Assembly (NCBI GenBank): GCA_963823665.1 | Contig: CAWGMQ010000004.1 | Coordinates: forward strand, 160,001 to 224,000 | DNA: 64,000 nt | Source of the DNA: an uncultured Planctomycetota bacterium | GTDB lineage: Bacteria; Planctomycetota; Planctomycetia; Isosphaerales; Isosphaeraceae | Reading direction: 5' to 3' | Part shown: positions 1 to 64,000 of the stretch, piece by piece | Position numbering within the stretch: position 1 is the first letter of the stretch | How the letters are laid out: each line of letters opens with the position of its first letter | Notes under the pieces: model-generated | What the model was told of the DNA's origin: nothing | Seen by the model: the letters and a program-made list of their open reading frames with translations, nothing else | The model's database searches: none | Program-made: the position numbers and the translations under genes

Positions 1-1445
1 GCCGGCTCGTTCCCCCAAGATCCCACCGTCGTTGCCAACACGCTCTATTTCTCGGCGACCACTTCCGCCGGCTCGAGCGAGCTCTGGTCGAGCGACGGCA
101 CCGCGGCGGGCACGAACATGGTCGCCAGCTTCGATTCCCAGCCCACGGGCAGCGCGATCTTCGACAACATTCCAGATGCGTTCGCCGTGACGGGCAACAC
201 CATGGTCTTCGCCGCCGACGACGGGACAAATGCAGCCGAGCTGTGGAAGACGGACGGCACCGCCGCGGGGACCACGATGATCAAGGTGCTTTCTCAAAGC
301 TCGTTGTCGTATGACCCGAGCGAGTTCACGACGGTTGGTGGTAAGGTCTTCTTCGTCGTCACCAGAGGCGCGACGGACGAGCTCTGGGTGACCGACGCCA
401 CGAGCACCGGCACGACCGAGATTGCAACCTTCGACGGCACGATCGCCGACGCGATGGAGTTCGATGGAAAGCTCGCGTTCATCGAGTCCACGCCCGACGG
501 GACAGTCTCTTCGCTGTGGCTCTCCGATGGTACTGCGAGCGGAACGACGGAAGTGACGAGCTTCCCGAGCCAGAACAACTACTACGTGCAAACGCCCGCG
601 ATGGCGGTCGCCGACGGAAAGCTCTTCATCACGGCCCCTCCGCTTCCGGGCGACTCCAGTGCTGGTTTTTCCGCGCTGTGGGTCAGCGACGGCACGGCAG
701 CCGGGACGGCGCCGATTCCGACGGTGCCGGTGACCGCGACGAATGACGACCTGGTCGAGTTTCAAAACAAGCTTTACTTCTCGGTGAACACTGATGCGGG
801 CACGCCGCGCGCGAGCTCTGGGTCACCGACGGCACGGTGGCGGGGACCAAGATGGTCGCGAAGCTGGGCGCGCCGAATGCGACGATTGATCAGTTCGTTG
901 TCGCCGGAGCTAATCTTTACATATTTACCTCTCAGTCCGGCAACGCGCCTGAGATCCTGTACAGGTCGAACGGGACTGCCAAGGGCACTGTGGCGCTGCA
1001 CAGTTTCGCGAACAATGACGTGAATTCCGCGTTCGGACTGCCGAACGGGAATCTCGAATTCGACTTTAACGCGTTGCCTCTGCCACTTTGGGTGAGCAAC
1101 GGCACGGTTGCGGGAACAACGATGCTCCACAAGTTGAGCGGTGGATTCGGCTATCTGGGCGACGGCGATGGCGCGATCACGCCGATCAACGGTCTATTCT
1201 ACGTGCAGGGAACGGACAGCAAGGGCGACATCGGGCTCTGGCAGAGCGACGGCACGGTCGCGGGGACGACGCTGGTCCAGGACATCAACGGGGCCGATAG
1301 CGTTTATTACCCCATGGCCTTGACGGATCTCAACGGGAACCTGATCGTGGCGGTCAATCAAGACGCTTCAGGTCTTGAGCTATGGAGCGAGCCGATGCCG
1401 GCGGGGCCGCTTGCGGTGAAGGAGCAGTCGCGGAAGCAGGGATGA
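1..1445 (+). CDS. ELWxxDGT-repeat beta-propeller surface protein (5'-partial; frameshift near 810)
   Basis: Repeated ELWSSDGT/ELWKTDGT/LWVSDGT/LWQSDGT motifs; frame 1 is open from base 1 and the repeats continue in ORF 837..1445. Confidence 0.85.
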
Positions 1446-1485
1446 GTGCGAAGCATTCGTTTTGTGAGGGTCGCCGCCGGGATTC

Positions 1486-1519
1486 ACCCCCTTGGCCCCG
1501 CCTTTTGCAAGGGGGGAAA
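1486..1519. repeat. REP-like hairpin (CCCCCTT...TTGCAAGGGGGG family)
   Basis: Related sequence at ~7398-7431 (CCCCTTACCCCCCCTTCGCAAGGGGGGG). Confidence 0.55.
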
Positions 1520-1669
1520 TGTGTGCGGGGGGCTTCCGCTTGCGCGCGGCGTGTGCTAGCCTCGCGCGGAATTGCACCCCACCGCGCGCTGTCGCAGCGC
1601 GGACCGCGGGGAGGGAACGTATCGGGATCATGTGCAATTCTCCTTCAGCGAGAATCTAAAGGGATCTTC

Positions 1670-2752
1670 ATGGCTTTTCCGAGTGGTTACGTGCTCGCCG
1701 AGGCGCAGGAAGCGATGACCTTATCCACCGTCGCGTATCAGGGCGAGGGGGGGAGTTATAACGAAATTGAGGCCGCGATTCTTTCGGCGCTCGCCTCATC
1801 GACGGTGCTGGGCGGGCATCTCACGCTCGTCTGGATGGGGATCAGCGCGGATATGGGCGCCCTCATTTACGTGGCGCGGGACGATCGCGCGCCCTTCCGC
1901 TATGCGATCGTGAACCGGGGCACGGACTGGAACTTCCTGACTGACTGGGTGGACGATTTCGACGTGCTTGACACTCACGACTGGCCGACGGCGACCCCTC
2001 CCGACCCGTCGATCGTCGTCGCCCAGGGTTCATGGGATGGCCTCCAGGCGGTGTTGACGGCGCCCTCTCAGCCTGACGGGATGACGCTGCCCGGGCTGCT
2101 CGGGAAGATCAGCTCGGGCGCCACTGGGGCGCTGGATCTCTTCGTTACGGGGCATAGCCTGGGGGGCGCCCTGGCCACGATTCTGGGCTTATATCTGGCG
2201 GACACGGTGAGCAGTTGGAACGCCGGAACGGCGTCGGTGAGCATCAAGACTTATACTTTTGCATCGCCGACGACCGGCAATCAGCAGTACGTGAATTACT
2301 ATGACAGCCGCTCGGGGCTTACCAATCTTTCGTGGCAGGCCTTTCGAGTCTTCAACGAGCAGGATGTGGTGCCGCACGCGTATGCGGACATCGAAGGGAT
2401 CGCCGACTCGGGAATACCGCTGTCGCTCGTGCTCAAGCTGTCAGTCGGGGCGTCGGCTGCGCTCGTTCAGACAATCCTGAATGATAACCATGACAGTTAT
2501 GTCCAGGTGGGAAACGGCGAGGCCTTGAACAACAACCCACCGCAAGCGGGCCAGCCGACGTGTGCGAACCCCGCAGAAACTCTCGACGATTTCGTGTGCT
2601 GGGTTAGCTATGAGCATTCGTCGCTGACGTATCTGGGACTGTTGGGGGTGCCGACGGACGGCATGGCGGATCATTCGAGCAACCTGTCGTCGACCGCGTC
2701 GGCGAACCAGGGGACGCTGGAGGCGAGGGCGGCGGCGGTGCGGGCGAGTTAA
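1670..2752 (+). CDS. Class 3 lipase / alpha-beta hydrolase
   Basis: NRGT and VTGHSLGGALA motifs, YTFASP, D-VP motif, C-terminal His; ATG 1670 is in frame with ORF 1382..2752. Confidence 0.85.
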   Translation: MAFPSGYVLAEAQEAMTLSTVAYQGEGGSYNEIEAAILSALASSTVLGGHLTLVWMGISADMGALIYVARDDRAPFRYAIVNRGTDWNFLTDWVDDFDVLDTHDWPTATPPDPSIVVAQGSWDGLQAVLTAPSQPDGMTLPGLLGKISSGATGALDLFVTGHSLGGALATILGLYLADTVSSWNAGTASVSIKTYTFASPTTGNQQYVNYYDSRSGLTNLSWQAFRVFNEQDVVPHAYADIEGIADSGIPLSLVLKLSVGASAALVQTILNDNHDSYVQVGNGEALNNNPPQAGQPTCANPAETLDDFVCWVSYEHSSLTYLGLLGVPTDGMADHSSNLSSTASANQGTLEARAAAVRAS

Positions 2753-2775
2753 TGCGTGTCCGCGCCGATCGAAGG

Positions 2776-3254
2776 CCCGCTCGGCGCCGTTCAAAGCGCT
2801 TTGAACGGGCTCATCGGTGCTGTAAATGTTCGACTCAAAACAGCGGTTAATTCCTTTTCTTGATTGAACTTGCGTTCCTCGGAGGATAATAACCCCGGCT
2901 GAAAGGGTGACCGATCCGGCAGAATCGGCGCATATTATAATAGGGGAGAAGTGTGTCGCAGCCGTACGGCCGGGCCCGGCGCCGTCGCGAATCGGCCCGT
3001 TGCCGGGACAACCATGCTGGTTGATCCGTGGCGAAGTCTCCACCTCTTCCCTACCCCATCCCACAGCGCGAACAGTCGCATTCCATTCTCAATCTTAGAC
3101 GATCGCATTTCGACCATTGATCGCCAGAACTCGATCACGTCATTTACCTGCCCTTCGAGGGATGCCGGCCAGCCTGGGCCCCAGGCTGAGAACCGTGAGC
3201 GGGGCGATAGGAAGATACCTGAGGATCTGTGATCAAAAGGTATCATTTTGCTCC
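2776..3254 (+). repeat. Conserved non-coding region upstream of terminase pair; inverted homologue at ~36073-36352
   Basis: Aligns by eye in blocks with the reverse complement of 36073-36352; includes perfect 22-bp palindrome CCGTTCAAAGCGCTTTGAACGG (2787-2808). Confidence 0.8.
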
Positions 3255-3650
3255 ATGTCTGAAGAACCGGAAAGAGGGACGAAAGAGCAACTCGCCCTTG
3301 CAGTTGCGTGCGGCAAGTCAGTTCGTTCGTGGGCGCGGAGCGCCAACGTACCCGCCGTGACCGCACATCGGTGGTCACGGGATCCCGAAGTCCGAAAGAT
3401 GGCCGATGAACTTCGCCGCCGCGCGCTCGATCGAGCGGTCGGCCAGGTTGCCATGCGTTCGACCTGGCTGATGGGTCGGATGACCAAGATCGCGACGGAA
3501 GGAGACTCGGACACGGTGCGCCTGAAGGCGCTTCGCGGCCTTCTGGCGGACATGATCACCGTTTCCAAATACAGCGGGCTCGAAGCCCGCATGACCGAGC
3601 TCGAGGAGTCGCGTGATGCGCAGCTTGGACACGCGAATCGAACGGTATAA
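3255..3650 (+). CDS. HTH protein, probable terminase small subunit
   Basis: N-terminal HTH-like segment (GKSVRSWARSANVPAVTAHRW), VRLKAL motif; overlaps start of large terminase. Confidence 0.6.
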   Translation: MSEEPERGTKEQLALAVACGKSVRSWARSANVPAVTAHRWSRDPEVRKMADELRRRALDRAVGQVAMRSTWLMGRMTKIATEGDSDTVRLKALRGLLADMITVSKYSGLEARMTELEESRDAQLGHANRTV

Positions 3651-5031
3651 GGCCGAGTCGGCGGCGACGACTTGCGCGGATGTCGCCGACCGCTCGCCGT
3701 GGCACTGGTACGCACCAGACTGCCCGTGCGGGCTGCCACCCGGGGAATGCCGCGAGCATCCCCGGGCGCGCGAAACGCAGCGACCGCCGCCGGGCGACTG
3801 GCGGGTTTGGGGCTACGTGGCGGGGCGCGGGTCGGGCAAGACGCGTGCCGGGGCCGCGTGGATCCAGCAACGGGTCGAGGACGGCGTCATGAAGCTCGGC
3901 TGCCTGATTGCGCCGACTGCGAACGACATTCGCGACGTGTTGGTAGAGGGGCCATCCGGGCTGCTCGCCATTGCATCGCCGTGGATGCGGCCGAAATTTG
4001 AACCCTCGAAACGCCGCGTGAGCTGGCCGAATGGCGCATGGGCGATTTGCTTGAGCGGCGAAGAGCCCGAGCGCGCACGTGGCCTGAATGTGGACACGCT
4101 CTGGGCGGACGAGCTCGCCTGCTGGCAGCGAGCCGAACTCACGTGGAACCTGGTGATGCTGTCGCTACGGGCCGGGGAAAATCCTCAGGCCCTGATCACG
4201 ACGACACCGCGCCGCGTCGAGGTGCTCAAGCGCATCCTCGCCGAGGAAACGACGGTGCGGACCACCGATAGCACGTATGCGAACCAGGCGCATCTGTCGA
4301 AGGACTTTATCAGACAGATCGTCGGCATGTATGAGAACACGAGGCTGGGACGGCAGGAGATTCATGCCGAGTTCCTGGAGACGACTGAGGGCGTCTGGTT
4401 TTCCAACTTCGACCCGGCCAAGCACGTTACGGTGGACGCAGAGTACCATCCCGGGTTTGCCGTGCGGTGCGCGATTGACGCGGGCACCTCGCGGCACACC
4501 GCGGCCGTGTTCTTTCAGGTTCGCCCGAGTTTTACCAGTGACAGGCCGCGGGTCACTGTCTTCGGCGAGTATCATGCGTTCGACGTGTTCAGCCACAGGA
4601 ATGCCCTGGCGGTCAAAAACGTGGCGGATGGGCTGCCGTGCCAGGGCCGGATTGACTTCGTGCGCATTGACCCGGCGGCATCGGCGAAGTCGTCGCTGGG
4701 TCCGTTTGCGTACGGCGAGTACGAGCGGGTCTTCGGCTCGCGGATTCTGGCGCGGTGGCCGACGCACCTGGTGCTGGACGGGCTGGACACCATCGAGCTG
4801 CTCCTGGACACCGGCAACCTGACGATACATCCGCGGTGCGTGCGGCTCCGGGAGGCGTTCGGAAATTACTGCCGGAAGCGGCAGGGGGGCGAATGGCTCG
4901 ACGAACCGGCTGACGGACATCCGGAGGAAGACATGATGGATGCGCTCCGCGGCGGCATTCGCGACGCGCTGCCGGAAGGGGGCATCGTTACACCGGGTCT
5001 GCCGCGGGTGCATGCGTCGAGGGTTTTCTGA
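3616..5031 (+). CDS. Phage terminase large subunit-like protein
   Basis: Walker A GRGSGKT, Walker B LWADE, coupling motif TTTP, acidic nuclease motifs AIDAG and DMMDA; GAGGAG RBS before ATG 3616. Confidence 0.85.
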   Translation: MRSLDTRIERYKAESAATTCADVADRSPWHWYAPDCPCGLPPGECREHPRARETQRPPPGDWRVWGYVAGRGSGKTRAGAAWIQQRVEDGVMKLGCLIAPTANDIRDVLVEGPSGLLAIASPWMRPKFEPSKRRVSWPNGAWAICLSGEEPERARGLNVDTLWADELACWQRAELTWNLVMLSLRAGENPQALITTTPRRVEVLKRILAEETTVRTTDSTYANQAHLSKDFIRQIVGMYENTRLGRQEIHAEFLETTEGVWFSNFDPAKHVTVDAEYHPGFAVRCAIDAGTSRHTAAVFFQVRPSFTSDRPRVTVFGEYHAFDVFSHRNALAVKNVADGLPCQGRIDFVRIDPAASAKSSLGPFAYGEYERVFGSRILARWPTHLVLDGLDTIELLLDTGNLTIHPRCVRLREAFGNYCRKRQGGEWLDEPADGHPEEDMMDALRGGIRDALPEGGIVTPGLPRVHASRVF

Positions 5032-5122
5032 TACGATCGAGTTTGTATGCCATGCACGCGCGGGCCGGACCGTGTCGTGACGCCGCAAGATGACTTGCGG
5101 CTGCGACGAGGAGAATGTGCGG

Positions 5123-6832
5123 ATGAGCGTAGTCGTCAAAGCGATGATCGTCACGGCACTTCTGCCGATAGGCTTGCTGATGCCAGCGTGCCGGGCTCAG
5201 GCTGCCGACACGATTTACACGGGCGGCGACATTGTCACGGTGAACGACCGGCAGCCTGCGGCCGAGGCGCTCGCGGTGAAGGACGGGAGGATTCTCGCGG
5301 TTGGTGCGCGCAACATGATCGAGCGTGACCACAAGGACGCATCAACGCGGGTGGTCGACCTGGAGGGAAGGACCTTGCTGCCCGGGTTCATCGACGCGCA
5401 CAGCCACTACTTCAGCTCGCTGACGGTCGCCAACCAGGTGAACGTGTACGCGCCTCCGGCCGGGCCGGGCAAGGATCCGGTCAGCATCGTGGCCGAGCTC
5501 GTGAAGTTCCGCGACAAGAACAAGATCCCGAAGGGTGAGGTGATTCAGGCTTACGGGTATGACGAGAATGTCATGCCGAACGGCGCCGGGCTGACGCGGG
5601 CTGATCTCGACGTTGAGTTTCCCGACAACCCGGTCCTGGTCGGGCACGTGTCGATGCACGGGGCGGTGCTGAACTCGGCCGCGATGAGGAAGTGGAACAT
5701 CACGGCCGAGACCAAGACGCCGCCCGGCGGCATCATAGTGCGAAAACCAGGATCGAACGAGCCGGCGGGCTTGCTGATGGAGACCGCGTATCTGCCGATC
5801 TTCGCGTCGCTGCCCAAGCCGACGCGCGAACAGGAGATTGATTGGTCTCGAGCGGGGCAGATGCTCTACGCCCGAGCGGGGATCACCACGGCCCACGAAG
5901 GGGCGACGCATGCTGACGACCTGGAGGTCATGAAGCGCGTCACGAGCGCCGGCGGCAACATTATCGACATCGTCGCGTACCCGTTTATCACCGATCTGGA
6001 CAAGGTGCTGGCAGCCAACCCGGTGACCGGCTGGGGCAAGTACGTGAATCGGCTGAAGATCGGCGGCGTGAAGATCACGATCGATGGGTCGCCCCAGGGC
6101 AAGACGGCTTTCTTCACGAAGCCGTATTTGAACGGCGGACCGGGCGGCGAGAAGAACTGGCGCGGCGAGCTAACGTTTCCGGAAGAGACCGTTCAGCATA
6201 TGGTCAAGCGTGTCTACGACGTGGGTGTGCCGCTGAATCTACACGCGAACGGAGACGCGGCGATTGACGTGTTTCTGCGGGCGCACGAGCTGGCGGCGGC
6301 CGGTAACTTGACCAGAGACCGGCGTGTCACGCTGATTCACGCGCAGTTTATTCGCAGTGATCAGATCGACAAGGTCGTCCGGTACAAGGTCACGCCGTCG
6401 TTCTACACGCTGCACACGTTTTATTTCGCGGAAGCGCACATCGCCAATCGCGGCAGAGAACAGGCGAGCTTCATGAGTCCGATGCGGGCGGCAATCGACA
6501 AGGCGCTGCGGCCGACCAACCATACGGATTTTGTCGTTGCGCCGCTCGACCAGATGTTCATGATGTGGTCGGCGGTGAACCGGGTTTCGCGTGGCGGGGA
6601 GGTGATCGGGGCGGACCAGAGAGTGGGGGCGCTCGAGGCGCTCAAGGCGATGACCATCAATGTTGCTTATCAGTATGGCGAAGAGGCGGTGAAGGGATCG
6701 CTGGAGGCGGGCAAAGTTGCTGATCTGGTGATTCTTGATCGGAACCCGCTTGAGGTCGATGCGATGAGGATCAAGGACATAAAGGTTCTGGAGACGATCA
6801 AGGAGGGGAAGAGGATTTACCGCGCGGACTGA
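5123..6832 (+). CDS. Secreted amidohydrolase (Amidohydro_3 / YtcJ-like)
   Basis: PGFIDAHSH, DGSPQG, HANGD, HAQ and GSLEAGKVADLVIL motifs; N-terminal signal peptide. Confidence 0.9.
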   Translation: MSVVVKAMIVTALLPIGLLMPACRAQAADTIYTGGDIVTVNDRQPAAEALAVKDGRILAVGARNMIERDHKDASTRVVDLEGRTLLPGFIDAHSHYFSSLTVANQVNVYAPPAGPGKDPVSIVAELVKFRDKNKIPKGEVIQAYGYDENVMPNGAGLTRADLDVEFPDNPVLVGHVSMHGAVLNSAAMRKWNITAETKTPPGGIIVRKPGSNEPAGLLMETAYLPIFASLPKPTREQEIDWSRAGQMLYARAGITTAHEGATHADDLEVMKRVTSAGGNIIDIVAYPFITDLDKVLAANPVTGWGKYVNRLKIGGVKITIDGSPQGKTAFFTKPYLNGGPGGEKNWRGELTFPEETVQHMVKRVYDVGVPLNLHANGDAAIDVFLRAHELAAAGNLTRDRRVTLIHAQFIRSDQIDKVVRYKVTPSFYTLHTFYFAEAHIANRGREQASFMSPMRAAIDKALRPTNHTDFVVAPLDQMFMMWSAVNRVSRGGEVIGADQRVGALEALKAMTINVAYQYGEEAVKGSLEAGKVADLVILDRNPLEVDAMRIKDIKVLETIKEGKRIYRAD

Positions 6833-6833
6833 A

Positions 6834-6906
<73 letters not shown>

Positions 6907-7147
6907 GCGAATGATCAACCTCGATCCGATTGATCAACGAAGCGGCCACCTGGCAGCCGGCGTCACGATGTTTCCGATCATAGCGATGTGAGCCGGTCTT
7001 TTCAACCTTGGTCAACATCATGAAGCCGCGGAAGTTGCGGTGCGTTTTGAGATCTCGTGCTGCCCTCCGAGCCGAAAAAAGGTTGCGAGACTTCGTTTCA
7101 GGGAATATGTTTAGCAATTGTCGAATCACGTTTACGAGTGGTTTGGC

Positions 7148-7175
7148 GGGCGGCACACGGAGTGTGCCTGATACG
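7148..7175 (-). repeat. REP-like palindrome GGCACAC-TCC-GTGTGCC
   Basis: Inverted copy of the repeat at 49793-49905 and 52983-53092. Confidence 0.65.
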
Positions 7176-7324
7176 AGTTGCCATGATCGAATCACACCCG
7201 CGGGTGGCCTTCCGCTCGCGTTCAATCCCGCCTGGATGAAAGTCATTAAATCCCACCGCGCGATCTGCACCGCCGTCACCGCACTCGCCTGCGAAGAGTC
7301 TGGTCCCACCGAGAGGAGAGAATC

Positions 7325-10195
7325 GTGATCAAATTGATCAGGCTTTGCCGGCGCTCCTTGTTGCCCGAAGGCTCTGAGACGGCGGCCGCCGGCACGCACC
7401 TCCCCTTACCCCCCCTTCGCAAGGGGGGGAATCAGAGCGAGACTCTTCTCCTCGACGCTAGCGAACCTCGGCGGGAGCCTCGCACTCCCAGGATTGCGCG
7501 CGGTGCGTTCGCCGTTCTACTGACCGCCACGACGACGGTGGGGTTCGCGCTGGCTCAGCAGGCTTCCATCATCGGCAAGCTCCAGGGACACACGAGCCCG
7601 GTGTACTCGGTTGCCTGGAGCCCCGACGGGAAGAGCATCGCCACGGCAGCGTTCGATAACACGGTGCGGCTCTGGGATGTCGCGGGCCGGAAGGAAATCA
7701 AGAAGTTCGAAGGACACACAAAGCTCGTGCTTTCCGTCGCGATCTCGCCGAATGGCAAGCAAATTCTCTCGGGAAGCCAGGACAATACCGCCAAGATCTG
7801 GGATTGGCCGGTCTTGAGCCCGAGCAAGACAATGGGAGGACACCCGGGACCGGTGCAGGCCCTCGCCGTCAAGCCGGACGGCAAACTGGTCGCGGCGGCT
7901 TCGGGGAAATCGATCAAAGTGTGGGACCTCGCGACCGGTCAAACGATCAAGGAACTTCAGGGCCACGCCGGGGACGTTGCCTCCGCTGCCTGGCGCGGTG
8001 ACGGCGCGGGCCTGGCGACGGGGGACAAGGCCAATTCCATTCGCCTCTGGAAAGCAGATTTGAGCCCGGACGCCGCCATCGAAGCACCCAGTGAGGCCAT
8101 CCTCGCGCTGGCGTATCTGCCAAACAACCAGCAGATTGTCTCGGCGGGTTCGGACGGGCTGGCGCGATTGTGGCAGCTCGGGATGCCAGCACAGCGAACG
8201 ATCGACGTAAAAGAGAATGCGAGCGCCCTTGCACTCTCACGCGACGGTTCGAAGCTCGCGACCGGCGGAGGCGATAAGCTCGTCAGGATCTGGAACCCGG
8301 CCGATGGCAAGTCGATCAGGGAGATCGCCACCGATGCGCCAGTTGTCGCAGTCGCATTCCAGCAAGACGGGGCGAAGCTCGCCGTGGCCCTTACCAACAA
8401 GACCGTGCGAATTTTCCAGACCTCCGACGGCAAGGAAGTGAAGAAAATCGAGCTGCCGTCACCCATATCCGCCATAGCCTTTCGTGGGGACGGCGGGCAG
8501 CTTGCAGTTGCGGGCGAGGACAATACGATCCGACTGGTCAACGCCGCCGATGCGAAGATCGTCAAGGAGCTCAAGGGCCACCAAGGAAAGATCGCGGCAC
8601 TGGCTTTTTCGCCCAAAGACGGCAATTTGCTGTTCTCGGCTTCGGCGGACAAGACGGCGAAGCTCTGGGATGTCAATCAGGGAAAGAGCATCCGCGACTT
8701 CGGCGGCCATGCGGATGCCGTAGTCTCCTTGAACGTGAGTCGAGACGGGGCCAAGCTTGTCACTGGGTCGAACGACAAGACGGCGCGGGTCTGGAACGTC
8801 GCCGACGGAAAGGTCCTGGCGACGCTCGCCGGTTGCGCTGGGCCTGTTTCCTCGGTGTTCTTGTCGGACGACAACAACCGGGTCGCCACCGGCTCGGTTG
8901 ACCACTCGGTGCGCTTCTGGGAAGCGGCGAGCGGGCGAGAGCTCGAGCGGATGACCGGGCACAAGGCGGTGATCGCCGGGGTCGCGGTGCTGGGCGACAA
9001 CAAGACGGTTGTCTCGGCAGGCGCTGACAAGTCCGTGCGACTGTGGAACCCGGCCGCCGTACGCGTTTTTGCCGGTGGAGAGGGTGCGATCTTCAGCGTA
9101 GCCATGCATCCGGGTGGGGGACAACTCTATACGGCCTCGGCGGACAAATCGATCAAGGTCTTCGACGTGAACAGTGGGAACCTCGTCCGAACTCTCGCCG
9201 GGCACACGGGGGCCGTCAAGGCGATCGCGCTCTCCAAAGATGGAAGCAAGGTCGTCTCGGGGTCTGATGACAAGTCGTTTCGCGTCTGGAACGGGGCGGA
9301 CGGCAAACCGCTGCTGGCGATTCCCAACCTTGCCGCGGGCGTGGACTCGGTCGCCGCGGCGGCCAACAACACGATGGCGGCGGCTGGACTGGCGAGCGGC
9401 GTGGTGAAGGTTTTCAACATCGCGATCACCGATTCCGAGAAGGCCGAGCTGGCAAGCTATCAAACGGCGAGCGCTCCCGTGGGTGCGCTCGCATTCACGC
9501 CCGACTCGGCATCGCTCCTCGCCGGCGCCGCGGACAAAAATGTGGCCCTGTGGGCGCTGCCGCCAGCCGCGCCCAAGACGCTTTCGGGCCACACCGGGCA
9601 GATCTACAGTGTGGCCTTCAGCCCGGACGGAAAGCTGGCGGCCACCGCCGCCGCGGATAAATCCGCGCGAATCTGGGACGTCGAGAAGGGGGGGCAAGTT
9701 CGATCGCTCGTCGTGCCGGAGAAGGTTGCGTACAGCGCAGCATTCAGTCCCAAGGGAGACTTGCTGGCAACGGGGGGCGACGACAAGGTGGTGCGGTACT
9801 GGAATGTCGCCGACGGCAAGGAACTCCGCAAGAGCGTTGGACACGGGGCGTCGGTCTACGCGGTTGCTTTTCATCCGGATGGAACGAAGCTGGCCTCAGG
9901 CTCGGTCGACAAGACGATCCGGATCTGGAGCGTTGCCGATGGCAAGGAGCTGCACAAGCTGGACGGCCACCCCGACGACATATACGCAATCGCGTTCAGC
10001 CCCGACGGCAGGCGGCTAGCGTCGGTGGGATACGGCGGGAACATCTTTGTGTGGGATGTGGCGGGCGCGAAGCCGCTATTCCACCAGCACGTTGCCCCTT
10101 ACACGATGACCTACGGGCTGGCGTGGAGCCCGGACAATTCGCAGCTCGCGGTGGCTGCTTCGGATAACAATGTTTATTTGCTCAAATTACCATGA
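7325..10195 (+). CDS. Large secreted WD40-repeat protein (about 20 repeats)
   Basis: Recurrent GH...V.SVA.SPDG...ASGS.D.T..LWD repeats; signal-like segment ending ALAQ. Confidence 0.92.
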   Translation: MIKLIRLCRRSLLPEGSETAAAGTHLPLPPLRKGGNQSETLLLDASEPRREPRTPRIARGAFAVLLTATTTVGFALAQQASIIGKLQGHTSPVYSVAWSPDGKSIATAAFDNTVRLWDVAGRKEIKKFEGHTKLVLSVAISPNGKQILSGSQDNTAKIWDWPVLSPSKTMGGHPGPVQALAVKPDGKLVAAASGKSIKVWDLATGQTIKELQGHAGDVASAAWRGDGAGLATGDKANSIRLWKADLSPDAAIEAPSEAILALAYLPNNQQIVSAGSDGLARLWQLGMPAQRTIDVKENASALALSRDGSKLATGGGDKLVRIWNPADGKSIREIATDAPVVAVAFQQDGAKLAVALTNKTVRIFQTSDGKEVKKIELPSPISAIAFRGDGGQLAVAGEDNTIRLVNAADAKIVKELKGHQGKIAALAFSPKDGNLLFSASADKTAKLWDVNQGKSIRDFGGHADAVVSLNVSRDGAKLVTGSNDKTARVWNVADGKVLATLAGCAGPVSSVFLSDDNNRVATGSVDHSVRFWEAASGRELERMTGHKAVIAGVAVLGDNKTVVSAGADKSVRLWNPAAVRVFAGGEGAIFSVAMHPGGGQLYTASADKSIKVFDVNSGNLVRTLAGHTGAVKAIALSKDGSKVVSGSDDKSFRVWNGADGKPLLAIPNLAAGVDSVAAAANNTMAAAGLASGVVKVFNIAITDSEKAELASYQTASAPVGALAFTPDSASLLAGAADKNVALWALPPAAPKTLSGHTGQIYSVAFSPDGKLAATAAADKSARIWDVEKGGQVRSLVVPEKVAYSAAFSPKGDLLATGGDDKVVRYWNVADGKELRKSVGHGASVYAVAFHPDGTKLASGSVDKTIRIWSVADGKELHKLDGHPDDIYAIAFSPDGRRLASVGYGGNIFVWDVAGAKPLFHQHVAPYTMTYGLAWSPDNSQLAVAASDNNVYLLKLP

Positions 10196-10283
10196 GCACG
10201 GGGGTGTATTCGCCTGGGAGGGACGGGTCGATCGGATCAAGGGGTGGGCACCGCTCCTTCCCCTGGCCCGACCTCTTAAAGTC

Positions 10284-10748
10284 TCACGGCGACGGCAGCT
10301 CTGACGTTCGCACCAATTCTCCTCGGGGCTGCAGAATTCCGACCAGGCCGTCGAAGCGCCAGCGGCCGTCTTCGTAGATGAACTGGTAAACCGGGCCGAC
10401 CCTATTTGACGTGCATATCAGCACATTATTTCCTTCCCGCCAGGCCTTGAAGTTCTTGTTCAAGTTTCGCGGGAGATTGACGATGCCTCCCTCCGGCGCA
10501 ACCCGGAGCGGGTGCGCCTTCAAATATCGCTCTGAGCAGAGCAGGGCAGCCGCCTCGCGTCGCTGGCTATCCGTCAAGTCCGGGCGGTTGGCGATCGTGA
10601 AGAGCTCGGCGCAGGTTCGTAGTGCACCGCGCGTCGGTGCCGTTGTGATGATCTCCAACGCGAGACCGCCGAGCAATAACGCGGCAATGGCGACTGCGAT
10701 CACGGCGATGCGGGTACTGGACATCGACGGACTTTCCGATGCAATCAC
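10284..10748 (-). CDS. Hypothetical membrane-anchored protein
   Basis: N-terminal hydrophobic segment; overlaps stop of upstream GTPase gene. Confidence 0.65.
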   Translation of the reverse strand: MIASESPSMSSTRIAVIAVAIAALLLGGLALEIITTAPTRGALRTCAELFTIANRPDLTDSQRREAAALLCSERYLKAHPLRVAPEGGIVNLPRNLNKNFKAWREGNNVLICTSNRVGPVYQFIYEDGRWRFDGLVGILQPRGELVRTSELPSP

Positions 10749-12139
10749 TTCTTCAACCGTTTCTTCAAATCGTCTTTGAGCCGGTCAACGATGGAGTCGG
10801 CCTTGGCGTCTGCGAGGATCTGCTGGATGACCGTCTTGATGCCGCGGGGGCCCCACTGGCAGCCCTGTCTCAGGTAAGTCTTGGCGCCGTGGCCGAGGAC
10901 GTACGAAGTGGAGGCGGCCACCGAGGCCTGGGCCAGACCGAACACGCCGTAGCCCAAAGCGGTCAAGGGAGCGGCGAGGCCGCCGCTCAAGACGGTGACT
11001 CCGGCCAGCGACGATTTGATGCCGCTGTAGATCAAGCGGCCGATGATTCCGGCGGCACCCATGGCACCCAGGGCGAGCATCATGTCGCGGACCAGGCTGG
11101 CGGCCGTGCGTCTGGTCAGCGGAATACCGTAAACGTTGGAGAGCGCGACGATCATTCCGACGTCGATGGCCAGGCCGCCGGCGATGTCGACCATTGGGAT
11201 GGGGTTCAAGGCGACGGCGGCTCCGGTGGCCATGGCGAAGTTCCAGATGAGGCGGTTGGCCGCGTCATCGCGGATCCTGACCTTTCGCTCGATGATTTCG
11301 CTATGCAAATCGCCTGCGATCAAGAGTGTGTTCAAGGCAACGAGGGCTTTGCCTTCACGCTCGAGCACGTCGAGTATCCGGGCTTTGAGCGGTTCGATCA
11401 GGGGGGCGGGGCGTTCCCACTGAATCTGGCTCGAGCCGTCGGGAAGCTGGAGCTTGACCTTGAAAGCATCGGGCCGGGCGGCCGTCATGACGATGTCGTC
11501 GGGGCGGATCAGGTCCTTGACACGTTCGTCCTTGATCTTCGAGTAGATCTGGTCGCGATCGACTTCCGGGTAGCGATCGATCTGGTTGAAGACGAGGATG
11601 ATTGGCTTCTGGGCTTCGCGGAGCTCGGTGAGGGCTTCAATCTCGCTGCGCTGCATGTCACCGGAGACGACAAAGAGGAGCAAGTCGCTATGCCGGGCGA
11701 CGTCGCGGGCCAGGGCTTCACGGACTTCGCCGCCGACCTCGTCGATTCCGGGCGTGTCAACCACGATGAGGCGGGCACCTTCCAGGCCGGGGCGGCCGGC
11801 GGCGTCATGCTGCCAGCGCTGGGCGGCGCGCTGGACGGTGGTGCCGTGAGTTGCGCCGACGGCGAAGACATCCTGGCCCATGAGCGCGTTCAAGACGGAC
11901 GACTTGCCGCGGCTGACCATGCCGAAGGCGGCGATCTCGATTGTGGACTCCTCGAGCTTCTTACCCAGGTCGCGCAACTGGGCCAGCTCGCTCGAGAGCG
12001 CGGCCTCTTCCTCGGGCGTGAGCTTCAAGCTGGCGAGCGTCGCTTCGAGGCTCGCCTTGGCGCGTTCGACCGACTCGTCTTCGCCGGCGATGTGGGATTC
12101 GAGCTGGCCGAGGATTTCGCTCAACTCGGGGTCGGGCAT
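10745..12139 (-). CDS. Era/HSR1-like GTPase with DUF697 (YcjF-like) C-terminus
   Basis: G1 GMVSRGKSS, G3 DTPG, G4 NQID; C-terminal NPIPMVD hydrophobic domain. Confidence 0.88.
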   Translation of the reverse strand: MPDPELSEILGQLESHIAGEDESVERAKASLEATLASLKLTPEEEAALSSELAQLRDLGKKLEESTIEIAAFGMVSRGKSSVLNALMGQDVFAVGATHGTTVQRAAQRWQHDAAGRPGLEGARLIVVDTPGIDEVGGEVREALARDVARHSDLLLFVVSGDMQRSEIEALTELREAQKPIILVFNQIDRYPEVDRDQIYSKIKDERVKDLIRPDDIVMTAARPDAFKVKLQLPDGSSQIQWERPAPLIEPLKARILDVLEREGKALVALNTLLIAGDLHSEIIERKVRIRDDAANRLIWNFAMATGAAVALNPIPMVDIAGGLAIDVGMIVALSNVYGIPLTRRTAASLVRDMMLALGAMGAAGIIGRLIYSGIKSSLAGVTVLSGGLAAPLTALGYGVFGLAQASVAASTSYVLGHGAKTYLRQGCQWGPRGIKTVIQQILADAKADSIVDRLKDDLKKRLKK

Positions 12140-12151
12140 TAGATAAGCCTC

Positions 12152-13495
12152 TTATTGACTGGCCGCGCGGAGCGTTTGTTCGCACCACTGGGCCACGCGC
12201 AAGAGAGCAAGATCCGCGGAACACTGCTGGATGAGCTGCAGGGCGACGGGCAGGCCGTCGCCGGCCAGACCAGTGGGCACGGAGACGGTCGGCTGATGCG
12301 TGTAGCTCCACGGAGAATTAAAGGCAGGATCGCCGGTCGTGCTCGGGTCTGGGGCCGTGCCAATCGTCGCGGGGGTGATCAAGGCGTAAAGATCATGCTC
12401 GAAGAGGCAAGCCACGACGGCCTTCTCGGCTTTCGCCATGCCAGACTCAGCGGAGAGATAATCCGGCGCGCCGAGGGCTGCACCCTCCTCGACCAGCTCT
12501 CGAATTCGCGGCGGGTAATCTTCGGGCGCCTCTTCAAGCCATTGCAGGTGAATATGAGCCGCCTCAGCCGCCATGACGCGCCGATGGTCGATCACGATCT
12601 GGTCGAAGTCCACCGGGTCATCGATCGGAACGATTTCTGCTCCCGCTGCCGCGAGCGCACGGGTCGCTTCATGGAACGCGCTGGCCACGACGGAGCTCGC
12701 TCGCCGGTCGAAGAAGCCACGCAACTGTCCGAGTCGAATTGGTCTGCCCAGGAATGTGGGTGGACCTTCCAGAAGTGTGAGCGACTTACCGAGTCCAACA
12801 AACATGAGCCGAAGGTCGTCGACCTCGCGAGCGATCGGGCCGACGTGATCCAGACTCGGCGCCAGGGGAAACACGCCTTTGGTAGAGACGAACGTTCGGG
12901 TCGGCTTCAAACCGGCGACGCCACAAAAGGAGGCAGGCCGGGTGATCGATCCGCCAGTCTGGCTGCCGACTGCACCGTAGCACATGCCACAAGCAACCGC
13001 CGCGGCCGAGCCGCTCGAGGAGCCGCCGGGTGTTCGGTCGAGATTCCAGGGGTTGCGCGTGACGGGAGGGTCGATCCAGGCGTATGGGGTCGTGACCGTC
13101 TTGCCCATGATCACCGCGCCGGATTCGCGGAGATTCGCCACGACATTGGCATCCGTTTCCGCGATACGATTCGCCCAGCGCTTCGACCCGCAGGCCGTCG
13201 GCAGTCCGGCGACGTCGATGATGTCTTTGATGCCGATTGGAATGCCATGCAGCGGCCCACGGTCGTTCCCGGCTCTGAGCTCGTCGTCGAGCGCGCGCGC
13301 CTGTTTCCTCGCATTATCGCGATCAAGAATCACCCAGGCGTGCACATTTGGCTCCCACTCTTCCACTTGCTCGAGGCAGCTCTCGAGGATATGGGCGCAC
13401 GAAGTTCGTCTATCGCGCAGGGCGCGGCCGGCGCCTGCGATCGTTTGATCGGCATTCGGAATGAGCCGGGGATAGTCGGATGGCGATTTCGACAT
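12152..13495 (-). CDS. Amidase signature family protein
   Basis: GIKD, TPGGSSSGSAAAVA and GSQTGGSI motifs. Confidence 0.9.
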   Translation of the reverse strand: MSKSPSDYPRLIPNADQTIAGAGRALRDRRTSCAHILESCLEQVEEWEPNVHAWVILDRDNARKQARALDDELRAGNDRGPLHGIPIGIKDIIDVAGLPTACGSKRWANRIAETDANVVANLRESGAVIMGKTVTTPYAWIDPPVTRNPWNLDRTPGGSSSGSAAAVACGMCYGAVGSQTGGSITRPASFCGVAGLKPTRTFVSTKGVFPLAPSLDHVGPIAREVDDLRLMFVGLGKSLTLLEGPPTFLGRPIRLGQLRGFFDRRASSVVASAFHEATRALAAAGAEIVPIDDPVDFDQIVIDHRRVMAAEAAHIHLQWLEEAPEDYPPRIRELVEEGAALGAPDYLSAESGMAKAEKAVVACLFEHDLYALITPATIGTAPDPSTTGDPAFNSPWSYTHQPTVSVPTGLAGDGLPVALQLIQQCSADLALLRVAQWCEQTLRAASQ

Positions 13496-13507
13496 GAAGC
13501 TCCTCAC

Positions 13508-15067
13508 CTAGGGTTTTCGTGCGGGCTGCTCGGAAGTTTTTCCGGCTGCTTGCAAGATCTTGGCCGAGACTCGTTGCACCGCCTGCTTGGCGAAATCCTG
13601 GAGGAATTCACCGCGGCTGGTCAGGTCGAACTGGCGGATGAGTGCGGCCTGCATGCCTCCGTCGCCCCAGGTCTGCCCCTGGCGGAAGTATTCGGAGAAC
13701 GCCTCGCCCGAAACGTGGGTCAGGTAGGCCATCGACACAGCCTGGACGGCTCCCGCGGCGGCGTAGCCGACCAGCGACGACTTGAAGATTCCCGCGACCA
13801 GGGAGGTCGCGGTCTCGACCAGGCCGAGCTTCAAGAGCATCTGGACCATCTGGCCGCCGACCATCCGGACGTGGGATGCGGAGAGCTGCACGCCGTAGAC
13901 ACCGGCGAGCTCCGAGATCATCTGAAGCTGGACGGCGCCATTGGCCACCAGCTCCAGCGCGGGGAACGGGTTGGCGAACACGGTTCCCGCGGTGATCCAC
14001 TGAAACTTCTCGACGACATTTTCCGCCCGTCGATCGCGTTCGACCGTGAGCTGCTCCTGGGCCTTCTTGGTGAGCAAGTGGGCTCGCAGCAGCAGATTGC
14101 CCGCGCGGAGCGACTCGCCTTCCTGCTCGATGATCCTGGCGATGCGGCTGCGCAGAGCTCTCAACTCGGGCGGCACATCATCGAGCTGCGTTTCGACCGT
14201 GCCGTCGGGCTTCTGTACACGGATGTTGAGCGGCCGAGGCGAGGCGGCGCCCGAAACGATGTCATCCGGCGGCACCAGCCCGCGGAGTCGCTCCTTGAGC
14301 TTCGCCAGGATCGCGGCGCTATCCGGCTCGCTGAACCGATCGGTCTTGTTGAAAAAGACGATCGACCGCTTTCCCTGGCGCACCAGGGCCGAGAGCGGCT
14401 CAAATTCGGTGCGGACGAGGTCGTGGTCGAGAACGAAGATCAGCAGGTCGGCGCGCGCGGCCAGGTCGCGAGCTTCCTGTTCGCGGGCCGAACCCGCTTC
14501 GCCGATCTCGGAGAGTCCCGGCGTATCGGTGAGGAACAGGCTGCCGTCGACTCCGTCCAAGGAGTACGTGTGATTCTCGGCCTTTCGGGTCGTGCCCATG
14601 ACGGCTTCGCTCTTGCCGGCCTCGCGGCCCAACAGCGCACTGGCGAGCGAGGTCTTGCCGGCGGATCCCGTGCCGAAGATGACGACCCGAAACTCGCGGC
14701 GATGGCGACCGGCTCGAATCTCGGAGAGCTCCTGGGCAAGTCCGGCGCGGGCCGACGGGTCTCCCACCTGGCGGATCACACCTTCGGCCTGGTCGGTCTG
14801 GACCGACGCGGCTTCGATCACGCCGGCGGGCGCCCGAGCGCCCTCCGTCGCGGCGTTCCTGGTAACCCAGAGCATCCGACCGACCCAGACCGTCGCGAGC
14901 GCGAGCAACACGATCAGCACGATCAAGAACGCAATGCCGAGGCCCCGCGATTGCCGCGAGAAGCGGTCGTGCAGCTCGACAAGCGAGCTGAGCAGCCAGC
15001 CGGAGGCGCCAAGCAGCACGACCAGGAACACCAGTCCGAGCAGCAGGTACGAGGGTCGCGTTCGCAT
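13508..15067 (-). CDS. Second Era-like GTPase with DUF697 and N-terminal TM helices
   Basis: GTGSAGKTS, DTPG, NKTD; NPFPALE motif. Confidence 0.88.
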   Translation of the reverse strand: MRTRPSYLLLGLVFLVVLLGASGWLLSSLVELHDRFSRQSRGLGIAFLIVLIVLLALATVWVGRMLWVTRNAATEGARAPAGVIEAASVQTDQAEGVIRQVGDPSARAGLAQELSEIRAGRHRREFRVVIFGTGSAGKTSLASALLGREAGKSEAVMGTTRKAENHTYSLDGVDGSLFLTDTPGLSEIGEAGSAREQEARDLAARADLLIFVLDHDLVRTEFEPLSALVRQGKRSIVFFNKTDRFSEPDSAAILAKLKERLRGLVPPDDIVSGAASPRPLNIRVQKPDGTVETQLDDVPPELRALRSRIARIIEQEGESLRAGNLLLRAHLLTKKAQEQLTVERDRRAENVVEKFQWITAGTVFANPFPALELVANGAVQLQMISELAGVYGVQLSASHVRMVGGQMVQMLLKLGLVETATSLVAGIFKSSLVGYAAAGAVQAVSMAYLTHVSGEAFSEYFRQGQTWGDGGMQAALIRQFDLTSRGEFLQDFAKQAVQRVSAKILQAAGKTSEQPARKP

Positions 15068-15337
15068 GCGATTGGATCGAATTCGAGGCCCTGGCCTACG
15101 GCTCTAGTGGCTCGACGGACCATCGCGAAGATGGACCTGGAGTCGGTCAGGCGGCCGTGGGCTCTCCTGTCACAGTTCGATTGTGACAGGATTGTGTCCC
15201 GGTTGCACCAACAGATGGTGATCAGAATTCGAAAACAGGAGATGACGCGAGGTGGGACAAAACAAAAAGCAACCCGGACCGCTCTCGAGGGAGAGCGGCC
15301 CGAGCTGCGAGATCGATCGCCGAGCGCTTCGACGAGT

Positions 15338-16195
15338 TCAGCGGCGAATCCAGTTCAATCCGAGGTTGTTGAACAGACCACTCAGAAAGCCGCGACGCGG
15401 TGCCGAATTGGCGGGCACCGGTTGTGTTGGGGCTCCGTCGGCCGTGATCGTGGTGTTCTGGGCGGCCTGAGTACCGAATGCATCATCCGCACGCGCGACT
15501 GGCGGAACAGTGATATCGCCGACGGACAAAATCGGACCGTCGTCGTCGTCGCGCGGCGAACGGTTGGCCTGCGTGCCTTCGAGCCGAACGGGTTGCTCCG
15601 GCGCGGAGAGTTCCGGGCTGCCTTCGCCGGTGAGAGGGCTTGCCGGTTGGGCACGTCCGGTCCGAGGTGCAGCGGGCGCGGCTCCTGGATTACTGGCTGG
15701 GTTCGCGTCGGGTTGCTCGAAAGGGTCCGGCTGCCTCGGATTCTGGCGCGGCGCGGCGGGATTGGACGGCCGGTCGCCCCCGGGCGGGACGGGCGTGTCA
15801 AATGGCGAACGCTCGCGACCGGGAAGTGCCGGAATGTCTGGCTGGCCCAGAGGCTGTTCGCCTTCCGGCATTTCCTCGGTTTCACCCGAGGGCGCGGTGC
15901 CGCCTGCCCCGAGTTTCACATCTTTGAACGCCTTCTCGACGTTCGGCTTCTCAGGGCTCGGGCACCCCCAGCCCGACGGGAACGGCCGCCAGCAGGGCGG
16001 GTGGTATCCGAAGTACTTGTCCTTGTAGAGCTTGTAGACGGGATCTTCCTGATCGCACGGTACCCGCTGCCGTTTGATCGGTTTCAGGGGAAACAAGCCT
16101 GATTGTTGTGCTCGCGCGAGCTCCGGCATGCTCACGATCAACGTCAGCACGGCCAGAACCAGCCCGCATCCTCGGATCTTTGACTTCGTTCTCAT
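15338..16195 (-). CDS. Secreted Pro-rich hypothetical protein
   Basis: Signal peptide ending ARA; YFGYHPPCWRPFP motif; low-complexity tail. Confidence 0.7.
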   Translation of the reverse strand: MRTKSKIRGCGLVLAVLTLIVSMPELARAQQSGLFPLKPIKRQRVPCDQEDPVYKLYKDKYFGYHPPCWRPFPSGWGCPSPEKPNVEKAFKDVKLGAGGTAPSGETEEMPEGEQPLGQPDIPALPGRERSPFDTPVPPGGDRPSNPAAPRQNPRQPDPFEQPDANPASNPGAAPAAPRTGRAQPASPLTGEGSPELSAPEQPVRLEGTQANRSPRDDDDGPILSVGDITVPPVARADDAFGTQAAQNTTITADGAPTQPVPANSAPRRGFLSGLFNNLGLNWIRR

Positions 16196-16483
16196 CCTCG
16201 CCTCGTCCTGTCGCGTTGACCTGGGTCGCCCCCGAGATGGCGGAGGCAGTCCCTCTCCTTAATCGATCCTGATTCGTTCGATCGGGTCACCCGCGTCTAG
16301 TGCTTCAGAGAAACTGGGAAAAACAGTAAAACTTCGGGTTTTACGTAATTAACGAATACAGGGTATTCGCGGAAGAGACGGTTTTTGAGTGTTTTCGGGC
16401 CGTTGGCGGAGTCGAAAGTATGAACCAAAGGCGCCGTTCGGCTTGGAAGCCGCCGGTGGAATGTGGAAAAGGAGCGAAGTTCG

Positions 16484-17083
16484 ATGACCGCGAGATCGAT
16501 TCGAACAAGTTGGCTCGGGTGGGCGTGTGTGGGCATGCTCGCGTTGAATGTGGAGGCCCGGGCACAGTCGGCCTCATCGGCAGCGCAATCGGCCCAGTCT
16601 GCCGCCAATTTCCAAAACATGACCATGGGGATGGGTTTCATGCCGATGCCGGGAATGTTCGGGTCTCCCACACTTAGCCCCACCGATGCTGCCGCACTCG
16701 GAATGCCTGGCCGCCCCGGCGGCGGCATGATGGGTATGGCTGGCACGACGATGAGCAACCCGTTCATGAACCCGATGGCGTCGCCACTCCTCTACGGCAG
16801 CATGTTTCCCATGACGCAACAGCAGGCGGGGGTAATGATGCTTGCGGGACAGGCACAGATCCTGGGAATAGGGTCCGGGCAATTGAGTGGCGTGCCGCCC
16901 GGCGCGGCCTCCGCTGGGGGGGTGCGAGCCCGCCAGAGGCAAACCGTCACTGGCGTGCGCGGCACGACCCGTCAGCCCGGCGGCCTGGCGGCCCGTTATT
17001 TCAATCGCACAGCGCAGAGGCCGCGCATCCCGCAAGGCTTCTACAACCGGCCGAATCAGCATTATCCGCAAGTTGCGAGATGA
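16484..17083 (+). CDS. Secreted Met/Gly/Pro-rich hypothetical protein
   Basis: AAGGAG RBS, signal peptide ending ARA. Confidence 0.6.
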   Translation: MTARSIRTSWLGWACVGMLALNVEARAQSASSAAQSAQSAANFQNMTMGMGFMPMPGMFGSPTLSPTDAAALGMPGRPGGGMMGMAGTTMSNPFMNPMASPLLYGSMFPMTQQQAGVMMLAGQAQILGIGSGQLSGVPPGAASAGGVRARQRQTVTGVRGTTRQPGGLAARYFNRTAQRPRIPQGFYNRPNQHYPQVAR

Positions 17084-17318
17084 GAATATTCTGGGTGGTT
17101 TCGATTTGAGCGAACGGGTGATTGTGTCGATTGTATCTCTTGTCAAGACCGATCCGGCGCTTTTCGGATCGGCCGTTCCTGCGGAAGCGAGTTTGACGGT
17201 GAACAGCCTGCCTTCGCGATGGGTCAGGCGCCCGGGAATTGTCTCCGGGTGCATCGAATTGCTCAAGCCCAGTCGGCGGGTGTTCGGCCGATGTCAGAAT
17301 GCCGGGAGGAAGTGTTGT

Positions 17319-18266
17319 ATGGATACTGCAAGAATCGTCTACCGAAGAGCCGGCTGGCTGGCACTTCTGGCATTTTTCGCCGCGTGTGGATGCCAGACGG
17401 TAAAGACACCCGAGGAAAAAATCGCGAACAGCAACATTCCGAACGAGTTCAAGAAAGTGTCGATGCCCGACTATGTGGTCGAGCCGCCGGACTTGATCCT
17501 CGTGGAACTGCTGGAAGGCCTTCCGGGCCGGCCGATATCCGGTGAGCGTCTCGTCAGGCCCGACGGCAAGATCTCGCTTGGCTGGTACGGCGATGTTTAC
17601 GTCGCCGGACTTACTGTTCCGGAAGTGAAGGAGAAGATCGTCCTTCACCTCCGCAAGTTCCTCCAGGACGAACAACTGGGCTTGGTCAAGGGGAACGACG
17701 AGACCGGCGAGTGGGACAAGGATCCCAAGACGGGCGAACTCATCCGGATCGAACCGCGGGACTCCGACCGGTTGTTCGTGGACGTAACAGCCTACAACAG
17801 CAAGAACTACTACATCCTGGGCGACGTGGCTGTACCGGGTAAGTTGCCGATTACCGGCAATGAAACGGTACTCGATGCGATCAACTACGCGAACGGGCTG
17901 ATGCCGACCGCCGCCCCACAGAACATCCGGCTCGTCCGCCCGGCTCCTCCAGGTGCCTGTTGCGAGCAGATTCTGCCGGTCAACCTGGCCGCCATCACAA
18001 GCGGGGGCGACCCCACCACGAATTACCAGCTCATGCCGGGTGATCGAATCGTCGTCTATCGCGACCCGATCGTGAGACTCACGGTGTTCATTGACCGTCT
18101 GGCCGCTCCGTTCCAGACCGTCATCGGGTCGATGTTGCAGACAGCCTTCACGATCCGAGCCGTCAAGTTTGCCACACTGCCCGCGACGGCAGGTGCCGCC
18201 GGGGCCGCAGGCACAACCGCTCGTGCGCCGATCACCAACTTGCCCCTCGAGCCTGGGGCCAGGTGA
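17319..18266 (+). CDS. Polysaccharide export lipoprotein (Wza-like, Poly_export + SLBB)
   Basis: Lipobox-like AACGC; YVVEPPD, VRPDGKISL, VAGLT, NYQLMPGDRI motifs; GGGAGG RBS. Confidence 0.88.
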   Translation: MDTARIVYRRAGWLALLAFFAACGCQTVKTPEEKIANSNIPNEFKKVSMPDYVVEPPDLILVELLEGLPGRPISGERLVRPDGKISLGWYGDVYVAGLTVPEVKEKIVLHLRKFLQDEQLGLVKGNDETGEWDKDPKTGELIRIEPRDSDRLFVDVTAYNSKNYYILGDVAVPGKLPITGNETVLDAINYANGLMPTAAPQNIRLVRPAPPGACCEQILPVNLAAITSGGDPTTNYQLMPGDRIVVYRDPIVRLTVFIDRLAAPFQTVIGSMLQTAFTIRAVKFATLPATAGAAGAAGTTARAPITNLPLEPGAR

Positions 18267-18476
18267 TTCAACTGGGTTGATCGTTTCGGCAACACACGAG
18301 ACGCTGGTGTGAACACAAGCAGAAAAGTCTGGTACGGCCGGCTCTTCGCGAAGCGATCGCGAGAGACCGGCCGCACCGCGCTTTGCCCTCCGAACGACAC
18401 CGTCGCTCGGAACCGTGGTGGACGGAATTCCCGATTTATGGTTACTTTCGTGCACCGTACTCGAAAGGAAGGACAT

Positions 18477-19226
18477 TTGGCGACGACCGTAGCTCCGCCT
18501 CAAGAACTGGCCAGCGCTCAATCCGGCCGGCGAGCGGCCCGGTTCAAACTCTGGAAGCTGGCGGCGACGGTCGTCTTGCTCGGCGGTGTGACCGTTTCGT
18601 GGGTGCTCCGCCGCCCGTTGTTCGAAGGAAACCTTGGGGTCGTCGACGATGGGGTCGTCATTCGCTCGGCACAGCCCACGACGCAACTGGCCGATTGGGC
18701 ACGCCAGTTTCGGCTCATGTCGGTGTTGAACCTGCGAGGGGGCGGAACTGGCGACTGGTGGTACGGCAACGAGATTCGCCGTGCGAACGAAAGCGGACTC
18801 ACGTACTACGATCTTCCCTTGAGCGCGACGCGCCGGCCGACGCGCCGCGAGCTCTTGCAGTTGATTGACCTGCTCGACCACTGTAGTTATCCCTTGCTGA
18901 TTCACTGCAAGTCGGGTGCTGACCGCACCGGACTGGCCTCAGCAGTCTACCGGATGGTGCGGCGGGACGAGGCTCCCGAAATCGCGCTCAGCTCGTTCTC
19001 GATCGAATTCGGCCACATCCCGCTGTTCGGCACCGAACATCTCCACGAACCCCTGCAGGAGTATGCCGCGTGGCTCGAGGGGGCCGGGCTGGCCCATTCT
19101 CCTGATCGGTTTCGTGCCTGGGTCAAAAACGAATACGTTGCCAGCGATCCGCCGGCCGATCCACCTCTGATTATGCCGGGTCCAAGAGCGCGGCACTCCG
19201 GAGGCGGCGACGCAACGTCGCTCTAG
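18477..19226 (+). CDS. Cys-based protein tyrosine / dual-specificity phosphatase
   Basis: HCKSGADRTG (CX5R) active site, RSAQP; TTG start after AAGGA. Confidence 0.85.
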   Translation: MATTVAPPQELASAQSGRRAARFKLWKLAATVVLLGGVTVSWVLRRPLFEGNLGVVDDGVVIRSAQPTTQLADWARQFRLMSVLNLRGGGTGDWWYGNEIRRANESGLTYYDLPLSATRRPTRRELLQLIDLLDHCSYPLLIHCKSGADRTGLASAVYRMVRRDEAPEIALSSFSIEFGHIPLFGTEHLHEPLQEYAAWLEGAGLAHSPDRFRAWVKNEYVASDPPADPPLIMPGPRARHSGGGDATSL

Positions 19227-20416
19227 TAGAGCAAGTATCGTGACCGCACCTTATGAAAATCCGCAATTTCGCCGTCCCAGCGCGACATGATCTCCCCGAG
19301 CGGCCGGCCCGCGAGAATTGCCTCGTAAGTCGCCCGGTCGGCGAGCAGGCGCTTGAGCCCCTCGGGCTTCCACTTCTCGGGGTACAGCCGGCGCAGCTCC
19401 AGGGCCAGAAGCGTTCCCACCTTGAGCGGGTCGAACGCATCCCAGCTCGTCACCAGGATCTGCACTCCTCCACAGCGTTCGCCGGCATACTGACGCTCGC
19501 GCGGGGTGAAGTAAATCGGAACGAACCGCACCCCGGGAACGGCCGCACTGGAGAGTGCCGCCGCAAATGCTTGCGGGTCAATCCAGGGCGCTCCGACGCG
19601 CTCGAAGGGCGCATCCGTGCCGCGGCCGGTGGCGAGATTCGTCGCCTCGAGCAGCCCAACGCCCGGATAAAGCAGCGCCTCGGTCAGGCTGCGCATGTTG
19701 GGCGAGGGATTGATCCAGACTAGGCCCGTACGATCGTACAGTTGGTCGCGATTCCAGCCGCGGCAGCGAATCACCTCGAGCGATGCACCGAGCTTGCGCT
19801 CGGCGTTATAGAGCAGCGCCAGCTCGCCGACGGTCATCCCATGCCGCACCGGAAGGGCGTGGTACGCGATGAACGATGCAAATTCCGCGTCGCGCACCGG
19901 CCCGGAGGAGATCCGGCCGCCGATCGGGTTCGGACGGTCGAGCACCAAGAGCTGCTTCTTCGATTCGGCGGCCGCCTCGAGTACGAGGCCAAGCGTCGAA
20001 ATATATGTATAAAAACGCGTGCCGACATCCTGGATGTCGTAGACGAGCGCATCCAGGTCCACGAGGTCTTCTTTCCGCGGCTTCCGCTCCTTGCCGTAGA
20101 GACTCACGATCGGCAGGCCGGTCGCGCGATCTTGTCCGTCGGGCACCTCCTTATCAAGCTCGCCGCGAATCCCGTGCTCGGGACTGAAAAGCTTGACCAA
20201 TTTCACATCTGGTGCATGAAAGAGAACGTCGATGGACGACTTGCCGTCTCGTGTCACACCGGTGTGATTGGTGACGAGCCCGATTCTCTTCCCGCGCAAC
20301 GGGCGAAATCCGTCGACGACCAGAACGTCGATCCCGCATTGCACGGGTTCGACGCCAGGGAGACTGGTTTCGTGGGCAGCCGCCGATCCCGCGAGCACCG
20401 CAAGCCAGAGAATCAT
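19223..20416 (-). CDS. Exo-beta-N-acetylmuramidase NamZ-like (DUF1343)
   Basis: GLVTNHTG, FSPEHG, DIQDVGTRFYTY, DRPNP, RHGMTVGE and PSPN motifs; internal signal peptide MILWLAVLAGSAAA. Confidence 0.88.
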   Translation of the reverse strand: MILWLAVLAGSAAAHETSLPGVEPVQCGIDVLVVDGFRPLRGKRIGLVTNHTGVTRDGKSSIDVLFHAPDVKLVKLFSPEHGIRGELDKEVPDGQDRATGLPIVSLYGKERKPRKEDLVDLDALVYDIQDVGTRFYTYISTLGLVLEAAAESKKQLLVLDRPNPIGGRISSGPVRDAEFASFIAYHALPVRHGMTVGELALLYNAERKLGASLEVIRCRGWNRDQLYDRTGLVWINPSPNMRSLTEALLYPGVGLLEATNLATGRGTDAPFERVGAPWIDPQAFAAALSSAAVPGVRFVPIYFTPRERQYAGERCGGVQILVTSWDAFDPLKVGTLLALELRRLYPEKWKPEGLKRLLADRATYEAILAGRPLGEIMSRWDGEIADFHKVRSRYLLY

Positions 20417-21592
20417 ATTCGTGATCACTTTCTGCAATTTGGCCCAGCGCAGGGTGATTTCCATCGCGAGCTGGGCTGCCCGATTCAGCGTCTCGGGCGG
20501 CACCGCCGCGCCGGGCTCATCGCCTAGGTCCGAGCCGATCAACGCGATCGGCTCATCAACCCTCGTCTTATCGAACGGCCAGAGAGAATAAAGCGATGCC
20601 CCTTCATCGCGATGGGGGAGCCAGAGGCTGTTTGCAGCGTTTTTGGCCAGATCGCCACCAGAACCACGAAGTGCAGCGATCCGGAGGACGGACTCGGAAC
20701 CGTGAGTTGTCCCTTCCGCGCCCGGAGCAAACAAAAGCAACAGAATCGAAGGTTTCCTGGGCCACTCCGATTCGATCATGCGAACGACTTCACGGGATCC
20801 GGCGTAATCGAGTCGCTGGCCTCCGGCGACGATGAAGGTTGGCGCGATCTCCGCCGAGCGATGGCGCGGCCAGCTCCGCGCGAGCTCCAGCAAGAGCGCC
20901 GTGCTCAGACGATCTGTTCGCAGCACGCCATCAGCCGGCCGGGAATGACGAAACTCCCAGGAAAGAACGCAGATAATCATGACCCAGGCGAATGCGATGC
21001 TCAGCCAGGTTGCGACGATCGTTACCGGTAATAGCCTTGGATCGCCCCACATTCCCAAAAAGGTGAGGAGTGATGAAGTCCAAAAACAAAGGTGGAGAAT
21101 GCCCAAGATAAAGTATCGGCGTATGCGGAACAATCCAAGAAATCCCGTATCAATTCTGCCGAGCACCGTCTGGAAGACAACCCGTACCGGAGGCAACGAA
21201 TCGCCCCCAACTGAGGCGATGACGACGGGTGCCTTCTCCAAGGGGCGCATCCAACGCCCCGGCCGGATCCAATTGAAGGCCAGCGCGTCCACCCACTTCA
21301 CGCCAACGAAAAACGTCGTCAGTAACGCCAATATCTGCATGATGGGGTTTCGCCCGAGGATGACGCAGAATCCAATCGTGATCAAAGCCCCATATCCAAT
21401 CCACATGATCCACGGGCCCACAAGCTGCGGGAACCGCGAGCCTTCCACCTCGCGCCGTGCGACGTTCCAACCCATCCGCTCAAATTCGCCCGCGACGAAG
21501 TCAGCGATGCGCCATTCACCCTCAGGCCCCGCGAACGCGGGATCATCCAGTTTCTCGAAAGTCGCACTCGCCCGGGCGGCGTCGAACTTCAT
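20417..21592 (-). CDS. Membrane protein with degenerate M28 peptidase-like fold (in frame with downstream NamZ-like gene)
   Basis: GPEGEWRIADFV N-terminus, several TM helices, LLLELAR motif; metal ligands not evident. Confidence 0.5.
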
Positions 21593-21839
21593 CGGCTTTG
21601 CGTTCTCTGATGTGTGTTCCGCAAGACTCCCGCACGCCGCCCTTGATCATACATCCTGGACCCGTCGAACTCATCACGACGAACCCTCGCGACAGCGGCC
21701 CTGTCTGAATCTTGCAGTCCTTGACGCTCTTCAAATCGAAGGGGTATCGTAAGCTGCCGGGGCCGCAGTATGCTTAAGTTCAGGCACGATTTGCGTCTGT
21801 AATGATTTCCTCTAACACGACGGACTGACTGAATTCCTC

Positions 21840-23605
21840 ATGCTACTCAAACGAACTCATTCTTGCGGTGACTTGACGACCGAGCACGTCGGGCAACATG
21901 TCGTGCTCAACGGCTGGGTTGATGCCTGGCGCGACTTCGGCGGCTTGCTCTTCATCGACCTTCGCGACCGCTATGGCATCACTCAGGTCGTCTTCGAGCC
22001 CGACGCCGGGGCCAAGTTGCAGGCACTCGCCAGGGAGCTGCGGAACGAGTATGTCGTCGGCATCTCTGGGTTGGTAGCCCCGCGGATGCGCGGCAAGGAA
22101 AACCCCAGGCTCAAGACCGGCGGGATCGAAGTCCGCGCCCGCGACCTGGTCATCTACAACGCAACGCCGACTCCGCCGTTCGAGATGCACGGTCCCGAGC
22201 CCAACGAAGAGCTGCGGCTGACCTATCGCTACCTCGACCTGCGACGGCCGGCGATGCAGGAGATCTTCATTCTCCGCCACCGGTTGACGCAGCTCATGAG
22301 GCGCACGATGTCGGACATGGGTTTCCTCGAGGTGGAAACGCCGATTCTCGGCCGCAGCACGCCCGAGGGCGCGCGTGACTTCCTGGTCGCCAGCCGGATC
22401 CATTCCGGCCGTTTCTACGCCTTGCCCCAGTCGCCCCAGCTCTACAAGCAGCTCTTGATGGTCTCGGGGTTCGACCGTTATTTCCAGATCGCGCGTTGCT
22501 TCCGAGACGAAGACCTTCGCGCCAACCGGCAACCCGAATTCACCCAGCTCGACGTCGAAATGTCGTTTGTCGACGACCACGACGTGACCACGACGATGGA
22601 AACTCTGGTCGCGGCGATGGCCCGGGAATTCACCGGAGAGGAGCTCAAGCTCCCGCTGCCCCGGCTTGACTATCACGACGCCGTCGAACGCTTCGGCAAC
22701 GATCGCCCCGACCTGCGATTCGGTATGGAGCTCAAAGACGTCGCCGACATCGCCGCCAAGACCGAGTTCAAGGTCTTCCAGCAGGCCCAGGAGGCCGGCA
22801 ACCGCATCCGCGGAATCTGCGTGCCCGGCGGAGGCGGGCGCTACAGCCGTAAGGATCTGGACGGCCTCGCCGAATCCATTGCCGGTATCGGGGCGAAGGG
22901 CCTGGTCTGGCTCAAGGTCGAGGCCGAAACCCTGGCCGGCCCGACCGCCAAGTTCTTCCCGCGCAGAAGCGCAGCATGAGCTCCGCGAGCGGTTCCAGGC
23001 CGCCGCCGGCGACCTCATCCTGATCGTTGCCGATACCCAGGCGGTCACCGGGCTGGCACTTTCCAGCCTGCGCAGCCGCCTGGCGGCTGAGCTCAAGCTG
23101 TACGACCCCAAGATCGTTCCATTACTGCTGGGTCGTGCGTTTTCCGCTCTTCGCCTGGGACGCCGAAGAGAAGCGCTACGTCGCCGAGCACCACCCGTTC
23201 ACGATGCCGCTGTTTGAAGACCTGCATCTGCTTGACTCCGACCCGGCCTCGATCCGCGCCCAGGCGTACGACCTGGTGGTCAATGGCGAGGAATGCGGCG
23301 GCGGCACGATCCGCTGTCACGACCACCTGATTCAGTCGAAGATCTTCGCTCTGCTCGGTCTTTCGCCCGAAGAGGCACAAGAGAAGTTCGGCTTCCTCCT
23401 GAGCGCCCTCCGCAACGGCGCACCGCCGCATGGCGGCATCGCGCTCGGCGTCGACCGCCTGGTGATGCTCTACTCCGGGCTGACCAACATCCGCGACTGC
23501 ATCGCGTTCCCCAAGACGGCCAAGGGAACCGACCTGATGACAGGAGCCCCCGGCCTGGTCGACCCGCGGCAGCTCAAGGAGCTGCACATCAAGTCGGTCG
23601 AGTAG
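21840..23605 (+). CDS. aspS: Aspartate--tRNA ligase (two apparent frameshifts, ~22965 and ~23115)
   Basis: [75 protein letters not shown]. Confidence 0.95.
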
Positions 23606-23636
23606 CCCATCGGCTGTGTTTGAAAGGACCGAAGAC

Positions 23637-24821
23637 TTGAGCGATCGATCATTCATCGTGGCCGGAGTTCCGCACGCCCTTGGGCGCCATGAACGGCGCC
23701 TTGGCGAGCATGCCGGCCCCCGAGTTAGGCGCTGCCAGCATCAGGGCCCTCCTGGAACGCTCCGGGGTAAACGGGAAGTCGGTCAACGAAGTCATCATGG
23801 GCAATGTGATTGCGGCTGGGTTGGGACAGAATCCCGCCCGCCAGGCGGCAATCTTCGCCGGTCTGCCGGACTCCGTCGGCGGCGCTCACCGTCAACAAGG
23901 TGTGCGGCTCGGGCCTGAAAGCCGTCATGCTTGCCGACCAGGCAATTCGCGCCGGCGACGCGACGCTGATTGTTGCCGGCGGCATGGAGAACATGACCCG
24001 CGCGCCCTATCTGCTCACGAAAGCCCGCGAGGGCTATCGGCTCGGTCACGGTGAGCTTCTCGACTCCATGATCGTCGATGGCCTCTGGGACGTTTACGGC
24101 CGCAAGCACATGGGAAGCTGCGGCGAGATCTGCGCCGAGACATATCACTTCAGCCGGAACGAGCAAGACGATTTCGCCGTGCGAAGCCACACCCGTGCCC
24201 GGCAGGCGATCGCCGCCGGCGCGTTCGACACGGAAATCGTGCCCATCGACGTCGCGTCCAGAGGGAAGACGACTCGCGTGTCGGCGGACGAAGGCCCGGC
24301 GAAATTCGACGAGGCGAAGCTGCGATCGCTCGCGCCAGCGTTCAGTCCTCACGGATCGATCACCGCCGGAAATGCTTCCAGCATCAGCGACGGTGCAGCC
24401 GCACTCCTGATCGCATCCCCCGAGCACTGCCGCGCCGCGAGTCTCAAACCGCTTGCCGTCATCAAGGGTGCGGCGACTTGGAGCCAGCAACCGGAGTGGT
24501 TCACGACGGCTCCCGTCGCCGCCATCCGTCTGCTACTCGAGAAGCTCAAATGGACGATCGAGCACGTTGACCTTTTTGAGATCAATGAGGCATTCGCCGT
24601 CGTGACCATGGTCGCGGAACGTGAGCTCGGCATCCCGGCCGCGAAGCTGAACATTCACGGCGGCGCAGTCGCGCTCGGACATCCGATCGGTTGCAGCGGC
24701 GCCCGGATCCTCGTCACCCTGCTGAACGCCCTCAATCGCACTGGCGGACAGCCGCGGCATCGCCAGTCTCTGCATCGGCGGCGGCGAGGCCATCGCACTT
24801 GCCGTCGAGACACTCGATTGA
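23637..24821 (+). CDS. Acetyl-CoA C-acyltransferase (thiolase), several apparent frameshifts
   Basis: [37 protein letters not shown] motifs across frames. Confidence 0.9.
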
Positions 24822-25366
24822 TCGCAACCGTCCCGTTGTCTCGTCGTCCAGATCCACGACCTCTCTCCCCACCTTCGCGAAAAGCCCAGCAAGCCGCCTT
24901 CTGATCAACGACAAAAATCAGAGGCAATCAAAAAACAATGGACGCTTTTGACCAAAACGACGCTCACTAAGCTGAGAGGACCTATTGCATCAACAAAGAC
25001 ATCCAAGCATTTGTGGCCAGGCGAGAATGGATGGAAAAATCAGTATCACTGACCAGGTAGTCGACCCTTGCAATCGAGTGAGTTGCCCGTAGAATGATTC
25101 GGCCGCGAAAGCGGCGAGCACGTCAGACTCAACCGAACTCTCGGTGTACACGACATTTGAGGCTTGGGCAAAAGGTGAAATCTGGTCTCGTACCCCGTTC
25201 GGGGCGTGCCTCGTCGGCTTGCTAGACGAATGCATCGTTGCATGAGACCAATCAGAAGTACGGCCGACTTGCAATCGGGTGCGGCGATCCAACGGCCGGC
25301 GACGTCCGGGCGTTGATCGGTCTCCGCGGGTGCAACGGACGGTTCTCCAGAGGAGGCACATCGTTC

Positions 25367-25663
25367 ATGGCGGACAAGTCTGCGGAGTCTCCAGTTCGGA
25401 TCGTCGGGAGTCGCGAGTTGCACCAGAATCTGCCCGATATTCTGAGAGAGCTCGAGAATAACACCGTTCGGTATGTGTTGACCGTGCATGGCCGGCCTCG
25501 CGCGGTCTTGATCGGTGCAGAGCCGTACCTGAGCATGATCAACAACGGTCGCCAGGCAAGCGAAGCGGTCGTTAGCCTCCAGCTCACAGCTCTTCTGGGT
25601 GGCAACCTCGACGCAATCATGCTCGACGATCTCGAAAAGGCTTTCGAGAAACGGTCGGATTGA
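25367..25663 (+). CDS. Phd/YefM-like antitoxin-fold protein, no adjacent toxin
   Basis: IVGSRELHQNLPDILREL...YVLTVHGRPRAVLIG pattern; AGGAGG RBS. Confidence 0.7.
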   Translation: MADKSAESPVRIVGSRELHQNLPDILRELENNTVRYVLTVHGRPRAVLIGAEPYLSMINNGRQASEAVVSLQLTALLGGNLDAIMLDDLEKAFEKRSD

Positions 25664-25719
25664 CGACCGAGCACGACCAGTACGGCTCCGGCACGACGGC
25701 GCCCGATCGAGCTCATCGA

Positions 25720-26453
25720 TCGCCTCACCCAACGTTGTCCCAGGGTTCTCCTGGCGGCTTGCTGCTCTCCGGAGGCTCTCCGTTCTTTCGCGCGCCACGC
25801 ACGGATGAACTCGACGACGGCTGGCATCACCGAGATCACGATGATGGCGAGGATCACGTACTTGAACTGCTTCTGCACAATTGGCAGTCCCCCGAACCAC
25901 CACCCTGCCAGCAGAAAACCCAGGATCCAGACAGCCCCTCCCGCGATGTTGTATGCGGCAAATCGCCGGTAGCTCATCTTGCCGATGCCCGCGACGAACG
26001 GCGCGAACGTTCGAACGATGGGCACGAACCGCGCCAGCACGATCGTGACACCCCCGTATCTCTCATAGAAGTTCTGCGCATGCACGAGGTGCTTCTTGTT
26101 CAAAAGCCATGACTTCTCGCGCGAAAACACCTTCGGACCGATAAAGTACCCGATTGAATAGTTGACGGCGTCGCCAAGCACCGCCGCCACCACCAGAAGC
26201 ACAGCCAGTGGCCCGATCTTGAGCGGCGATTCAGGGTGGGCCGCGACCGCGCCCACCGCGAATAAGAGCGAATCACCCGGCAAGATCGGCGTCACCACCA
26301 AGCCCTGTCTCGGCGAAGATGATCGCGAACAAGATCACGTAAAGCCACGACCCGAAGTTGATCCGCATACTGGTTGATCGTCTCCGGGCTCAAGTTCATC
26401 ACCGCCCAGAACGCAGTGACGCACCACTCGTAAATCTGCCAGAACAAACTCAT
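25720..26453 (-). CDS. dedA: DedA family membrane protein (frameshifts; 3' end approximate)
   Basis: LPGDSLLFAVG, GDAVNYSIG, ARFVPIVRTFAPFVAG motifs. Confidence 0.85.
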
Positions 26454-26564
26454 GCTTACTCCGATGAATTGGCTGTCGTAACGTGAGTGCCCAGAGAACC
26501 ACTTTCCATCCGCCCGCGATGAGCGACGGCAATATCAGGCGCTTCGCGTTCCCTCGCACGCGAC

Positions 26565-27000
26565 CTAACGGTCACCCGCCGCCTCGTCACGGGTCCGAAC
26601 GGGCAGGCGCACGTTCCGGATGCCGGCTTCGTCACAGGCGGAAAGCACGTCGGCCAGATCCTGGTACGCGAGCGACGCGTCGCCCCGGATCACAACACCC
26701 TGGTTAGCATAATGCTTCCTGGCTTCGCGAAGCCTCACAACCAACTGATCGAGGTCGTAACGTCGATTGATCGATCGATACGGAACCTCGAGTCGAAATT
26801 ACCAGGATCAAGTCGTCAGGTGCTGCCGACGCCGGCTGTGCCTCGGCCACTTCCGGAACGCTCACCAGGAACTCGCTCTCGTCCCAATCGTAAAGCCTGG
26901 TCGCCGCCATGAAAAACACCAGCAGGCAGAGAATGACATCCACCATCGGTGTCATGTTGATCAAGGGCGCCTCGTCGACCTGAATGCGGCTCGCGAGCAT
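26565..27000 (-). CDS. ExbD/TolR family protein (frameshift ~26760)
   Basis: INMTPMVDVILCLLVFFM; other frame continues VVIRGDASLAY. Confidence 0.85.
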
Positions 27001-27083
27001 CGGACAAATCCTCGATTATCGGCTCACGATCGTCGGGAATGAACGCGACCTGAAGAACCCGCAAACGCTAGTAGCGAGTCGCC

Positions 27084-28000
27084 CTAAATGACGCGCGACT
27101 CGTGACGATGACTCTCGCCCGCAACCGGCGGCACATGCCGCCGATCGCCCCCGATCATCCGTTGCGATTCGCTCGAGACCAGCTCGATCACCTGCCGCGT
27201 CCGATCATCTAGCTCTCGGATGAGCACATCGACTCGATTCAAGAAGAAATAATAGAATGTGACCGCGACAATCGCGATCCCAAGACCAAACGCTGTCGCC
27301 ACGAGCGCCAGGCTGATTCCGCGTGCGAGCATCTCCCCCCGTGCAGGTCCAATCCGGCCCCCCAGTGCGTCGAATGACTGAATGATGCCGAACACCGTTC
27401 CCTAGCAAACCCAGAAGAGGCCCCAGCGTCGCCACCGCGCTCAGGATCCGTCAGATTGCGCTTGAGCTCGACCACCTCGCCAGCCGCGTCATGGCTGACC
27501 ATCTGCCGGATCGCCGCGCCCGACTGTCCCCAGGCTCCCACCACCATCGCAAACACTCGCGCCGCCGGGCTGTCGTGTGCCCGGCAAAGCTCGAGCGCTC
27601 GCTCGCGATCCAGCTTGCCGGTGGATAGTCGCTCGAGAAATCGATCGGCAAACTCGCGCGGGACGACACGATCGCGTCGCAGCGCAAGCCATCGCTCGAG
27701 CACATAACCGACCGTCACCACCGAGCAGATCGCCAGCGGCCAGAGTATCGGATTCGCGTTCACGACCGCTCGTAGAATGCTCGATCGATCAACCGCCGCC
27801 TTCGTCGCCCCTTGCACCGCCGGTTCAGCCTGCGTTCCGGCCGAAGTTGACTCCTCGCCGTCAACCGTCGCGGCACTCTTGCGATCGTCACTCTTTCCAG
27901 CCGCGGGCTGAGCGCTCGCAGCTCCACTGCCCATCAACAGAATCCCCGCGATCAACAAGCCGCACATCACGCGGGCACCATGATCAATCAGATCGGCCAT
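27084..28000 (-). CDS. MotA/TolQ/ExbB proton-channel protein (frameshifts)
   Basis: LGPLLGLLG, GISLALVATAFGLGIAI motifs. Confidence 0.85.
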
Positions 28001-28131
28001 TGTCCGAAATCCTCCGGGGCTGACAACGGGCGCATCTTATCCCACCGACCCTTTTTTGCCCAGCAGCGATTTCTGAACCAATCGCGCGGTCGCACCGAGT
28101 GATATCGGCGAATTCATTGTGGCGACGTGCC

Positions 28132-29136
28132 TTAGACACTCTTGGCGTCGATCCACGGCATCAGGCTGCGCAGCCGCTTGCCGACCTGCTCGACGGGATG
28201 CTCGTGGTCCATCCGCCGAAGTGCGTTGAACACCGGGCGGTTCGCACGGTTCTCGAGGATCCACTCCCGCGCAAACTGGCCGGATCGGATTTCGCCCAGG
28301 ATCTTCTTCATCTCGGCCCGCGTCTGCTCGTTGACAATCCGCGGCCCGCGAGTGTAATCGCCGAACTCGGCAGTGTTCGAGATGCTGTATCGCATGTAGT
28401 TGAGCCCTCCCTGGTACATCAAGTCCACAATCAACTTCAGCTCGTGCAGGCATTCAAAATAGGCACTCTCAGGTTGATAGCCGGCCTCGGTCAGTGTTTC
28501 GAATGCCATCTTCACGAGCGCACTCACGCCGCCGCAAAGCACCACCTGTTCCCCGAACAGGTCGGTCTCGGTCTCCTCGGCGAACGTCGTCTGCAACACG
28601 CCCGCCCGTGTGCCGCCGATCCCCTTGGCATACGCCAGCGCCAGCGCCTTGCCCGTCGGCGTGCACGATTCGGTCGTCGCGATCAGGCAGGGCACTCCTC
28701 CTCCTTTGACGAACTCGCTGCGAACCAGGTGCCCCGGTCCCTTCGGCGCAACCAGCGCGCAGTCCACCCCCTCCGGCGGCACCACCTGCCCGAAATGGAT
28801 GTTGAACCCGTGCGAGCAAAGCAACACATCCCCGGCGCGCAGATGCGGCTTGATCTCACGAGTGTAAATATCTCCCTGCACCTCGTCCGGCAACAGGATA
28901 TTGACGAGCTTGCCCGCCTCGGCCGCCTCGCCCGCGGATACCGGCTTGAAACCATCACGCACCGCGAGGTCGTAATTCGCCGATCCCGCGCGCTGGCCCA
29001 CAACCACCTCACAGCCCGAATCACGCAGGTTCTGCGCCTGGGCATGCCCCTGACTGCCATAACCGATAATCGCGATCGTCTTTCCCTTCAGAAGCGAGAG
29101 CTCCGCGTCCTGATCGTAGTACATCTTCGCAGCCAT
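28132..29136 (-). CDS. ilvC: Ketol-acid reductoisomerase
   Basis: [34 protein letters not shown] motifs. Confidence 0.97.
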
Positions 29137-29201
29137 CGATGATCTCTCTCTTTCTCGAAAACCCGTCAGGCTCGAAGCCTGACCTGATTCAAAATTGCCG
29201 C

Positions 29202-29876
29202 CTAAAGCTCGGAATGACCTTGAACGGTCGGCAGCTCCGCGGTTTCGGCCGAGCCCGGCGTCTCCGCGATTGTTTCACCCTCGAGTGGCACGTCACCCCG
29301 CACGAGCGCAATCCGCCCGGTGCGCGCCAGCTCCTGAATTCCGTAATGACGAGCATGCTCGATGAACGCCTCGATCTTCTTCTCCTGTCCGGAAATCTCG
29401 ATCATCAACTGATCGGGGCTGACGTCCAGAATCCGGCCCCGGAAGATCTGCACGAGCGCCGTGATCTCCGGCCGAAGCGCAGGCGGCGCCTTGATCTTGA
29501 TCAGCATCAGATCCCGCTCGACGTAATCCTCTCGCGAGATGTCGTGCACCTTCACGACCGTCACGATCTTCTCGAGCTGCTTGCGCACTTGCTCGAGATG
29601 CCGGTCGTCTCCCATCACCACGACCGTGATCCGCGAAAGGTGCGGGTTCTCCGTTTCACCCACCGCGAGGCTCTCGATATTGAACCCGCGCGACGCAAAC
29701 ATCCCCGAAACATGCGCAAGCACACCCGGTTGATTCTGCACCAGCGCCGAAAGCAAATGACGCCGCCGCCCCGAATCAGGTTTTTCTCCCGCCGGCGTCC
29801 CCTGCGGATTCGATCCCATACCAGGCGCAGTCGCCATCGGCTTCACCGTTATAGAGTTGCCCGTCTCAGTTGCCAC
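29202..29876 (-). CDS. ilvN: Acetolactate synthase small (regulatory) subunit
   Basis: [28 protein letters not shown] motifs. Confidence 0.93.
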
Positions 29877-30004
29877 TCGGCCGCGGAAAATGAAAGTCTA
29901 CACTCCCCGTGCCGCACGAAACCAGCCACTTTAAGGAGTGGATCGCTAGGGTGCCGGTTCGCGCTGACATGAAACTCATTACGGGCAGCTCGCTATGGAC
30001 AAGC

Positions 30005-31588
30005 CTAGCGCGGCGTCCGCATCCCCGGAAATCCCTTGGGCAACCCCCCCGGGAACCCGCCACCCGGCCCCGGCTCGGCTCCTTCCGCGCCAGGAGGCTT
30101 CTTCGGCTCGACCAGCGAAACTCGGTCCAGGTTGATCGACCGGAAACTATCGCCCGGCGTCACGTAATACCAGGGCCCGAAGCGCTTCATGAAGTCGTCG
30201 ACCTTCTTCTGGCCGTCCGCAAGCTTCTTGTCGTAGTCCGCTTTCTCGCGCGTCTTTTTCTCTTCGGCCGCTTTCTGGTCGGCGATGACTTTCGGATCCT
30301 TTGGATCCGGGGCAAACACGTTATCGGGGATCGTCGCGGGCGCGTCGGATTTGACAACCGGCTTCGGCTGCATCGACTCCGGCTTCTCGATCAAGCTAGG
30401 GTCGAACGCAACCGTCACCATCAAATACCGGTTCTCCTTCGCGCCCCCCGCCTTCTTCTCGTTATCTTTCTTTTCTTTGTCCTTCGCACCACCCGCATCC
30501 TTCTTCTGTTCGACGTCGTCCGGCGCCCCCACCACCAGCTCGTCTCCCTCGACAAACACCGGCCCCCCGTACCGCAGGGTGTAAACCACGCCTTCATCGG
30601 TCCCGATCGAGACATCTCCCTGGTCCGAATAAAGCCCCTTCGTCGTCAAGAAGAAGCCCTTGTTCTGCAGCGATGCCATCACCACCGACGGGATGCTCCT
30701 TACGTTATCAAGGTCCTCCAGTCCCGCCGGGCGGGGCCGAATCCCGACAATCTTCAAGTCGGCCACGGCGTCGGAAAGCGTACGCAGGTTGTTCTCGTTG
30801 AGCTGCTCGTTCGCGCCGAGCCCATCCATCGTCCACGGACCGTTCGAATCCTTCCGTGTGATCACCAGCTCATCACCCCGCTTCAGTTCCAGCTTCCCTT
30901 GGAAGTTGGGGCTCTCCTGAAGCTTGTAGTTGTTGAAGAATATGCGTCGAATCTTGCTGGCCTCGACCTTCAGCAGGTTCGTCTCGATCCAGTCGGTAAA
31001 CTTTGTCGACGGCTCGGCCTTGATGTTCACACCATACGTCCGTGTCTGACCCGGCACTCGCACGTACCGCTGGGCCTGCCCGTCTTTGCGCTCCGTCCCC
31101 TTGATCTCGTTGCCGATGACGATGTCGGCGAGCACCTTCTCGGACTGGTCGCGCAGCGTGATCCGCTTGCCACGCCCCTTGAGCGTCGAGAGCTTCATGT
31201 CGACCGGGTCGATCACGCCCATCGCTTCTTGCTCTTCCGTGTTATTGGAGCGAACCGTGTCCTTGTTCAAAAGCATGATCGCCCCCGCCGTCTGTGACAG
31301 CCGGTCGCGCGCATCCGCGGGATAGTTGTAGTACGGCGACGGAATCACCCACTTCTTGTCCTTGAACATCACCCGAAACCGCGACGCCGTCGCCGTTGAG
31401 GCATCGAAGTCGATGACTTCGAGGTCGGTGCACTCGAGCGCATCCTTGAAGTCCGGAAAGAACGCCTGGCCCTGGTCGTCGAAGTCTGCCGCGTTCGCGG
31501 GCTGGCGATCGCGAGTAATAAAGAATGCCGAGCCGGCGAGCACCACGGCCACACCGACGAAAATCGTGGTCTTGAGCAGTTCGTTCAT
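30005..31588 (-). CDS. DUF4340 domain protein (Gld-type ABC accessory)
   Basis: N-terminal TM, YPAD motif, W(I)ETNLL; downstream of GldG-like gene. Confidence 0.7.
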   Translation of the reverse strand: MNELLKTTIFVGVAVVLAGSAFFITRDRQPANAADFDDQGQAFFPDFKDALECTDLEVIDFDASTATASRFRVMFKDKKWVIPSPYYNYPADARDRLSQTAGAIMLLNKDTVRSNNTEEQEAMGVIDPVDMKLSTLKGRGKRITLRDQSEKVLADIVIGNEIKGTERKDGQAQRYVRVPGQTRTYGVNIKAEPSTKFTDWIETNLLKVEASKIRRIFFNNYKLQESPNFQGKLELKRGDELVITRKDSNGPWTMDGLGANEQLNENNLRTLSDAVADLKIVGIRPRPAGLEDLDNVRSIPSVVMASLQNKGFFLTTKGLYSDQGDVSIGTDEGVVYTLRYGGPVFVEGDELVVGAPDDVEQKKDAGGAKDKEKKDNEKKAGGAKENRYLMVTVAFDPSLIEKPESMQPKPVVKSDAPATIPDNVFAPDPKDPKVIADQKAAEEKKTREKADYDKKLADGQKKVDDFMKRFGPWYYVTPGDSFRSINLDRVSLVEPKKPPGAEGAEPGPGGGFPGGLPKGFPGMRTPR

Positions 31589-31623
31589 CGCGGTTCCCTG
31601 TTGGCGACTCGAAAAACGACTCA

Positions 31624-34494
31624 TTACTTACCAGACGCCCCCCGCCGCGGCTCATACATCAACCGCTTGGGATTGGCTCCCACATTCTCGCGCGTCCGGC
31701 GCCACAAGAAGACCAGCAGTCCCAGGATGGCCGGTGGCAACGGCGGCACGATCGCCGCCGCAAGCCGCACGCGATTTTGAATGCCGCGAATGCGCTGCTC
31801 CGAATCGGTCTTCGCCTCGCGAATCTCGTTCAGCTTCTTGTCTTCGATGTTCCGCTTGGCAACGTCGAGCTTCATGTTCGCTACCTTCTGAATATTCGCG
31901 AGCTGAATCTCCTTCGTCCGCTCGTCCCAGTCCGCGTGCGACTGCACGACGTCCACCTGCTTTTGAAACGCCTGTTGAGCCTGGTCCAGCTCGTCCGTCG
32001 CCATCTGTTCGGCCTGCTTGGTCTTGTCGGCAAGCACCTTGTCAAACTCCTTGACCCGCGCCTCGATCGCCTCGAGCCGCCGGTGCACCGGCCGCTTCCT
32101 CCGCAGCGCAACGAACGACTCATCTCCGGCCAGCACGTCCACGCAGTTCAGCACGAATGAAACATTGTCGAATTCCAGGTCCTCAACCTTGCGCCGGCGC
32201 ATCTCGAAGAATTGCTCGCCGATGAAGTCAAGATCCGCGATTGCAATCACGTTGATCTTCACGGGCGCCGCCGCCTTCGCATCTTTCTTCTTCTCGGCAT
32301 CCTTCTTCTCATCCTCTTTCTTCGCGTCTTTCGATGCGTCGGCAGCCACCTGCCCGGTGACGTGAGCGGCCAGCGTGTAGCTCAAATTACTTCGAACGTG
32401 CCGGCGCCTTGGATTCACACCCGAGAAACCCATGAATCCTTGCATCGCAAAGTCGGACCACGCGATCGTCCCGCCGGTCGGTCCCGTCCGCAACAGCGGC
32501 GTGAACTCCAGCCCCGATCCGACCGCGGCCGACCTGAGCATCCCGGGGAAAAGCGTCACAATCTCCTGCATGCCCGCGCTCGCGCTCTGCTCTTCATTGA
32601 ACGCGTCGTCGGCGCCGCTCCCCGTCCCGATAAACACGATTTCCGGCGTCGCCTGCAGGTCGGCCATCTTCGGATGCGGGTTGTACATGTTCCAGACGAT
32701 CTCGGTAGCCGGCCAGTCGATCCCGCACGCGTCGAGCAACCCTCTCAGATTGCCCTTCGGCTCCGGCGGCTGCCCCCCACCGAACATTCCTCCCGGAGGC
32801 TGCTTCGGCACTTCCGGCGCCAGCGATGGATTACCGTTCATCACCTGCTCGTACGGGAACGGGTCCAGGAAGAGCAGTGCCGCCCCGCCCTTCTTGACGT
32901 AGTCGGTCACCGCGTCGATCTGCCGCTGCGCAAGCGACGACGGCTGCGCAACCAGAAGCACATTCAAGTCAGAAGGAATCGGCGTGTCGGGCGAGACCGA
33001 GCTCACGTCGTACTGCTTCTTGAGCTCCGTCACGATCGACCACTCCGGCGTCTGGCTGAACGACCGCATATCGAGGCCGCCCAGCATCTTGGCGTCGGTC
33101 TGCAAGATTCCCACTTTCTTGCGCCCGCTTCGCGACACCACTCGAATCGACCGCGTCAGCTCATACTCCACCGGTAGGCCGCGGTCGAAGAAGGGAATCA
33201 CCACCTCCTCGGTTCCCGAAGTGAACGCCACCCCCAGGAAAATCTCGGCAGACGCCTGCTTGCCTTGCTCCAGGCTGAACACCCGGTGCGGCTCGATCGC
33301 GAACCGCTTCTCGGCCTGCCGCGCCTCCTCGGAAAACACCTCGGTCGGCACGATGTTCAGCTTGATCTTGCCGCCGCTACGGGCCTGATATTCCCGGAGC
33401 AGCCCCAGTAAATCAGACCGGATCTCGACATACTCCTTCGGCACCACCGGGCTCACAAACGCTTGAATGAGCACAGGCCGATCGGCCGAAATCCCCTTGG
33501 CCAGCTCGATTGATTCGCTCGAAAGCGTGTGCAGCCCTTCCGAGCTGGCATCGGCGCGGATGCCCCACTGGTTCACGATCACCGTCACGCTCGCGATTCC
33601 CAGCACCACCGCGACGATCCGCGCCAGCGAGTGCAGCCAGTGGTTCGTGCTTGCCTCCCCGCCGGCCCAGTGCCGCCGCCCCAGGAGCACCATGTTCAAG
33701 TAGAGCATGGCCATCGCCAGCCCCACGAAGTAAAGGATCCCGTCGAGCGACAACACGCCCGCTCCGAAATCCGCGAACTGCGAGCCGACCGACCACCCCT
33801 CGAACGCCCGCTGCACCGTGTTCTTGAGCGGGGCGGCCATGCCTCCCAGGAATATCGGCACCGCGCAGAACAGCGCCCCCAGGATGAACGCAACCGTCAC
33901 GTTCGCCGATAGCAGCGACGCGACCATCCCGATCGCGATCAACAGCACCCCCATCAGCCAGTAGCCCACATATGTCGCAAACAGCATGCCCAGATCAAGT
34001 GATCCCAGCCAGCCAAAGATCGAGACGTCCGGCGGCGAGGCCACCCACGCCAGCACGAAAACCTGCGGCAGCGAGAACAGAAGCGCCACCGAATAGATCC
34101 CCAGCGCAGCCAGATACTTCCCCAGCACGACGTCAAGGTCGTGTGCCGGCAGAGTCAGCAACAGCTCGTCCGTCCCCTGCCTGCGCTCGTCGGCCCACGT
34201 GTTCATCGTGATCGCCGGAATAAAAAGCAGCAGCAAGTACGGCATGTACGTGTTCAGCTCGTCGAGGTTGGCCTGGTTGTTCGTGAAAAAGATCGCCTGC
34301 CAGAAGGCCACGCACGAGCTCACGAATACAAACAGCGTGATGAACACATACCCCGCGGGGTTGCTGAAGTAGCTCAGGAAATTCCGCTTGAACACCGCCC
34401 CGATCACGTGCAGGCGGCCGCCCCGCAGCCGGCCCCTCACAGGCTTCGAAGCAGCCCGCTCTTCGCTCTTCGCCTTGGTTTCCAGCGTGCTCAC
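31624..34494 (-). CDS. Fused ABC permease (GldF-like) + GldG-like auxiliary component
   Basis: SYFSNPAGYVFI, WADERRQGTDELLLTLP, EYELTRSI, LLFLDP motifs. Confidence 0.85.
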   Translation of the reverse strand: MSTLETKAKSEERAASKPVRGRLRGGRLHVIGAVFKRNFLSYFSNPAGYVFITLFVFVSSCVAFWQAIFFTNNQANLDELNTYMPYLLLLFIPAITMNTWADERRQGTDELLLTLPAHDLDVVLGKYLAALGIYSVALLFSLPQVFVLAWVASPPDVSIFGWLGSLDLGMLFATYVGYWLMGVLLIAIGMVASLLSANVTVAFILGALFCAVPIFLGGMAAPLKNTVQRAFEGWSVGSQFADFGAGVLSLDGILYFVGLAMAMLYLNMVLLGRRHWAGGEASTNHWLHSLARIVAVVLGIASVTVIVNQWGIRADASSEGLHTLSSESIELAKGISADRPVLIQAFVSPVVPKEYVEIRSDLLGLLREYQARSGGKIKLNIVPTEVFSEEARQAEKRFAIEPHRVFSLEQGKQASAEIFLGVAFTSGTEEVVIPFFDRGLPVEYELTRSIRVVSRSGRKKVGILQTDAKMLGGLDMRSFSQTPEWSIVTELKKQYDVSSVSPDTPIPSDLNVLLVAQPSSLAQRQIDAVTDYVKKGGAALLFLDPFPYEQVMNGNPSLAPEVPKQPPGGMFGGGQPPEPKGNLRGLLDACGIDWPATEIVWNMYNPHPKMADLQATPEIVFIGTGSGADDAFNEEQSASAGMQEIVTLFPGMLRSAAVGSGLEFTPLLRTGPTGGTIAWSDFAMQGFMGFSGVNPRRRHVRSNLSYTLAAHVTGQVAADASKDAKKEDEKKDAEKKKDAKAAAPVKINVIAIADLDFIGEQFFEMRRRKVEDLEFDNVSFVLNCVDVLAGDESFVALRRKRPVHRRLEAIEARVKEFDKVLADKTKQAEQMATDELDQAQQAFQKQVDVVQSHADWDERTKEIQLANIQKVANMKLDVAKRNIEDKKLNEIREAKTDSEQRIRGIQNRVRLAAAIVPPLPPAILGLLVFLWRRTRENVGANPKRLMYEPRRGASGK

Positions 34495-34626
34495 CGCTCT
34501 TCACCCCTCAAAAGGTAAACTCGATTCACCCCGGTTGCCCGCTCCAGGATTCAAACCTCGCTAAAGTGGTCAGCCGAGTCCGCCCGACCGCCGATTTCAC
34601 GACCGACAACTGACCACTGACAACCC

Positions 34627-35355
34627 TCAGACTGGCTGAGCCGTCAGATTGTAAAACGTCTGCTCGAGACTTCCGTTCAAACGAGCCATCTCCGCCGGCT
34701 TGCCGTCAAAAACGATCTTGCCATCATGGATGAACAGGATCCGATCGGCGATTGGATCGACCTCCTGAAGAATGTGGGTCGACACCAGAACCGTCTTCGA
34801 CTGGCCCAGATCACGAATCAACTGCCGCATCCCGCGGATCTGATTGGGGTCCAGCCCGCTCGTGGGCTCATCCATGATCAGCACCTCGGGATCGTGCAAC
34901 AGCGCCTGTGCCATGGAAACGCGCTGGCGATATCCTTTCGAAAGCTTGCCGATGGGTTTGTGCGCCACGGTTTCGAGCGCGCACTGCGTGACCACCGCGT
35001 CGATGCGATCGTGCAGCCGCGCAGGCGACATTCCCCGCGCCGACCCGAAAAATCGAAGCAGCCCCATCGGCGTCATGTCGGTGTAAAGCGGCCCGTTTTC
35101 GGGCAGATACCCCAGGTGTTCGGCGGCGGCGATGCGGTCATCTTGGACGTCGATTCCGGCGATTTTCGCCGAGCCGTGTGTGGGCGCGACGAACCCCGTC
35201 AGGAGCCGCATCGTTGTCGTCTTGCCCGCCCCGTTCGGACCGAGGAATGCGACAACCTCCCCCTTGGCGATCGAAAACGTCACATCCCGCACGGCCAGAA
35301 ACGAACCAAACTGCTTGCAAAGGCTATTGGCCTCGATCTTGACGGCCTGTGACAT
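34627..35355 (-). CDS. ABC transporter ATP-binding protein (GldA-like)
   Basis: GPNGAGKTT, LSKGYRQR, DEPTSGLDP. Confidence 0.93.
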   Translation of the reverse strand: MSQAVKIEANSLCKQFGSFLAVRDVTFSIAKGEVVAFLGPNGAGKTTTMRLLTGFVAPTHGSAKIAGIDVQDDRIAAAEHLGYLPENGPLYTDMTPMGLLRFFGSARGMSPARLHDRIDAVVTQCALETVAHKPIGKLSKGYRQRVSMAQALLHDPEVLIMDEPTSGLDPNQIRGMRQLIRDLGQSKTVLVSTHILQEVDPIADRILFIHDGKIVFDGKPAEMARLNGSLEQTFYNLTAQPV

Positions 35356-35682
35356 ACCGTTTCGTTCCTCCGAGTTATCTCCGTTGACACTTCTCTCGCA
35401 CGACCGACCGCGTCAGGCCCAATCCATTTAGAATGGCACGGTTAAGAGGGAACCGGCCGCCCGCCGCAGGTAGACCCTGGTGCGATCAACGAGGCGCGCA
35501 ACCCTCACAAATACCTGTACGAGGATTGGCCGAATGTGTTCATTATGCGCAGACCACCCGAGCGATGCAATCGATCAGTTCAAACCCGCGACCGCCCGAA
35601 TCCAAAATCCAAAATTGATTGTCGCCCGCTTCACCCCAAGTTACGATAGGGAGCCGCGGATGGATCCGGCACGACCCGCGAC

Positions 35683-35756
<74 letters not shown>

Positions 35757-35815
35757 CTTGGCCACAGCGTTCCACCTCCCTCACGGCCGCAGACGTCGCC
35801 TCGTTCGCCGGCGCC

Positions 35816-35870
35816 GAGTTCGTTTTGTATATTTGACGGTGTTCCTTACGCTGTAAGCATTAAGGGAACG
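35816..35870 (+). repeat. 55-bp direct repeat, copy 1
   Basis: 47/55 identical (manual count) to 36526-36580; last 20 nt CTGTAAGCATTAAGGGAACG identical. Confidence 0.85.
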
Positions 35871-36072
35871 GCGCGTCCGTGCCGATCGCTCTGGGCTTCC
35901 CGTCCACGAATTCGGCGACACCGCGCAGACGGGATGAGCAAGCAATGCGCCGCGCCGTCGACCGACGCGGATCAGATGCCTCCGCGCTCCACGCCCACGG
36001 TTGGGTTGGCTTGCTCTGCACAAGTGCAAGAGCGACTTGCGCTTTCGTCCACGTTTTAGGTTCTTCAGTCAT
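35860..36072 (-). pseudogene. Decayed copy of the terminase small-subunit-like gene
   Basis: MTEEPKTWTKAQVALALVQSKPTQPWAWSA vs MSEEPERGTKEQLALAVACGKSVRSWARSA (3255); homologous upstream DNA. Confidence 0.75.
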
Positions 36073-36525
36073 GGATCAAAATGATAACTTTTGATAGCAA
36101 AACAAAGGGCTCTTCCAATCCCGCGCTCGCGGTTCTCAGCCCAAGATGCCTAACCGACAGTCAGCGCTGCCCGCGCACTCTCCCCCGTTAATAATGTGCG
36201 CCCGGTTTTCGAATTTGACCACATTTCGGTCGCGCCTCCCAGGTCTGGTGAAGAGCACAAGTTCAATCGCAAGACGGGATTAACCGCTGTTTTCGAGTAA
36301 AGCATTTACAGGACAGATGAGCCCGTTCAAAGCGCATTGAAAAGCCCCGAGCATCACAGCGAGGATGAGGCTCCCGCCGAGTCGCGTGCGCGAACGAATC
36401 CGACCGAGCAGCACCGATCGACCGATCGATCGAGACAAACGTCCGGGCCCGCCGCCGCATGGCACTCGCCATGGCGGTCGAAACTCTTGCCGACTCGCGC
36501 ACGCGGCCCCTTCAGAACCAGGCCA

Positions 36526-36580
36526 GAGTTCGTTTTGTAGATTCGACGATGCTCGTTTGCCTGTAAGCATTAAGGGAACG
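36526..36580 (+). repeat. 55-bp direct repeat, copy 2
   Basis: See 35816-35870. Confidence 0.85.
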
Positions 36581-36763
36581 ACCCAGCGCCAATGTAGTCC
36601 AATAAACCCACTGAGCCCGACGCCACGACTGATCGCTCCCCCTCCCTCCAGAGAGGGCCAGGGTGAGATTGCTTTCCGCACGCGACCGCAAGTCGCAGAC
36701 ACGCTCTTAGCCAGGCCAGCAGATCGTAGAGCCGTCCAAATCAGAACGAAAAAACTCCTTGGG

Positions 36764-36901
36764 CCTGCGCCACCCATCATCTGCGCCATCCCATTGCGGC
36801 GCTTGACTTTAAGGGTGGCGCAGGAATAACCGGAACCCGCGCAGAATCGCAGTAACTCACTGCTGCGAATCGAGTTGTGGGGTGGCGCAGAGGTGGCGCA
36901 G
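36764..36901. repeat. Iteron-like cluster: five GGTGGCGCAG-type 10-mers in both orientations
   Basis: Reverse copies 36765-36774 and 36781-36790 (1 mismatch); forward 36814-36823, 36881-36890, 36892-36901. Confidence 0.75.
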
Positions 36902-37092
36902 AGGTAACGTGACGGCTGCTCCGCACGGATCGTGATCAAGCGCTCGCCTTCGTCTTTCCGCGCTCCACAGTTACGCAGTTCGATCCGCCGGGTTTGCGTG
37001 TTAAAGAGATGCAGCCCTGCGTCATCTGCGTCATCTGCGTCATTTCTCGACTCTGATTTTCCACATTGGAGCGATCGTTCGGTTGATGCCCG

Positions 37093-37229
37093 CCATATCC
37101 CGAGCCCCGTAGGGGCGACATCGTACGGCCTGGTGGCGTGAGCCCCAGGTCGCGACCAATCGCCCTCCATATCCCGAGCCCCATAGGGGCGACATCGTAC
37201 AGCCTGGTGGCGTGAGCCCCAGGTCGCGA
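37093..37229. repeat. Tandem 74-bp-period REP-like doublet (GCCCCGTAGGGGC / CCTGG..CCAGG hairpins)
   Basis: Copies start at 37093 and 37167. Confidence 0.85.
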
Positions 37230-37247
37230 TTTCGCCCGCGCTGCCGC

Positions 37248-37327
37248 TCATCCTCGACGAAACTCGGGTGACTGACGCTCGAATCAAACAACTGCGGCTG
37301 CCTGCACCGAGACGCACGATCTACTAA
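37248..37327 (+). pseudogene. 3' tail fragment of an LRR cassette gene
   Basis: Near-match to the 3' end of 42071..42655 (VTDAxIKQLRLPAxRxxIY). Confidence 0.7.
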
Positions 37328-37580
37328 GCTGTGGTCTGACGAAAAGGTGCAGCACGAGTTCCGCGACGCAATCGCGCAGGCAAGAACACCAGATGCAAGT
37401 CGATCCATCCGAGCTTCCAAACGCATTTGGATTGAAGAGCGCCGACCATAGCGGTATCGACCCGGAACATTGCATGGAGCCCGACGTGGAACGCGTGGGC
37501 GACGCAGCCTCTGGAGCATTTGGCGACTCAGACGAATTCACGGGAGTTTGGCTGGCAATCGCTTCTCCATACATACTGAC

Positions 37581-37845
37581 ACCAGCTTTACCTTTGCGAC
37601 TTCGCACCTTTGCGTGACCCTCTCTCTCCTTGATATCACTCACTTCAAATACAAATCGCCAGTTCCGATGAGCTCCACGTTGAGTTCATCCTTCCTTTTG
37701 CGCCTTTTTCCCCTTCGCGCCTTTGAGCCCCTCTCCCCGTCTCATCACACAATTCAAACACAAATCGCGCCCCTCCGGGTGTGCTCCGCATTGAGATCAG
37801 CTATCCTTCTGCACCTTTTTCACGTTCGCGCCTTTGCGTGAGCAC
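37581..37845 (+). repeat. Pyrimidine-rich CTT(T/C)GCG..CTTTGCGTGAG repeat array, unit 1
   Basis: Same repeat family at 44442-45030, 50928-51072 and 56985-57095. Confidence 0.8.
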
Positions 37846-37847
37846 CT

Positions 37848-38282
37848 AGGTACACGTCGGCCGAGCTGGCCCGGTTGCTGGCCGTGGAACGGGAGCCGGG
37901 TTGCAAGCTGGCGGTCTCCGTCTTGAATCTCCCGGACCCGGAGGCCGGGCCGAAGCGACGGCCATTGTGCGGGCCGATCCCTTGGAGCTGGTGGCTCCCG
38001 GCCTCCCGGCTCCCGGGGCGGTCTCTCCAGGTTGGCGCCGTCTGTTGGCTCTTGGCGGGTTGGAATCGATCGGCCGAGTTCGAGCTGGTGTTGCATGATC
38101 GGGCCGGGTTCGGCCTCTCCCGGTTCTCGGCCTCCCGCGGCTTGGATACACTGGAGCGGGCCGGGTTGGTTTCTGTTGTGAGACGGCCGGGTCTGTCCCC
38201 GGTCGTGTTGATTCTGGACCCGACGGCTGGGACTGGACGGACACACCCTTTGGAAATCCGAGATGGCGGCGAATTACCATAG
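37848..38282 (+). CDS. Winged-HTH phage/satellite-type protein, copy 1 (5' end replaced by repeat array)
   Basis: GPIPWSWW..ASRLPG.SLQVG..CW, FGLSRFSASRGLDTLERAGLV; three near-identical copies. Confidence 0.6.
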   Translation, partial: RYTSAELARLLAVEREPGCKLAVSVLNLPDPEAGPKRRPLCGPIPWSWWLPASRLPGRSLQVGAVCWLLAGWNRSAEFELVLHDRAGFGLSRFSASRGLDTLERAGLVSVVRRPGLSPVVLILDPTAGTGRTHPLEIRDGGELP

Positions 38283-38335
38283 GAAAAAGGTCATGTGAAA
38301 CGGAAACTTACAAGATTATCTTTGGAGACCCGCCA

Positions 38336-38758
38336 GTGTGGCTGCCGCGAATTCGGTTCAAGCTCCGAAGCTTGATGGTCGCTATAGCCGTGGTTGCGGT
38401 CGCGATCACTGGGGCGCTTTGGGCCTTGAAAATGCGGCGGTTGTCAAAAAACTACGCGAGTGTTGTGCAGCGAGAGAAACAGCTTGAGACGCAATACAAG
38501 CTGTGGCCGGCGCGTTCGAGGCAAAGCGCGGAAGAGTGGGAGCAAAAACGGCCGGATTCGGTAGAGAAGGAATTCTCTTCGTTATCGTCGAAACAGGTGG
38601 CGCTCGGGACAAGCTTAATCTTAGTGTCCACTATTTTCCTATCGATGACACTTTTGGTGGCCTTGATTGCCTACTTACGCAGACCAAAGCGAAAATACTC
38701 GCCCGCCCTAGCCGAGCCCCCCAAACCGAACCAAAGCGGGGAGGCCGGAAGAGTGTAG
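38336..38758 (+). CDS. Variable cargo membrane protein 1 (RFKLRSLM leader + TM)
   Basis: Basic RFxxR leader, two hydrophobic segments; sits between wHTH and MGWKT genes. Confidence 0.65.
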   Translation: MWLPRIRFKLRSLMVAIAVVAVAITGALWALKMRRLSKNYASVVQREKQLETQYKLWPARSRQSAEEWEQKRPDSVEKEFSSLSSKQVALGTSLILVSTIFLSMTLLVALIAYLRRPKRKYSPALAEPPKPNQSGEAGRV

Positions 38759-38765
38759 GTCAAAA

Positions 38766-39068
38766 ATGGGATGGAAAACCATCAACGGACGCCGGTATTA
38801 CTACAAGTCGGAGCGTGAGGGAGGCCGAGTCAAAACCACCTACTTCGGGTCCGGTGAGTCGGGCCTGTTGATCTCGCGAATGGAGGCCATCGATCGGGAG
38901 GAGAAAGACGAATCACGGAATCAGCGTCGGGCCGAGCGGGAGGAATATCGGGCCGAAGAACAGGCCGTTGCGGATTGGTTCGATGACGTCCAGGCCGTGG
39001 CCGATGCGGCGATGATTGCGGCCGGGTTTCACAAGCACAAAGGCCAATGGCGGAGGAGACGGAGATGA
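38766..39068 (+). CDS. Conserved hypothetical 'MGWKTINGRRYYY' protein, copy 1 (intact)
   Basis: Homologues at 45862 and 51868; ATGA overlap with next gene. Confidence 0.75.
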   Translation: MGWKTINGRRYYYKSEREGGRVKTTYFGSGESGLLISRMEAIDREEKDESRNQRRAEREEYRAEEQAVADWFDDVQAVADAAMIAAGFHKHKGQWRRRRR

Positions 39069-39628
39069 ATGACGTTGCTAATGGCGATTCGGGGGCCGTG
39101 GCCGTCTCCAAGCCGAAACCTCCGGCCCCGGGCCAAGAGACTACCGAGCTGTTGAAGCGAGCGACGCGCGGAGAGAAGGGTTGCCTCCCGGAAGTCCGAG
39201 CACTACTCGGCGACGGCGAATATGGAGAAGCGTTGCGAGACTCGAACGGCTCTCAAGCCGAGTGGCTTCGGCGAACCCTCATTGAGAAATCGGCCGGGAA
39301 AAACATTCTCATTCAAGAGGCCGTCACTCAGAAACTCAACACGCTACAGGCCGAGCTGGCCGGACCCAATCCGACGCCGATAGAGCGGTTGCTGGCCGAG
39401 CGGGCCTCCATCTGTTGGTTCATCGTCGATCGATACGAAAACGCTTATGCCAACGCCAACGAATGGACCATCGTCCAATCGGATTTTCAACAACGCAAGA
39501 TCGACAAAGCGCATGCCCCATTCCTCTCGGCTCTCCGGACGTTGGCTCAAGTCCGCAAGCTGGCGTTGCCAACCCTCCAAGTCAACATCGCCAAGAACCA
39601 AGTGAACGTGGCCGGTTCCAACTCATGA
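39065..39628 (+). CDS. Hypothetical helical protein (LAGPNPTPIERLLAER...LQVNIA)
   Basis: Translationally coupled to MGWKT gene; intact ORF. Confidence 0.7.
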   Translation: MNDVANGDSGAVAVSKPKPPAPGQETTELLKRATRGEKGCLPEVRALLGDGEYGEALRDSNGSQAEWLRRTLIEKSAGKNILIQEAVTQKLNTLQAELAGPNPTPIERLLAERASICWFIVDRYENAYANANEWTIVQSDFQQRKIDKAHAPFLSALRTLAQVRKLALPTLQVNIAKNQVNVAGSNS

Positions 39629-39728
39629 AAGAGCCCACACCTCACTCTACCGGGTTGGCATCGACAAGAAGGCGAGTTTCCCGTAAATGTCATCATGGCG
39701 GGTTCCGGTAGACGATGACGTTGGCGAT

Positions 39729-39796
39729 CCGTCCCCGGGGTCAGACCGAGTTTCATCCCCGGGGTCAGACCGTCCCCGGGGTCAGACCGAGTTTCA
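39729..39796. repeat. Triplicated CCCCGGGGTCAGACC motif
   Basis: Three direct copies; region replaces the normal start of the first LRR gene. Confidence 0.75.
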
Positions 39797-39875
39797 AGTG
39801 ATTTGCTTCCCCGTCCCCAAGGTTCAGACCTCGTCGAGTGAATTGGAAGCCGACTTCCGAGGAGGAAACTACCGG

Positions 39876-40598
39876 CAAGCCAAACCCGTCTCCCGTCCCT
39901 GGCGAAGATTCCTGCGCTTCAGCGTGCGGGGGATGATCGTACTTGTGCTGGTGATCGGTGGGTGGCTCGGGTGGATTGTGCGGAGTGCTCGAATCCAGCG
40001 CGAGGCGGTCGCGGCGATTGAGAACGCTGGAGGCCGGGTTGCTTATGACTGGGAGTGGAGCAACGGGAATCATTTTCCAGGAGGAAAACCCTGGGGGCCA
40101 GGATGGCTCGTGGATCTCATCGGACTCGACTACTTCGGGCACGTCACCTTGGTAGTCATCAACTTCTCCCCAAAGGTATCGGTTGCAACGACCGAACAGA
40201 TCGGGCGGCTCACCCGACTCGAGTGTCTGAATCTTACTGGGTCATCCGCTGGCGACGCCGAGCTCGCGCATGTCCAGGCACTGACCAACCTCCGGTTTCT
40301 CCTGCTCGGCGACACCCAGGTCACCGACTCCGGGCTGGTGCATCTAAAGGGGATCGCCAACCTATCCTTGCTTAGCCTCTATCGCACACAAGTCACTGAC
40401 GCAGGGCTGGCCCAACTGAAGGGGCTTACCAACCTGACGGGCCTCAACCTTAACGGCACTCAGGTCACAGACGTAGGGCTCGCGCAACTGAAGGGGCTTA
40501 CCAACCTCAACGTCCTCGCCCTTGATGGCACTCCGGTCACGGATGCAGGGATCTTTGAGCTAAAGCAGACGCCGCGGAGCGTGAGGATCGTCCGTTAA
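39876..40598 (+). CDS. LRR cassette 1: constant leader/TM + N-cap + 5 LRRs (native start lost)
   Basis: QAKPVSRPWRRFLRFSVRG leader, GKPWGPGWLVDLIGLDYFGHV cap, 24-aa LxxLxLxxTxVTDAGLxxL repeats. Confidence 0.8.
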   Translation, partial: QAKPVSRPWRRFLRFSVRGMIVLVLVIGGWLGWIVRSARIQREAVAAIENAGGRVAYDWEWSNGNHFPGGKPWGPGWLVDLIGLDYFGHVTLVVINFSPKVSVATTEQIGRLTRLECLNLTGSSAGDAELAHVQALTNLRFLLLGDTQVTDSGLVHLKGIANLSLLSLYRTQVTDAGLAQLKGLTNLTGLNLNGTQVTDVGLAQLKGLTNLNVLALDGTPVTDAGIFELKQTPRSVRIVR

Positions 40599-40621
40599 TT
40601 TGATGCTCATCCTGCCGGCAG

Positions 40622-40748
40622 GGAACCGTCCCCGTCGCATCGCGAGGAATCGGTCGCGGATCGATGACCCTCCTGGAACGAGCCGCGTGCGGGCCGTTAT
40701 GATAAATCGAGCGAACAGACATCGGTCCTCCGCTCACTACAGGCCGGC
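40622..40748 (+). promoter_or_regulatory. Conserved inter-cassette element A (-35 degenerate, TATGAT at 40698)
   Basis: Homologous to elements at 42675, 43570, 48493, 50197, 55751. Confidence 0.75.
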
Positions 40749-41899
40749 ATGAACGATCAAGCCAACACGGTCCCACGTCCCCGACGAAGATTCCTGCGCT
40801 TCAGCGTTCGGGGGCTGATCGTTCTGGTGCTGGTGATCGGCGGTTGGTCCGGCTGGACTGTGAGGATGCCCGCATTCAGCGCGAGGCGGTGGCGGCGATT
40901 ACGAAAGCCGGAGGCGGAGTTTCGTACTGCTGGGAACGGAAAGACGGCGCAGATATCCGGAGCGGAAAACCTTGGGCGCCGCGGTGGATCGTGGATCGCG
41001 TCGGAGTCGACTACTTCGGTCCCGTTACCAACGCACGTGTGGTCGCCTCCGATGCAACGCTCGCACGGGTTGGACGTCTCACCGAGCTACAGCGTTTGAA
41101 TCTGATTGGTTCTTCCACTAGCGATTCCGGGATGGCACACCTCTCCGGATTGACCAAACTGTCTGTCCTCGACCTGGACGACACTCAGATCACCGATGCC
41201 GGCCTGGCACATCTGAAGGGACTGACTGGCCTCTCCTGCATTGGTGTAGGCGAGACGCAGATCACCGACGCCGGGCTGAGAGGTCTAGAGCCCTTGACCG
41301 AACTCGCGCGGCTCCGCGTCCGCGGGACCAAGATTACCGACACCGGCGTAGGGCATCTGAGGAAATTGACCAAACTTTCCGAACTCGACGTCAGCTACAC
41401 GAAGGTCACCGACGCAGGAATGGCTCATCTGAAGGGGTTGACCAATCTCACGGAACTCAATCTCAGCGGCACTCAGGTCACCGACGCAGGACTTGTCCAT
41501 CTGACCGGGTTGAACAAACTTTCAGACCTGAGCCTCTTTGACGCCGAGATCACCGACGCTGGCCTGGCTCACCTTAGCGGTTTAACTAACCTCAGGAAAC
41601 TCAACCTCGAGGCCACTGGGGTGACGGATCGGGGCTTGGCTCACGTGAACGGGCTCCGCGACCTCTCGAAACTGAACATCAGCTTTACGCATGTCACCGA
41701 CGCGGGATTGGCGCATTTGAAGTGGATGACCAATCTTGAGCGCTTGGACGTCAGCGATACCCGGGTCACCGACGCTGGTCTCGTGCATCTGAAGGGGCTC
41801 AGAAAGCTCTCAGAACTCACTCTTTACGGCACCCGCGTCACCGACGATGGAATAAAACACTTAAAGCAAGCTTTGCCGAGTCTGACGATCACTCGTTGA
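40749..41899 (+). CDS. LRR cassette 2: 11 LRRs (frameshift ~40865)
   Basis: Leader in ORF 40749, cap and 11 repeats in ORF 40844..41899, ALPSLTI C-cap. Confidence 0.85.
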
Positions 41900-42070
41900 T
41901 CCGATGCGCATCTTGCCGGCCTGCATCGCCAGTCTAACTCCTCGACCTTCCATTCGGAGTCTCACCTGGGGGCCGCGCTGGCCTCCAATATGCGAGTCCG
42001 GTGATCATTAGCGTGGGCTGATATACTAACCGAAATGGAGCTACCGACCTACCGCTCGCCGGACGCCGGC

Positions 42071-42655
42071 ATGACCGATCAAGCCAAACCCGTCTCACGC
42101 CCCTGGCGAAGATTCCTGCGCTTCAGCGTGCGGGGACTGATCGTTCTCATGCTTGCAATGGGTGCCGGTCTGGGTTGGCTCGTTCGCGGCGCACGAATCC
42201 AAAGAGAGGCGGTAGCCGCGATCACTAAGGCCGGCGGCACGGTCGTTTATAACTGGAATGAGGATACCTCGCCGTTCAGCCCGGCGGGTAAGCCGTGGGC
42301 GCCGGGCTGGCTCGTCAAATTCATTGGAGTCCACTATTTCGGTCACGTAACGGGCGTCGATTTCTACGACAACGCATCGACCGATGCTGGGCTGGTGCAT
42401 CTAAAGCGGCTAAATAAACTCTCGCGACTGCACCTTGCTGGTACCCAGCTCACCGATGCCGGACTGGTGCACCTGCACGGGCTCACCAATCTTTCCCACC
42501 TCGATCTGAGCTACACCAAGGTCTCGGACGATGGACGGGCGCATCTGAAGCCGTTGAAAAAGCTCTCCCGGCTCGACGTCTTTGGCAATCGAGTCACAGA
42601 CGCTGGAATCAAACAATTGCGGCTGCCTGCACGGAGACCCAGGATCTACTACTGA
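42071..42655 (+). CDS. LRR cassette 3: 3 LRRs
   Basis: MTDQAKPVSRPWRRFLRFSVRG leader; alternative upstream element with GATATACT. Confidence 0.85.
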   Translation: MTDQAKPVSRPWRRFLRFSVRGLIVLMLAMGAGLGWLVRGARIQREAVAAITKAGGTVVYNWNEDTSPFSPAGKPWAPGWLVKFIGVHYFGHVTGVDFYDNASTDAGLVHLKRLNKLSRLHLAGTQLTDAGLVHLHGLTNLSHLDLSYTKVSDDGRAHLKPLKKLSRLDVFGNRVTDAGIKQLRLPARRPRIYY

Positions 42656-42674
42656 GTCGCCGGGAGCTAGCCAC

Positions 42675-42807
42675 CCTGGAATCGTCCCTGTCGCATCGCC
42701 AGGCGGCGAGACGTCGGATCTATTGAGCCTCCTTCGACGACTCGCGTGCAAGCCGTTATGATGAATCGAGCGAACAGACATCGGCCCTCTGCTCACAAGA
42801 GGCTGGC
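42675..42807 (+). promoter_or_regulatory. Conserved inter-cassette element with TCGACG-N17-TATGAT
   Basis: -35 at 42734-42739, -10 at 42757-42762. Confidence 0.75.
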
Positions 42808-43546
42808 ATGAACGATCAAGCCAAATCCGCCTCACGTCCCTGGCGAAGATTCCTGCGCTTCAGCATGCGGGGGATGATCGTCGTTGTGCTGGTGATGGGC
42901 GGCGGGCTGGGATGGCTCGTTCGTCAGCGCCCACATCCAGCGCGACGCTGTGGCGGCGATTCAGCATGCTGGCGGCAACGTCTTATATAGCTGGGAGCGG
43001 AATAATAGAACAGGTACGTCGGGAGGAAAGCCGTGGGCGCCAACTTGGCTCGCGGATCTCATCGGCGTTGACTACTTCGGTCACATCACTTCGGTTTGGT
43101 TCGTTGGGTCCTCGAACACAACCCATTCAGTGCTTGCGCAGGTCGGGTGTCTCACAGGAGCTCACGAGGTGCAATTCAAAGGATGCACCGTTAGCGATGC
43201 CGGGATGGCCCATCTGAGAGGCCTTCGCGGGCTATCTTATCTTGACCTCAGCGGCACTCAAATTACCGACGCCGGGCTGGCCCACTTGAAGGGGTTGACC
43301 AACCTTTCGGGGCTCTTCCTCACGGACACTCACGTTTCCGACGCTGGGTTGGTGCACGTGGAGGGGCTGACCAACCTTCAAATCCTCAGTCTTGCCCACA
43401 GTCAGGTTTCCAATGCCGGTCTGGCGCGTCTGAAGGGGCTAACCAAGCTCAACAAACTCTCGCTCGACGTAAGCCAGGCCACAGACGCTGGTGAACGCGA
43501 GCTCCAGCGGGCTTTGCCGAATCTAAAGGTAAAGGTTTACCCTTGA
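42808..43546 (+). CDS. LRR cassette 4: 5 LRRs (frameshift ~42925)
   Basis: Leader + cap + repeats, ALPNL C-cap. Confidence 0.85.
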
Positions 43547-43569
43547 AATGCTGCCCGTCCAAGCGACAC

Positions 43570-43698
43570 GGAATCGCCCCTGTCGCATCGCCAGCCGTTG
43601 GGACGTCTGATCGTCGACCGTCCTTCGACGAGCCGCATGCGCGCCATTATGATGAATCGAGCGAACAGACATCGGCCCTCCGCTCATAAGACGCCGGC
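43570..43698 (+). promoter_or_regulatory. Conserved inter-cassette element with TCGACG-N17-TATGAT
   Basis: -35 at 43625-43630, -10 at 43648-43653. Confidence 0.75.
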
Positions 43699-44448
43699 AT
43701 GAACGATCAACCCAAACCCGCCTCCCGTCCCTGGCGAAGATTCCTGCGCTTCAGCGTGCGGGGGATGATTGTACTGGTGATCGTGATCGCCGGCTGCCTT
43801 GGATGGATCGTACGTAGCGCCCGCAACCACCGACAGGCCGTCGCGGCAATTATCAAGATGAATGGGGAGGTGGGGTACGTGGACGACTCGCGGACCTCCT
43901 TACAAGCGATGCGTGGCGAGCGTTCTCTCAGGTACCTGATCGGCGACTGGTTGGCTATCAACGACGTTTTCAGCGGCGTCCATGTCCGGCTCACGTTGAA
44001 AGAAGGCATGGACCAGGAACTGGCGCTCGCGCCCGTAGGCGATTTGACAAACCTCCAATCACTGAGTTTTGTGGGCGGCGCCATTCAAGATTCCGCGATC
44101 GAGAAAATCGGGCGGGCGAACAACCTCAAATGGCTCCAAATCCAATCCGCACCGCTCACCCGCGTTGGGTTCCGGCATTTGACGCAGTACAAGAACCTGG
44201 AGCACTTGTTCCTCTACGACATCGACATTCCCGAAGGGGCGTTCGAGCACTTCGGCGCGCTGGCGAATCTGAAAACACTCGAGATGCACCAATGCTGGCG
44301 AGTGGACAAAGGCCTTGCCGAGATGCAAGTACCGCCGCGCCTTGCGACCCTCCGTATCCGTTACGCGCCGCTCTCGGATGCCGGCCTCAAGCACATCGCG
44401 CGGCTGCCGCACCTCACAGAACTTTTCCTGGAAGACGTTCTCGACTGA
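43699..44448 (+). pseudogene. LRR cassette 5: 3'-truncated near-duplicate of 48625..49776
   Basis: Colinear with 48625 copy until GAAGACGTTCTCG, then cut by the repeat array. Confidence 0.85.
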
Positions 44449-45030
44449 ATTCAGCTCGACCTTTGCGACTTCTCGCCTTTGCGTGAGCCCCTTTCTCATC
44501 ACACACTTCAAACACAAATCGCGCCCCTGCTGGTGTGCTCCGCACTGAGTTCACCTTTCCTTTTGCGCCTTTTTCCCCTTCGCGCCTTGCGTGAGCCCCT
44601 CTTTTCTCCCGATCACGCATCCAAGAAAATCACCTTGCCCCGTCGCGCATCGCCGCGACTGAATTCAGCTCGACTTTTGCGACTTCTCGCCTTTGCGTGA
44701 GCCCCTCTCTCATCACACACTTCAAACACAAACCGCGCCCCTGCTGGTGTGCTCCGCACTGAGTTCATCTTTCCGTTTGCGCCTTTTTCCCCTTCGCGCC
44801 TTGCGTGAGCCCCTCTTTTCTCCCGATCACGCACCCAAAAAAATCGCCTTGCACCGTCGCGCATCGCCACGACTGAATTCAGCTCGACCTTTGCGACTTC
44901 GCGCCTTTGCGTGAGCCCCTCTTTTGTTCTCGTCACACACCCCAAAAACAAATCGTGCGCCTTCGCGTGTCCTCCCCATTGACATCGCCTCTCCTTTGCG
45001 CCATGTTCCCCTTCGCGCCTTTGCGTGGAC
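44442..45030 (+). repeat. Pyrimidine-rich repeat array, unit 2, with 214-bp tandem duplication
   Basis: CGACTGAATTCAGCTCGAC starts at 44442, 44656, 44870. Confidence 0.9.
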
Positions 45031-45034
45031 CCCT

Positions 45035-45427
45035 CGGTACACGTCGGCCGAGCTGGCCCGGTTGCTTGCCGTGAAACGTGAGCCGAGTTGCAAGCTGGCG
45101 GTCTCCGTCCCGGCTCCCCCGGACCCGGAGGCCAGGCCGAAGCGCAGGCCGTTGTACGGGCCAATCCCGTCGAGCTGGTCGCCCCCGGCCTCTCGGCTCC
45201 CGGGGAAAACCCTCCAGGTCGGGGCCATCTGTTGGCTCTTGGCGGGTTGGAATCGAACGGCCGCGTTCGAGCTGGCGCTGGAGGATCGGCCCGAGTTCGG
45301 CCTCTCCCGGTTCTCGGCCTCGCGGGGCCTCGATACACTGGAAACGGTTGGATTGGTCTCCAAGGTCCGTCGGCCGGGCCGGTCTCCGATCGTGTTGCTC
45401 CGGGACGCTACGGTGGGAAATTCTTGA
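45035..45427 (+). CDS. Winged-HTH protein, copy 2
   Basis: Homologous to 37848 copy with the same 5' junction GGTACACGTCGGCCGAG. Confidence 0.6.
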   Translation, partial: RYTSAELARLLAVKREPSCKLAVSVPAPPDPEARPKRRPLYGPIPSSWSPPASRLPGKTLQVGAICWLLAGWNRTAAFELALEDRPEFGLSRFSASRGLDTLETVGLVSKVRRPGRSPIVLLRDATVGNS

Positions 45428-45439
45428 CGTCAGAGGCCG

Positions 45440-45808
45440 ATGATGCCGCGAGTTCGATTCCGAGTTCGGACAATCCTGCTCTTCATCGCGGTGGTTGCCG
45501 TCCTACTCGCAATGCCGCGAATCGTCTCCCAGTTGTCGCGCATTCGGCCGTTTTGGCTAGAGTGGGATGGCACGATCCTTTGGTTCGTGGAAGACAGGGT
45601 GACGGGGATAGTATACAGCCACGCGCCCACCGTCGTCTTTCACCATTCAGTTAAGACCGAGGTCCCGCTGCCATCGCCTACAACTCTGCTACGAATTGTT
45701 GCGGCGAGCCTGATCTTGGCATCCGCGTTCGTTTATCGGCGCAAGCTTAAGAACCGTGCGAAGCTCCGAGAGACTGCAACTAACAGCGGTGCTTCAGAAT
45801 CCAATTAA
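45440..45808 (+). CDS. Variable cargo membrane protein 2 (RFRVRTIL leader + TM)
   Basis: Same slot as cargo 1, unrelated body. Confidence 0.65.
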   Translation: MMPRVRFRVRTILLFIAVVAVLLAMPRIVSQLSRIRPFWLEWDGTILWFVEDRVTGIVYSHAPTVVFHHSVKTEVPLPSPTTLLRIVAASLILASAFVYRRKLKNRAKLRETATNSGASESN

Positions 45809-45861
45809 TTGACGGGCAAGCGCAGACCGAAGCGGGAAGGCCGAGAAAGTGTAAGTTAAGA

Positions 45862-46153
45862 ATGGGATGGAAAACCATCAACGGACGCCGGTATTTCTAC
45901 AGGTCGGAGCGAGAGGGAGGCCGAGTCAAAACCACCTATTTTGGGGCCGGTGAGTCGGGCCTGCTGATTCCACTCTTGGAGCGGGAAGAACGGGCCGAGC
46001 TTGAGGAATGTCGGGCCGAGTTCGGCCTCTTCCGTTTCTCGGCCTCCCGTGGCTTGACTATACCGGAGCCGTCCGGTTTGGTCTGCACGGCCCGACCGTC
46101 CGGGACTCTCCCCTGTCGCGAGGATCATTGAAACCACAACGGCGGGCGCTTGA
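45862..46153 (+). pseudogene. MGWKT copy 2 fused at 46011 to 3' fragment of a fourth wHTH copy
   Basis: Switch at TCGGGCCGA microhomology into EFGLFRFSASRGL. Confidence 0.75.
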
Positions 46154-46171
46154 TTGTGCTGGGAGGAAGAT

Positions 46172-46477
46172 TTGGTGCTTTTCCCCCGCTTTCGAATCCA
46201 GTCGATCATGACCGCCATCGCGGCGGTGGCCGTTCTCCTGAGTCTGGTCCACTTCTTGTCGCAACACCCAGTTTTGCTGGGCATTTCTTCTGGATTGCTT
46301 CTCTTGTTCGGGACCAGCGCCTGCATTTTAGTCTGGCCCTTCGCAGTATGGAATTGGTGCCAGCGTTGCTCGAGGTCCGTTCTCATTCCCTTCAAGCCGA
46401 CGACAGGAGGCGAGCATGCGGGTCACCGCGATCTTGCACTTGACGATACCTCTTTTCTGGTACAAACTACCTCCTGA
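46172..46477 (+). CDS. Variable cargo membrane protein 3 (RFRIQSIM leader + TM)
   Basis: GGGAGG RBS; follows wHTH 3' fragment. Confidence 0.6.
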   Translation: MVLFPRFRIQSIMTAIAAVAVLLSLVHFLSQHPVLLGISSGLLLLFGTSACILVWPFAVWNWCQRCSRSVLIPFKPTTGGEHAGHRDLALDDTSFLVQTTS

Positions 46478-46495
46478 TGTGTGCACCTGGAGGTA
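46468..46495. promoter_or_regulatory. Inverted repeat, candidate AbiEi operator
   Basis: TACCTCCTG-N10-CTGGAGGTA directly upstream of abiEi. Confidence 0.5.
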
Positions 46496-46504
46496 ACATG
46501 GACC

Positions 46505-47128
46505 ATGCCAAGTCCGGCCAATCTCTCTGACGATCGGCGACGCCGGGTTGACGCGGCCTTTCGCGAGAGGGGCGGGATAATGCGGATGGCCGAAGCCCTC
46601 CGGGCAGGCGTCCATCGCCGCACGCTGTACGCCCTCCGCGACGCGGGCGTGCTCCAGCAACTCGGCCGCGGGCTCTACCGCCTGGCCGACGCCCCGCCAC
46701 TCTCCCACCCGGACCTCGTCGCGGTCTCGCGACGCGCCCCGAGGGCGATCGTCTGCCTCGTCTCCGCACTCGGTTTTCACGGATTGACCACCCAGGTCGC
46801 ACACGAGGTGTACCTGGCCGTCTCCAGGGACAGCGAGCCGCCCCGCGTCGAATACCCCCCAGTCCGCGTATTCCGGTTCGGCATGCGGGCCTTCAGCGAA
46901 GGGGTCGAGACGCACGACCTGGACGGCGTCCCTGTCCGGATCTACTCACGCGAGAAGACCCTGGCCGACTGTTTCAAATACAGAAACGTGGTTGGGCTCG
47001 ATACCGCGCTCGAGGCGCTACGGCGATATCGCGAAGAGGGCCGGGTCGACGTCGGCGCCATCCTCCGCTACGCCCGCACCTGCCGGGTCGAGAAAGTTAT
47101 TCGCCCGTACCTGGAGGCGATCCTGTGA
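46505..47128 (+). CDS. Type IV TA antitoxin, AbiEi family
   Basis: LGRGLYRL, CLVSALGFHGLTTQ, YSREKTLADCFKYRN motifs. Confidence 0.9.
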   Translation: MPSPANLSDDRRRRVDAAFRERGGIMRMAEALRAGVHRRTLYALRDAGVLQQLGRGLYRLADAPPLSHPDLVAVSRRAPRAIVCLVSALGFHGLTTQVAHEVYLAVSRDSEPPRVEYPPVRVFRFGMRAFSEGVETHDLDGVPVRIYSREKTLADCFKYRNVVGLDTALEALRRYREEGRVDVGAILRYARTCRVEKVIRPYLEAIL

Positions 47129-48036
47129 CTCGGCCGCCGAGGGACGTAGCGGCGTCCGTCCGCGGACGGCTCCGGGACGCGGCCCGGGCCTCGGGCCGCC
47201 CGTTCCAGGAGGTGCTCGAATACTACGCGATGGAGCGCTTCCTGTACCGGTTGGCCCAGTCGCCGCACGCCGGCCGCTTCGTGCTCAAGGGCGCGCTGAT
47301 GTTCCGGGCCTGGGGTGCACCCGAACTCCCGCACGACCCGGGACATTGACTTGCTCGGCCGGCTGGAGAACACCGTCGAAGCGGTCGTGCCGGTGTTGCG
47401 CGACATGTGCGGACTCGTCGTCCAGCCGGACGGGATGGTCTTCGATCCGGCGTCGGTCGGGGCGCCGTGATCAAGGAGGGCGCCGAGTACGCCGGGGTCC
47501 GCGTGACGTTCTTGGGGACCTTGCAGAACGCCCGGGTGGCCATGCAGGTCGATATCGGATTCGGCGACGTGGTGACCCCGGGGCCCGTACCGACCGACTA
47601 CCCGACCCTGCTCGCGCTCCCGGCCCCGCACCTGAACGGCTATCCGCGGGAGACGGTCGTGGCCGAGAAGTTCGAGGCGATGGTCAAGCTCGGACTGGTA
47701 AACAGTCGGATGAAGGACTTCTACGACCTGTGGGTCCTGGCCCGCCGGTTCGACTTCGACGGCCGGACCCTGGTTACGGCAATCGAGCGGACGTTCGCTC
47801 ATCGCAATACCGCGGTCGCCCCCCTCCCGATCGCGCTGACCCCGGCGTTCGCCGACGATCCCGCAAAGCGCTCGCAGTGGAAGGGGTTCGTGCGGAGGAC
47901 CAGACTCGACGACGCGCCGGGGGAACTGGCAGCAGTAACGGGGGAACTCAGAGCGTTCCTTGTTCCAGTGGCGGAGATGGTCGCAGCCGGCACGCCGTTC
48001 GAGCGGAGCTGGAAAGCCCCCGGCCCATGGGCGTGA
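47125..48036 (+). CDS. Type IV TA toxin, AbiEii nucleotidyltransferase (two apparent frameshifts)
   Basis: YAMERFLYRL, FVLKGALM, DID, QVDIGFGD, AEKFEAM, NSRMKDFYDL; GTGA overlap with abiEi. Confidence 0.9.
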
Positions 48037-48057
48037 TGCATGGCTGGACTGAGGGGC

Positions 48058-48224
48058 CGTTGGGCGCGGGTCTCCTGACCCCGCCCTCCTCACCAACCGC
48101 AAGCCTAGTGTCCCGACAATCTTCGATTGAGGACCTGTTGGGCGCGGGTCTACTGACCCCGCCCTCGTCACCGACCGCAGGTCTCCAGGCGGCCGACCCG
48201 CCAATCGAAGATTGTCGCAGCAAC
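48058..48224. repeat. Composite REP-like element (GGCGCGGGTCT..TGACCCCGCC..CCGACCGCAGGTCTCC)
   Basis: Two sub-repeats; closely similar block at 55275-55474. Confidence 0.8.
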
Positions 48225-48226
48225 AG

Positions 48227-48374
48227 CGCTTCTGCGTCGGTCCGGCTCACGGCCTCCCTCGCAATTCTCCAAGCGGTCAACTCGCTGAAAGCCAACAACA
48301 CTGGTCAGACGACAGTGGAGGGAGTCCAGGCCAGGATTGCTCACGAGCGGTTTGTCGAATCGCTTGGGGGGTGA
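48227..48374 (+). pseudogene. 3' fragment ASVRLTASLAILQA...FVESL, possibly TerS-like
   Basis: Homologous fragment at 52785-52925; VRLxA motif like gene 3255. Confidence 0.45.
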
Positions 48375-48492
48375 TCGATTTGCTGACGCTACCGATTCGC
48401 TTACCTGAGTCGGCCGTGCGCACGCAGTTAGATACAATTTTCGGATGTTGGTGCGACAACCTTAACGAACGCCCATCGCGATCGCCAAGCGG

Positions 48493-48624
48493 CCTATAAT
48501 CGCCCCTGTCGTATCGCCAGGCGTTGGGACGCCAAACTACTGACCCTCCTTCGACGAGCCGCATGCCGGCAGTTATGATGAATCGAGCGAACAGACATCG
48601 GTCCGCCGCTCATAAGACGCCCGC
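48493..48624 (+). promoter_or_regulatory. Conserved inter-cassette element with TCGACG-N17-TATGAT
   Basis: -35 at 48551-48556, -10 at 48574-48579. Confidence 0.75.
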
Positions 48625-49776
48625 ATGACCGATCAAGCCAAACCCACCACACGTCCCTGGCGAAGATTCCTGCGCTTCAGCGTGCGGGGGCTGATTGTAC
48701 TGGTGATCGTGATCGCCGGCTGCCTTGGATGGATCGTACGTAGCGCCCGCAACCACCGACAGGCCGTCGCGGCAATTATCAAGATGAATGGGGAGGTGGC
48801 GTACATGGACGACTCGCGGACCTTCTTACAAGCGATGCGCGGCGAGCGTTCTCTGAGGTACCTGATCGGCGACTGGTTGGGTATCAACGACGTTTTCAGC
48901 GGCGTCCATGTCCGGCTCACGTTGAAAGAAGGCACGGACCAGGAACTGGCGCTCGCGCGCGTAGGCGATTTGACAAACCTCCAATCACTGAGTTTTGTCG
49001 GCGGCGCCATTCAAGATTCCGCGATCGAGAAAATCGGGCGGGCGAACAACCTCAAATGGCTCCGGATCCAATCCGCACCGCTCACCCGCGTTGGGTTCCG
49101 GCATTTGGCGCAGTACAAGAACCTGGAGTACTTGTTCCTTTACGACATCGAGATTCCCGAAGGGGCGCTCGAGCACTTCGGCGCGCTGGCGAATCTGAAA
49201 ACACTCGAGATGCACCAATGCTGGCGAGTGGACAAAGGCTTTGCCGAGATGCAAGCACCGCCGCGCCTCGCGACCCTCCGTATCCGTTACGCGCCGCTCT
49301 CGGATGCCGGCCTCAAGCACATCGCGCGGCTGCCGCACCTCACAGAACTTTCCCTGGAAGACGTTCTCGTGACCGACGCCGGAATGGCAAGCCTCCAGGG
49401 CCTGTCCCAGCTCACCGAGCTTCGCCTGAAAAGCGATGATTTGACCGACGCCGCCTTGGCGAGCCTGGCCAGCCTGCGCACCATCCGCCGCCTTTCGATC
49501 GACGTACCAAGAATCACAGACGCAGGTGCCGAGCATCTGGCCCAGCTCACCAACCTCGAGTCGTTAAACTTCACTCGAGAAAGATTGACCGACGCAGGCA
49601 TCATGAAGTTAAAGCCGCTCAAGAAACTAGCCTTGCTGAACATCGGCAGGACAGGAATTACTGAGGACGGCGCCAGCGAACTCCAGAAGGAGTTGCCCAA
49701 GCTCGTGGAGATCACCAGAGGAACGAGAGCTGCCTCAGTTCCAAGACTTCCGCGCGCCAAAACCGCCGGCCGCTAG
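48625..49776 (+). CDS. LRR cassette 6: 10 divergent LRRs, intact
   Basis: Constant leader, different N-cap, 24-aa periodicity, ELPKL C-cap. Confidence 0.88.
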   Translation: MTDQAKPTTRPWRRFLRFSVRGLIVLVIVIAGCLGWIVRSARNHRQAVAAIIKMNGEVAYMDDSRTFLQAMRGERSLRYLIGDWLGINDVFSGVHVRLTLKEGTDQELALARVGDLTNLQSLSFVGGAIQDSAIEKIGRANNLKWLRIQSAPLTRVGFRHLAQYKNLEYLFLYDIEIPEGALEHFGALANLKTLEMHQCWRVDKGFAEMQAPPRLATLRIRYAPLSDAGLKHIARLPHLTELSLEDVLVTDAGMASLQGLSQLTELRLKSDDLTDAALASLASLRTIRRLSIDVPRITDAGAEHLAQLTNLESLNFTRERLTDAGIMKLKPLKKLALLNIGRTGITEDGASELQKELPKLVEITRGTRAASVPRLPRAKTAGR

Positions 49777-49792
49777 CTAGCCACACACGTCC

Positions 49793-49905
49793 CGTGTAGC
49801 AGGCACACTCCGTGTGCCGTCCGCCGAACTTGCCGGTGGGTGGCACTGGCCAGCTCAGTGCTCCAATTCTCGGGCGATTCGCTGTCCCGGAATCGCGAAA
49901 AGCCA
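49793..49905 (+). repeat. ~110-bp REP-like element (TGTAGCAGGCACACTCCGTGTGCC...)
   Basis: Second copy at 52983-53092. Confidence 0.8.
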
Positions 49906-49907
49906 TC

Positions 49908-50038
49908 CTGAGCGCACGCAAGTTACCGACGGGGGGCTGCTTCAACTGCGGAGTCTAACAAAGCTGGAAGAACTTGACCTCACCGTTACGGAAGTTGTTG
50001 ATTTCAAACTGTCAGGCTCTCTGGTGACGGGAATGTAA
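49908..50038 (+). pseudogene. Orphan LRR module (ERTQVTDGGLLQLRSLTKLEELDL)
   Basis: One 24-aa LRR without leader. Confidence 0.65.
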
Positions 50039-50196
50039 GCGAGCATCTTCCTCTTCGTTGCCTCCGTTAGCTTCTGTTCAAGGATTTCGTTGCCACTGAA
50101 TCGGCGATCGCACGAACCCAAATTGGCCAGTGGAATTGGAACAGAAGGCAACCAAGCTAACGAAGAGCAGAGAGTTGATGTGACCCGTCTCGGTCG

Positions 50197-50274
50197 TCCT
50201 TCGACGAGCCCCGTGCGGGCCGTTATGATCAATCGAGCGAACAGACATCGGCCCTCCGCGCAGAAGAGTCCGGC
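50197..50274 (+). promoter_or_regulatory. Promoter half of the inter-cassette element
   Basis: -35 at 50201-50206, -10 at 50224-50229. Confidence 0.75.
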
Positions 50275-50765
50275 ATGAACGATCGAGCGAAACCCGCCGC
50301 CCGTCCCTGGCGAAGATTCCTGCGATTCAGCGTGCGGGGAATGATTTTTCTTGTGGTGGTGATCGGTGGATGGCTTGGCTGGATCGTGCGAAGCGCGCGG
50401 ATTCAGCGCGATGCCGTGGACGCGATCACCAAAGCCGATGGGCAGGTCACATATGACTGGCACTGGACCGGGACCGACCGGAAGGTTGCTCCGACGGGAA
50501 GACCTTGGGCGCCCAGGTGGGTGGTGGATCTCGTTGGAGTTGACTATTTCGGAAACATCAGATGCGTCTTGTTCTACTCACCGTCCAAAGCAACCGGAGC
50601 AACGATCGCACAGGTTGGGCGCCTATCCCAACTACAGGAACTGCATCTCGATGAGTCGTCGCTAGACGACGCCAGCATGGTGCATTTGAAGGGGCTGACC
50701 GAACTCTACTGGTTCAGTCTCAGTGACACTCCGGTCACCGGCGCCGGGCTGGCGCAATTGACGCA
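50275..50765 (+). pseudogene. LRR cassette 7: leader + cap + 2 LRRs, C-cap missing
   Basis: Homology ends after GAGLAQL; ORF then reads through the conserved tail motif (50819-50846) and repeat array. Confidence 0.75.
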
Positions 50766-50927
50766 TATTCACAATTCGCTAGCTTGCTGTCACTGCCTTG
50801 CCCCCCATCGGCGAACGGCCTGGAATCGTCTCCGTCGCATCGCCAGGGTGGACGCGCCCAACTTCCACGCCTCGGTGCAAGCGCGTTCTATGAGCCGACG
50901 TGGCCTCCGGCCAGGCCAATCGCACGC

Positions 50928-51072
50928 AGCCTTACCTTTGCGGCTTCGCGTGAGCCCCTCTTTTGTTCTCCTTGCACGCCCCAAAAACAAATCGTGCGTC
51001 TGCGCGTGTCCTCCCCGTTGAGTTTGCCACTCCCTTTGCGCCTTGTTCCCATTCGCGCCTTTGCGTGAGCCC
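50928..51072 (+). repeat. Pyrimidine-rich repeat array, unit 3
   Basis: Similar to 44885-45030. Confidence 0.8.
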
Positions 51073-51074
51073 CT

Positions 51075-51467
51075 CGGTACACGTCGGCCGAGCTGGCCCG
51101 GTTGCTAACCGTGGAACGGGAGCCGGATTGAAAGCTGGCGATCTCCGTCCCGGCTCTCCCGGACCCGGAGGCCAGGCCGAAGCGCCGGCCGTTGTACGGG
51201 CCGATCCATTGGAGCTGGTGGCTCCCGGCCTCTCTGCTCCCCGGGAAGTCCCTCCAGGTCGGGGCCGTCTGTTGGCTCCTGGTGGGTTGGAATCGATCGG
51301 CGGAGTTCGAGCTGGCGTTGCATGATCGGGCGGAGTTCGGCCTCTCCCGGTTCTCGGCCTGCCGGGGCTTCGATACACTGGAAAACGCCGGGTTGCTCTC
51401 GACCATTGGACGGCCGGGCCGGTGTCCCAAGGTGATGATCGTGGATGCTCACCCAGGAAATGGTTGA
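51075..51467 (+). pseudogene. Winged-HTH copy 3 with in-frame TGA
   Basis: EREPD*KLA where copies 1 and 2 read REP(G/S)CKLA. Confidence 0.7.
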
Positions 51468-51479
51468 CGGGGTACGGCG

Positions 51480-51836
51480 GTGAGGGCATTCCGCTTCCGA
51501 ATCCGGGCGATCATGATCGTGATCGCTACCCTCGCTCTCGCACTTGGCGCGGTTCGATTAGCCCTTCACTACCAGATTGCGAGATTGTCGGTTGAAATCG
51601 GCGAACCCAATTTTGTGATTCTGCATTTGTGGTCGGGTGTCCATCTTACGCAGCGCGGCACGGAGGCAGTCTCGATACAGTTTTCGCTTCAGGAAATGCT
51701 CGTTTGCGTCGGCCTATTTGCCTGCTGCTGCGCGGTACTCTTGCGCCAGTCCAGAACACGCGGCGAAAGGCAAAGCGCTGACTCTGGAGTCATGCCCACA
51801 CGCAGTGTTCCGATAAGGAAATCCCGGGCGCCTTGA
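51480..51836 (+). CDS. Variable cargo membrane protein 4 (RFRIRAIM leader + TM)
   Basis: Same slot between wHTH and MGWKT. Confidence 0.65.
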   Translation: MRAFRFRIRAIMIVIATLALALGAVRLALHYQIARLSVEIGEPNFVILHLWSGVHLTQRGTEAVSIQFSLQEMLVCVGLFACCCAVLLRQSRTRGERQSADSGVMPTRSVPIRKSRAP

Positions 51837-51867
51837 AGCGGAGCTGCCGAGAGAGTGTAGGTTAAAA

Positions 51868-52125
51868 ATGGGATGGAAAACCATCAACGGCCGTCGCTAT
51901 TGCTACAAGTCCGCTACCGCGGCAAACGGCTGATTTCGTCGGGGGATGACGTTGCGTGTTCGCTTCCGAATCCGGACGATCATGCTCGTGGTCGCGGCGA
52001 CGGCGGTCATGTTGGGTCTATGACTACAAGTCGGAGCCCGAGGGAGGCCGAGTCTATACCGCCTTCTTCGGCGCGGGTGAGTCGGGCCCGTTGATTTCAC
52101 TCCTGGGGCGGGAGCATCGGGCTTG
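51868..52125 (+). pseudogene. MGWKT copy 3 interrupted by a ~120-bp insert
   Basis: Insert flanked by direct repeat CTACAAGTC; encodes MTLRVRFRIRTIMLVVAATAVMLGL* (51946-52023). Confidence 0.75.
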
Positions 52126-52139
52126 GAGCCACTACGCGC

Positions 52140-52496
52140 TCAACCCTTCTTACCTGCCTGCCGCTTTTGTTTGGTAGCAGGTGCGGCCTTCGCGGATCGA
52201 GTCGGCGCTACTTTCTTCGACGGAGCTTTCTTGACCGAAAGCGCAGCAGTTTTCTTCTTCGCCGCCACCTTCTTGGTTTTGGAAGCCTGCGCCATCGCCT
52301 TCGGGGCAGGTTTCGACGTCTTGCCCTGCACGGCTTTGGAAGAAGCCTTCGCGCCTTTGGGTGTGCCGCGTGTCGGCATCATATCCCCCACCGCGTGCAT
52401 GGCTTTGGACCCAGCGTTGATCACGACTTCTGCCGCCGACGTCGCCGCATCGCCAATCCGCTCAAGCACGCCTTTGGATTTCTTTTTGCTCAGCAT
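52140..52496 (-). CDS. Lys/Ala-rich histone H1-like protein
   Basis: Very basic K/A/S-rich low-complexity tail. Confidence 0.6.
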   Translation of the reverse strand: MLSKKKSKGVLERIGDAATSAAEVVINAGSKAMHAVGDMMPTRGTPKGAKASSKAVQGKTSKPAPKAMAQASKTKKVAAKKKTAALSVKKAPSKKVAPTRSAKAAPATKQKRQAGKKG

Positions 52497-52736
52497 CAAA
52501 CGCTCCCTGCGTGGTTAGGCAGTGTGTCAACTGTCCCTTCTTCAAGCGACACACAGCATATTCTAGGCTTCGGTCCCCGCGCTTCCTATTCCTTTCGATG
52601 GAATTGCGGGACGATGAGCGACCCCGCCCGGCGGCCGGAGCGACTCCAACCCGCCGCGCCGACACGTGTGTCACTCCGCGATTACAATCCTTGATGTGAG
52701 CGCGACGAACCGTTGACGTCCCTGGGAACGCGGCTG

Positions 52737-52925
52737 ATGTCGCCTATTCGCTTCCGAATCCGGTCGATCATGATCGCCAACTAGCGTCGCCGCGTCCGTC
52801 CGGCTCCGTGCCTCCCTGGCAGATTCTCCAAGCGGCCAACGCCCTGAAGGCCGACGACGCGGGCCCGACAACGGCGGAGGGAGTTGAAGCCGGGTTGGAT
52901 CACAAGCGATTCATTGAATCACTAA
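52737..52925 (+). pseudogene. Leader fragment MSPIRFRIRSIMIA joined to second copy of the VRLxASL fragment
   Basis: 52785-52925 homologous to 48227-48365. Confidence 0.55.
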
Positions 52926-53200
52926 ATAGCATTGCACGATCATGCGACTCAGGTGGGCGGCACTAGCTTCGCCCGTGGTCCGGTGTAGCAGGCACACTCC
53001 GTGTGCCGTCCGCCGAGGTTGTCGGTGGGTGGCACTGGCTGTGCCAGTGCTCCATGCCCGGGCAAATCGCCGTCCCGGAATCGCGAATAGCCACTTAGGC
53101 GGACGATCCGTCGGTCCAAACGCGTTTTTTGGTATGATCGCAGTCGCAGTAGGCATCCAGCCAACGCCTTCGACACGTCCCTCTCTCAGGAGCTTCAACG

Positions 53201-53617
53201 ATGCGTCCGCTTGTACGAGCGCTGTCGTGCAATCTGGTCGCTTTGGTCCTGCTCTGGCCGTCGTCAGCATCCGCGACGACGATCGACTGGATGACTTTCG
53301 AGGAGTTGGTGCTCGGGGCAGATTTCGTCGGCATCGTCGAGTGCGATCGAGCGGGCGGTGTCGTTGCCGGATACTCGGTGCTCGAGTCGTGGAAAGGGCC
53401 CAGGGCCGGTACTCACATTACTATTCGTGTCGCGGTGAACTACTGGGAGCCCCAGTTCCCGATCACCCTCTGCGGCGAGCGATACTTTGTGACGGCGTTC
53501 AAGCAGGCTCCGTTCCCATGGCGAGAGTCCCACACCGCAACTTGCGGAATCGGGTGCTCGTTCTGCTCTCGAACTCAGCTCATGCAAGCGGCGCCCCACG
53601 GCCGGAGAAAACTATGA
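53201..53617 (+). CDS. Secreted hypothetical protein, probably truncated
   Basis: AGGAG RBS, signal peptide ending ASA, FEELVLGADFVG motif. Confidence 0.5.
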   Translation: MRPLVRALSCNLVALVLLWPSSASATTIDWMTFEELVLGADFVGIVECDRAGGVVAGYSVLESWKGPRAGTHITIRVAVNYWEPQFPITLCGERYFVTAFKQAPFPWRESHTATCGIGCSFCSRTQLMQAAPHGRRKL

Positions 53618-53779
53618 ACTCAGCGAATTCGTTCGAGTCTCTCCTGAGCTGGTGGAAAACACACGGCGACAAGCTGGTCCTCGATGACCCATGGCTGGCG
53701 ATCTTGGAGAAACAGAAGATCGATTGATCGCGCCCGGAAACACGGCAACATATCGACGCCGCACCCACATGAGATCGCC

Positions 53780-54103
53780 ATGTGCAGACAACCCAATCCC
53801 GTCTCCCGTCCCAGGCGAAGATTCCTGCGCTTCAGCGTCCGGGGCCTGATTGTTCTTGTTCTTGTGATCGGTGCTTGGCTCGGCTGGATGGTCCGCAGTG
53901 CACGTATTCAACGGGAAGCGGTGGCGGCGATCGAAAATGCGGGAGGCGAAGTCCTCTATGACCGCGAGTGGACCGACGCCGGGCTGGTGCACCTGAGCAA
54001 GCTGCCCAGCCTTTCGGAACTCTACATCGACGACGCTCAGATCACCGACGCCGGAGTGAAAGAACTCCAGCAAGCTTTGCCACGCCTGACGATCGAACGC
54101 TAA
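53780..54103 (+). CDS. LRR cassette 8: minimal version, 1 LRR + C-cap
   Basis: In-frame join YDREW|TDAGLVHL removes N-cap and most repeats. Confidence 0.75.
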   Translation: MCRQPNPVSRPRRRFLRFSVRGLIVLVLVIGAWLGWMVRSARIQREAVAAIENAGGEVLYDREWTDAGLVHLSKLPSLSELYIDDAQITDAGVKELQQALPRLTIER

Positions 54104-54267
54104 TTGGATGCCCATCCAACCGGCCAGCAAGCATCGTTGTCGCATCGCCACGCGTCGGCTCACCGATCCATCGAGATCCCCCCAGATCGCGTCTGAGAGC
54201 GTGTCTGTGAATCGAACGTGCGGCACGATCCAATGACCGTTGAGGAATTGGGCGCGACGATTGATCG

Positions 54268-54303
54268 CTCCCTCTCCCTCCGGGAGAGGGCCGGGGTGAG
54301 GGT
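54268..54303. repeat. CCCTCTCCC...GGGAGAGGG...GGGTGAGGG REP-like hairpin
   Basis: Palindromic; degenerate copy at ~36635-36668. Confidence 0.7.
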
Positions 54304-54397
54304 CCTTCCGCATGCGACCGCAATTCGCAGACACGCTCTGAGCGGATATACTGAGCCCACCGAAGTAACTTCGACCGTCTGCTCGCCAAAAGCCAGC

Positions 54398-54514
54398 ATC
54401 GCCGATCAAGCCAAACCCACCACACGTCCCTGGCGAACATTCCTGCGCTTCAGCGTGCGGGGGATAATTGTTATTGTGCTCGTGATCGCCCGGCCGGGGG
54501 GGTGTAGTTCTTAG
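54398..54514 (+). pseudogene. LRR cassette 9: leader only (ATG mutated to ATC)
   Basis: IADQAKPTTRPWRTFLRFSVRGIIVIVLVIA then diverges. Confidence 0.75.
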
Positions 54515-54584
54515 CTGACAAACAGTTCGTAAACCGCGGCCAGATTGGATTCCAGTAACCAGGTACGCATATAACACATAAAGC

Positions 54585-55058
54585 ATGATGATGCGCCGCC
54601 CACGTTTGCGGCTTACGATCGCGGGGATCATGGGGATCGTCGCGTGTACTGCCCTCGTTCTGGGGTGCCTCGTCGAGGCAGGTCGGATCAGGCGCACACA
54701 GGCATTCTATCTTCGTGAATCCGCAAAATTTGCCCAGCTCGAGAGCCGCGAAATCCAGAACCAGTCTCTCTATTTGAAGGCCGCACTGCTGGAGAAGAAT
54801 CTCATTGAACGTATGCGAGAAAGAGACGCCGAACGACAGGCGGCCATCCGAGATCACTTTTATGCCCCGATGAAGCGGATCGCTCCAGACACCGAGCGCT
54901 ACAAAATAAACTTCGAGAGGGGCAGGAAATATCTTACTCACTTGGACGAGTCACGAATCAAGGCGAAGCGGTATTCCGAACTGAGCCGCCGGTACAAAAG
55001 GGCCGGTACCTGCCTCTGGCTGCCCTTTGGACCAAACCCCTTGAATCGCGGTGACTGA
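54585..55058 (+). CDS. Membrane-anchored coiled-coil protein with RLRLTIAGIM leader
   Basis: Basic leader + TM, C-terminal KRY...RYKRA...W.P..P.P motif. Confidence 0.65.
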   Translation: MMMRRPRLRLTIAGIMGIVACTALVLGCLVEAGRIRRTQAFYLRESAKFAQLESREIQNQSLYLKAALLEKNLIERMRERDAERQAAIRDHFYAPMKRIAPDTERYKINFERGRKYLTHLDESRIKAKRYSELSRRYKRAGTCLWLPFGPNPLNRGD

Positions 55059-55100
55059 CGGAGCGAAAAGACATCGTGCAGTCGCTCGCCAGAGGCCGGC

Positions 55101-55730
55101 ATGACCGATCAAGCGAGATCCACCACCCGTCCCTGGCGAACATTCCTGCGCTTCAGCGTCCGCGGGATGATCGTTCTTGTGCTGGTGATCGGTGCCGGGC
55201 TCGGCTGGGTGGTCCGGGTGGTCCGTACCGCTCAGATTCAACGTGAGGCAGTGGCGGAGAACACGCGAGCGGGGGATCACCGACCTCCTCACCAACCGCA
55301 GGTCTAGCATCCCGACGATCTTCGATTGACGGCTTGCTGGGCGCGGGTCTCATGACGCCGCCCTCCTCACCGACCGCAGGTCTCCAGGCGGCCGTCCCGG
55401 CAATCCAAGATTGTCGCAGCACTTGTTGGGCGCGGGTTTCATGACCCCGCCCCCCTCACCGACCGCAGGTCTCCAGAAGGAATGGTGCATCTGAGGGGAA
55501 TGACCAAACTACGCTCCCTCGATCTCAGCACCACACAGGTCTCCGGTCCCGGACTGGTGCATCTGCAACGGCTCAACTCCCTGAAGAGCCTTCGGCTTTG
55601 GGGCACTCAGTTATCCGACGAATCGCTGGTTTATCTGAAGGGCTTGGCCTTCGTCTCAGAACTCGACGTCAATGGCACACACCTCAGCAGTGCAGGTTGG
55701 GAAGAGCTGAGTCGGTGGCGCAATCATTAA
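55101..55730 (+). pseudogene. LRR cassette 10: middle replaced by REP-like block; about 3 LRRs remain
   Basis: Leader 55101-55256, repeats 55275-55474, LRRs 55482-55730. Confidence 0.75.
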
Positions 55731-55750
55731 CTTGAAGCCCAACAATCCGG

Positions 55751-55888
55751 CCTGGAATCGTCCCTGTCGCATCGCCAGCCGTCGGCGTCGGGACGTCAGA
55801 TCATCGACCCTCCTTCGACGAGCCGCGTGCGAGCCGTTATGATGAACCGAGCGAATAGAGATCGGCACTCCATTCACAAGAGGCCGGC
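55751..55888 (+). promoter_or_regulatory. Conserved inter-cassette element with TCGACG-N17-TATGAT
   Basis: -35 at 55815-55820, -10 at 55838-55843. Confidence 0.75.
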
Positions 55889-56842
55889 ATGACCGATCAA
55901 GCCAAACCCGTCTCCCGCCCCCGGCGAAGAGTTCTGCGCTTCAGCATGCGGGGGATGATGGTACTCGTGCTGGCGATTGGAGGCTGGCTCGGCTGGTTCG
56001 TGCGGAGCGCTCGCATTCAGCGCGAGGCCGTGGCGGCGATTCAGAAGGGCGGCGGCGAAGTCCACTTTCAGTGGGAGTGGAAGAACGGGACCGTCGTGCC
56101 GGGAGGAAAGCCTTGGGCGCCTGAACAGCTCGTGAAACTACTCGGCGTCGACTATTTCGGTCACATCGCCCACGTGTCGTTCGCCACGAGAGCACAGCTT
56201 GCGAAGCCAACGAGGGACTTGCTCGCACAGCTCGGGGAAATACAACGCCGATCGGCGGAATTGGATGACGTGCGCTATTCGATGATGGAGGCTGAATTCT
56301 CTCACGCCGACGATCTATATCAAAGGCTGATTCTCTCGGGCGAGCTCACGCCCAAGCCACTGATGCCGCTCTTGAAGGGTCAGAGCAAGCTAGCCCATCT
56401 CGATCTTCGCGACAACGACCTGATCTTCGAAGGCTTGGCTCAAATGGAAGAGCTGACCAGCCTGACGACGCTCGACCTTGGCGGCACGGGGATCACGGAT
56501 TCCCAACTGGTGCACCTGAAGAAATTGAGACAGCTCTCAGAGCTTCATCTGGACTCTGTCAACATCTCTGATGCCGGGCTAGCGAATCTGGCGGGACTGG
56601 CCCGAATGTCCCACCTCGACCTCGAGAAGACAGGGGTTACCGACTCCGGTCTGGTTCATTTGGGCCGGCTGACGAAGCTTAGAAAGCTCAGCCTCGCATT
56701 CACTCAGGTCACCGATCGAGGATTGGTACACCTCAAGGAATTGACAAGTCTTTTGCATATCGACCTCAGTTCCACGGGTGTCACGGATGAGGGTGTGAAG
56801 GAGCTGAGGCTCGCCTTGCCGAACGCGACGATCGTGCGCTGA
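55889..56842 (+). CDS. LRR cassette 11: 6 LRRs plus helical insertion, intact
   Basis: Leader, cap, non-LRR insert, repeats, ALPNATIVR C-cap. Confidence 0.88.
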   Translation: MTDQAKPVSRPRRRVLRFSMRGMMVLVLAIGGWLGWFVRSARIQREAVAAIQKGGGEVHFQWEWKNGTVVPGGKPWAPEQLVKLLGVDYFGHIAHVSFATRAQLAKPTRDLLAQLGEIQRRSAELDDVRYSMMEAEFSHADDLYQRLILSGELTPKPLMPLLKGQSKLAHLDLRDNDLIFEGLAQMEELTSLTTLDLGGTGITDSQLVHLKKLRQLSELHLDSVNISDAGLANLAGLARMSHLDLEKTGVTDSGLVHLGRLTKLRKLSLAFTQVTDRGLVHLKELTSLLHIDLSSTGVTDEGVKELRLALPNATIVR

Positions 56843-56984
56843 CTTCTTGCTCACGCAATCGCCCTGGAATCGTCTCTGTCGCATCTCCACGCTGGAGCCG
56901 TCAAACTCCCGGCCGGCGATTCAATCGCATTCCGTCAGCCGTTCAGCCCGCCCCCTCCCCGAAGCGTGCAGCTACTCATATACA

Positions 56985-57095
56985 GCTCTACCTTTGCGAC
57001 TTTGCGACTTTGCGTGAGCCACTCTTCTGATCTCATTTCACGCACCCACCCCAAAAAAACTTCGTTCCCCTCCGCGTGAGCTCCCCATTGAGATC
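56985..57095 (+). repeat. Pyrimidine-rich repeat array, terminal copy (no wHTH follows)
   Basis: GCTCTACCTTTGCGACTTTGCGACTTTGCGTGAGCC. Confidence 0.7.
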
Positions 57096-57206
57096 GTCTG
57101 GCGCCCCAGTCTGTTTGATCTCGCGCTTGCTCGATGCGACGACTAGAATGGAACGCGCCTTGCCGACCGGGACGGCACAGGAATTCCCCAGCGTCTGGAG
57201 CCGCTA

Positions 57207-57752
57207 ATGGCCATTACCAAGTACTCCGTCGACGACTACGAGGAGATGATCCGGCTCGGCGTCCTCACCGAAAGAAACGGGGTGGAACTCATCCGGGGGG
57301 AGATCGTTCCCAAGATGGCCATCAGACCTCGGCATGCAACCTGTGTCAAAGCGTTCAACCAACTCCTCACGCAGCGGGCAGCCGGCAGGGCGATCGTCGG
57401 CATCCAGGATCCGATTCGCCTTCCTGACAGTGAGCCGGAGCCAGATATCTCCCTGGTGCGTCCCCCCAAAGAACGATATTTGACCAGGCATCCTGAGCCC
57501 GTTGACATCTTCCTCGTCGTCGAGGTGTCCGACTCATCGCTGGATGACGACCGGAACATCATGCGGCCTCTCTACGCCGAGTCGAGCATCCAGGAATTCT
57601 GGATCGCCAACCTCCGCGACAACTGCCTGGAAGTTTACCGCGGCCCGCGGCCGGACGGCACTTACCAGGAAGCGCGGGTGCTAGAGCGCGGTCAAAGCAC
57701 CGACATCGCCGCCCTGCCGGGCCTCGTCGTCGCGGTCGACGAAGTGCTCTGA
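57207..57752 (+). CDS. Uma2 family endonuclease-like protein
   Basis: VELIRGEI, EPEPDI, LVVEVSDSS, YA...I.EFWI motifs. Confidence 0.88.
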   Translation: MAITKYSVDDYEEMIRLGVLTERNGVELIRGEIVPKMAIRPRHATCVKAFNQLLTQRAAGRAIVGIQDPIRLPDSEPEPDISLVRPPKERYLTRHPEPVDIFLVVEVSDSSLDDDRNIMRPLYAESSIQEFWIANLRDNCLEVYRGPRPDGTYQEARVLERGQSTDIAALPGLVVAVDEVL

Positions 57753-57878
57753 CAACCAAAAAACCCCGCTTGCCCCCCATCCATCCCCACCGTATGATTG
57801 CCTCAAGCGTGCGGTATGTTGCCCACGCGTTGTGTCCCCGCCGGGTGCGAATCGCCCCGGCGAGAAGGAGAGAAAATC

Positions 57879-58399
57879 ATGTCCCATGCCTCGCGACACG
57901 AGCGGCGTCATTTCGAAGACTTCCCCTTCCTTGCCGTTTCCGACTGGCTAAAACAAAAGTACTTTAAACGCTCTGCTCCCCACGGTTGGAGCTGGGACGA
58001 GCAGGCAGGGTGTTTCATGCGCCACCATCATCACGACTCGGATCGATTCGAGGGCCGATCGGCTTTCGGCGTCAGGCGCCGCTGCGCTTCCTGGCCCACA
58101 AGCTTGATCTCGACGAAAAGCAGATCACGGCGCTCATGCGAATCCTCGACGAGCTGAAGACCGAGCGCGCTCAAGCCGAAGTTGACGATCGTCGAGCAAC
58201 AGCCGAATTCGCCGACGCCGTCGAGGGTGATACCTTCGACGCCTCCAAAGCCGGTAGCGCCGGCGAACGTCGTGTGCAGAGTGCCGCGCGGCTGCGCGAA
58301 GCCCTCACTCGCGCCCTCCAGGAAATCCACGGGCTCTTGACGCCCGAGCAGCGCCAGCGCCTCGCCTACCTGATCCGCAGTGGCGTGCTCAGCATCTGA
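57879..58399 (+). CDS. Spy/CpxP-like helical protein (frameshift near 58075)
   Basis: LDLDEKQ and LTPEQR motifs; AAGGAG RBS before ATG 57879. Confidence 0.6.
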
Positions 58400-58401
58400 C
58401 C

Positions 58402-59226
58402 TCACCGGCTGAGCAGCCCCGCATCAAGCACGAACTGCGAGCCCGTGATGAACCGCGCTCGTTCGGACGCCAGGTACACCACCGCCTCGGCCACGTCCTC
58501 CGCCTCGACCCACGGCACCGGAAGAAGATTGCCCGCCGAGCGTTCGGCCACCTGCAAGGGCGACAGCCCCTCGAGCTCCGCCAGACCATCGTTCATCGGT
58601 GTATTGACACCCGTCGGGTGAATCGACACCACCCGAATTCCGTGCGGCGCCAGCTCGATCGCCCATGACTTCGTCAGCCCCACCAGCCCCCACTTCGATG
58701 CCGCGTAATGCGACAGCCGCCCCATCCCGCGCAGACCGGCGACCGATGAATTATTGATGATCACCCCCGCCCGGCGAGCGATCATGTGCGGAATCACCCG
58801 GCGCGCCACAATCCAGGCCCCTTTCAAGTTAATGTCGAGCATTGCATCCCAGGCCTCCTCCGAAAGTTCATGCGCCAGGCCATAAGCGCAGATCCCGGCA
58901 TTGTTGAACAGGATGTCGATCCGGTCGAATCGTTCGACCGCGGCGGCGACGGCCGCACTCACCGCGGCGTCATCCCGCACATCGGCCGCAAACGGCAAAC
59001 ACGCGACGCCAAGCTCCCCGCACGAAACTCGCAACGAATCCAGCTCGGCGGTCGTCCCCAGGCCGTATCCCGGATAGTCGAGCGGCCGCGCAACGTCGAT
59101 CGCCAGAATGTGCACCCCTTCACGCGCCAGCGCCAGCGCCGTCGCCCGCCCCTGCCCGTGCGCGGCGCCGGTAATCAGTGCCACCTGGCCCGCGAGTTCC
59201 CCCGCTCGCTTCCGCAGTTCACTCAT
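58402..59226 (-). CDS. SDR oxidoreductase, mycofactocin-coupled / carveol dehydrogenase-like
   Basis: TGAAHGQG, NNAG, YAASK, IHPTGVNTPM. Confidence 0.85.
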   Translation of the reverse strand: MSELRKRAGELAGQVALITGAAHGQGRATALALAREGVHILAIDVARPLDYPGYGLGTTAELDSLRVSCGELGVACLPFAADVRDDAAVSAAVAAAVERFDRIDILFNNAGICAYGLAHELSEEAWDAMLDINLKGAWIVARRVIPHMIARRAGVIINNSSVAGLRGMGRLSHYAASKWGLVGLTKSWAIELAPHGIRVVSIHPTGVNTPMNDGLAELEGLSPLQVAERSAGNLLPVPWVEAEDVAEAVVYLASERARFITGSQFVLDAGLLSR

Positions 59227-59771
59227 CGGCCACTCTCTTCCCGGCCCTGAGCGTTGCGATACGCCCAGAGATACTCGTCCAGATCCACCCGCAGCGCATT
59301 ATTGAAAAGGTTGGTTGCAACCATCAGACCGCCAAACGCGGTGAGCGCCACGATCTGATCGGCAAGGAAGTCTCTCGAGAGCCGCCCAAAGAGATCATCG
59401 GCGACTCCGTGCGGGTCTCGTGCAAGCTGACGCCCGAACTCCACGACGAGCGCCTCGCGATCATCAAGCTGAAGGTCGTCCGGATCGTCTCCAGCGTCAA
59501 TCAACTGACGCCGAAAAAAAGTTGAACATATCAGGCACTCCGTCGCCGTTGAGATTGCGTGCGCAAACAGCACCGTCGCCCGGTCGCCGAGAAACCTGGC
59601 CACTTCGTCGCGGAGGTCATACCAGGTCATGAGCGAGCGCAGGGCCACAGGCGATCGCGCCAGCGTGCGCTTCATGTTGGTCGCACGTCCGTGTGCAGCC
59701 ACCACGCCGTCCAGGGCCTCACGCCGCTCGCCCTCTGCCTGGGTCTGATCGATCGGTTCAATGCGCGCCAC
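59223..59771 (-). CDS. AhpD / carboxymuconolactone decarboxylase family protein
   Basis: CLIC (CxxC), NLFNNAL motif; coupled to SDR gene. Confidence 0.7.
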   Translation of the reverse strand: MARIEPIDQTQAEGERREALDGVVAAHGRATNMKRTLARSPVALRSLMTWYDLRDEVARFLGDRATVLFAHAISTATECLICSTFFRRQLIDAGDDPDDLQLDDREALVVEFGRQLARDPHGVADDLFGRLSRDFLADQIVALTAFGGLMVATNLFNNALRVDLDEYLWAYRNAQGREESGR

Positions 59772-60240
59772 GCCCGGCTCTCCACAACAATCAATTCACA
59801 CCCGCCCGCGCATCACGTGGGTCAGGCTTTCAGCCTGAAGATTCACACCCAATCATTCCCACCCGCACACAGGCGGTCAAGACAAAGCGCATACGGTGCC
59901 ACACTCGCGCCGAAGCAAAGGGCCGACCAATCTACACGCGCCACGTCGCGCATCACCAGACGAACGGCCGCCGCCAGAAAAAAGCCCCCGCACATGTGGG
60001 GGGCAACCACACATGCGCGGGGCGTAGAGCGGTCACCGACTTACGACCCGCTCTATATATTGTTTAAGGCAAGCAATGCCGAATTCATCGCAAACTCGCA
60101 AAAATCCACCTTTGACTCGCTATTTCCCGTCGAGACGCATTGAGAACCCATTCGCGGCACGTCTTTTGCACAATATCCTCACAGAACAATTCACCCGGAT
60201 GGTGAGTCCGGGGCTCTCTCAAACAGGTGAGGATGTTTCC

Positions 60241-60675
60241 ATGGCTGATACCATCAAAGGCAAGGCCCAGAAGGCGGGGCGCGAGATCGCCGAGAAGGCA
60301 ACCGAGGTCGGGCATAAGGTCGCCGAGCGAGTAGAAGAAGGCGCGGATTGGGCGAAGGAAACCGCCCACAAGGTGGGTCACCGCGTGCAAGAGGCCACCG
60401 AGAAGCTCGAGCACAAGGCCCACGAGGTCTTCGGCGATCACAGCGCAGCAAGCTCGGTGGGAACCATACGAGAGCACATGCACGTAATTGGCTCGTGCGG
60501 CAATAAGCTGGGCCGCGTCGACCACGTGCAAGGTGAAACGATCAAGCTGACCCGCAATGGCAGTTCTGATGGCCTGCACCACTTCATCCCCACGAGTTGG
60601 GTCAACCACGTCGACGACCACGTGCACTTGAACAAGACATGCGTTCAGGCCAAACAGGAGTGGCGGAGCGAATGA
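60241..60675 (+). CDS. DUF2171-like protein with N-terminal LEA/CsbD-like repeats
   Basis: IREHMHVIGSCG..LGRVDHV..IKLT...HHFIP.SWV. Confidence 0.75.
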   Translation: MADTIKGKAQKAGREIAEKATEVGHKVAERVEEGADWAKETAHKVGHRVQEATEKLEHKAHEVFGDHSAASSVGTIREHMHVIGSCGNKLGRVDHVQGETIKLTRNGSSDGLHHFIPTSWVNHVDDHVHLNKTCVQAKQEWRSE

Positions 60676-60933
60676 AAACGCCTGCCGCTCTGGGTCGGCG
60701 TTGATGCTGCGCGGGCCGGGGGTTGCCCCCCGGCCGGCTCGGCCTCGAACGCGGCAATGCTCGCCGCAAATTCGGAGCCTCCGTTGTTCTTGGCGCTCGT
60801 TGCTTTTCGACAACATCGGATTGCAGCCTCTGGCACGCCGTTCCGGTGCTCGCTATTATTTTCGTGTTTGGCCAGCGCCAGGTGCGGCGAATGAACCGTG
60901 AAGGTTTTGTTAAGCACTCAAAGGTGAGCCCAG

Positions 60934-61650
60934 ATGGTATCCTTTCCGACGACGCAGTGGTGCAGCGTGACGGAAGCCGGCAATCCAGACTCAGCCGCGG
61001 GGGTCGCCGCGCGCGCTGATCTTTGCCGGCAGTATTGGTACCCGATCTATTCCTTCATTCGATCGCGCGGCCATTCGCCCGACGAAGCCTGCGATCTCAC
61101 CCAGGACTATTTTTGCCGGCTCTTGGGCGGAGAGCTCCTCGCCGCCGCCGATCAAACGAAGGGCCGGTTCCGCTCCCTGTTGCGCGTCGATTGCGCCTAC
61201 TTCCTGGCCGATTGTTACGACCATCGCCGCGCTCTGAAGCGCGGAGGCGACCACAGGCAACTTTCGCTGGATATCAACAATGCCGAGCGACGCTACCGCC
61301 TCGAGCCCACCGACCGGCTCTGCCCCGACCGTCTCTTCGACCGCAACTGGGCTCTCGAGTTGCTCGACCGCGCCCTTGCCTACGTCGCCAATGAAGAAGC
61401 GGCATCGGGTCGGGCCTCCACGTTTGAGACGTTGAAACCCGTCTTGACCGAGGCCCCGCGCAGCGTGCCGTCCGGAACTCTCGCCGAGAAGATCGGCACC
61501 ACGGCAACCGCCGTCCGCTCCGCCGTCCAGCGGCTCAGACGACGATACCGCGAGGCCCTTCGAGCCGAAGTCGCCGCCACCTTGATCGACCCGACCGAAT
61601 CCGACGTCGACGACGAGATCCGCGCCCTGTTCGCCGTATTCGCGCAATGA
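60934..61650 (+). CDS. ECF-type sigma-70 factor
   Basis: FPTTQW, YWYPIYSFIR, DLTQDYF, GRFRS, KRGG, FDRNWA, RLRRRY. Confidence 0.85.
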   Translation: MVSFPTTQWCSVTEAGNPDSAAGVAARADLCRQYWYPIYSFIRSRGHSPDEACDLTQDYFCRLLGGELLAAADQTKGRFRSLLRVDCAYFLADCYDHRRALKRGGDHRQLSLDINNAERRYRLEPTDRLCPDRLFDRNWALELLDRALAYVANEEAASGRASTFETLKPVLTEAPRSVPSGTLAEKIGTTATAVRSAVQRLRRRYREALRAEVAATLIDPTESDVDDEIRALFAVFAQ

Positions 61651-61687
61651 GTGTGCGACCCGCATCGCGCACACCGGTCAACCTGAG

Positions 61688-61778
61688 TGTCGCCCTTCGC
61701 TCCGCCAAGAGACGCCGATCGCCGCTCGCGCGCGCCGGTCAAACGCATTGTCGCCTTTCGCTCCGCGAAAGTGCGTCC
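61688..61778. repeat. REP-like doublet CTTTCGCTCCGCGAAAG
   Basis: Two related copies between convergent genes. Confidence 0.6.
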
Positions 61779-61941
61779 GACTCCCCTCGCGCACACCGGC
61801 CAACGCCCGTCGAGTTCATCCGATTTTGTGCATCGGCGATGAATTCACCAGTTTTTTCCTTATACCAATACGCAGGTCTACTTAAGTGTCAGGCACCGAT
61901 TGTCCGCTCGCGAGCGCTAGGGACGGCCGGCTCAAGACTGA

Positions 61942-64000
61942 TCAACGACTCTTGACTGACCGCGGCGGCGGTCCTTGATGGCGGCTGGATGGATCCCAGA
62001 GGCGGAACTCCACGTCATTGCCGGCGCTCGACCGCGGAACCGCTTCGGTCTGGCCGCCGTCGTCACGGCGGTCCGCACCAACGGAGTAGATCGCAAGCTG
62101 TTCTTTTGCGCCGCGAAATCGAAGCGGTTTTCCGTCAAACGGATCGATCGGGACTCGTGGAATGAAACCAGGCACAAGGTCTTCGAGCGCGGTAGGCCAG
62201 GCGCCGCGGGCCAGGCGATACCGTTCGCAAGCAAGGCCCGCTGACGCACAGCGCAGCCGCGCGCGGCTATTCAGGCAGACGATCGTGATGCGATGGATGG
62301 CGGGGACGAACACCTTCGTCCCGAAGGATAGGCTCGTCGCCGATCGATCGGCCGGCGTTGAGAATCGCCCGGCACGTCGCAAGCGATTGCTCCGCGTTGC
62401 CAGCCTCGGACTCGAGCATCGCCTCGACGAGTAACAGGTGGGTAACGTCGCGGATCCTTGCCAGATGCGGCAGCGGGGTCGATATCCCGTCGCGGCTCCA
62501 CGCGACCGGAAACCGGCCATCGCGGAAGTCGGCCAAACCGCGCGCTTCGGCCAGGGCGGGCCCAGCTTGTTCAACTGCGGCCGATAGCGATCGCAGGCTT
62601 TCAAGGGAAAATTGTCGCTCAGGCGACACCGAGGAAATTAAGTCGAGCTGTTTTTGCTCGCCCTGGGACGGCCCGGTCCCGGCGCTTCGCCACGACGGTG
62701 GCAGAAGCTGGGCCGCAGCACTCACGAGCAGTGCGGAGTTCTTCTGATCCGGCACGCGCTGCCGCGCGGCTTCCAGGTCGTCCAGGCGCCACGCGGGGAA
62801 GAGCCGATCGGTCTCGGCGAGTGCGTCGCGCAGCGACCGCTCGCGACGCTCGAGCCAAACAATCTTCGTGATCCCAAGCGCGATAATGATCAAACCCACG
62901 ATCAGGACCGCCCGCTTCCGCCGCCATGCCCGCGATAGACCGATTTGCGCCCCATTTAATTGCGTGTTCACGCGCTCGGGACGGCCGGCGACCTGGTCGA
63001 ACCGGTTGAACGCCGCACGGCTAAGCAAAAACGCTGCTGCCGAAAAGACCGCGATGGAGCAGAGGCACGCGGCTAGCACGCGTGAAGGGCTCTCGTAAGT
63101 GTGGACATTCATCTGTTCAAGCCGGCGAAACGTCGGGCTGCCACCCATCACGTCGCGAACGTCTCCACTCGAAACCTGGCATAACCAGTTCACGGCCGGC
63201 GGCGATCCAGCCCCCATGAACACACTCGAATACCTGGACGGTACATACCAGATCAAGAACGAGCCCGACAGTAACAGCGCGGGAATCGAGCGCTCGATTC
63301 GACGCGGAAGCGCTATCACGCGCGTGAAGCGACGCGAACGTGCCCAGGGCCGTCATGAACCAGATCGATACACCGAGAACCACCACAGCCGCGCCGAAGC
63401 CAACCGGGTGCAACGACCCACTCACGAGCCCGAGCCCCCAGAGCAAGATCAGCAGAGCGACCCCCCAGCGCACCTTCCAGACAACCCCGAGCATCTTCGC
63501 GCGAAGGATGTCCCGGCCGCCCAAGGGGGTCGCGATCAGGCTTTCCCACGTGTCGCGCGCCCGTTCTCCGGTCACCGAGCCCGCAGCAACTCCGGCCACG
63601 ATTAACAGAAGGAGGAATTCGACCCAGGAACTGACGAGGCCCAAGAATCCGTTGAACTCCGTGCGCTTCGGATCAGGCCCCGACGTCCCGAATCCTTGCG
63701 TATACACCTCGATAAAGGCTGGACGCCCAAAGTAATAGGTGCCGTACCCGATCAAGCCGACGAGCGAGAGCGCACAGAGCGCGGCCAGAATCTCCGCGAG
63801 CCCGGGCACGCGCGACGTGTGAATCTCTTTCCAGAGCACCGGATCCTCACCGCAAGGGGGCCGCCGGAATAATCGCCGGCGAAGCCTCGTCCAGACGTGA
63901 GAGAACCTGTTCTGGGCACCCTCGCCCTCGGCCTGCCGGCGAGCAGACCGCCGCAGCCGCACGATCGACCAGAAGATAAACGCACAGCCGAAACAAAGCT
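61942..64000 (-). CDS. ABC-2-type permease apparently fused to a helical domain with pseudopilin-like C-terminus (5'-partial, frameshifts)
   Basis: PVLWKE, ERARDTWESLIATPL..ILRAK; C-terminal WP..L.DL.P...P.DPFDG...YSVG.D..DDGG. Confidence 0.6.

Follow-up and report, generated by a model that had tools for sequence, protein, structure and literature searches.

The 37–57 kb region of the 64,000-nt stretch analysed here (the window) is a pile of ~21 kb that adjoins a tRNA gene and is built from the leftover right-hand ends of a small mobile element carrying a DNA polymerase. It is not three copies of one 6–7 kb unit: the order of its parts is repeated, but the repeat is short. The region is probably a tRNA-Arg island of right-arm remnants of this PolA element, which likely grew by duplication of short modules and then by recombinational swapping of cargo.

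A preliminary description of the window had read the region as a nested super-repeat of three ~6–7 kb units (U1–U3) with a constant backbone and different payloads. Its landmarks stand. The wHTH frames start at 37848, 45035 and 51075 and share 81–82% DNA identity over ~500 bp, MGWKT recurs after them (starts 38766, 45862 and 51868), and pyrimidine-rich arrays precede them, all on the + strand: the REP-like array 1 (37575–37847), array 2 (44442–45035; 214-bp period, 2.7 copies), which truncates the LRR gene at 43699, and array 3 (50936–51075). An LRR tail lies ahead of unit 1, fragments with the VRLxASL motif occur in units 2 and 3, a fourth array (56980–57099, +) closes unit 3 ahead of Uma2 (57207–57752), and the described + strand bias holds for the LRR heads (11/11). 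The matches are far beyond chance (BLAST E down to 1e-168). The periodicity, however, fails on self-comparison. The best collinear chains between units cover only 25%, 23% and 21% of a 6–7 kb unit, the U1–U2 figure with an 883-bp out-of-register duplicate counted in, and the top 12-mer offset is 4.9 kb, from a recent LRR duplicate (43559–44443 versus 48485–49369, 94%); on these grounds we rejected a periodic 6–7 kb super-repeat. The offsets at 6.0, 7.1 and 13.2 kb have their source in a ~1.2-kb head module, in which a REP-like repeat and the wHTH C-half are followed by a single gene for a small membrane protein and the 5' part of MGWKT; the other recurring piece is an LRR leader/head of ~0.3 kb. 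Nor is the backbone constant, as the 39065 protein is present only once in the window, MGWKT is whole only in unit 1, and unit 1 is without a TerS-like fragment.

The proposed origin, a satellite-like element targeting the tRNA with later backbone decay and differing payloads, is borne out, and intact elements with the wHTH/MGWKT/39065 trio, for which a search had been suggested, were found in relatives. Two points had been missed: the backbone is the right arm only of a PolA element, and stub-cargo-stub modules are also present at further tRNAs, both of this genome and of its relatives. The intact parent (~9.5 kb, apparently unnamed) is complete in relatives G020 and G018. It begins with tRNA, integrase, X, DUF1580, small gene, SSB-like and PolA, and its right arm continues with double wHTH, slot B, MGWKT, QVN, TerS-like, slot C, right end and attR; the G018 copy has no TerS-like match. 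In both relatives the parent has the marks of a tRNA-integrated element: a PF00589 tyrosine integrase lies beside the tRNA, whose 3' end is directly repeated at the opposite end of the element (44 bp in G020, 42 bp in G018).

The parent polymerase belongs to family A (PF00476; 580–610 aa). PolA has the SSB-like gene beside it in 75/80 loci and the wHTH in 67/80, and the predicted structure of the SSB-like protein weakly resembles an OB-fold/gp32-like protein (Z 4.0–4.4). The double winged-helix protein (218–238 aa) returned only generic winged helices in a fold search (best Z 8.1; viral matches at E > 0.005). DUF1580 is AlpA/excisionase-like, with a weak phrog_66 match, and the TerS-like gene is a 140-aa HTH protein with weak matches to PHROG TerS (E 5e-4) and Pfam Sf6_terminase (E 0.011) as well as to transposase HTH domains. 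A scan of 18 parent proteins turned up no primase or helicase family, and no helicase was seen in the G020 and G018 elements. MGWKT, QVN and the slot-B cargo could be assigned to no family with Pfam, PHROG, PADLOC or Atlas. One MGWKT look-alike cluster is viral, which is a lead only; viral_contigs contained only 2 PolA loci and 0 QVN loci. In some relatives an LRR gene occupies slot C, and two loci represent intermediate stages: L184 (tRNA, integrase, PolA fragment, wHTH, MGWKT stub, LRR head) and L053 (tRNA, PolA fragment, wHTH, cargo, MGWKT stub, LRR). Locus L045, where the element opens an Actinomycetes-labelled contig that may be chimeric, was left out of the host range. In the openly accessible literature searched, we found no description of this element or of stub-flanked cassette arrays.

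In the window, the pieces run only from the wHTH C-half rightwards, with the parent order kept. The anchor is tRNA-Arg(ACG) (35683–35757, +), and the window holds no integrase (cut-off E<0.01), DUF1580, SSB-like or PolA remnant. Genome-wide, the host, described as a soil bacterium and likely a planctomycete, has none of the element's PolA or SSB-like gene, and the nearest related integrase lies at a different tRNA (G000:C6:1610016; G000 is this genome). Downstream of the tRNA-Arg there is no attR-type copy of its 3' end. The longest repeat is 14 bp, within the cargo gene at 46154; as an att candidate this match (46191) was rejected, as it sits in a cargo codon motif and is probably due to chance. 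With neither integrase nor attR, the window does not present as a live element. An integrase arm-like motif at 39647 was left unused, being one match in 64 kb and within chance. A second element type left a 5' remnant of a TerS-like gene (35863–36141, −) with 76% DNA identity to window 3184–3343, the start of a gene preceding a terminase large subunit; the remnant has no protein-level match.

Unit 1 is the most complete. Its wHTH stub (37848–38282, +), the second domain of the double winged-helix protein, is an open frame that has lost its native start. It is followed by a 140-aa slot-B cargo gene with RFKLR and two predicted TM helices (38336–38758, +), whose stop lies 8 nt upstream of the MGWKT start, and by two intact right-arm genes, the 100-aa MGWKT with its promoter-like conserved motif (38736–39068, +) and QVN ('39065'; 39047–39628, +), which has no Pfam or PHROG family. 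In unit 2, the wHTH stub (45035–45427, +; junction identical to stubs 1 and 3) and a 122-aa cargo gene with two predicted TM helices (45440–45808, +) precede a joint in which the 5' stub of MGWKT, with its promoter-like motif, runs into the 3' stub of a wHTH (microhomology TCGGGCCGA; 45832–46131, +). A further cargo gene (107 aa, two predicted TM helices; 46154–46477, +) is 67% identical, across 54 aa, to its positional counterpart in the sister species G001. Then come AbiEi (intact) and AbiEii (split over frames), a type IV toxin-antitoxin/abortive-infection pair (46481–48036, +), and a VRLxASL fragment (48234–48374, +) that is the C-terminus of the element's TerS-like HTH gene. The AbiEii frame split may be real or a sequencing error. 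In unit 3, array 3 and a wHTH stub with one in-frame stop (50936–51467, +) lead to a 118-aa cargo gene with two predicted TM helices and, after it, two MGWKT 5' fragments (all within 51480–52122, +). Beyond these lie a single-copy Lys/Ala-rich gene (119 aa; 52140–52499, −; 92% DNA identity to G001, order conserved), a second TerS-like C-terminal VRLxASL fragment (52784–52923, +), a block of a 138-aa ORF and an LRR head (53101–53900, +) with 82–93% identity to the G000:C6 island at ~1,324,000, and a membrane-anchored cargo gene (157 aa; 54585–55058, +).

The LRR tail ahead of unit 1 (37248–37328, +; 87% to 42589–42651) is a remnant of an earlier module. Unit 1 has five LRR cassettes (39687–44448, +), three of them with a full ~140-bp leader; the heads at 39876 and 42071 are open, those at 40749 and 42808 frameshifted (~40865 and ~42925) and that at 43699 truncated. 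In unit 2, a leader and open 383-aa LRR gene (48485–49776, +), whose first 885 bp are 94% identical to 43559–44443, are followed by a partial leader, a truncated LRR gene and element right-end sequence (50197–50897, +). Unit 3 holds deleted and interrupted cassettes (53780–55730, +) and ends with a leader, an open 317-aa LRR gene and right-end sequence (55751–56941, +). Head to tail, only 4/11 LRR genes of the window are open by eye and 1/11 by a strict script, with frameshifts as they stand in the assembly, which weighs against the model. The leader carries a predicted sigma70-like promoter (TCGACG-17-TATGAT) in 5 copies, and where the element is more complete, its 5' part lies behind the TerS or LRR gene. 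A candidate promoter within the wHTH stub (TACACT) was dropped, being found in only part of the stubs. Membrane-anchored LRR proteins number at least 42 copies per genome. For several of this genome's LRR clusters the surrounding stretch examined contains no tRNA, which also counts against the model.

The pyrimidine arrays are a dispersed repeat (27 matches on 6 contigs, 7 in the window; 0 in the reversed control) and were therefore rejected as element-specific ends. Other REP-like repeats are a 74-bp tandem repeat at 37088–37229, with an Rfam Acido-Lenti-1 match just over the cut-off, and a 78-bp repeat at 48047–48222 with a second site at 55280–55476.

The small predicted membrane protein encoded in slot B differs from module to module. 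In 19/19 complete slots the variable membrane gene is open and the backbone broken, and 11 end at one common stop; cargo starts in this survey were hand-picked, 8/27 slots without an MGWKT stub within 900 nt were left out, and a shuffled null overstates the significance of the openness because the slots are related to one another. In two cargo pairs dN/dS is 1.3–1.4, not different from 1; their amino acids thus show no trace of purifying selection, a further point against the model. One cargo gene is 74% identical between different tRNAs in this genome and G001.

The junction between repeat and wHTH has one derived form in all three heads and is absent from 8 relatives, which argues for local duplication; its pattern has 0 exact matches in metagenome_contigs. 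That three related elements integrated successively at the tRNA, each decaying alone and without local duplication, is quite unlikely: three independent decays would not yield one identical junction, and att copies are absent between units. Serial integration would fit the published tycheposon pattern (bioRxiv 10.1101/2020.12.28.424599), the 34-bp tRNA 3' repeat upstream of the stubs in the C7 island, and U1, which is better preserved than the other units, lies nearest the tRNA and most resembles foreign copies. The U1 wHTH is 89% identical to G001:C4 and 83–85% to U2 and U3, and an AU test, run after a first tree had been seen, rejects the three wHTH as one clade (p=0.025, a modest value on 365 columns), pointing to later recombination.

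The same junction, the similar spacing (6.0–7.2 kb), the alike ends of units 2 and 3 (50816–50897 versus 56860–56941, 73%) and the element gene order retained inside units could also be explained if one 6–7 kb unit had been tandemly amplified three or four times and its payloads had then diverged or been almost wholly replaced. We consider this improbable, given the collinear cover of 21–25%, the wHTH bodies that are not one clade, and the sister species. The G001 tRNA-Arg(ACG) island has 11 wHTH-stub modules joined at microhomologies and is also closed by array 4 and Uma2. The unit 2/3 payloads (cargo 46154, AbiEi, the Lys/Ala-rich gene, the 54170 block and the end block) are single-copy and stand in identical order in G001, where the repeat-wHTH junctions are absent; with two genomes only, the direction of change cannot be fixed, and G001 could have lost heads. 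Of the tandem amplification first proposed, local duplication is backed by the common derived junction, but amplification of whole units is not supported.

Chimeric assembly of strain variants is a very unlikely source of the repeat. In its favour, the genome is a 12-contig, 16.5-Mb assembly with 3.5% contamination, no read among the runs examined covers a whole unit, and the two 94% LRR copies came from different runs. Against this, the copies differ by 15–17%, far above allele level, and a like island occupies this site in G001. Contigs from short reads connect, with 0 differing letters, repeat to wHTH (X2, 37798–37948), wHTH to cargo (X1, 38236–38484), LRR to leader to LRR (X1, 40507–40866) and right end to repeat (X3, 50843–50993); runs X1–X4 hold small shares (0.06–0.12), and uncovered parts prove nothing.

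For growth by short-module duplication and cargo swapping, we propose four steps. Elements would have integrated at tRNA-Arg and then lost the left arm. A REP-like repeat would have joined mid-wHTH once and the ~1.2-kb head then been duplicated, with slot B duplicating via MGWKT/wHTH microhomologies and slot C via leader/head. Homologous recombination through the 80–90% identical stubs may then have traded cargo and stub bodies between this island and others, or between it and incoming elements; the gene stubs likely serve as recombination handles for swapping the flanked cargo. Finally, cargo frames may have been kept because they are useful or recently acquired. Our best guess is a role in cell-envelope defence or recognition (phage exclusion or decoy) beside AbiE, with transcription from the retained MGWKT and leader promoters; of the four steps this one is the weakest.

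A series can be read from intact element to amplified stubs, which shows how cargo slots can outlive their mobile element and seed paralog expansions; some of the many membrane-anchored LRR genes in these planctomycetes may have arisen in this way. It names a source for three orphan proteins (MGWKT, QVN and the double wHTH) and ties this trio to an SSB-PolA-wHTH element that is widespread and in which no primase is recognisable. We tentatively entertain a broader reading, in which domesticated PolA-element cargo slots form an integrase-free cassette library in large-genome Isosphaeraceae that diversifies a surface-recognition/anti-phage repertoire. Stubs would act as standing homology arms and promoters, and hypervariable membrane proteins, along with membrane-anchored LRR proteins, would be taken up, duplicated and passed around among tRNA islands and species. 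If the cargo is such a selected, shuffled repertoire, the outcome would be integron-like without an integrase.

Integron arrays are tandem variable genes between repeated flanks, and attC cassettes are usually promoterless. The island shares the tandem row and the repeated flanks, but its flanks are gene stubs and promoters with no attC-like hairpin. A dedicated site-specific system, integron- or shufflon-like, that captures and orders the cassettes would explain the conserved ~140-bp leader on each LRR cassette, the fixed 5' and 3' flanks of the cargo genes and the joint seen four times (MGWKT-to-wHTH joints fall at two microhomologies, in 4 cases and 1 case). It is nevertheless highly improbable: 0/18 integrase matches in the genome exceed the TIGR02249 cut-off for IntI and none lies near the island, stub ends are variable and spread across hundreds of bases, and inheritance may account for the recurring joint. 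The leader, rejected as a structured RNA or attC, folds no better than shuffles (z -0.54, one copy), has no Rfam match and carries the promoter-like site.

Phage satellites have cargo hotspots between conserved genes. An integrase and an excisionase/AlpA-like regulator, a pair expected of PICIs and phage satellites, are both present in the parent (PF00589, DUF1580), and the likeness to these elements (10.1101/2020.12.28.424599) extends to the ~10-kb size and to cargo for defence, namely AbiE here and DarT and Macro-domain genes in G001. The parent proteins scanned include no primase or helicase family but have SSB-like, PolA and wHTH instead, the TerS likeness is weak (PHROG E 5e-4), and the cargo slots are amplified in the chromosome. 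Pipolins (PMC11551731) are likewise tRNA-integrated, encode a DNA polymerase of their own and combine a small core with cargo that can be exchanged, but theirs is a primer-independent PolB and the polymerase here is of family A, so the element is not a pipolin. The SCCmec CCPol-MP-Cch2 replication module (PMC7581432), marked by de novo priming, is also carried on a mobile element and pairs a polymerase of family A with a small partner that binds ssDNA; here the putative partner is weakly OB-fold-like. There the third gene is a helicase, whereas here it is a wHTH beside a polymerase of 580–610 aa, and the SSB-PolA module is absent from the window. Tycheposons of Prochlorococcus (Hackl et al., bioRxiv 10.1101/2020.12.28.424599) are tRNA-targeting tyrosine-integrase elements with ~40-nt att sites, primase/helicase replication genes and in some cases a small terminase. 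In their islands, decayed elements and the material they bring accumulate on the side away from the tRNA and recombine with elements that are still active, and degenerate fragments make up a small share. The island described here fits this tRNA-seeded growth model, but its parent carries SSB-like, PolA and wHTH genes, and it consists largely of amplified backbone stubs that frame cargo.

The island between tRNA-Arg(ACG) (35683-35757) and the Uma2 gene at 57207, on contig C4 of a 16.46-Mb, 12-contig assembly, is a tRNA island in decay; what repeats in it are short stub-cargo-stub and leader-LRR cassettes derived from a parent PolA element. The preliminary description had proposed a nested super-repeat of three ~6-7 kb units with wHTH starts at 37848, 45035 and 51075. 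Self comparison, supplemented by a search for LRR heads, locates four pyrimidine-rich arrays, three wHTH frames (81-82% mutual DNA identity over about 500 bp), MGWKT starts, two VRLxASL fragments and 11 LRR heads in the window, and the ordered parts do recur. However, the 6-7 kb scale does not hold: long diagonals are absent from the window self comparison, collinear chains reach at best 25%, 23% and 21% of unit length, and the strongest repeat offset, 4.9 kb, reflects a recent duplication of a single LRR gene (94% identity), which lies out of phase with the units. The periodic signal arises from a ~1.2-kb head comprising the repeat, the wHTH stub, cargo and the 5' part of MGWKT. The earlier observation is real, but its scale was wrong. 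The pyrimidine-rich repeat is dispersed, with 27 matches over six contigs (7 inside the window), and six copies of its core form another cluster at C4:1836480-1837650. The island also contains insertions of at least four further REP-like repeat families (36621-36711, 37088-37229, 48047-48222 and 49789-49905), one of which interrupts an LRR gene at 55280-55476.

Contigs from four soil runs in two studies show zero differing letters across several window joints, including the repeat-wHTH joint (37798-37948); their coverage is thin, none spans a whole unit, and the runs may include the source sample. Core genes of the sister species (G001) carry coding indels relative to the genome studied (G000); an individual frameshift in assemblies of this kind can therefore be an error.

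Intact elements carrying wHTH, MGWKT and the QVN gene, whose existence the preliminary description left to be checked, are present in G020 and G018. The G020 element runs from tRNA-Val through a tyrosine integrase, an HTH gene, DUF1580, a small gene, an SSB-like gene, a family A polymerase, a double wHTH, MGWKT and QVN to a TerS-like HTH gene, and closes with a 44-bp repeat of the tRNA 3' end after about 9.4 kb. In G018 the element sits at tRNA-Arg(TCG) and shares this gene order, its repeat measuring 42 bp; a TerS-like match was not found in it. The window wHTH frame corresponds to the second half of the 218-238-aa double winged-helix protein, and its structure model is a confident yet generic winged helix (pLDDT 85.5, best Z 8.1). 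The VRLxASL fragment represents the C-terminal end of the TerS-like gene, whose likeness to TerS is weak, and the SSB-like model matches OB-fold and gp32 only weakly (Z 4.0-4.4). Among the best 80 of 136 polymerase loci, which are spread over Planctomycetota, Proteobacteria and Acidobacteriota, the polymerase is adjoined by the SSB-like gene in 75 and by wHTH in 67; a tRNA lies within the examined stretch at 34, and MGWKT plus QVN occur in only 2. Of 121 genomes in the family, 54 contain MGWKT. The trio of SSB-like gene, PolA and wHTH is found repeatedly in different phyla, there with a single-domain wHTH (L100-L179); only a few planctomycete loci showed the double-domain form. An almost complete element closely similar to those of Isosphaeraceae opens an Actinomycetes-labelled contig (L045:1-7400), which is probably chimeric, the other reading being cross-phylum transfer.

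No integrase, DUF1580, SSB-like or PolA remnants and no attR were found in the window. Genome-wide, the element's PolA query returned one distant polymerase only (27% identity) and the SSB-like query no match; one related whole integrase lies at tRNA-Pro. Half-decayed stages of the element are seen elsewhere: L184, at tRNA-Phe, still has the integrase, part of PolA, wHTH, an MGWKT stub and an LRR head. L053 lies at a tRNA-Arg(ACG) whose upstream flank differs, and retains part of PolA, wHTH, cargo, the stub and LRR genes.

Slot B, the cargo site between wHTH and MGWKT, has no insert in L052, and some elements have unrelated DNA there. In G000, G001, G008, L053 and L184 it carries a 66-210-aa gene, mostly starting R(F/L)R(I/F)R, with membrane helices predicted by a hydropathy window of our own making; most pairs are <45% identical. 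An MGWKT stub follows within 900 nt of 19 of 27 hand-picked cargo starts, and all 19 frames run without a stop until at most 60 nt before the MGWKT start, 11 sharing one stop codon 8 nt ahead of it. The shuffled chance per open frame is 0.001-0.11, for slots that are related and starts chosen by hand; among the eight starts left out, one appears frameshifted. Two cargo pairs have dN/dS of 1.3-1.4, no different from 1, and the frames are thus open without matching amino-acid conservation.

All three heads have a common junction, passing from the repeat through GGTACACG to TCGGCCGAG with a derived codon directly behind, and both features are absent from eight relatives, which argues for local descent from one truncation. 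Stub 1 stands closer to a G001 copy at tRNA-Phe (89% identity) than to stubs 2 and 3 (83-85%), and grouping the three stubs as a clade is rejected (AU p=0.025, in a test run after the first tree had been made); we read this as later recombination. The dS among wHTH stubs (0.22-0.34) is below that of three core genes between G000 and G001 (0.44-0.53), and island genes common to the two genomes have dS of 0.12-0.26. MGWKT-to-wHTH joints fall at a ~9-bp microhomology three times in G001 and once in the window (46019), with a second microhomology used once; three MGWKT-to-TerS joints occur in L052/L053. The 5' ends of the stubs lie at scattered positions.

Slot C follows the TerS-like gene and holds an LRR gene in G008 and G071. 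The 5' part of the ~140-bp LRR leader matches sequence after the TerS-like gene or LRR gene (L045, G008), and five copies carry TCGACG-17-TATGAT in the 3' part (8 sites observed versus 4.1 expected, the five copies being paralogs). LRR heads are under purifying selection among paralogs (dN/dS 0.18-0.32); of the 11 genes in the window, however, 4 are open from head to tail when judged by eye and 1 when judged by a strict script. Among 121 genomes in the family, 72 have LRR heads of this kind, with at least 42 heads each in G000, G001 and G068. About ten more membrane-anchored LRR genes lie just outside the window on the minus strand (C4:128000-158500), downstream of tRNA-Ala.

Between the corresponding tRNA-Arg(ACG) and Uma2, G001 has a 29.6-kb island with 11 wHTH 3' stubs, from which the repeat-wHTH junction is absent. 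Cargo 46154, AbiEi, the Lys/Ala-rich gene (52140-52499), the 54170 block and the end block keep one order in both islands. A cargo gene pair 74% identical sits at different tRNAs, tRNA-Arg(CCG) in G000 and tRNA-Arg(ACG) in G001, and window 53101-53900 matches contig C6; by sequence, cargo appears to move between loci. In G000, stubs with LRR genes also lie downstream of tRNA-Arg(CCG) and tRNA-Phe, and LRR genes only downstream of tRNA-Asp and tRNA-Ala; five other LRR clusters have no tRNA within the stretch examined, and the C8 cluster has one 10 kb away on the opposite strand. The tRNA-Arg(CCG) island (C7:488014-505000) contains four wHTH stubs, MGWKT stubs, cargo and an LRR gene, with a 34-bp attR-like repeat 6.6 kb downstream of the tRNA, before the stubs, and a pentapeptide-TIR gene in its proximal part. 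Two further divergent MGWKT-QVN pairs (33-48% identity; C8:360200-364500) have an LRR gene upstream and no wHTH at either pair. Downstream of tRNA-Ala (6834-6906, minus strand), window 3261-5031 (plus strand) encodes a TerS-like HTH gene and then a 472-aa terminase large subunit (PF03237), and none of the ORFs listed there was recognised as a capsid gene; a 5' remnant of this TerS-like type lies at 35863-36141.

Our guess at cargo function is envelope defence or recognition, because of the predicted membrane anchors, LRR folds and defence neighbours (AbiE in the window; DarT and Macro in G001). The DarT and Macro-domain (DarG-like) pair lies within the G001 island at L083:7040-8569, and similar ORFs occur at L053:17452-19197. 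An integron array was ruled out by folding one leader copy, which was no more stable than shuffles (z -0.54), and by a genome search for the integron integrase, in which 0 of 18 matches passed the TIGR02249 cut-off. The consulted parts of two polymerase surveys (PMC10201439, PMC12926913) do not describe the PolA element. The layout of parent element and island resembles PICIs and also pipolins (PMC11551731), although the family A polymerase rules out a pipolin parent; the SCCmec CCPol-MP system (PMC7581432) is the nearest analogue of the SSB-like and PolA replication pair, and the island works like the tycheposon model of island growth (bioRxiv 10.1101/2020.12.28.424599).

Follow-up and report, generated by a model that had tools for sequence, protein, structure and literature searches.

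A tRNA-linked array in an Isosphaeraceae genome probably stacks remnants of a satellite-like element with exchangeable two-helix cargo

Proteins of superinfection or entry exclusion, among them T4 Imm, SieA and TrbK, are small inner-membrane proteins carried on mobile elements. The variable cargo genes described here likewise encode small predicted inner-membrane proteins on a mobile element, but lack significant homology to T4 Imm, SieA or TrbK. Among larger systems, the defence hotspots of P4-like satellites and P2 share with our locus variable cargo between core genes of a small integrative element, as well as rapid swapping and chimeras made by recombination (excerpt of PMC13586616). PICI-like elements and tycheposons share a tyrosine integrase, a tRNA target with att repeats, a replication module, TerS in some members and remnants that pile up behind tRNAs (bioRxiv 10.1101/2020.12.28.424599, in part). 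Pipolins are also integrative, encode a polymerase and carry defence cargo (excerpt of PMC11551731), while polyimmunity loci consist of tandem, co-oriented, variable small genes that include LRR proteins (excerpt of PMC3482391).

We analyzed a window of 64,000 nucleotides (contig CAWGMQ010000004.1, positions 160,001 to 224,000) from an uncultured Planctomycetota bacterium of the Isosphaeraceae. A preliminary description of this DNA had proposed that a slot between a winged-HTH gene (W) and a gene beginning MGWKT (M) holds a different, unrelated small membrane protein each time, framed by near-identical flanks, in a P4-like exchangeable hotspot. We recovered the three W-cargo-M units (A, 37858-39068; B, 45045-46010; D, 51085-52100) with cargo open reading frames at 38336, 45440 and 51480, the fourth cargo at 46172 behind a W fragment, and the right-edge motif in all three units (Table 1). 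Each of the four cargos combines a basic leader with two transmembrane (TM) helices predicted from hydropathy. The flanks proved less alike than had been claimed: W copies are 83-86% identical, and compared with the right flank of A, that of B is 89% and that of D 87% identical. None of the three units retains the 5' part of W, the W stop in unit B is the normal one, and M is complete in unit A alone. Two leader-only stubs, at 51912-52019 and 52683-52779, had been overlooked. Short-read contigs from 4 runs in 2 studies matched pieces of the array with zero differences; one of the 4 runs may be the source sample. The matched pieces cover the junction between repeat and W in unit A, that between the W end and cargo A, the cargo B body and the W of unit D. 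These DNA contigs are of low depth and contained no joint indicating live switching, which speaks neither for nor against it, and no RNA run was listed as holding the sequence.

Table 1. Features of the tRNA-Arg island in the window.
Feature	Position	Strand	Description
tRNA-Arg(ACG)	35683..35757	+	Anchor of island; also heads syntenic G001 array and G068 array
tRNA-proximal arm sequence, two copies (35816-35870, 36526-36580)	35816..36580	+	One copy after G001 tRNA
REP-like palindromic repeat cluster	37575..37850	+	Cuts off W 5' part of unit A
W unit A	37858..38282	+	3' part of ~230-aa double winged-HTH element gene; 5' half missing
Cargo A, 140 aa	38336..38758	+	Leader and TM1, then charged loop of 62-65 aa (likely helical), TM2 and basic tail whose last codons derive from W
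Conserved right flank	38734..38765	+	Ancestral W last codons and M ribosome-binding region
M (MGWKT), 100 aa, intact	38766..39068	+	Predicted three-strand sheet, long helix, hairpin; no known family
Q, 193 aa	39047..39628	+	Conserved element gene; no family match
Five TM-anchored LRR genes	39687..44448	+	Last one cut by repeat cluster
REP-like repeat cluster	44444..45030	+	Precedes unit B
W unit B	45045..45427	+	5'-truncated; junction identical in place to A and D
Cargo B, 122 aa	45440..45808	+	Beta-hairpin loop class
Right flank and M 5' part fused in frame to W 3' part	45830..46153	+	~10-nt microhomology near 46010
Cargo C, 101 aa	46172..46477	+	Short-loop class; G001 counterpart at dS 0.12
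AbiEi antitoxin (intact) and AbiEii toxin (frameshifted pieces)	46481..48036	+	
Terminal HTH gene of element, 3' remnant	48237..48374	+	
Two LRR genes	48625..50780	+	48625 is a recent duplicate of 43699 (dS 0.04)
REP-like repeat cluster	50916..51070	+	Precedes unit D
W unit D	51085..51467	+	5'-truncated; two in-frame TGA
Cargo D, 118 aa	51480..51836	+	Beta-hairpin class, distant member
Right flank and truncated M	51836..52100	+	Split by 121-bp W-end and leader stub (51912-52032), 9-nt duplication
W-end and leader stub joined to HTH 3' remnant	52659..52930	+	Sigma70-like site 52659-52688
Further LRR genes and terminal repeat copy	53780..57055	+	Close island

Relatives carry an intact tRNA-integrated element of 8-10 kb, and W and M belong to its distal part. 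There, att repeats enclose a tyrosine integrase gene, DUF1580, a 248-aa gene, a family A polymerase gene (PolA), the double winged-HTH gene, the slot, M, Q and an HTH gene. Ten fetched loci hold the integrase, the 248-aa gene, PolA and W in one cluster, with Pfam matches as further evidence, and five loci (L112, L113, L136, L138 and L141) have a second copy of the tRNA 3' end at a distance of 8.0-9.6 kb. The polymerase (DNA_pol_A, PHROG 17) is the replication gene. In a sister element (L131), TerS follows W (PHROG 51, E 1e-19); in the M-Q-HTH type, a TerS PHROG matched one of six HTH proteins, weakly (best E 5e-4). Among the core proteins scanned, none matched the Psu, Delta or Sid PHROGs. Scans of Pfam, PHROGs, NCBIfam and PADLOC assigned no family to M, Q or the cargos, and the 248-aa gene matches no family either. 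M had no counterpart in fold searches, where the best viral hit reached E 0.4 and the best hit in the wide PDB search, at Z 5.2, covered a helix only; an Atlas search returned unnamed clusters only, and in viral contigs neither the right-flank pattern nor M was matched. Our genome holds solely backbone-less remnants of the element, stacked behind tRNAs: no integrase, PolA, attR or second tRNA 3' end was found in the window, and the PolA query used did not find the parent-element polymerase in G000, where its sole match (26%) was of host type. Against delivery by a live element, a leader-type cargo was absent from all 10 complete elements, and a mobile donor was thus not seen.

The parent is not P4-like, since it replicates with a family A polymerase gene in place of the alpha primase-helicase of P4 and showed no P4 core gene. 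The rest of the hotspot proposal fared better: a tRNA-integrated parent, TerS in sister elements, and the decoupling of flanks from bodies support an exchangeable cargo hotspot of a satellite-like element. Pipolins differ in having a primer-independent PolB (excerpt of PMC11551731). PICI-like elements and tycheposons differ from our element in its planctomycete host, its core of PolA, double winged-HTH and M-Q-HTH, its locally duplicated repeat-bounded module, and its M-to-W fusions as inter-cassette linkers. Literature searches turned up no description of the element or the gene family and no paper on DUF1580, although Mahajan 2020 MBE, on planctomycete paralogue expansions, may cover the leader or LRR families.

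Our census of the slot covers 36 W-to-M intervals. Eight were empty, 21 held a gene of the leader-type family, two held large unrelated open reading frames and five had no clear open reading frame. The slot is real, yet it is not filled by unrelated genes. An empty slot, which the preliminary description would have counted against its proposal, is present in part of the intervals (8/36, compared with 3/3085 for P4 in the excerpt of PMC13586616). Compared with P4 as described there, exchange here takes place within a single gene family, and the cassettes survive in arrays that have lost the backbone. Sharing also extends beyond the leader and TM helix to which it had been limited: from the W stop through the spacer into the leader, the DNA of 24 units is homologous, which places the left junction inside the cargo gene. 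Leader-type genes sit inside the 3' end of W, with common leader DNA and a tail that usually equals W's old last codons; in empty alleles, W ends in two tails, both also found on cargos. The right flank corresponds to the ancestral last W codons plus the ribosome-binding region of M, and the junctions seen lie in gene homology and microhomology. A point against our reading is that the leader is found throughout the genome, with 39/54 matches outside the three arrays. A cassette-borne promoter in the W end was not established: a -10-like hexamer occurs there in 9/24 leader units and 1/8 empty units but not in A, B or D, and promoter counts were at shuffle level.

Cargo bodies are diverse (137 clusters at 50% identity), and 81/134 are linked into one component. 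Predicted periplasmic loops fall into short, beta-hairpin and helical classes, with a bimodal length distribution (47 short and 54 long of 107) and a median long-loop identity of 16%. A beta-hairpin loop profile, built with close relatives left out, matched B and D weakly (shuffles scored as high in 23/1000 and 5/1000) and A not at all (719/1000), and C has short-loop relatives in G001 and G068. The bodies are therefore not uniformly unrelated: most cargos are homologues of one family, probably swapped within the gene, and the second ground on which the preliminary description would have been refuted, diverged homology of the cargos, thus applies in part. Cargo A has one homologue at 85%, and no chromosomal donor of its body was found in G000 or in 120 other family genomes (0/120); cargo B has homologues at 58-73% in 4 other metagenome clusters, while its fold search, from a weak model (pTM 0.33), gave no match. 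Scores of a TM2-plus-tail profile were kept out of the homology evidence because shuffles leave the hydrophobic-then-basic order uncontrolled. TrbK-alt matched only residues 14-52 of cargo A, the TM1 region, below threshold (22.4 bits; cut-off 33). A pilin-type leader was rejected given no N_methyl match; the leader presumably lacks the pilin G/F..E pattern.

Between cargo copies, identity changes abruptly at the leader or first helix. In G001, the identity of units 23902 and 40208 is 77-97% as far as +60 nt and 30-50% thereafter; the DDPG pair shows the opposite, rising from 42-76% upstream to 77-100% once the ATG is reached. Across species and tRNA loci, one cargo retains 85% identity, where the left flanks reach only 52%, and in two G000/G001 pairs cargo dS is 0.11-0.12, compared to 0.36-0.49 in neighbouring housekeeping genes. 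Such sharp breaks and mismatches between cargo and flank point to recombinational swapping within the gene. On the other side, body classes are somewhat clustered on the left-flank tree, itself poorly resolved with 2/19 branches well supported (12 changes versus a shuffled mean of 14.5; 8/200 shuffles as low). Alternatively, a single inserted gene may have been duplicated and its loop may have diverged fast without swapping; in favor of this are the linkage of most bodies into one component and a cargo dN/dS (0.32-1.56) above that of the intact-element backbone (0.23-0.33). We find this very doubtful, since stepwise changes of identity run both ways, with one young body (dS 0.11) found next to divergent left flanks, and leader-only stubs and double-leader fusions mark crossovers at the leader. 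Least probable in our view is that the arrays are recombination scars and their cargos are at present functionless. The stubs, the truncation of several cargos in G000 and G001, the broken AbiEii and dN/dS of at least 1 in 2/8 pairs (1.3 and 1.6, the two youngest, for which decay also fits) speak for it. However, all four window cargos retain open frames and two helices while the surrounding W and M are cut, dN/dS is 0.32-0.64 in 6/8 pairs, and the cargo B homologues (58-73%) come from 4 other metagenome clusters.

How the units became stacked is a related question. Whole elements, every one bringing a cargo of its own, may have inserted successively at the tRNA and later lost their backbones, as in the island growth described for tycheposons (bioRxiv 10.1101/2020.12.28.424599, in part). 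Leader-type arrays of G000, G001 and G068 follow tRNAs wherever the fetched DNA included one, two arm copies follow the window tRNA, the C7 array of G000 begins just past an attR-like repeat, and one cargo occupies different tRNA loci in G000 and G001. Nevertheless, the repeat-W junction is common to A, B and D and present in 0/22 other W copies, so these units probably arose by local duplication; the window lacks an integrase, PolA and a second tRNA 3' end, and breakpoints inside the cargo gene would be left unexplained. Serial integration is unlikely as the whole account, and may well be the first stage of our best model rather than an alternative to it. A dedicated recombination site at the M-to-W fusion was rejected, as the longest word shared by M and W (10 nt) was reached by 172/1000 codon shuffles. 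Quite unlikely is a polyimmunity-like locus, in which membrane and LRR proteins would neutralise membrane-acting or periplasmic toxins of competitor bacteria. The genes are tandem, same-strand, small and strain-variable, four LRR genes each have their own sigma70-like site, and LRR and two-helix CdiI-type proteins are among the immunity types in PMC3482391 (excerpt). In contrast to such loci, no Imm family was matched in Pfam or NCBIfam, toxin-antitoxin (TA) toxins and element remnants interrupt the arrays, and the host element is satellite-like.

On balance, we favor the reading that the region probably consists of stacked, backbone-less remnants of a satellite-like element, each keeping a different version of one small gene for a predicted two-helix membrane protein; this gene is likely swapped by homologous recombination via its conserved ends, and its product may serve phage exclusion. 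Its genetic steps, taken jointly, appear likely. Comparison with relatives shows intact elements whose slot is often empty. In one lineage, the 3' end of W would have received a leader-TM gene, with the last W codons becoming its tail; the case for this step is strong. Crossovers on the left in W, leader or TM1, and on the right in tail or M, would exchange the loop-coding middle, a step for which the case is equally strong, and would thereby move loop classes between flanks, loci and species. In this genome, the repeat-bounded W-to-LRR module may have been duplicated locally, with microhomology deletions joining M to the next W and packing cargos as an array. As a guess from context, the proteins might place a variable loop in the periplasm and so block phage DNA entry. 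That context includes AbiE in the window; in addition, the G001 array has DarT/DarG, the G071 slot holds an endonuclease-effector-like protein, and L057 has TIR. AbiEii and DarT sit inside arrays. Against the role, AbiEii is broken in the window, and beside AbiEi in G001 no AbiEii was found. We hold the assignment of the cargos as variable phage-exclusion proteins tentatively; PADLOC matched 0/4 window cargos.

Our literature searches met no published account of such a satellite-like planctomycete element, integrated at tRNAs and coding for PolA. The work yields more than 100 divergent candidate exclusion or immunity proteins from a phylum whose anti-phage biology is barely known, and its defined empty and filled slots permit clean tests. 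A bolder and unlikely possibility is that large-genome Isosphaeraceae turned a satellite hotspot, by domestication, into a cassette system that works without a recombinase, with fragments of two dead backbone genes and the conserved leader as homology arms, in which variable periplasmic loops on a fixed two-helix scaffold would be collected, stacked and reshuffled as an immune-like repertoire beside self-promoted LRR cassettes. The arrays suggest that a host can retain and reshuffle variable cargo after the element has died, with exchange taking place within the gene at a fixed leader.

Behind tRNA-Arg(ACG), in a genome of 16.5 Mb, an island of ~21 kb holds units in which the 3' part of a double winged-HTH gene (W) and the MGWKT gene (M) bound a slot containing the cargo, a small predicted two-TM membrane gene. 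The island borders, with ABC transporter genes on the upstream side and Uma2 on the downstream side, are syntenic with those of a same-genus genome, G001 (87-91% identity). A preliminary description had placed three W-cargo-M units (A, B and D) and a fourth cargo (C) after a W fragment; these positions were right and the slot is real. The window W copies share 83-86% identity, and the right flanks of B and D match that of A at 89% and 87%. All four cargos have a basic N-terminal leader and two predicted TM helices, with loops of ~62, 51, 4 and 40 residues in A to D. The W 5' part is missing from every unit, and W of unit D has two internal stops. M is whole only in unit A, being joined in frame to a W 3' part in B and interrupted in D by a 121-bp stub of W end and leader. 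Contigs from four low-depth sequencing runs (two studies; one run may be the window's source sample) matched several array junction pieces exactly, so these pieces are not assembly artefacts; no single contig piece from those runs spanned the whole array.

Features of the slot arrays and their surroundings (window positions unless a locus is named)
Feature	Location	Remarks
ELW..DGT-type coding repeat	78-1277	seven copies, ~140-nt spacing; probably a repeat surface protein
Gliding-motility-type ABC transporter cluster	30005-35355 (-)	just upstream of tRNA-Arg; ATPase, permease fusion, accessory gene (labels judged from sequence)
tRNA-Arg(ACG)	35683-35757	island anchor
Unit A	37858-39068	
Unit B	45045-46010	
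Cargo C	46172	
AbiEi/AbiEii	46481-48036; L108:773-1417	AbiEi intact in both genomes; AbiEii frameshifted in window (could be long-read errors), not found adjoining AbiEi in G001 (L108)
Unit D	51085-52100	
Histone-like ORF, 118 aa	52140-52499 (-)	Lys/Ala-rich; same place in G001, 89% conserved
Second W-end/leader stub	52683-52779	
Further REP-like repeat types	37090-37230, 48050-48220, 49790-49850, 52980-53060, 54270-54300	some abundant in metagenome contigs
DarT/DarG pair	L107:6976-8569	inside G001 syntenic array
Two related ~190-aa proteins	L107:10339-10926, L107:14353-14913	inserted after M fragments, G001 array; no PADLOC match
AbiU2-like protein	L060:1478-2200	weakly HEPN (Pfam E 0.014); between duplicated M start and full M
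Two older M-Q copies	G000:C8:360214-364056 (L012)	window's genome; beside tRNA-Met, two att-like repeats; no W match

M was present in 15 of 41 related genomes, and a separate search returned 361 homologues of it; W, which forms the second domain of a double wHTH of ~230 aa, was present in 23 of 121 family genomes. Ten fetched loci carry W in one run with an integrase, a 248-aa gene and a family A DNA polymerase (PolA), usually together with DUF1580. At L112, L057 and L045, W is followed by the slot, M, a 193-aa gene (Q) and an HTH gene. L131 instead has a terminase small subunit after W (PHROG 51, E 1e-19), with a close homologue at L132, and of six copies of the element's HTH gene only one matched TerS families. 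Five complete loci have a second copy of the tRNA 3' end at a distance of 8.0-9.6 kb. A 6.4-kb copy in genome G071, with an LRR gene inside, after the HTH gene, lacks integrase and PolA and is still flanked by att repeats. Complete tRNA-integrated elements (L112, L113, L131-L133, L136, L138, L140, L141) carry variable genes at several positions. Searching the window's genome for the element's PolA gave a 26% host-type match as best hit and nothing else, and its integrase-like genes lie elsewhere than the window array. Given the make-up of the parent element and the local lack of its polymerase and integrase, the window units are non-autonomous remnants of a PICI/tycheposon-like element. The parent is not P4-like, its replication gene being a family A polymerase.

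Among 36 intervals for which both flanks were found within 2.5 kb, with W ends that lack a following M left out of the census, there were 21 leader-type cargos, five slots with no clear ORF and two large unrelated proteins, one matching a PADLOC endonuclease effector (E 2e-19) and the other without a PADLOC match. Empty slots, which the preliminary description would have counted against an exchangeable hotspot, made up eight of the 36 (27-109 nt). Leader-type cargos occurred in the window's genome, G001, G008, G068, G069, G071 and three short contigs from metagenomes, and in none of the 10 complete elements. In empty alleles the W frame ends ...QSG.. or ...KRG..RGVG, the tails borne by many cargos, and W stop, spacer and leader can be aligned as DNA across 24 units. 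From these tails and this alignment, we infer that a leader-TM gene entered the W 3' end by a single insertion. The L060 site is a second insertion point.

Stripped of leader and tail, 38 cargo bodies sorted into classes common to several genomes. Cargo B has homologues at 58-73% (slot tail ending three of four), and the profile of its class returned 137 clusters at the 50% level, part of which match by leader alone. Of the 107 members with two helices, 47 have short loops, as does cargo C, and 54 have long loops with a median identity of 16%, predicted at low confidence (pLDDT 72, pTM 0.33) as beta strands between the two helices. With close relatives removed, the long-loop profile modestly matched D (5/1000 shuffles) and B (23/1000) and did not match A (719/1000), which has one homologue, at 85%. 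Contrary to the preliminary description, the bodies are not all unrelated. The leader is a wider planctomycete signature, with at least 54 matches in the window's genome, where 150 out of 405 candidates were scored; of these 54 matches, 15 fall inside its three arrays.

Identity between G001 units 23902 and 40208 runs at 77-97% over -150 to +60 nt and drops to 30-50% beyond, where shuffled bodies give 40 +/- 9%. Window unit B and G001 unit 25645 are likewise similar to +60 and dissimilar in the body, with a right flank at 77-87%. The reverse pattern was seen for the DDPG cargo of the C7 array in the window's genome and its G001 counterpart (42-76% upstream, 77-100% from the ATG on), which has a dS of 0.11 versus 0.36-0.49 in housekeeping neighbours and occupies different tRNA loci in the two genomes. 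Double-leader fusions and leader-only stubs place more crossovers at the leader. As read from these alignments, the breakpoints, stubs and fusions are evidence for cargo exchange at the leader; against it, the left-flank tree is weak and body classes are somewhat clustered (8/200 shuffles as low). Cargo dN/dS was 0.32-0.64 in six of eight pairs; the two youngest, which offer few codons, gave 1.3-1.6.

The same REP-like repeat/W junction opens units A, B and D and was not seen at any of 22 further W copies. Upstream of each of the three units lie the end of an LRR gene and a repeat cluster, and the LRR genes at 43699 and 48625 arose by recent duplication (dS 0.04). Together, these observations suggest that a repeat-bounded W-to-LRR module was duplicated locally and that its cargo was replaced afterwards. 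Serial integration probably contributed too, since all arrays in this genome follow tRNAs and that of C7 begins beyond an attR-like repeat. One M-to-W fusion was detected in the window and four in G001, with two junction types and microhomology within chance. In the syntenic array of G001 there are at least 10 leader-type cargos, of which a single one has a clear window counterpart. TM-anchored LRR genes, at 39687-56842 and genome-wide, have a common ~150-nt upstream element (11 copies, four with the same sigma70-like site); leader matches number 64 in this genome, many of them in clusters, and the LRR genes seem to form a second, self-promoted family of cassettes.

In its mode of operation the slot resembles P4/P2 hotspots, for which PMC13586616 describes fast cargo swapping and chimera formation, and tRNA islands built up from tycheposon remnants (bioRxiv 2020.12.28.424599). 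Unlike both as described there, the planctomycete system has a PolA core, a frequently empty slot, probable exchange within one gene family and backbone-free arrays. The slot system is not described in the consulted portions of PMC3482391, PMC8567305 and PMC11032199. A literature search returned no description of it, nor of complete integrase/DUF1580/248-aa gene/family A polymerase elements.

Cargos had no family, fold or PADLOC match, the sole signal being a sub-threshold one to TrbK. Toxin immunity remains a rival role for them, as does their being neutral debris. We tentatively favour candidate phage superinfection/entry exclusion proteins, in view of the satellite-like parent element, the presence of defence genes inside and close to the slot, and the predicted design of a fixed inner-membrane scaffold bearing a variable periplasmic loop; the cargos presumably resemble known exclusion proteins. 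The arrays could conceivably, though this seems rather unlikely, represent a domesticated, recombinase-free cargo repertoire.

What the first reader, a model, noticed from the sequence alone, without database searches (positions are those of the whole stretch)
39876..56889. Variable LRR receptor-like cassette array: constant leader, 1-11 variable LRR modules
Seen: 11 co-oriented copies of a DNA-conserved leader (M(T/N)DQAKP..RPWRRFLRFSVRG + TM + RSARIQREAVAAI), usually a GKPWAP.W....GVDYFG cap, then 24-aa LRRs numbering 5, 11, 3, 5, truncated, 10, 2, 1, 0, about 3 and 6, mostly closed by an (A/E)LP.L.I-type cap. Leader-only and LRR-only fragments lie between them (37248, 49908, 54398). The TDAGLxHL framework is conserved while x positions of LxxLxLxx vary. 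Known: those positions form the concave ligand face, and jawless-vertebrate VLRs are diversified by LRR-module assembly. Inference: a membrane-anchored recognition repertoire diversified by recombination between 72-nt repeats. I know of no described system like this but cannot check the literature here.
Basis: partly seen in the sequence, partly recalled or inferred. Interest (0 to 1): 0.9.

Follow-up and report, generated by a model that had tools for sequence, protein, structure and literature searches.

The report
Decaying cluster of membrane-anchored LRR paralogues
This is a partly broken tandem cluster from a very large planctomycete family of membrane-tethered leucine-rich-repeat proteins; the copies are old, diverged paralogues, with no sign of a programmed receptor-shuffling system.

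Summary
Eleven co-oriented copies of one leader lie at 39.8-56.9 kb, followed by 0-11 LRR modules of 72 nt.

- **What they are.** The genes belong to a family with 73-76 leader matches in this 16.5 Mb planctomycete genome and 56 in its congener. Hundreds more occur in metagenomes under generic LRR or "internalin A" names.
- **Independent genes.** Many copies carry their own promoter-like site, and each has its own leader.
- **Old modules.** LRR modules are about 50% identical in DNA. Only 5 module pairs among 359 modules reach 85%.
- **No excess change on the concave face.** In 8 orthologue pairs these residues give dN/dS 0.30.
- **Old paralogues.** In a tree, copies from the two species interleave completely, and the window copies do not group together.
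- **Decay.** Only about 2-4 of the 11 window copies look intact. Others are truncated at repeated elements or frameshifted, though the assembly itself seems prone to indel errors.

Array content differs strongly between the two species despite 85-92% identical flanks. I read this as birth-and-death turnover. The ligands and function are unknown.

The parts
39876..40598 (+). c1: leader + cap + 5 LRR. The canonical ATG is replaced (AAC TAC CGG) and the ORF runs on upstream to the ATG at 39687. The C-cap is atypical (ELKQTPRSVRIVR).
40749..41899 (+). c2: leader, a 1-nt frame break at about 40866, then cap + 11 LRR + canonical C-cap. Pseudogene or assembly indel.
42071..42655 (+). c3: leader + cap + 3 LRR, with an aberrant C-terminal cap (QLRLPARRPRIYY).
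42808..43546 (+). c4: leader, a frame break just after the membrane helix (about 42920-42950), then cap + 4-5 LRR + C-cap.
43699..44448 (+). c5: truncated copy of the c6 type. It matches c6 over 885 nt at 94.5% and breaks at 44443, where the 214-nt tandem repeats begin.
48625..49776 (+). c6: intact 383-aa member with a divergent cap region and about 10 irregular LRRs. No counterpart in the congener (best 35%).
50275..50790 (+). c7: leader + cap + 2 LRR, then loss of LRR sequence ahead of the third copy of the repeated element.
53786..54103 (+). c8: 105-aa minimal form. Leader and the start of the cap are joined in frame to 1 LRR + C-cap.
54398..54514 (+). c9: leader-only remnant with ATC in place of ATG. 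Its upstream region and leader are 84% identical to a place in the congener that holds a 261-aa ORF.
55101..55730 (+). c10: leader (55101-55307), two 59-nt REP-like repeats (55329-55476), then a leaderless piece of 3 LRRs (55482-55730).
55889..56842 (+). c11: intact 317-aa member. Leader, membrane helix, cap, a helical insert, 5-6 LRR and canonical C-cap.
37240..37292 (+). LRR C-terminal fragment (…TRVTDARIKQLRLPAPRRTIY*) upstream of the first repeated element.
49905..49990 (+). Leaderless LRR fragment.
37575..39630 (+). Repeated element, copy 1: a wHTH-like ORF, a small membrane ORF and two hypothetical ORFs.
44442..46400 (+). Repeated element, copy 2. It starts with three 214-nt tandem units and abuts truncated c5.
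50916..52122 (+). Repeated element, copy 3. It follows truncated c7.
42734..42762 (+). Example of the promoter-like site TCGACG-17-TATGAT, about 45 nt upstream of a leader ATG. The same site precedes c5, c6, c7 and c11, and a TATACT variant precedes c9.

Best explanation
The region is a tandem cluster of separately promoted paralogues of a planctomycete-wide family of type-II membrane-anchored LRR proteins.

Each product has:
- a short basic cytoplasmic tail (consensus M(T/N)DQAKPxSRPWRRFLRFSVRG);
- one membrane helix that runs on as a juxtamembrane helix (RSARIQREAVAAI);
- a small beta-rich cap (GGxVxYDWEW…GKPWAPxWLVDxxGVDYFGHVT);
- a solenoid of 24-residue GALA-like CC-type LRRs;
- a C-terminal cap (TDAGxxELxxALPxLxIxR).

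From the charge distribution I infer that the LRR domain faces the periplasm and acts as a protein-binding surface tethered to the cytoplasmic membrane. The ligand is unknown.

Shown:
- The family is old and large, and its size rises with genome size.
- It evolves by birth and death, through gene and segmental duplication, occasional in-gene gain or loss of a repeat, truncation at repeated elements, and loss.
- This array is a partly decayed stretch of the family.

Inferred: topology, periplasmic location and a binding role.
For: **Family size**
- 73 leader matches in the genome's own assembly, or 76 with leader+cap.
- 56 in the 16.1 Mb congener, 18 and 13 in two 10.8 Mb relatives, and 0-6 in the other 26 relatives searched, nearly all of 5-8.5 Mb.
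- 873 homologues at E<=1e-3 among 8000 scored candidates. All 13 sequences I read carry the same leader and caps.
- The leader alone finds 531 proteins. In the 120 listed rows it is joined only to LRR Pfam families or to none.

**Structure**
- AlphaFold model of c11: mean pLDDT 82.6, helix 12-53, beta cap, regular strand-helix repeats.
- Best Foldseek matches are the Chlorobium Roco LRR and internalins. PDB sequence matches are the same, plus FBXL2 and GALA.

**Independent genes**
- A conserved TATGAT/TATACT hexamer sits about 50-60 nt upstream in all window copies but c1, and in many of the dispersed copies.
- 6 of the 8 promoter-like sites in 39.5-57.2 kb precede leaders, with 8 found against 3.6 +/- 1.4 expected.

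**Old, diverged modules**
- nt identity is 0.52 within genes and 0.50 between genes. Only 5 pairs reach 0.85 among 359 modules.

**Selection**
- 8 orthologue pairs with the congener give dS 0.32-0.45.
- dN/dS is 0.14 for framework positions, 0.30 for concave-face positions and 0.33 for the N-domain.

**Ancient paralogy**
- Genome labels interleave in the N-domain tree, with 29 changes against a shuffled mean of 29.0.
- All 9 well-supported forks are 1:1 cross-species pairs, and the 4 window rows do not cluster.

**Turnover and decay**
- Flanks and anchor genes are 84-92% nt identical to the congener, but LRR genes only 66-79%, and that mostly in leaders.
- c5 is a 94.5% duplicate of c6 cut at a repeat, with dN/dS 0.87.
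- c9 is a remnant of a gene that is a 261-aa ORF in the congener.
Against: - Function is not shown. There is no expression data, since no RNA run holds the stretch, no ligand, and the topology rests only on charge counting.
- The calls that c2 and c4 are broken rest on single frameshifts. The only bacterial-type aspS in the assembly also carries a 1-nt indel, so they may be assembly errors.
- The congener sample used for orthologues and the tree holds 31 of about 56 copies. That assembly is 84% complete, so 'no orthologue' for c1, c3 and c7 is provisional. For c6 and c11 the whole assembly was searched.
- Averaged dN/dS below 1 does not exclude positive selection at a few sites.
- The tree is a quick one on 92 columns, with 49 of 83 inner branches unresolved.
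- The first 22 codons and the 5' UTR of the window copies are much more alike at synonymous sites than the rest (0.84 against 0.35-0.54 same-codon fraction). Simple old paralogy does not explain this.
Confidence: 0.75

Rival explanations
1. A programmed diversification system like lamprey VLRs or bacterial silent-cassette antigenic variation. LRR modules or whole bodies would be copied between array members to build new receptors behind a constant leader.
For: - A constant leader with a variable repeat number, and leader-only and LRR-only fragments.
- The 5' UTR and codons 1-22 are unusually alike among window copies, with a same-codon fraction of 0.84 against 0.35-0.54 further on. nt identity peaks at 0.91 at +30 to +60.
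- Exact shared tracts of up to 48 nt lie in the leader.
Against: - Modules are about 50% identical. Only 5 pairs reach 85% among 359 modules, and one of these is the c5/c6 duplicate.
- No long shared tract lies inside LRRs.
- All copies have their own leader, and all but c1 a conserved -10-like hexamer upstream.
- Paralogues predate the split of the two species, and several have 1:1 orthologues at 72-86% identity.
- The ORFs I scanned showed no recombinase, reverse transcriptase or deaminase in or beside the array. One DDE transposase lies in the array upstream of the window.
Confidence: 0.03
2. A polyimmunity locus: an array of Imm-LRR-type immunity proteins that neutralise periplasm-acting polymorphic toxins of competitors.
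For: - LRR proteins are a named class of immunity proteins found in heterogeneous polyimmunity loci (PMC3482391, passages read).
- Tandem arrays with fragments and fast turnover fit that picture.
- A toxin-antitoxin pair (AbiEi/AbiEii) sits inside the array.
Against: - Pfam scans of 21 neighbouring ORFs in the window and 20 ORFs around the adjacent arrays showed no polymorphic toxin, Rhs, CDI or T6SS gene.
- The neighbours are housekeeping genes and the usual planctomycete signalling families.
- In PMC3482391 the phyla listed for Imm-LRR do not include planctomycetes.
- Many members are dispersed singletons with conserved orthologues.
- No PADLOC hit for the three LRR proteins scanned.
Confidence: 0.07
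3. Surface or secreted adhesin/effector proteins of the internalin or GALA kind, used on eukaryotic or bacterial partners.
For: - Automatic names such as 'internalin A'.
- PDB sequence matches to internalin A, FBXL2 and GALA proteins.
- The CC-type LRRs of GALA effectors (PMC2244805).
Against: - NCBIfam internalin and Xop models score 16-33 bits against cut-offs of 500-1600.
- There is no F-box, inter-repeat domain, LPXTG or GW module.
- The N-terminus looks like an uncleaved signal anchor: the residue at -3 of the only A-containing site is Arg (read from the sequence).
- A soil planctomycete with about 75 copies argues against a host-specific effector set.
Confidence: 0.07
4. Mostly dead DNA: the whole array is a pseudogene graveyard with no present function.
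For: - Only c6 and c11 are cleanly intact. c5, c7, c9 and c10 are structurally broken, and c2 and c4 are frameshifted.
- c5/c6 dN/dS is 0.87.
Against: - c6 and c11 are intact. c11 has 78-86% identical full-length relatives in metagenomes.
- The single frameshifts may be assembly errors.
- Promoter-like sites are kept.
- The family at large is under purifying selection.
Confidence: 0.08

Closest known systems
GALA-like (GL) LRRs of the CC-LRR subfamily (Kajava et al. 2008, PMC2244805; passages read)
   Same: - 24-residue repeats with a V/I-T-D motif.
- Thr where CC-LRRs have Cys.
- Conserved Leu positions.
- The paper lists Gemmata sp. Wa1-1 and Rhodopirellula baltica proteins among the bearers.
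- The module consensus here is TDAGLxHLKGLTxLxxLxLxxTxV.
   Different: In the passages I read, the paper treats the repeat type only. It does not describe the conserved leader, membrane anchor or cap, the size of the family, or clustered arrays. No F-box is present here.
Plant R-gene / receptor-like protein clusters (birth-and-death multigene families; recalled, no call)
   Same: - Tandem clusters of LRR genes with variable repeat number.
- Truncated members and different content between close relatives.
- Variation concentrated at the x positions of LxxLxLxx.
   Different: - There is no sign here of positive selection on those positions (dN/dS 0.30).
- No kinase or NB-ARC domain.
- A bacterial single-pass anchor, and no known role in immunity.
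Lamprey/hagfish variable lymphocyte receptors (recalled, no call)
   Same: An LRR solenoid with capping units, a variable module number, and a constant N-terminal part.
   Different: - VLRs are assembled somatically into one incomplete gene from leaderless flanking cassettes.
- Here every copy is a stand-alone gene with its own leader and cap, many with a promoter-like site.
- The modules are too diverged to exchange.
Imm-LRR immunity proteins in polyimmunity loci (Zhang et al. 2012, PMC3482391; passages read)
   Same: LRR proteins in tandem, heterogeneous arrays that include fragments.
   Different: No toxin genes nearby. The members here are membrane-anchored and many are dispersed, and planctomycetes are not listed for Imm-LRR in that paper.
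Listeria internalins and Chlorobium Roco LRR domains (best PDB matches)
   Same: The LRR fold. phmmer E-values are 7.5e-33 (5il7) and 1e-25 (2omy). Foldseek gives E 1.7e-9 with TM 0.45 on the query.
   Different: Repeat length and caps differ and there are no accessory domains. NCBIfam internalin models score far below their cut-offs.

Membership tests
LRR superfamily (Pfam LRR_4 / LRR_6 / LRR_8) | Repeats matching the LRR profiles above Pfam's gathering score | tested here: met
   LRR_4 reaches 33-85 bits (cut-off 27) in 6 of the 10 pieces scanned. c5 (26.9) and the c10 fragment (25.1) fall just below it, though the c10 fragment passes LRR_6 and LRR_1. c7 and c8 have too few repeats to score.
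LRR superfamily | Curved solenoid of strand-turn-helix units | tested here: met
   in the c11 model, residues 190-317 have pLDDT 94-98 with alternating strand and helix; 439 PDB chains at E<=1e-3, and the listed ones are LRR domains.
GL-LRR / CC-LRR subfamily (PMC2244805) | 24-residue unit with a VTD-type motif, Thr at the Cys/Asn position, and conserved apolar positions | tested here: met
   consensus over 359 modules: T 0.59 at position 22, V/I 0.78 at 24, T/S 0.81 at 1, D 0.85 at 2, L 0.78-0.95 at 5, 8, 11, 14, 17 and 19. Compared with the paper's description. No profile from the paper was run.
VLR-type assembled receptor system | One incomplete expressed gene, plus flanking cassettes that lack a leader and a promoter | tested here: not met
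   all 11 window copies carry the leader and all but c1 a conserved -10-like hexamer about 50-60 nt upstream. 6 copies pass the two-hexamer promoter scan.
VLR-type assembled receptor system | Short shared homology between donor and acceptor modules, and mosaic modules | tested here: not met
   5 pairs reach 85% among 359 modules; outside c5/c6, nearly all of the longest shared exact tracts (11-48 nt) lie in the leader, and the few exceptions are 11-17 nt.
VLR-type assembled receptor system | AID/APOBEC-like deaminase or another dedicated enzyme | not tested
   No such domain appeared among the ORFs scanned. The genome was not searched for one.
Class 1 internalins (NCBIfam NF033186/8/9) | Score above the curated cut-off | tested here: not met
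   16-30 bits against cut-offs of 1050-1600.
Polyimmunity locus (Imm-LRR) | Linkage to polymorphic toxin genes or their secretion systems | tested here: not met
   none among the 41 neighbouring ORFs scanned with Pfam. Only this region and the adjacent arrays were examined.
Diversity-generating retroelement target | A reverse transcriptase with a template/variable repeat pair | not tested
   No RT appeared among the scanned ORFs, and no near-identical repeat pair inside LRR genes. No dedicated search was made.

The most novel reading that the evidence does not exclude
The family could be a fast-turnover repertoire of periplasm-facing recognition proteins that grows with genome size (about 75 copies at 16.5 Mb). 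The sharply bounded, nucleotide-conserved 5' segment (promoter, 5' UTR and first 22 codons) would then serve as a shared recombination or regulatory handle. That handle would let different LRR bodies be swapped behind, or co-regulated from, the same control region. This would be a bacterial counterpart of receptor-gene clusters in plants and animals.
Probability: 0.12. Interest if true: 0.7.

Novelty: new member of a known kind. Interest (0 to 1): 0.3.

Why it matters
The array itself is ordinary gene-family turnover.

The family deserves a note, for four reasons:
- It is among the larger paralogue sets in two of the largest bacterial genomes (16 Mb).
- It is spread through Gemmata- and Isosphaera-like planctomycetes.
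- Its leader and cap matched no Pfam or NCBIfam model.
- I found no paper on it in the library searched.

A membrane-tethered periplasmic LRR set might bear on how planctomycetes handle macromolecules in their enlarged periplasm. That link is a guess.

Tried and rejected
- **RNA structure in the conserved 5' region.** RNAalifold on 11 copies gave 22 pairs, none with a compensatory change. Rejected.
- **Nucleotide-level conservation of the leader across the whole family.** The same-codon fraction is 0.40-0.50 in all four segments for 53 members, so the 'DNA-conserved leader' is a feature of one subfamily only. A first version of this count had an indexing error and is discarded.
- **Close orthologues with DNA from public collections.** Scans of genome contigs and metagenome contigs with c11 returned only 31-61% identical relatives, so dN/dS on c11 itself could not be done.
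- **Sequencing runs.** No RNA holder is listed. Three soil-metagenome runs hold 0.06-0.13 of the sampled words. When laid, they gave only short contigs at low depth. The 'joints' have sides of 20-38 nt and look like repeat or other-organism artefacts. None of the listed pieces covers the c2 or c4 frameshift sites. This says nothing on rearrangement or on the frameshifts.
- **Earlier scan notes.** Nothing by sequence. Two notes on another piece of this genome concern ECF sigma/kinase clusters.
- **Repeated-element ORFs.** PHROGs, Pfam, NCBIfam and PADLOC found no family. The protein atlas gave only unnamed clusters and a weak MarR/HTH lead.
- **Tat signal.** The motif RRFLRF does not fit S/T-R-R-x-F-L-K (consensus recalled, no call) when aligned on the RR. 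Not claimed.
- **Careful tree search.** It did not finish in 300 s, so the quick tree is reported.

Full report
**Observation**

The window is G000:C4:160001-224000 of a 16.46 Mb assembly in 12 contigs, 91.9% complete. Between 39.8 and 56.9 kb, the repeat finder reports 11 co-oriented copies of a 156-nt unit, 67-100% identical to the reference copy. It also reports 25 copies of a unit with 72-nt spacing.

It consists of a basic tail M(T/N)DQAKPxSRPWRRFLRFSVRG, a hydrophobic stretch, and RSARIQREAVAAI. Usually a GKPWAPxW…GVDYFG cap follows, then 24-residue repeats and an ALPxLxIxR-type end.

An HMM of leader+cap finds all 11 copies. The fragments at about 37248, 49905 and 54398 are real. Pfam sees only LRR families and nothing for the leader or cap. 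NCBIfam gives only sub-threshold internalin and Xop matches.

**What the genes are**

The leader occurs 73 times in this genome, or 76 times with the cap. Some copies sit in other clusters, at C4:113-158 kb on the opposite strand, C10:1437-1442 kb, C6:1295-1326 kb and C3:1092-1095 kb. Others are singletons.

Copy number across relatives:

| Genome | Size | Leader+cap matches |
|---|---|---|
| This genome | 16.5 Mb | 76 |
| Congener G001 | 16.1 Mb | 56 |
| Two relatives | 10.8 Mb each | 18 and 13 |
| 26 other relatives | nearly all 5-8.5 Mb | 0-6 |

- A protein search with c11 gave 873 hits at E<=1e-3 among 8000 scored candidates. Their source names were 'internalin A', 'Leucine-rich repeat (LRR) protein' and 'leucine-rich repeat domain-containing protein [Isosphaeraceae bacterium]'.
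- All 13 hit sequences I read have the same tail, helix, cap and C-terminal end.
- The leader alone finds 531 longer proteins. In the 120 listed rows the only Pfam families are LRR ones, and many short proteins have none.
- The module consensus TDAGLxHLKGLTxLxxLxLxxTxV fits the 24-residue GALA-like CC-LRR type that Kajava et al. reported from Gemmata and Rhodopirellula (PMC2244805, passages).

An AlphaFold model of c11 has mean pLDDT 82.6. It shows one long helix (residues 12-53), a small beta cap, a poorly predicted insert and a confident LRR solenoid. Its best structural matches are the Chlorobium Roco LRR domain and internalins, in line with the sequence matches to the PDB.

The tail carries about five net positive charges against about two after the helix. 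The only Ala-containing site after the helix has Arg at -3. I therefore infer an uncleaved signal anchor with the LRR domain in the periplasm. This is an inference and was not tested.

**Are they cassettes or genes?**

All window copies but c1, and many of the dispersed ones, have a TATGAT, TATACT or similar hexamer about 50-60 nt before the start codon. The consensus scan finds 8 promoter-like sites in 39.5-57.2 kb, against 3.6 +/- 1.4 in shuffles. Six of them are TCGACG-17-TATGAT or TTCGCA-17-TATACT just upstream of c4, c5, c6, c7, c9 and c11. So these look like stand-alone transcription units, which does not fit silent donor cassettes.

**Tests of recombination and mosaicism**

- Across 359 ungapped modules from 66 family ORFs, mean nt identity is 0.52 within a gene, 0.54 for neighbouring modules and 0.50 between genes.
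- The median best match of a module is 0.67, and only 5 pairs reach 0.85. One of those is the c5/c6 duplicate and one is an in-gene tandem pair.
- In c1 two neighbouring modules are 82% alike, which is a sign of occasional in-gene duplication.
- Outside c5/c6, nearly all of the longest exact tracts shared by window copies (11-48 nt) lie in the first 70 nt (the leader); the few exceptions are 11-17 nt.
- The repeats are thus too diverged to be exchanging now.

**Selection**

I found eight orthologue pairs between this genome and the sampled part of its congener, at 72-86% protein identity. Pooled Nei-Gojobori counts are:

| Site class | dN/dS |
|---|---|
| LRR framework positions | 0.14 |
| Six concave-face x positions | 0.30 |
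| Other LRR positions | 0.39 |
| N-domain | 0.33 |

dS is 0.32-0.45 throughout. The concave face is less constrained than the framework but is not under pervasive positive selection. Single sites cannot be judged from these data.

**Age and turnover**

A quick maximum-likelihood tree of 86 N-domains (55 from this genome, 31 from the congener) is poorly resolved, with 49 of 83 inner branches open. Even so, the genome labels interleave as in shuffles (29 changes, shuffled mean 29.0). All 9 well-supported forks are 1:1 cross-species pairs. The four window rows do not cluster. The paralogues are therefore older than the two species, and the window array is not a recent local burst.

The syntenic locus of the congener keeps several anchors in order:

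| Anchor | nt identity |
|---|---|
| Left flank | 85-88% |
| AbiEi | 88.8% |
| Lys-rich gene | 92% |
| Uma2 gene | 90.7% |

The LRR genes between these anchors match only at 66-79%, mostly in leaders.

- c6 has no counterpart in the whole congener assembly (best 35%).
- The N-domain of c11 reaches only 68% there.
- c1, c3 and c7 reach 53-58% full-length identity in the sampled copies.
- This fits differential loss and gain among old paralogues.

**Decay of this array**

- c5 is a 94.5% copy of c6 over 885 nt. It is cut at 44443, where three 214-nt tandem units begin. c5 against c6 gives dN/dS 0.87, from 7 synonymous and 19 non-synonymous differences.
- c7 loses its LRRs ahead of another copy of the same repeated element.
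- c10 has two REP-like 59-nt repeats between its leader and a leaderless LRR piece.
- c9 is a leader stub whose counterpart in the congener is a 261-aa ORF.
- c2 and c4 each have one frame break.

The single frame breaks need caution. The only bacterial-type aspS of the assembly is split by a 1-nt indel, and AbiEii is also in two pieces. Single frameshifts may therefore be assembly errors. The soil-metagenome contigs that could be laid did not cover those sites.

**Layout**

Three copies of a 1.2-2 kb element lie at 37575-39630, 44442-46400 and 50916-52122. They divide the array into three blocks, which looks like segmental duplication with breakpoints inside LRR genes. The wHTH-like ORF of the element has 8 matches in the genome, and all 8 lie beside LRR-family genes: 3 in this window, 4 at C7:495-504 kb and 1 at C10:1436 kb. 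Whether it is a linked regulator or just part of the duplicating unit is open.

**An unexplained detail**

Among the four window copies with a complete N-domain, the same codon is used for the same residue in 84% of cases in codons 1-22, but in only 35-54% further on. In 11 copies of the 'MNDQAKP' subfamily, three of which lie on other contigs, nt identity peaks at 0.91 at +30 to +60 and falls to 0.45 by +180. Family-wide the effect is absent, at 0.40-0.50 everywhere. No RNA structure is supported. Local gene conversion, or constraint on the promoter, 5' UTR and start region, could explain it. This is the only hint of mosaicism I found.

**Rivals**

| Reading | Main evidence against |
|---|---|
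| VLR-like assembly | Own leaders and promoter-like sites; diverged modules; old paralogues |
| Polyimmunity (Imm-LRR, PMC3482391, passages) | No toxin genes among 41 neighbouring ORFs scanned; no PADLOC hit |
| Internalin/GALA-type effectors | Scores far below cut-offs; no accessory domains |

**Literature**

Five searches of the held library found nothing on this family: 'Planctomycetes + leucine-rich repeat + paralog', 'Gemmataceae + leucine-rich', 'Gemmata/LRR/gene family expansion', a six-term genus search, and 'Paralogization + Planctomycetes'. PMC8567305 (passages) discusses planctomycete paralogue expansion but has no occurrence of 'LRR' or 'leucine'. Subscription papers are not covered by the library.

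**Verdict**

The reading as a recombination-diversified receptor array is not supported. The region is a partly decayed tandem cluster from a large, old, uncharacterised planctomycete family of membrane-anchored GL-type LRR proteins that evolves by birth and death.

Noticed in passing
window 21840-23605 (+): The only bacterial-type aspS of the assembly is split into two ORFs by a 1-nt indel near 22960. AbiEii (47125-47349 and 47407-48036) is split too. Together with 91.9% completeness for a 12-contig assembly, this points to indel errors in the assembly, so single frameshifts here are weak evidence of pseudogenes.
   Followed up: partly
window 37575-39630, 44442-46400, 50916-52122; also G000:C7:495-504 kb and C10:1436 kb: A repeated element carries a 135-aa wHTH-like ORF (weak MarR/HTH lead only), a small membrane ORF, and ORFs starting MGWKTINGRRYYYKSEREGGRVKTTYFG. 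All 8 genome matches of the wHTH-like ORF lie beside LRR-family genes. It could be a linked regulator, or a mobile or duplicating unit.
   Followed up: partly
window 44442-45035: Three tandem units of 214 nt (89-95% alike), made of shorter C/T-rich repeats that also occur at 37575, 50916 and 56980. They sit exactly at the breakpoint of truncated c5.
   Followed up: no
window 48052-48188 and 55329-55476: Four copies of a 59-nt REP-like repeat (81-88% alike). Two of them separate the leader of c10 from its LRR piece.
   Followed up: no
window 46481-48036 (+): An AbiEi/AbiEii type IV toxin-antitoxin (abortive infection) pair sits inside the array. AbiEi is 88.8% nt identical at the syntenic place of the congener.
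   Followed up: partly
window 38336-38758, 45440-45808, 51480-51836, 54585-55058 (+): Small ORFs with N-termini of the type R-x-R-F-R-I/L-R followed by a membrane helix, recalling the basic tail plus helix of the LRR leader. No family was found.
   Followed up: no
window 52140-52499 (-): A 119-aa Lys/Ala-rich, histone-H1-like ORF, 92% nt identical in the congener, is one of the best conserved anchors inside the array.
   Followed up: no
window 58400-61648 versus G001:C5:2570-2580 kb: The right flank (SDR gene and beyond) lies inverted and about 43 kb to the other side of the locus in the congener. The congener's second LRR sub-array (C5:2662-2666 kb) is orthologous to this genome's upstream minus-strand array (C4:130-150 kb). 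So an inversion has a breakpoint at the array.
   Followed up: partly
window 3613-5031 (+): A lone ORF with a T4-type terminase large-subunit N-domain (E 6e-25) sits among housekeeping genes, next to a class-3 lipase ORF. It may be a phage remnant.
   Followed up: no
L001-L002 (G000:C4:110-150 kb): The neighbouring minus-strand LRR array is interleaved with a Ser/Thr kinase-WD40 protein, TPR proteins, an ECF sigma fusion, an nSTAND NTPase fused to an FGE-sulfatase domain, and a DDE transposase.
   Followed up: no

Follow-up and report, generated by a model that had tools for sequence, protein, structure and literature searches.

The window, by which we mean the whole 64,000-nucleotide stretch of DNA that was analysed, contains an LRR gene array that lies behind a tRNA-Arg(ACG), among remnants of three tRNA-integrating, satellite-like elements (Table 1). 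We consider it probable that the short repeat behind many of these genes, referred to here as the tail, derives from the right arm of such an element, as a stretch of conserved non-coding sequence, and that the array was built by repeated integration, deletion and unequal crossing-over. The outcome is a cassette-like stack of promoter-LRR-tail units, as an earlier note on this DNA had described it. Because no integrase, arm repeat or attR is left in the window, we infer accretion there from the remnants, which comprise three wHTH/MGWK sets and two TerS fragments. The tail in the window is likely a relic.

Table 1. Features of the tRNA-Arg island (positions are those of the window).
Position	Strand	Feature	Basis
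35683..35757	+	tRNA-Arg(ACG), likely founding attachment site of the island	ARAGORN/Rfam
37582..39628	+	Element 1 remnant	Gene order shared with whole elements L142, L236
	+	Element 1: pyrimidine-rich repeats; wHTH 3' part 37875-38282; small membrane cargo 38336-38758	
	+	Element 1: MGWK ORF 38766-39068; O193 ORF 39047-39628	
39871..40598	+	LRR gene 1, start region damaged	Pfam LRR_4
40617..40748	+	Degenerate tail, promoter A (first box GGAACG, -10 at 40698), leader	
40749..41899	+	LRR gene 2, frameshifted in present assembly	
41900..42070	+	Tail remnant, second junction type (-10-like GATATACT at ~42020)	L035
42071..42655	+	LRR gene 3	Pfam
42673..42807	+	Tail, promoter A (-35 42734, -10 42757), leader	
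42808..43546	+	LRR gene 4, frameshifted in present assembly	Pfam
43565..43698	+	Tail, promoter A (-35 43625, -10 43648), leader	
43699..44448	+	LRR gene 5, ends abruptly at 44443	
44449..46000	+	Element 2 remnant: repeats, wHTH, small membrane cargo, MGWK 5' fragment	
46481..48036	+	AbiEi/AbiEii toxin-antitoxin (abortive infection) cargo	Pfam, PADLOC
48237..48374	+	Small-terminase-like gene, 3' fragment	tblastn; family TerS-like
48491..48624	+	Tail (behind TerS-like fragment), promoter A, leader	
48625..49776	+	LRR gene 6, intact, 383 aa	Pfam
50189..50274	+	Promoter A, tail lost	
50275..50800	+	LRR gene 7, truncated	
50817..50925	+	Tail, then ~100 nt native element end sequence	Model positions 1-109
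50927..52930	+	Element 3 remnant: repeats, wHTH, cargo, MGWK fragments, second TerS-like fragment (52823)	
53780..54210	+	LRR gene with internal deletion, degenerate tail (54122)	
55749..55888	+	Tail, promoter A (-35 55815, -10 55838), leader, behind LRR 3' fragment	
55889..56842	+	LRR gene, 317 aa	Pfam
56861..56898	+	Last tail, without arm repeats or attR after it	

A search of the window returned six tail matches at ≤ 3 mismatches (42675, 43567, 48493, 50819, 55751 and 56863; 0.00 expected in shuffled sequence), and weaker copies lie at ~40617-40645 and ~54122-54150, with a remnant at ~41918. Together with five copies of the promoter motif described below, this is far above shuffle expectation, so the repeat itself is real. 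Most copies follow LRR genes, as claimed before, but the copy at 48491 follows a fragment of a small-terminase-like gene. Further LRR-free tails, called by hand reading, are present at L117, L156, L235 and L249 (twice). The tail had been taken as a 28-nt unit; the homology is longer and extends from about the LRR stop codon to 20-120 nt downstream. Compared with synonymous sites, a comparison named in the earlier note as a test of the repeat, the tail core is more conserved, with identities of 0.75 versus 0.56 between genera and 0.84 versus 0.72 inside the window, in both cases for copies picked by likeness. When ends were selected by spacer alone, the core (0.73) was barely over the spacer (0.70). 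False tail matches at L060:14423 and L064:12977 were removed before alignment A1, L082 was left out as a duplicate of L120, and genome-wide counts come from pattern searches, BLAST searches and fetched stretches. An assembly artefact at the junctions is unlikely because soil contigs from three public runs (one possibly the source sample) match junction pieces at 99-100%; one public soil contig matches positions 42678-42924 with 0 differences. Elsewhere, two joints link sequence of different phyla (G145:C2 and G147:C72) and may be real transfers or chimeras.

We detected no structure or coding signal in the tail. Rfam and ARAGORN gave no match there, and a tRNA fragment or att core was rejected on this ground, the att core being the tRNA 3' half. 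No terminator was detected at the tails and RNAalifold predicted 0 pairs. Mean fold z was about 0 on both strands, as RNA and as DNA; with base shuffles as reference, z was below -2 for 1-4 of the 51 copies in each combination of strand and molecule. The covariation analysis called for earlier was run on the tail and found none, including at a 6-bp inverted repeat around a 19-nt core, where 434 of 500 shuffles scored equally high. Read-through or antisense coding was discarded since codon periodicity is absent (0.885/0.905/0.855).

The second half of the repeat is promoter A. TCGACG-N17-TATGAT with exact spacing occurs in exactly five copies, as had been reported (42734, 43625, 48551, 50201 and 55815; 0.21 copies expected in the window at 1 mismatch), and a sixth copy, with first box GGAACG, lies at 40675. 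Across nine copies the -10 box is unchanged (9/9; pairwise identity 1.0), followed by the leader (0.895), the -35 box (0.815), the spacer (0.761) and 4-fold sites of the same genes (0.692), which gives weak backing to the earlier statement that the spacer drifts. The -10 box lies at a fixed distance in 47/87 LRR starts versus 6.5 in base shuffles, accounts for 5/8 hits of a promoter scan as a sigma-70 -10 box, and is kept across genera. From these data the -10 box looks real, and it is likely, as proposed before, that each LRR unit has its own predicted sigma-70-type promoter. The multiple alignment suggests that the -35 side of promoter A was likely borrowed from the element end; the native-end profile itself stops at positions 58-67, right before the -35 box, in promoter-A copies of the window's own genome (G000). 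The two halves do separate, with promoter A lacking a tail at 50189..50274 and tails lacking a promoter at 50817 and 56861. The second junction type at 41900..42070 recurs on contig C3 of the same genome.

The parent element, as read in relatives, is ~9-10 kb long and integrates at tRNAs. Its order is tRNA/attL, tyrosine integrase, HTH, SSB-like ORF, PolA, wHTH and cargo slot 1, then MGWK, O193, a TerS-like gene, cargo slot 2, tail, end sequence, CTACCG repeats and attR. From the tail it is ~100-150 nt downstream to the CTACCG repeats and ~270-330 nt to the attR T-arm. Slot 2 is either empty or occupied by LRR genes, R-M-like genes or a PRTase; the defence-type cargo comprises R-M-like genes, AbiE and an endonuclease effector. 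Whole elements between a tRNA and a 3'-tRNA repeat were found at L142 (44-bp repeat), L236, L259, L260, L266 and L273, and at L156, L123 and L249 the tail has CTACCG repeats and a tRNA-derived attR behind it. The attR of L156 and L249 is the 3' half of tRNA-Arg(ACG). L249 is stacked without an LRR gene: TaqI_C cargo-tail comes first, next a TerS fragment whose joint is a 7-nt microhomology, and last PRTase cargo-tail-repeats-attR. L123 reads LRR-tail-promoter-LRR-tail-repeats-attR, which is stacking within an intact end. Arrays of LRR genes or core remnants lie behind tRNAs in the window and at L125, L069, L126, L038, L063, L146 and L124.

The integrase (PF00589) scores over cut-off, and a tRNA with its 3' repeat is found at the relatives' elements, not in the window. 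PolA (PF00476, DNA_pol_A) is likewise over cut-off in the relatives' elements and present in 15/121 family genomes; no primase or helicase was recognised in the replication module. In the TerS-like family 56/81 members match phrog_4044 ('terminase small subunit'), and the best solved-structure match in a profile search of the PDB is the NV1 small terminase (E 1.6e-4); Foldseek matches are weak (E 0.6-5). O193 matched no family and its low-confidence model no fold. Relatives of O193 were not found in viral contigs, nor relatives of the TerS-like protein in a first metagenome scan. We saw no locus that combines integrase, TerS module, high-scoring tail and attR. L142 and L236 have the TerS module with chance-level tail scores (12/23; null 10-16), the L141 tail (13/23) aligns by eye only, and the tail is present in 0/16 fetched loci, 15 of them picked by PolA and one by integrase. 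Four PolA elements with intact attR (L259, L260, L266 and L273) are without the MGWK-O193-TerS module and without the tail.

The array probably formed as follows. An element would take up an LRR gene, with its own -10 box and leader, in slot 2, and such elements would integrate in tandem at one tRNA (tRNA-Arg in the window). Microhomology deletion would then remove the DNA between the end of one copy and the slot of the next, fusing the following copy's -10 box to tail plus end sequence and creating promoter A, with its -35 side likely from the element end and its -10 box and leader from the LRR gene. The joined junction would be copied by homologous recombination via the ~150-nt N-terminal repeat, and unequal crossing-over would stack promoter-cargo-tail units so that each cargo keeps a likely promoter and a tail. 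Homology to the native end stops at scattered model positions, from 23 to 124, and identity in the youngest duplicate pair changes over within the N-terminal repeat of the LRR gene rather than within the tail; both fit deletion plus homologous recombination. LRR gene 5 and positions 48485-49369 are 94.5% alike overall, ~97% in the coding part and 81% in the junction.

The earlier note had suggested integron-like logic, with the tail as a possible recombination or protein-binding site; on an integron reading it would be a site-specific recombination site, and promoter-LRR-tail units would be cut out and inserted as cassettes. The units do run head to tail, with 21 nt from stop to tail in 27/31 copies scored as LRR-capped by script; the cargo before the tails varies, arrays are unlike between two congeneric genomes and LRR proteins are nearly all unique. 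Tandem single-gene units, each followed by a repeat, are likewise a feature of integrons and CALINs in the available text of PMC8618304. However, no protein in G000 (92% complete) exceeds the TIGR02249 IntI cut-off (best 112.6 of 265 bits), and the search for a linked recombinase found no tyrosine recombinase on the contig nearer than one ~280 kb past the window. The attC R''/R' boxes occur in 0/51 tails, so the tail is indeed not attC-like in sequence, and it lacks a fold (including a bottom-strand hairpin) or covariation on both strands. End points are scattered, a single crossover point in the repeat was not found, and the youngest pair is less alike in the junction (81%) than in the coding part (97%). 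No joint fell inside the tail core among 15 of the 27 joints, those listed, from contigs of three DNA runs (a low share and a weak test). Each unit here also has its own likely promoter, a further difference from the systems in that source. We therefore give the cassette reading very little credence. Alternatively, a chromosomal LRR gene would simply have been duplicated in tandem, its tail acting in the 3'-UTR as a control element, be it a terminator, an RNA stabiliser or a protein site. This would account for most tails standing directly behind LRR stops, for a core conserved beyond 4-fold sites and for the visible unequal crossing-over. It is improbable given four further genomes or contigs with LRR-free tails at element ends, tails without terminator or hairpin, 21/44 LRR ends without a tail scoring ≥ 16/23, and a tail (≤ 2 mismatches) in only 7/121 family genomes.

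With an element origin, the tail's role in the live element can be read in two ways. Tentatively, and judging from sequence, we regard it as a candidate pac-like site for the neighbouring small terminase, because 0/4 intact-ended elements without the TerS module carry it; this reading rests on co-occurrence with that module and on size. An att-arm accessory site (excisionase, IHF-like or regulator), or a functionless stretch whose apparent conservation reflects young elements and a choice of copies by likeness, is a real possibility short of an even chance. The tail lies at a fixed 99-147 nt from the CTACCG repeats, its excess over the spacer is weak when copies are not core-picked, and it is gone from diverged elements. 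Yet four intact-attR elements, two of them with detected arm repeats, lack it, and L156, at 53% protein identity, keeps 18/23 bases of the core. No phage of IMG/VR or GenBank had the tail together with its flanking sequence; GenBank phages matched only the tRNA part. A helper-phage cos was rejected: a 17-mer gave five matches in viral contigs, none with tail flanks. Tight trimming requires no cut site because slot 1 is equally tightly stacked without any tail (L125, L060). We consider unlikely the stronger proposal that the tail serves terminase as a signal and that cuts made there start off integron-like, still-mobile stacks of self-promoting cassettes at the right end of planctomycete satellites, with hypervariable membrane-anchored LRR binders forming an antibody-like repertoire spread by satellites in soil Isosphaeraceae.

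As a short candidate packaging signal, the tail resembles the P22 pac, which the accessible part of PMC9611059 gives as a 22-bp asymmetric sequence: both are ~22-23 bp, asymmetric and beside a small-terminase-like gene. The P22 pac lies inside terS, whereas the tail lies downstream of the TerS-like gene, past a cargo slot. In P4, cargo hotspots adjoin cos (PMC9122126, as far as its text was available). From the portions available of that paper and PMC13586616, a variable slot with defence-type cargo is shared, placed beside a cis sequence that is conserved and close to the end of the element, and recombination at the packaging signal is put forward there as speculation. P4 uses its helper's terminase and a shared cos and its cargo is swapped; here the TerS-like gene is on the element, cargo builds up in tandem and no helper was found.

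The element origin offers a concrete route by which phage-satellite-like elements could generate the large arrays of LRR paralogues in soil planctomycetes, and an integron-looking array is possible without an integron. It also outlines a tRNA-targeting satellite family with PolA and MGWK/O193/TerS, of which we found no description in the literature searched, a scope that takes in few subscription papers. PICI-like satellites and tycheposons, in the accessible part of their report (10.1101/2020.12.28.424599), share a tyrosine integrase at a tRNA, a replication module with polymerase, a small terminase and a size of ~10 kb; newer elements shove older ones into the island, leaving decayed remnants behind the tRNA. 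The PICI-like tycheposons are described there without cargo, whereas the TerS-bearing elements here carry it. The present elements differ further in their Isosphaeraceae-type hosts, in PolA with the unnamed MGWK and O193 ORFs, and in cargo that is stacked with a repeated end sequence.

The tail, a short non-coding repeat with a 23-nt core, matched the window six times at ≤3 mismatches where none was expected, and the promoter-like half TCGACG-N17-TATGAT (promoter A) was found in five exact copies. The repeat is thus real and lies where the earlier note had placed it; weaker tail copies lie at 40617, 41918 and 54122. In a genome-wide search the tail pattern gave nine matches in the window's own genome (G000, in which the window spans C4:160001-224000), and it was present in 7 of 121 family genomes and 6 of 53 genera (≤2 mismatches; control matches 0), with exact matches among named genomes including two uncultured Isosphaeraceae. 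A profile search recovered 51 copies among the fetched loci. The genes between copies encode LRR proteins with a common N-terminus, a basic stretch followed by a hydrophobic helix that is likely a membrane anchor, and their relatives were almost all singletons at 90% identity (among 120 matches listed of 235). Some LRR genes are frameshifted, perhaps through errors in long reads.

The tail also occurs without LRR genes. In one locus (L117, genome G145) the genes preceding it are PolA, wHTH, the unnamed ORFs MGWK and O193, and an HTH gene, whose family is small-terminase-like (TerS-like), with a weak match in the fold search. A metagenome contig (L156) carries PolA-wHTH-MGWK-O193, the tail, three CTACCG repeats and then tRNA-Arg(ACG) sequence (3′ half); a tRNA of that type also stands upstream of the window's array. 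Two other loci (L142, L236) are whole elements of ~9-10 kb that run from a tRNA and integrase through to a tRNA-3′ repeat. The tail lies 99-147 nt upstream of the repeats and so forms an internal segment of the right arm rather than the att core. In the window it is likely a relic of a satellite end. The element PolA was present in 15 of 121 family genomes and was not found in G000, which has a 50%-identical integrase sited at another tRNA.

Behind its tRNA-Arg, the window still carries wHTH/MGWK remnants in three sets, along with two TerS fragments. Neither an integrase nor arm repeats nor an attR were found in it; other arrays are likewise sited behind tRNAs. Intermediates were recovered: L123 has two LRR-tail units within an end bearing repeats and attR, and L249 has R-M-like cargo-tail, a TerS fragment joined at a 7-nt microhomology, PRTase cargo-tail, repeats and attR. 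L124 and L235 have tails joined to fragments of TerS and O193. The point at which homology to the native end breaks off varies between positions 23 and 124. The youngest duplicate pair is most alike in the coding body (94-100% identity), less so across the leader and N-terminus (91%) and least at the junction (81%), which places the crossover in the N-terminal repeat. The array would have formed by tandem integration of elements, deletion between the tandem copies and spread of the fused junctions by homologous recombination, which matches the island-accretion model for tycheposons (10.1101/2020.12.28.424599). In a related genome, G001, the other cargo slot (slot 1, before MGWK) is stacked likewise without any tail, giving a second cassette-like array.

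Over nine promoter-A copies the -10 box was invariant, and identity was 0.815 for the -35 box, 0.761 for the spacer and 0.895 for the leader, with 0.692 at fourfold sites of the same genes. The promoter is likely real. Because 47 of 87 LRR starts, drawn from several genera, have a -10-like hexamer upstream at a constant distance (6.5 on average in shuffles, 14 at most), while the -35 box is not constant from genus to genus and its surroundings align with sequence 3′ of the tail in unjoined copies, the -10 box and leader are likely the LRR gene's own and the -35 side was likely borrowed from what follows the tail. The native-end profile stops just before the -35 box in G000 copies and reaches positions 71-86 in G033, G012, G030 and one G001 copy.

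The integron-like logic suggested in the earlier note was not borne out: we found no IntI over the cut-off, no recombinase nearby, no attC structure (attC boxes in 0 of 51 tail copies) and no single crossover. Nor did we detect a consensus fold, covariation, an excess of folding on either strand or a codon pattern in the tail. As for circular cassettes, public contigs contained pieces of the window's junctions, and none of the joints listed was a tail circle, a weak check confined to contigs. The core was 0.75 alike between genera compared with 0.56 at fourfold sites (27 copies with a stop exactly 21 nt upstream), but this excess is inflated by copy selection, since 21 of 44 LRR ends lack a good tail and ends picked by the spacer gave 0.73 for the core and 0.70 for the spacer. 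The interest of the array lies not in a new recombination system but in a planctomycete satellite family, apparently not described before, that feeds LRR arrays of a hypervariable kind.

The tail may be a pac-like site. It is comparable in size and asymmetry to P22 pac (PMC9611059), and like P4 cos (PMC9122126) it adjoins a cargo hotspot, here also beside the TerS-like gene. Its absence from all 16 comparison loci, among them four elements with an intact attR but no TerS module, counted for such a role; chance-level tail scores in two elements with a diverged module, the lack of a tail in the phages searched and the small n of this comparison count against it. Alternatively, the tail may be an att-accessory site or have no function.

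Location of additional features in the window and in fetched comparison loci (L)
Feature	Location	Strand	Remark
Short tandem repeat, ~20-nt unit (CCCCGGGGTCAGACCG) present three times	window 39725-39790		stands in place of LRR gene 1's promoter
Pyrimidine-rich repeats (core CTTTGCGTGAGCCCCT)	window 37582-37850, 44449-45035, 50927-51070, 56981-57060		upstream of each wHTH remnant; 214-nt tandem at 44442-44869; no match to this profile in the whole elements screened
AbiEi/AbiEii pair	window 46481-48036		AbiEii split in this assembly; LRR fragment in place of AbiEii gene in G001
Two tandem Acido-Lenti-1 RNA matches	window 37103-37223	-	one above gathering score
Several REP-like dispersed repeats	window 49794-49900, 52983-53090, 48060-48200, 55290-55480, 54270-54302		soil runs cover some of them at high depth
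Uma2 endonuclease	window 57207-57752		distal island edge; also in G001
Defence-type cargo in both element slots: endonuclease effector (PADLOC); TaqI_C and PRTase; unnamed 337-aa ORF	L236:15193-16206, L124:7759-8670, L155/L161 after TerS, L249
Slot 1 stacked ~ten times	L125:11752-19745, L060:290-8203 (G001)		units wHTH-3′/small membrane gene (RFRIRT-type start)/MGWK-5′
Apparent group II intron and start of its RT ORF	L033:13500-14200 (G000:C6)		adjoins LRR locus; read by eye
Two-gene insert resembling MNT/HEPN-type pair	L060:12780-13530 (G001)		within orthologous LRR array; read by eye
Switch from planctomycete-type to host-type DNA	L117:7270-7400 (G145:C2)		~135 nt after tail start; GC 0.61 to 0.72; contig binned as Actinomycetes
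Switch from planctomycete-type to host-type DNA	L118:17700-17741 (G147:C72)		~35 nt after tail start; contig binned as Alphaproteobacteria

The joints in L117 and L118 are either chimeric assemblies or transfers. Two joints so close to the tail are odd, and DNA ends near the tail would fit them.
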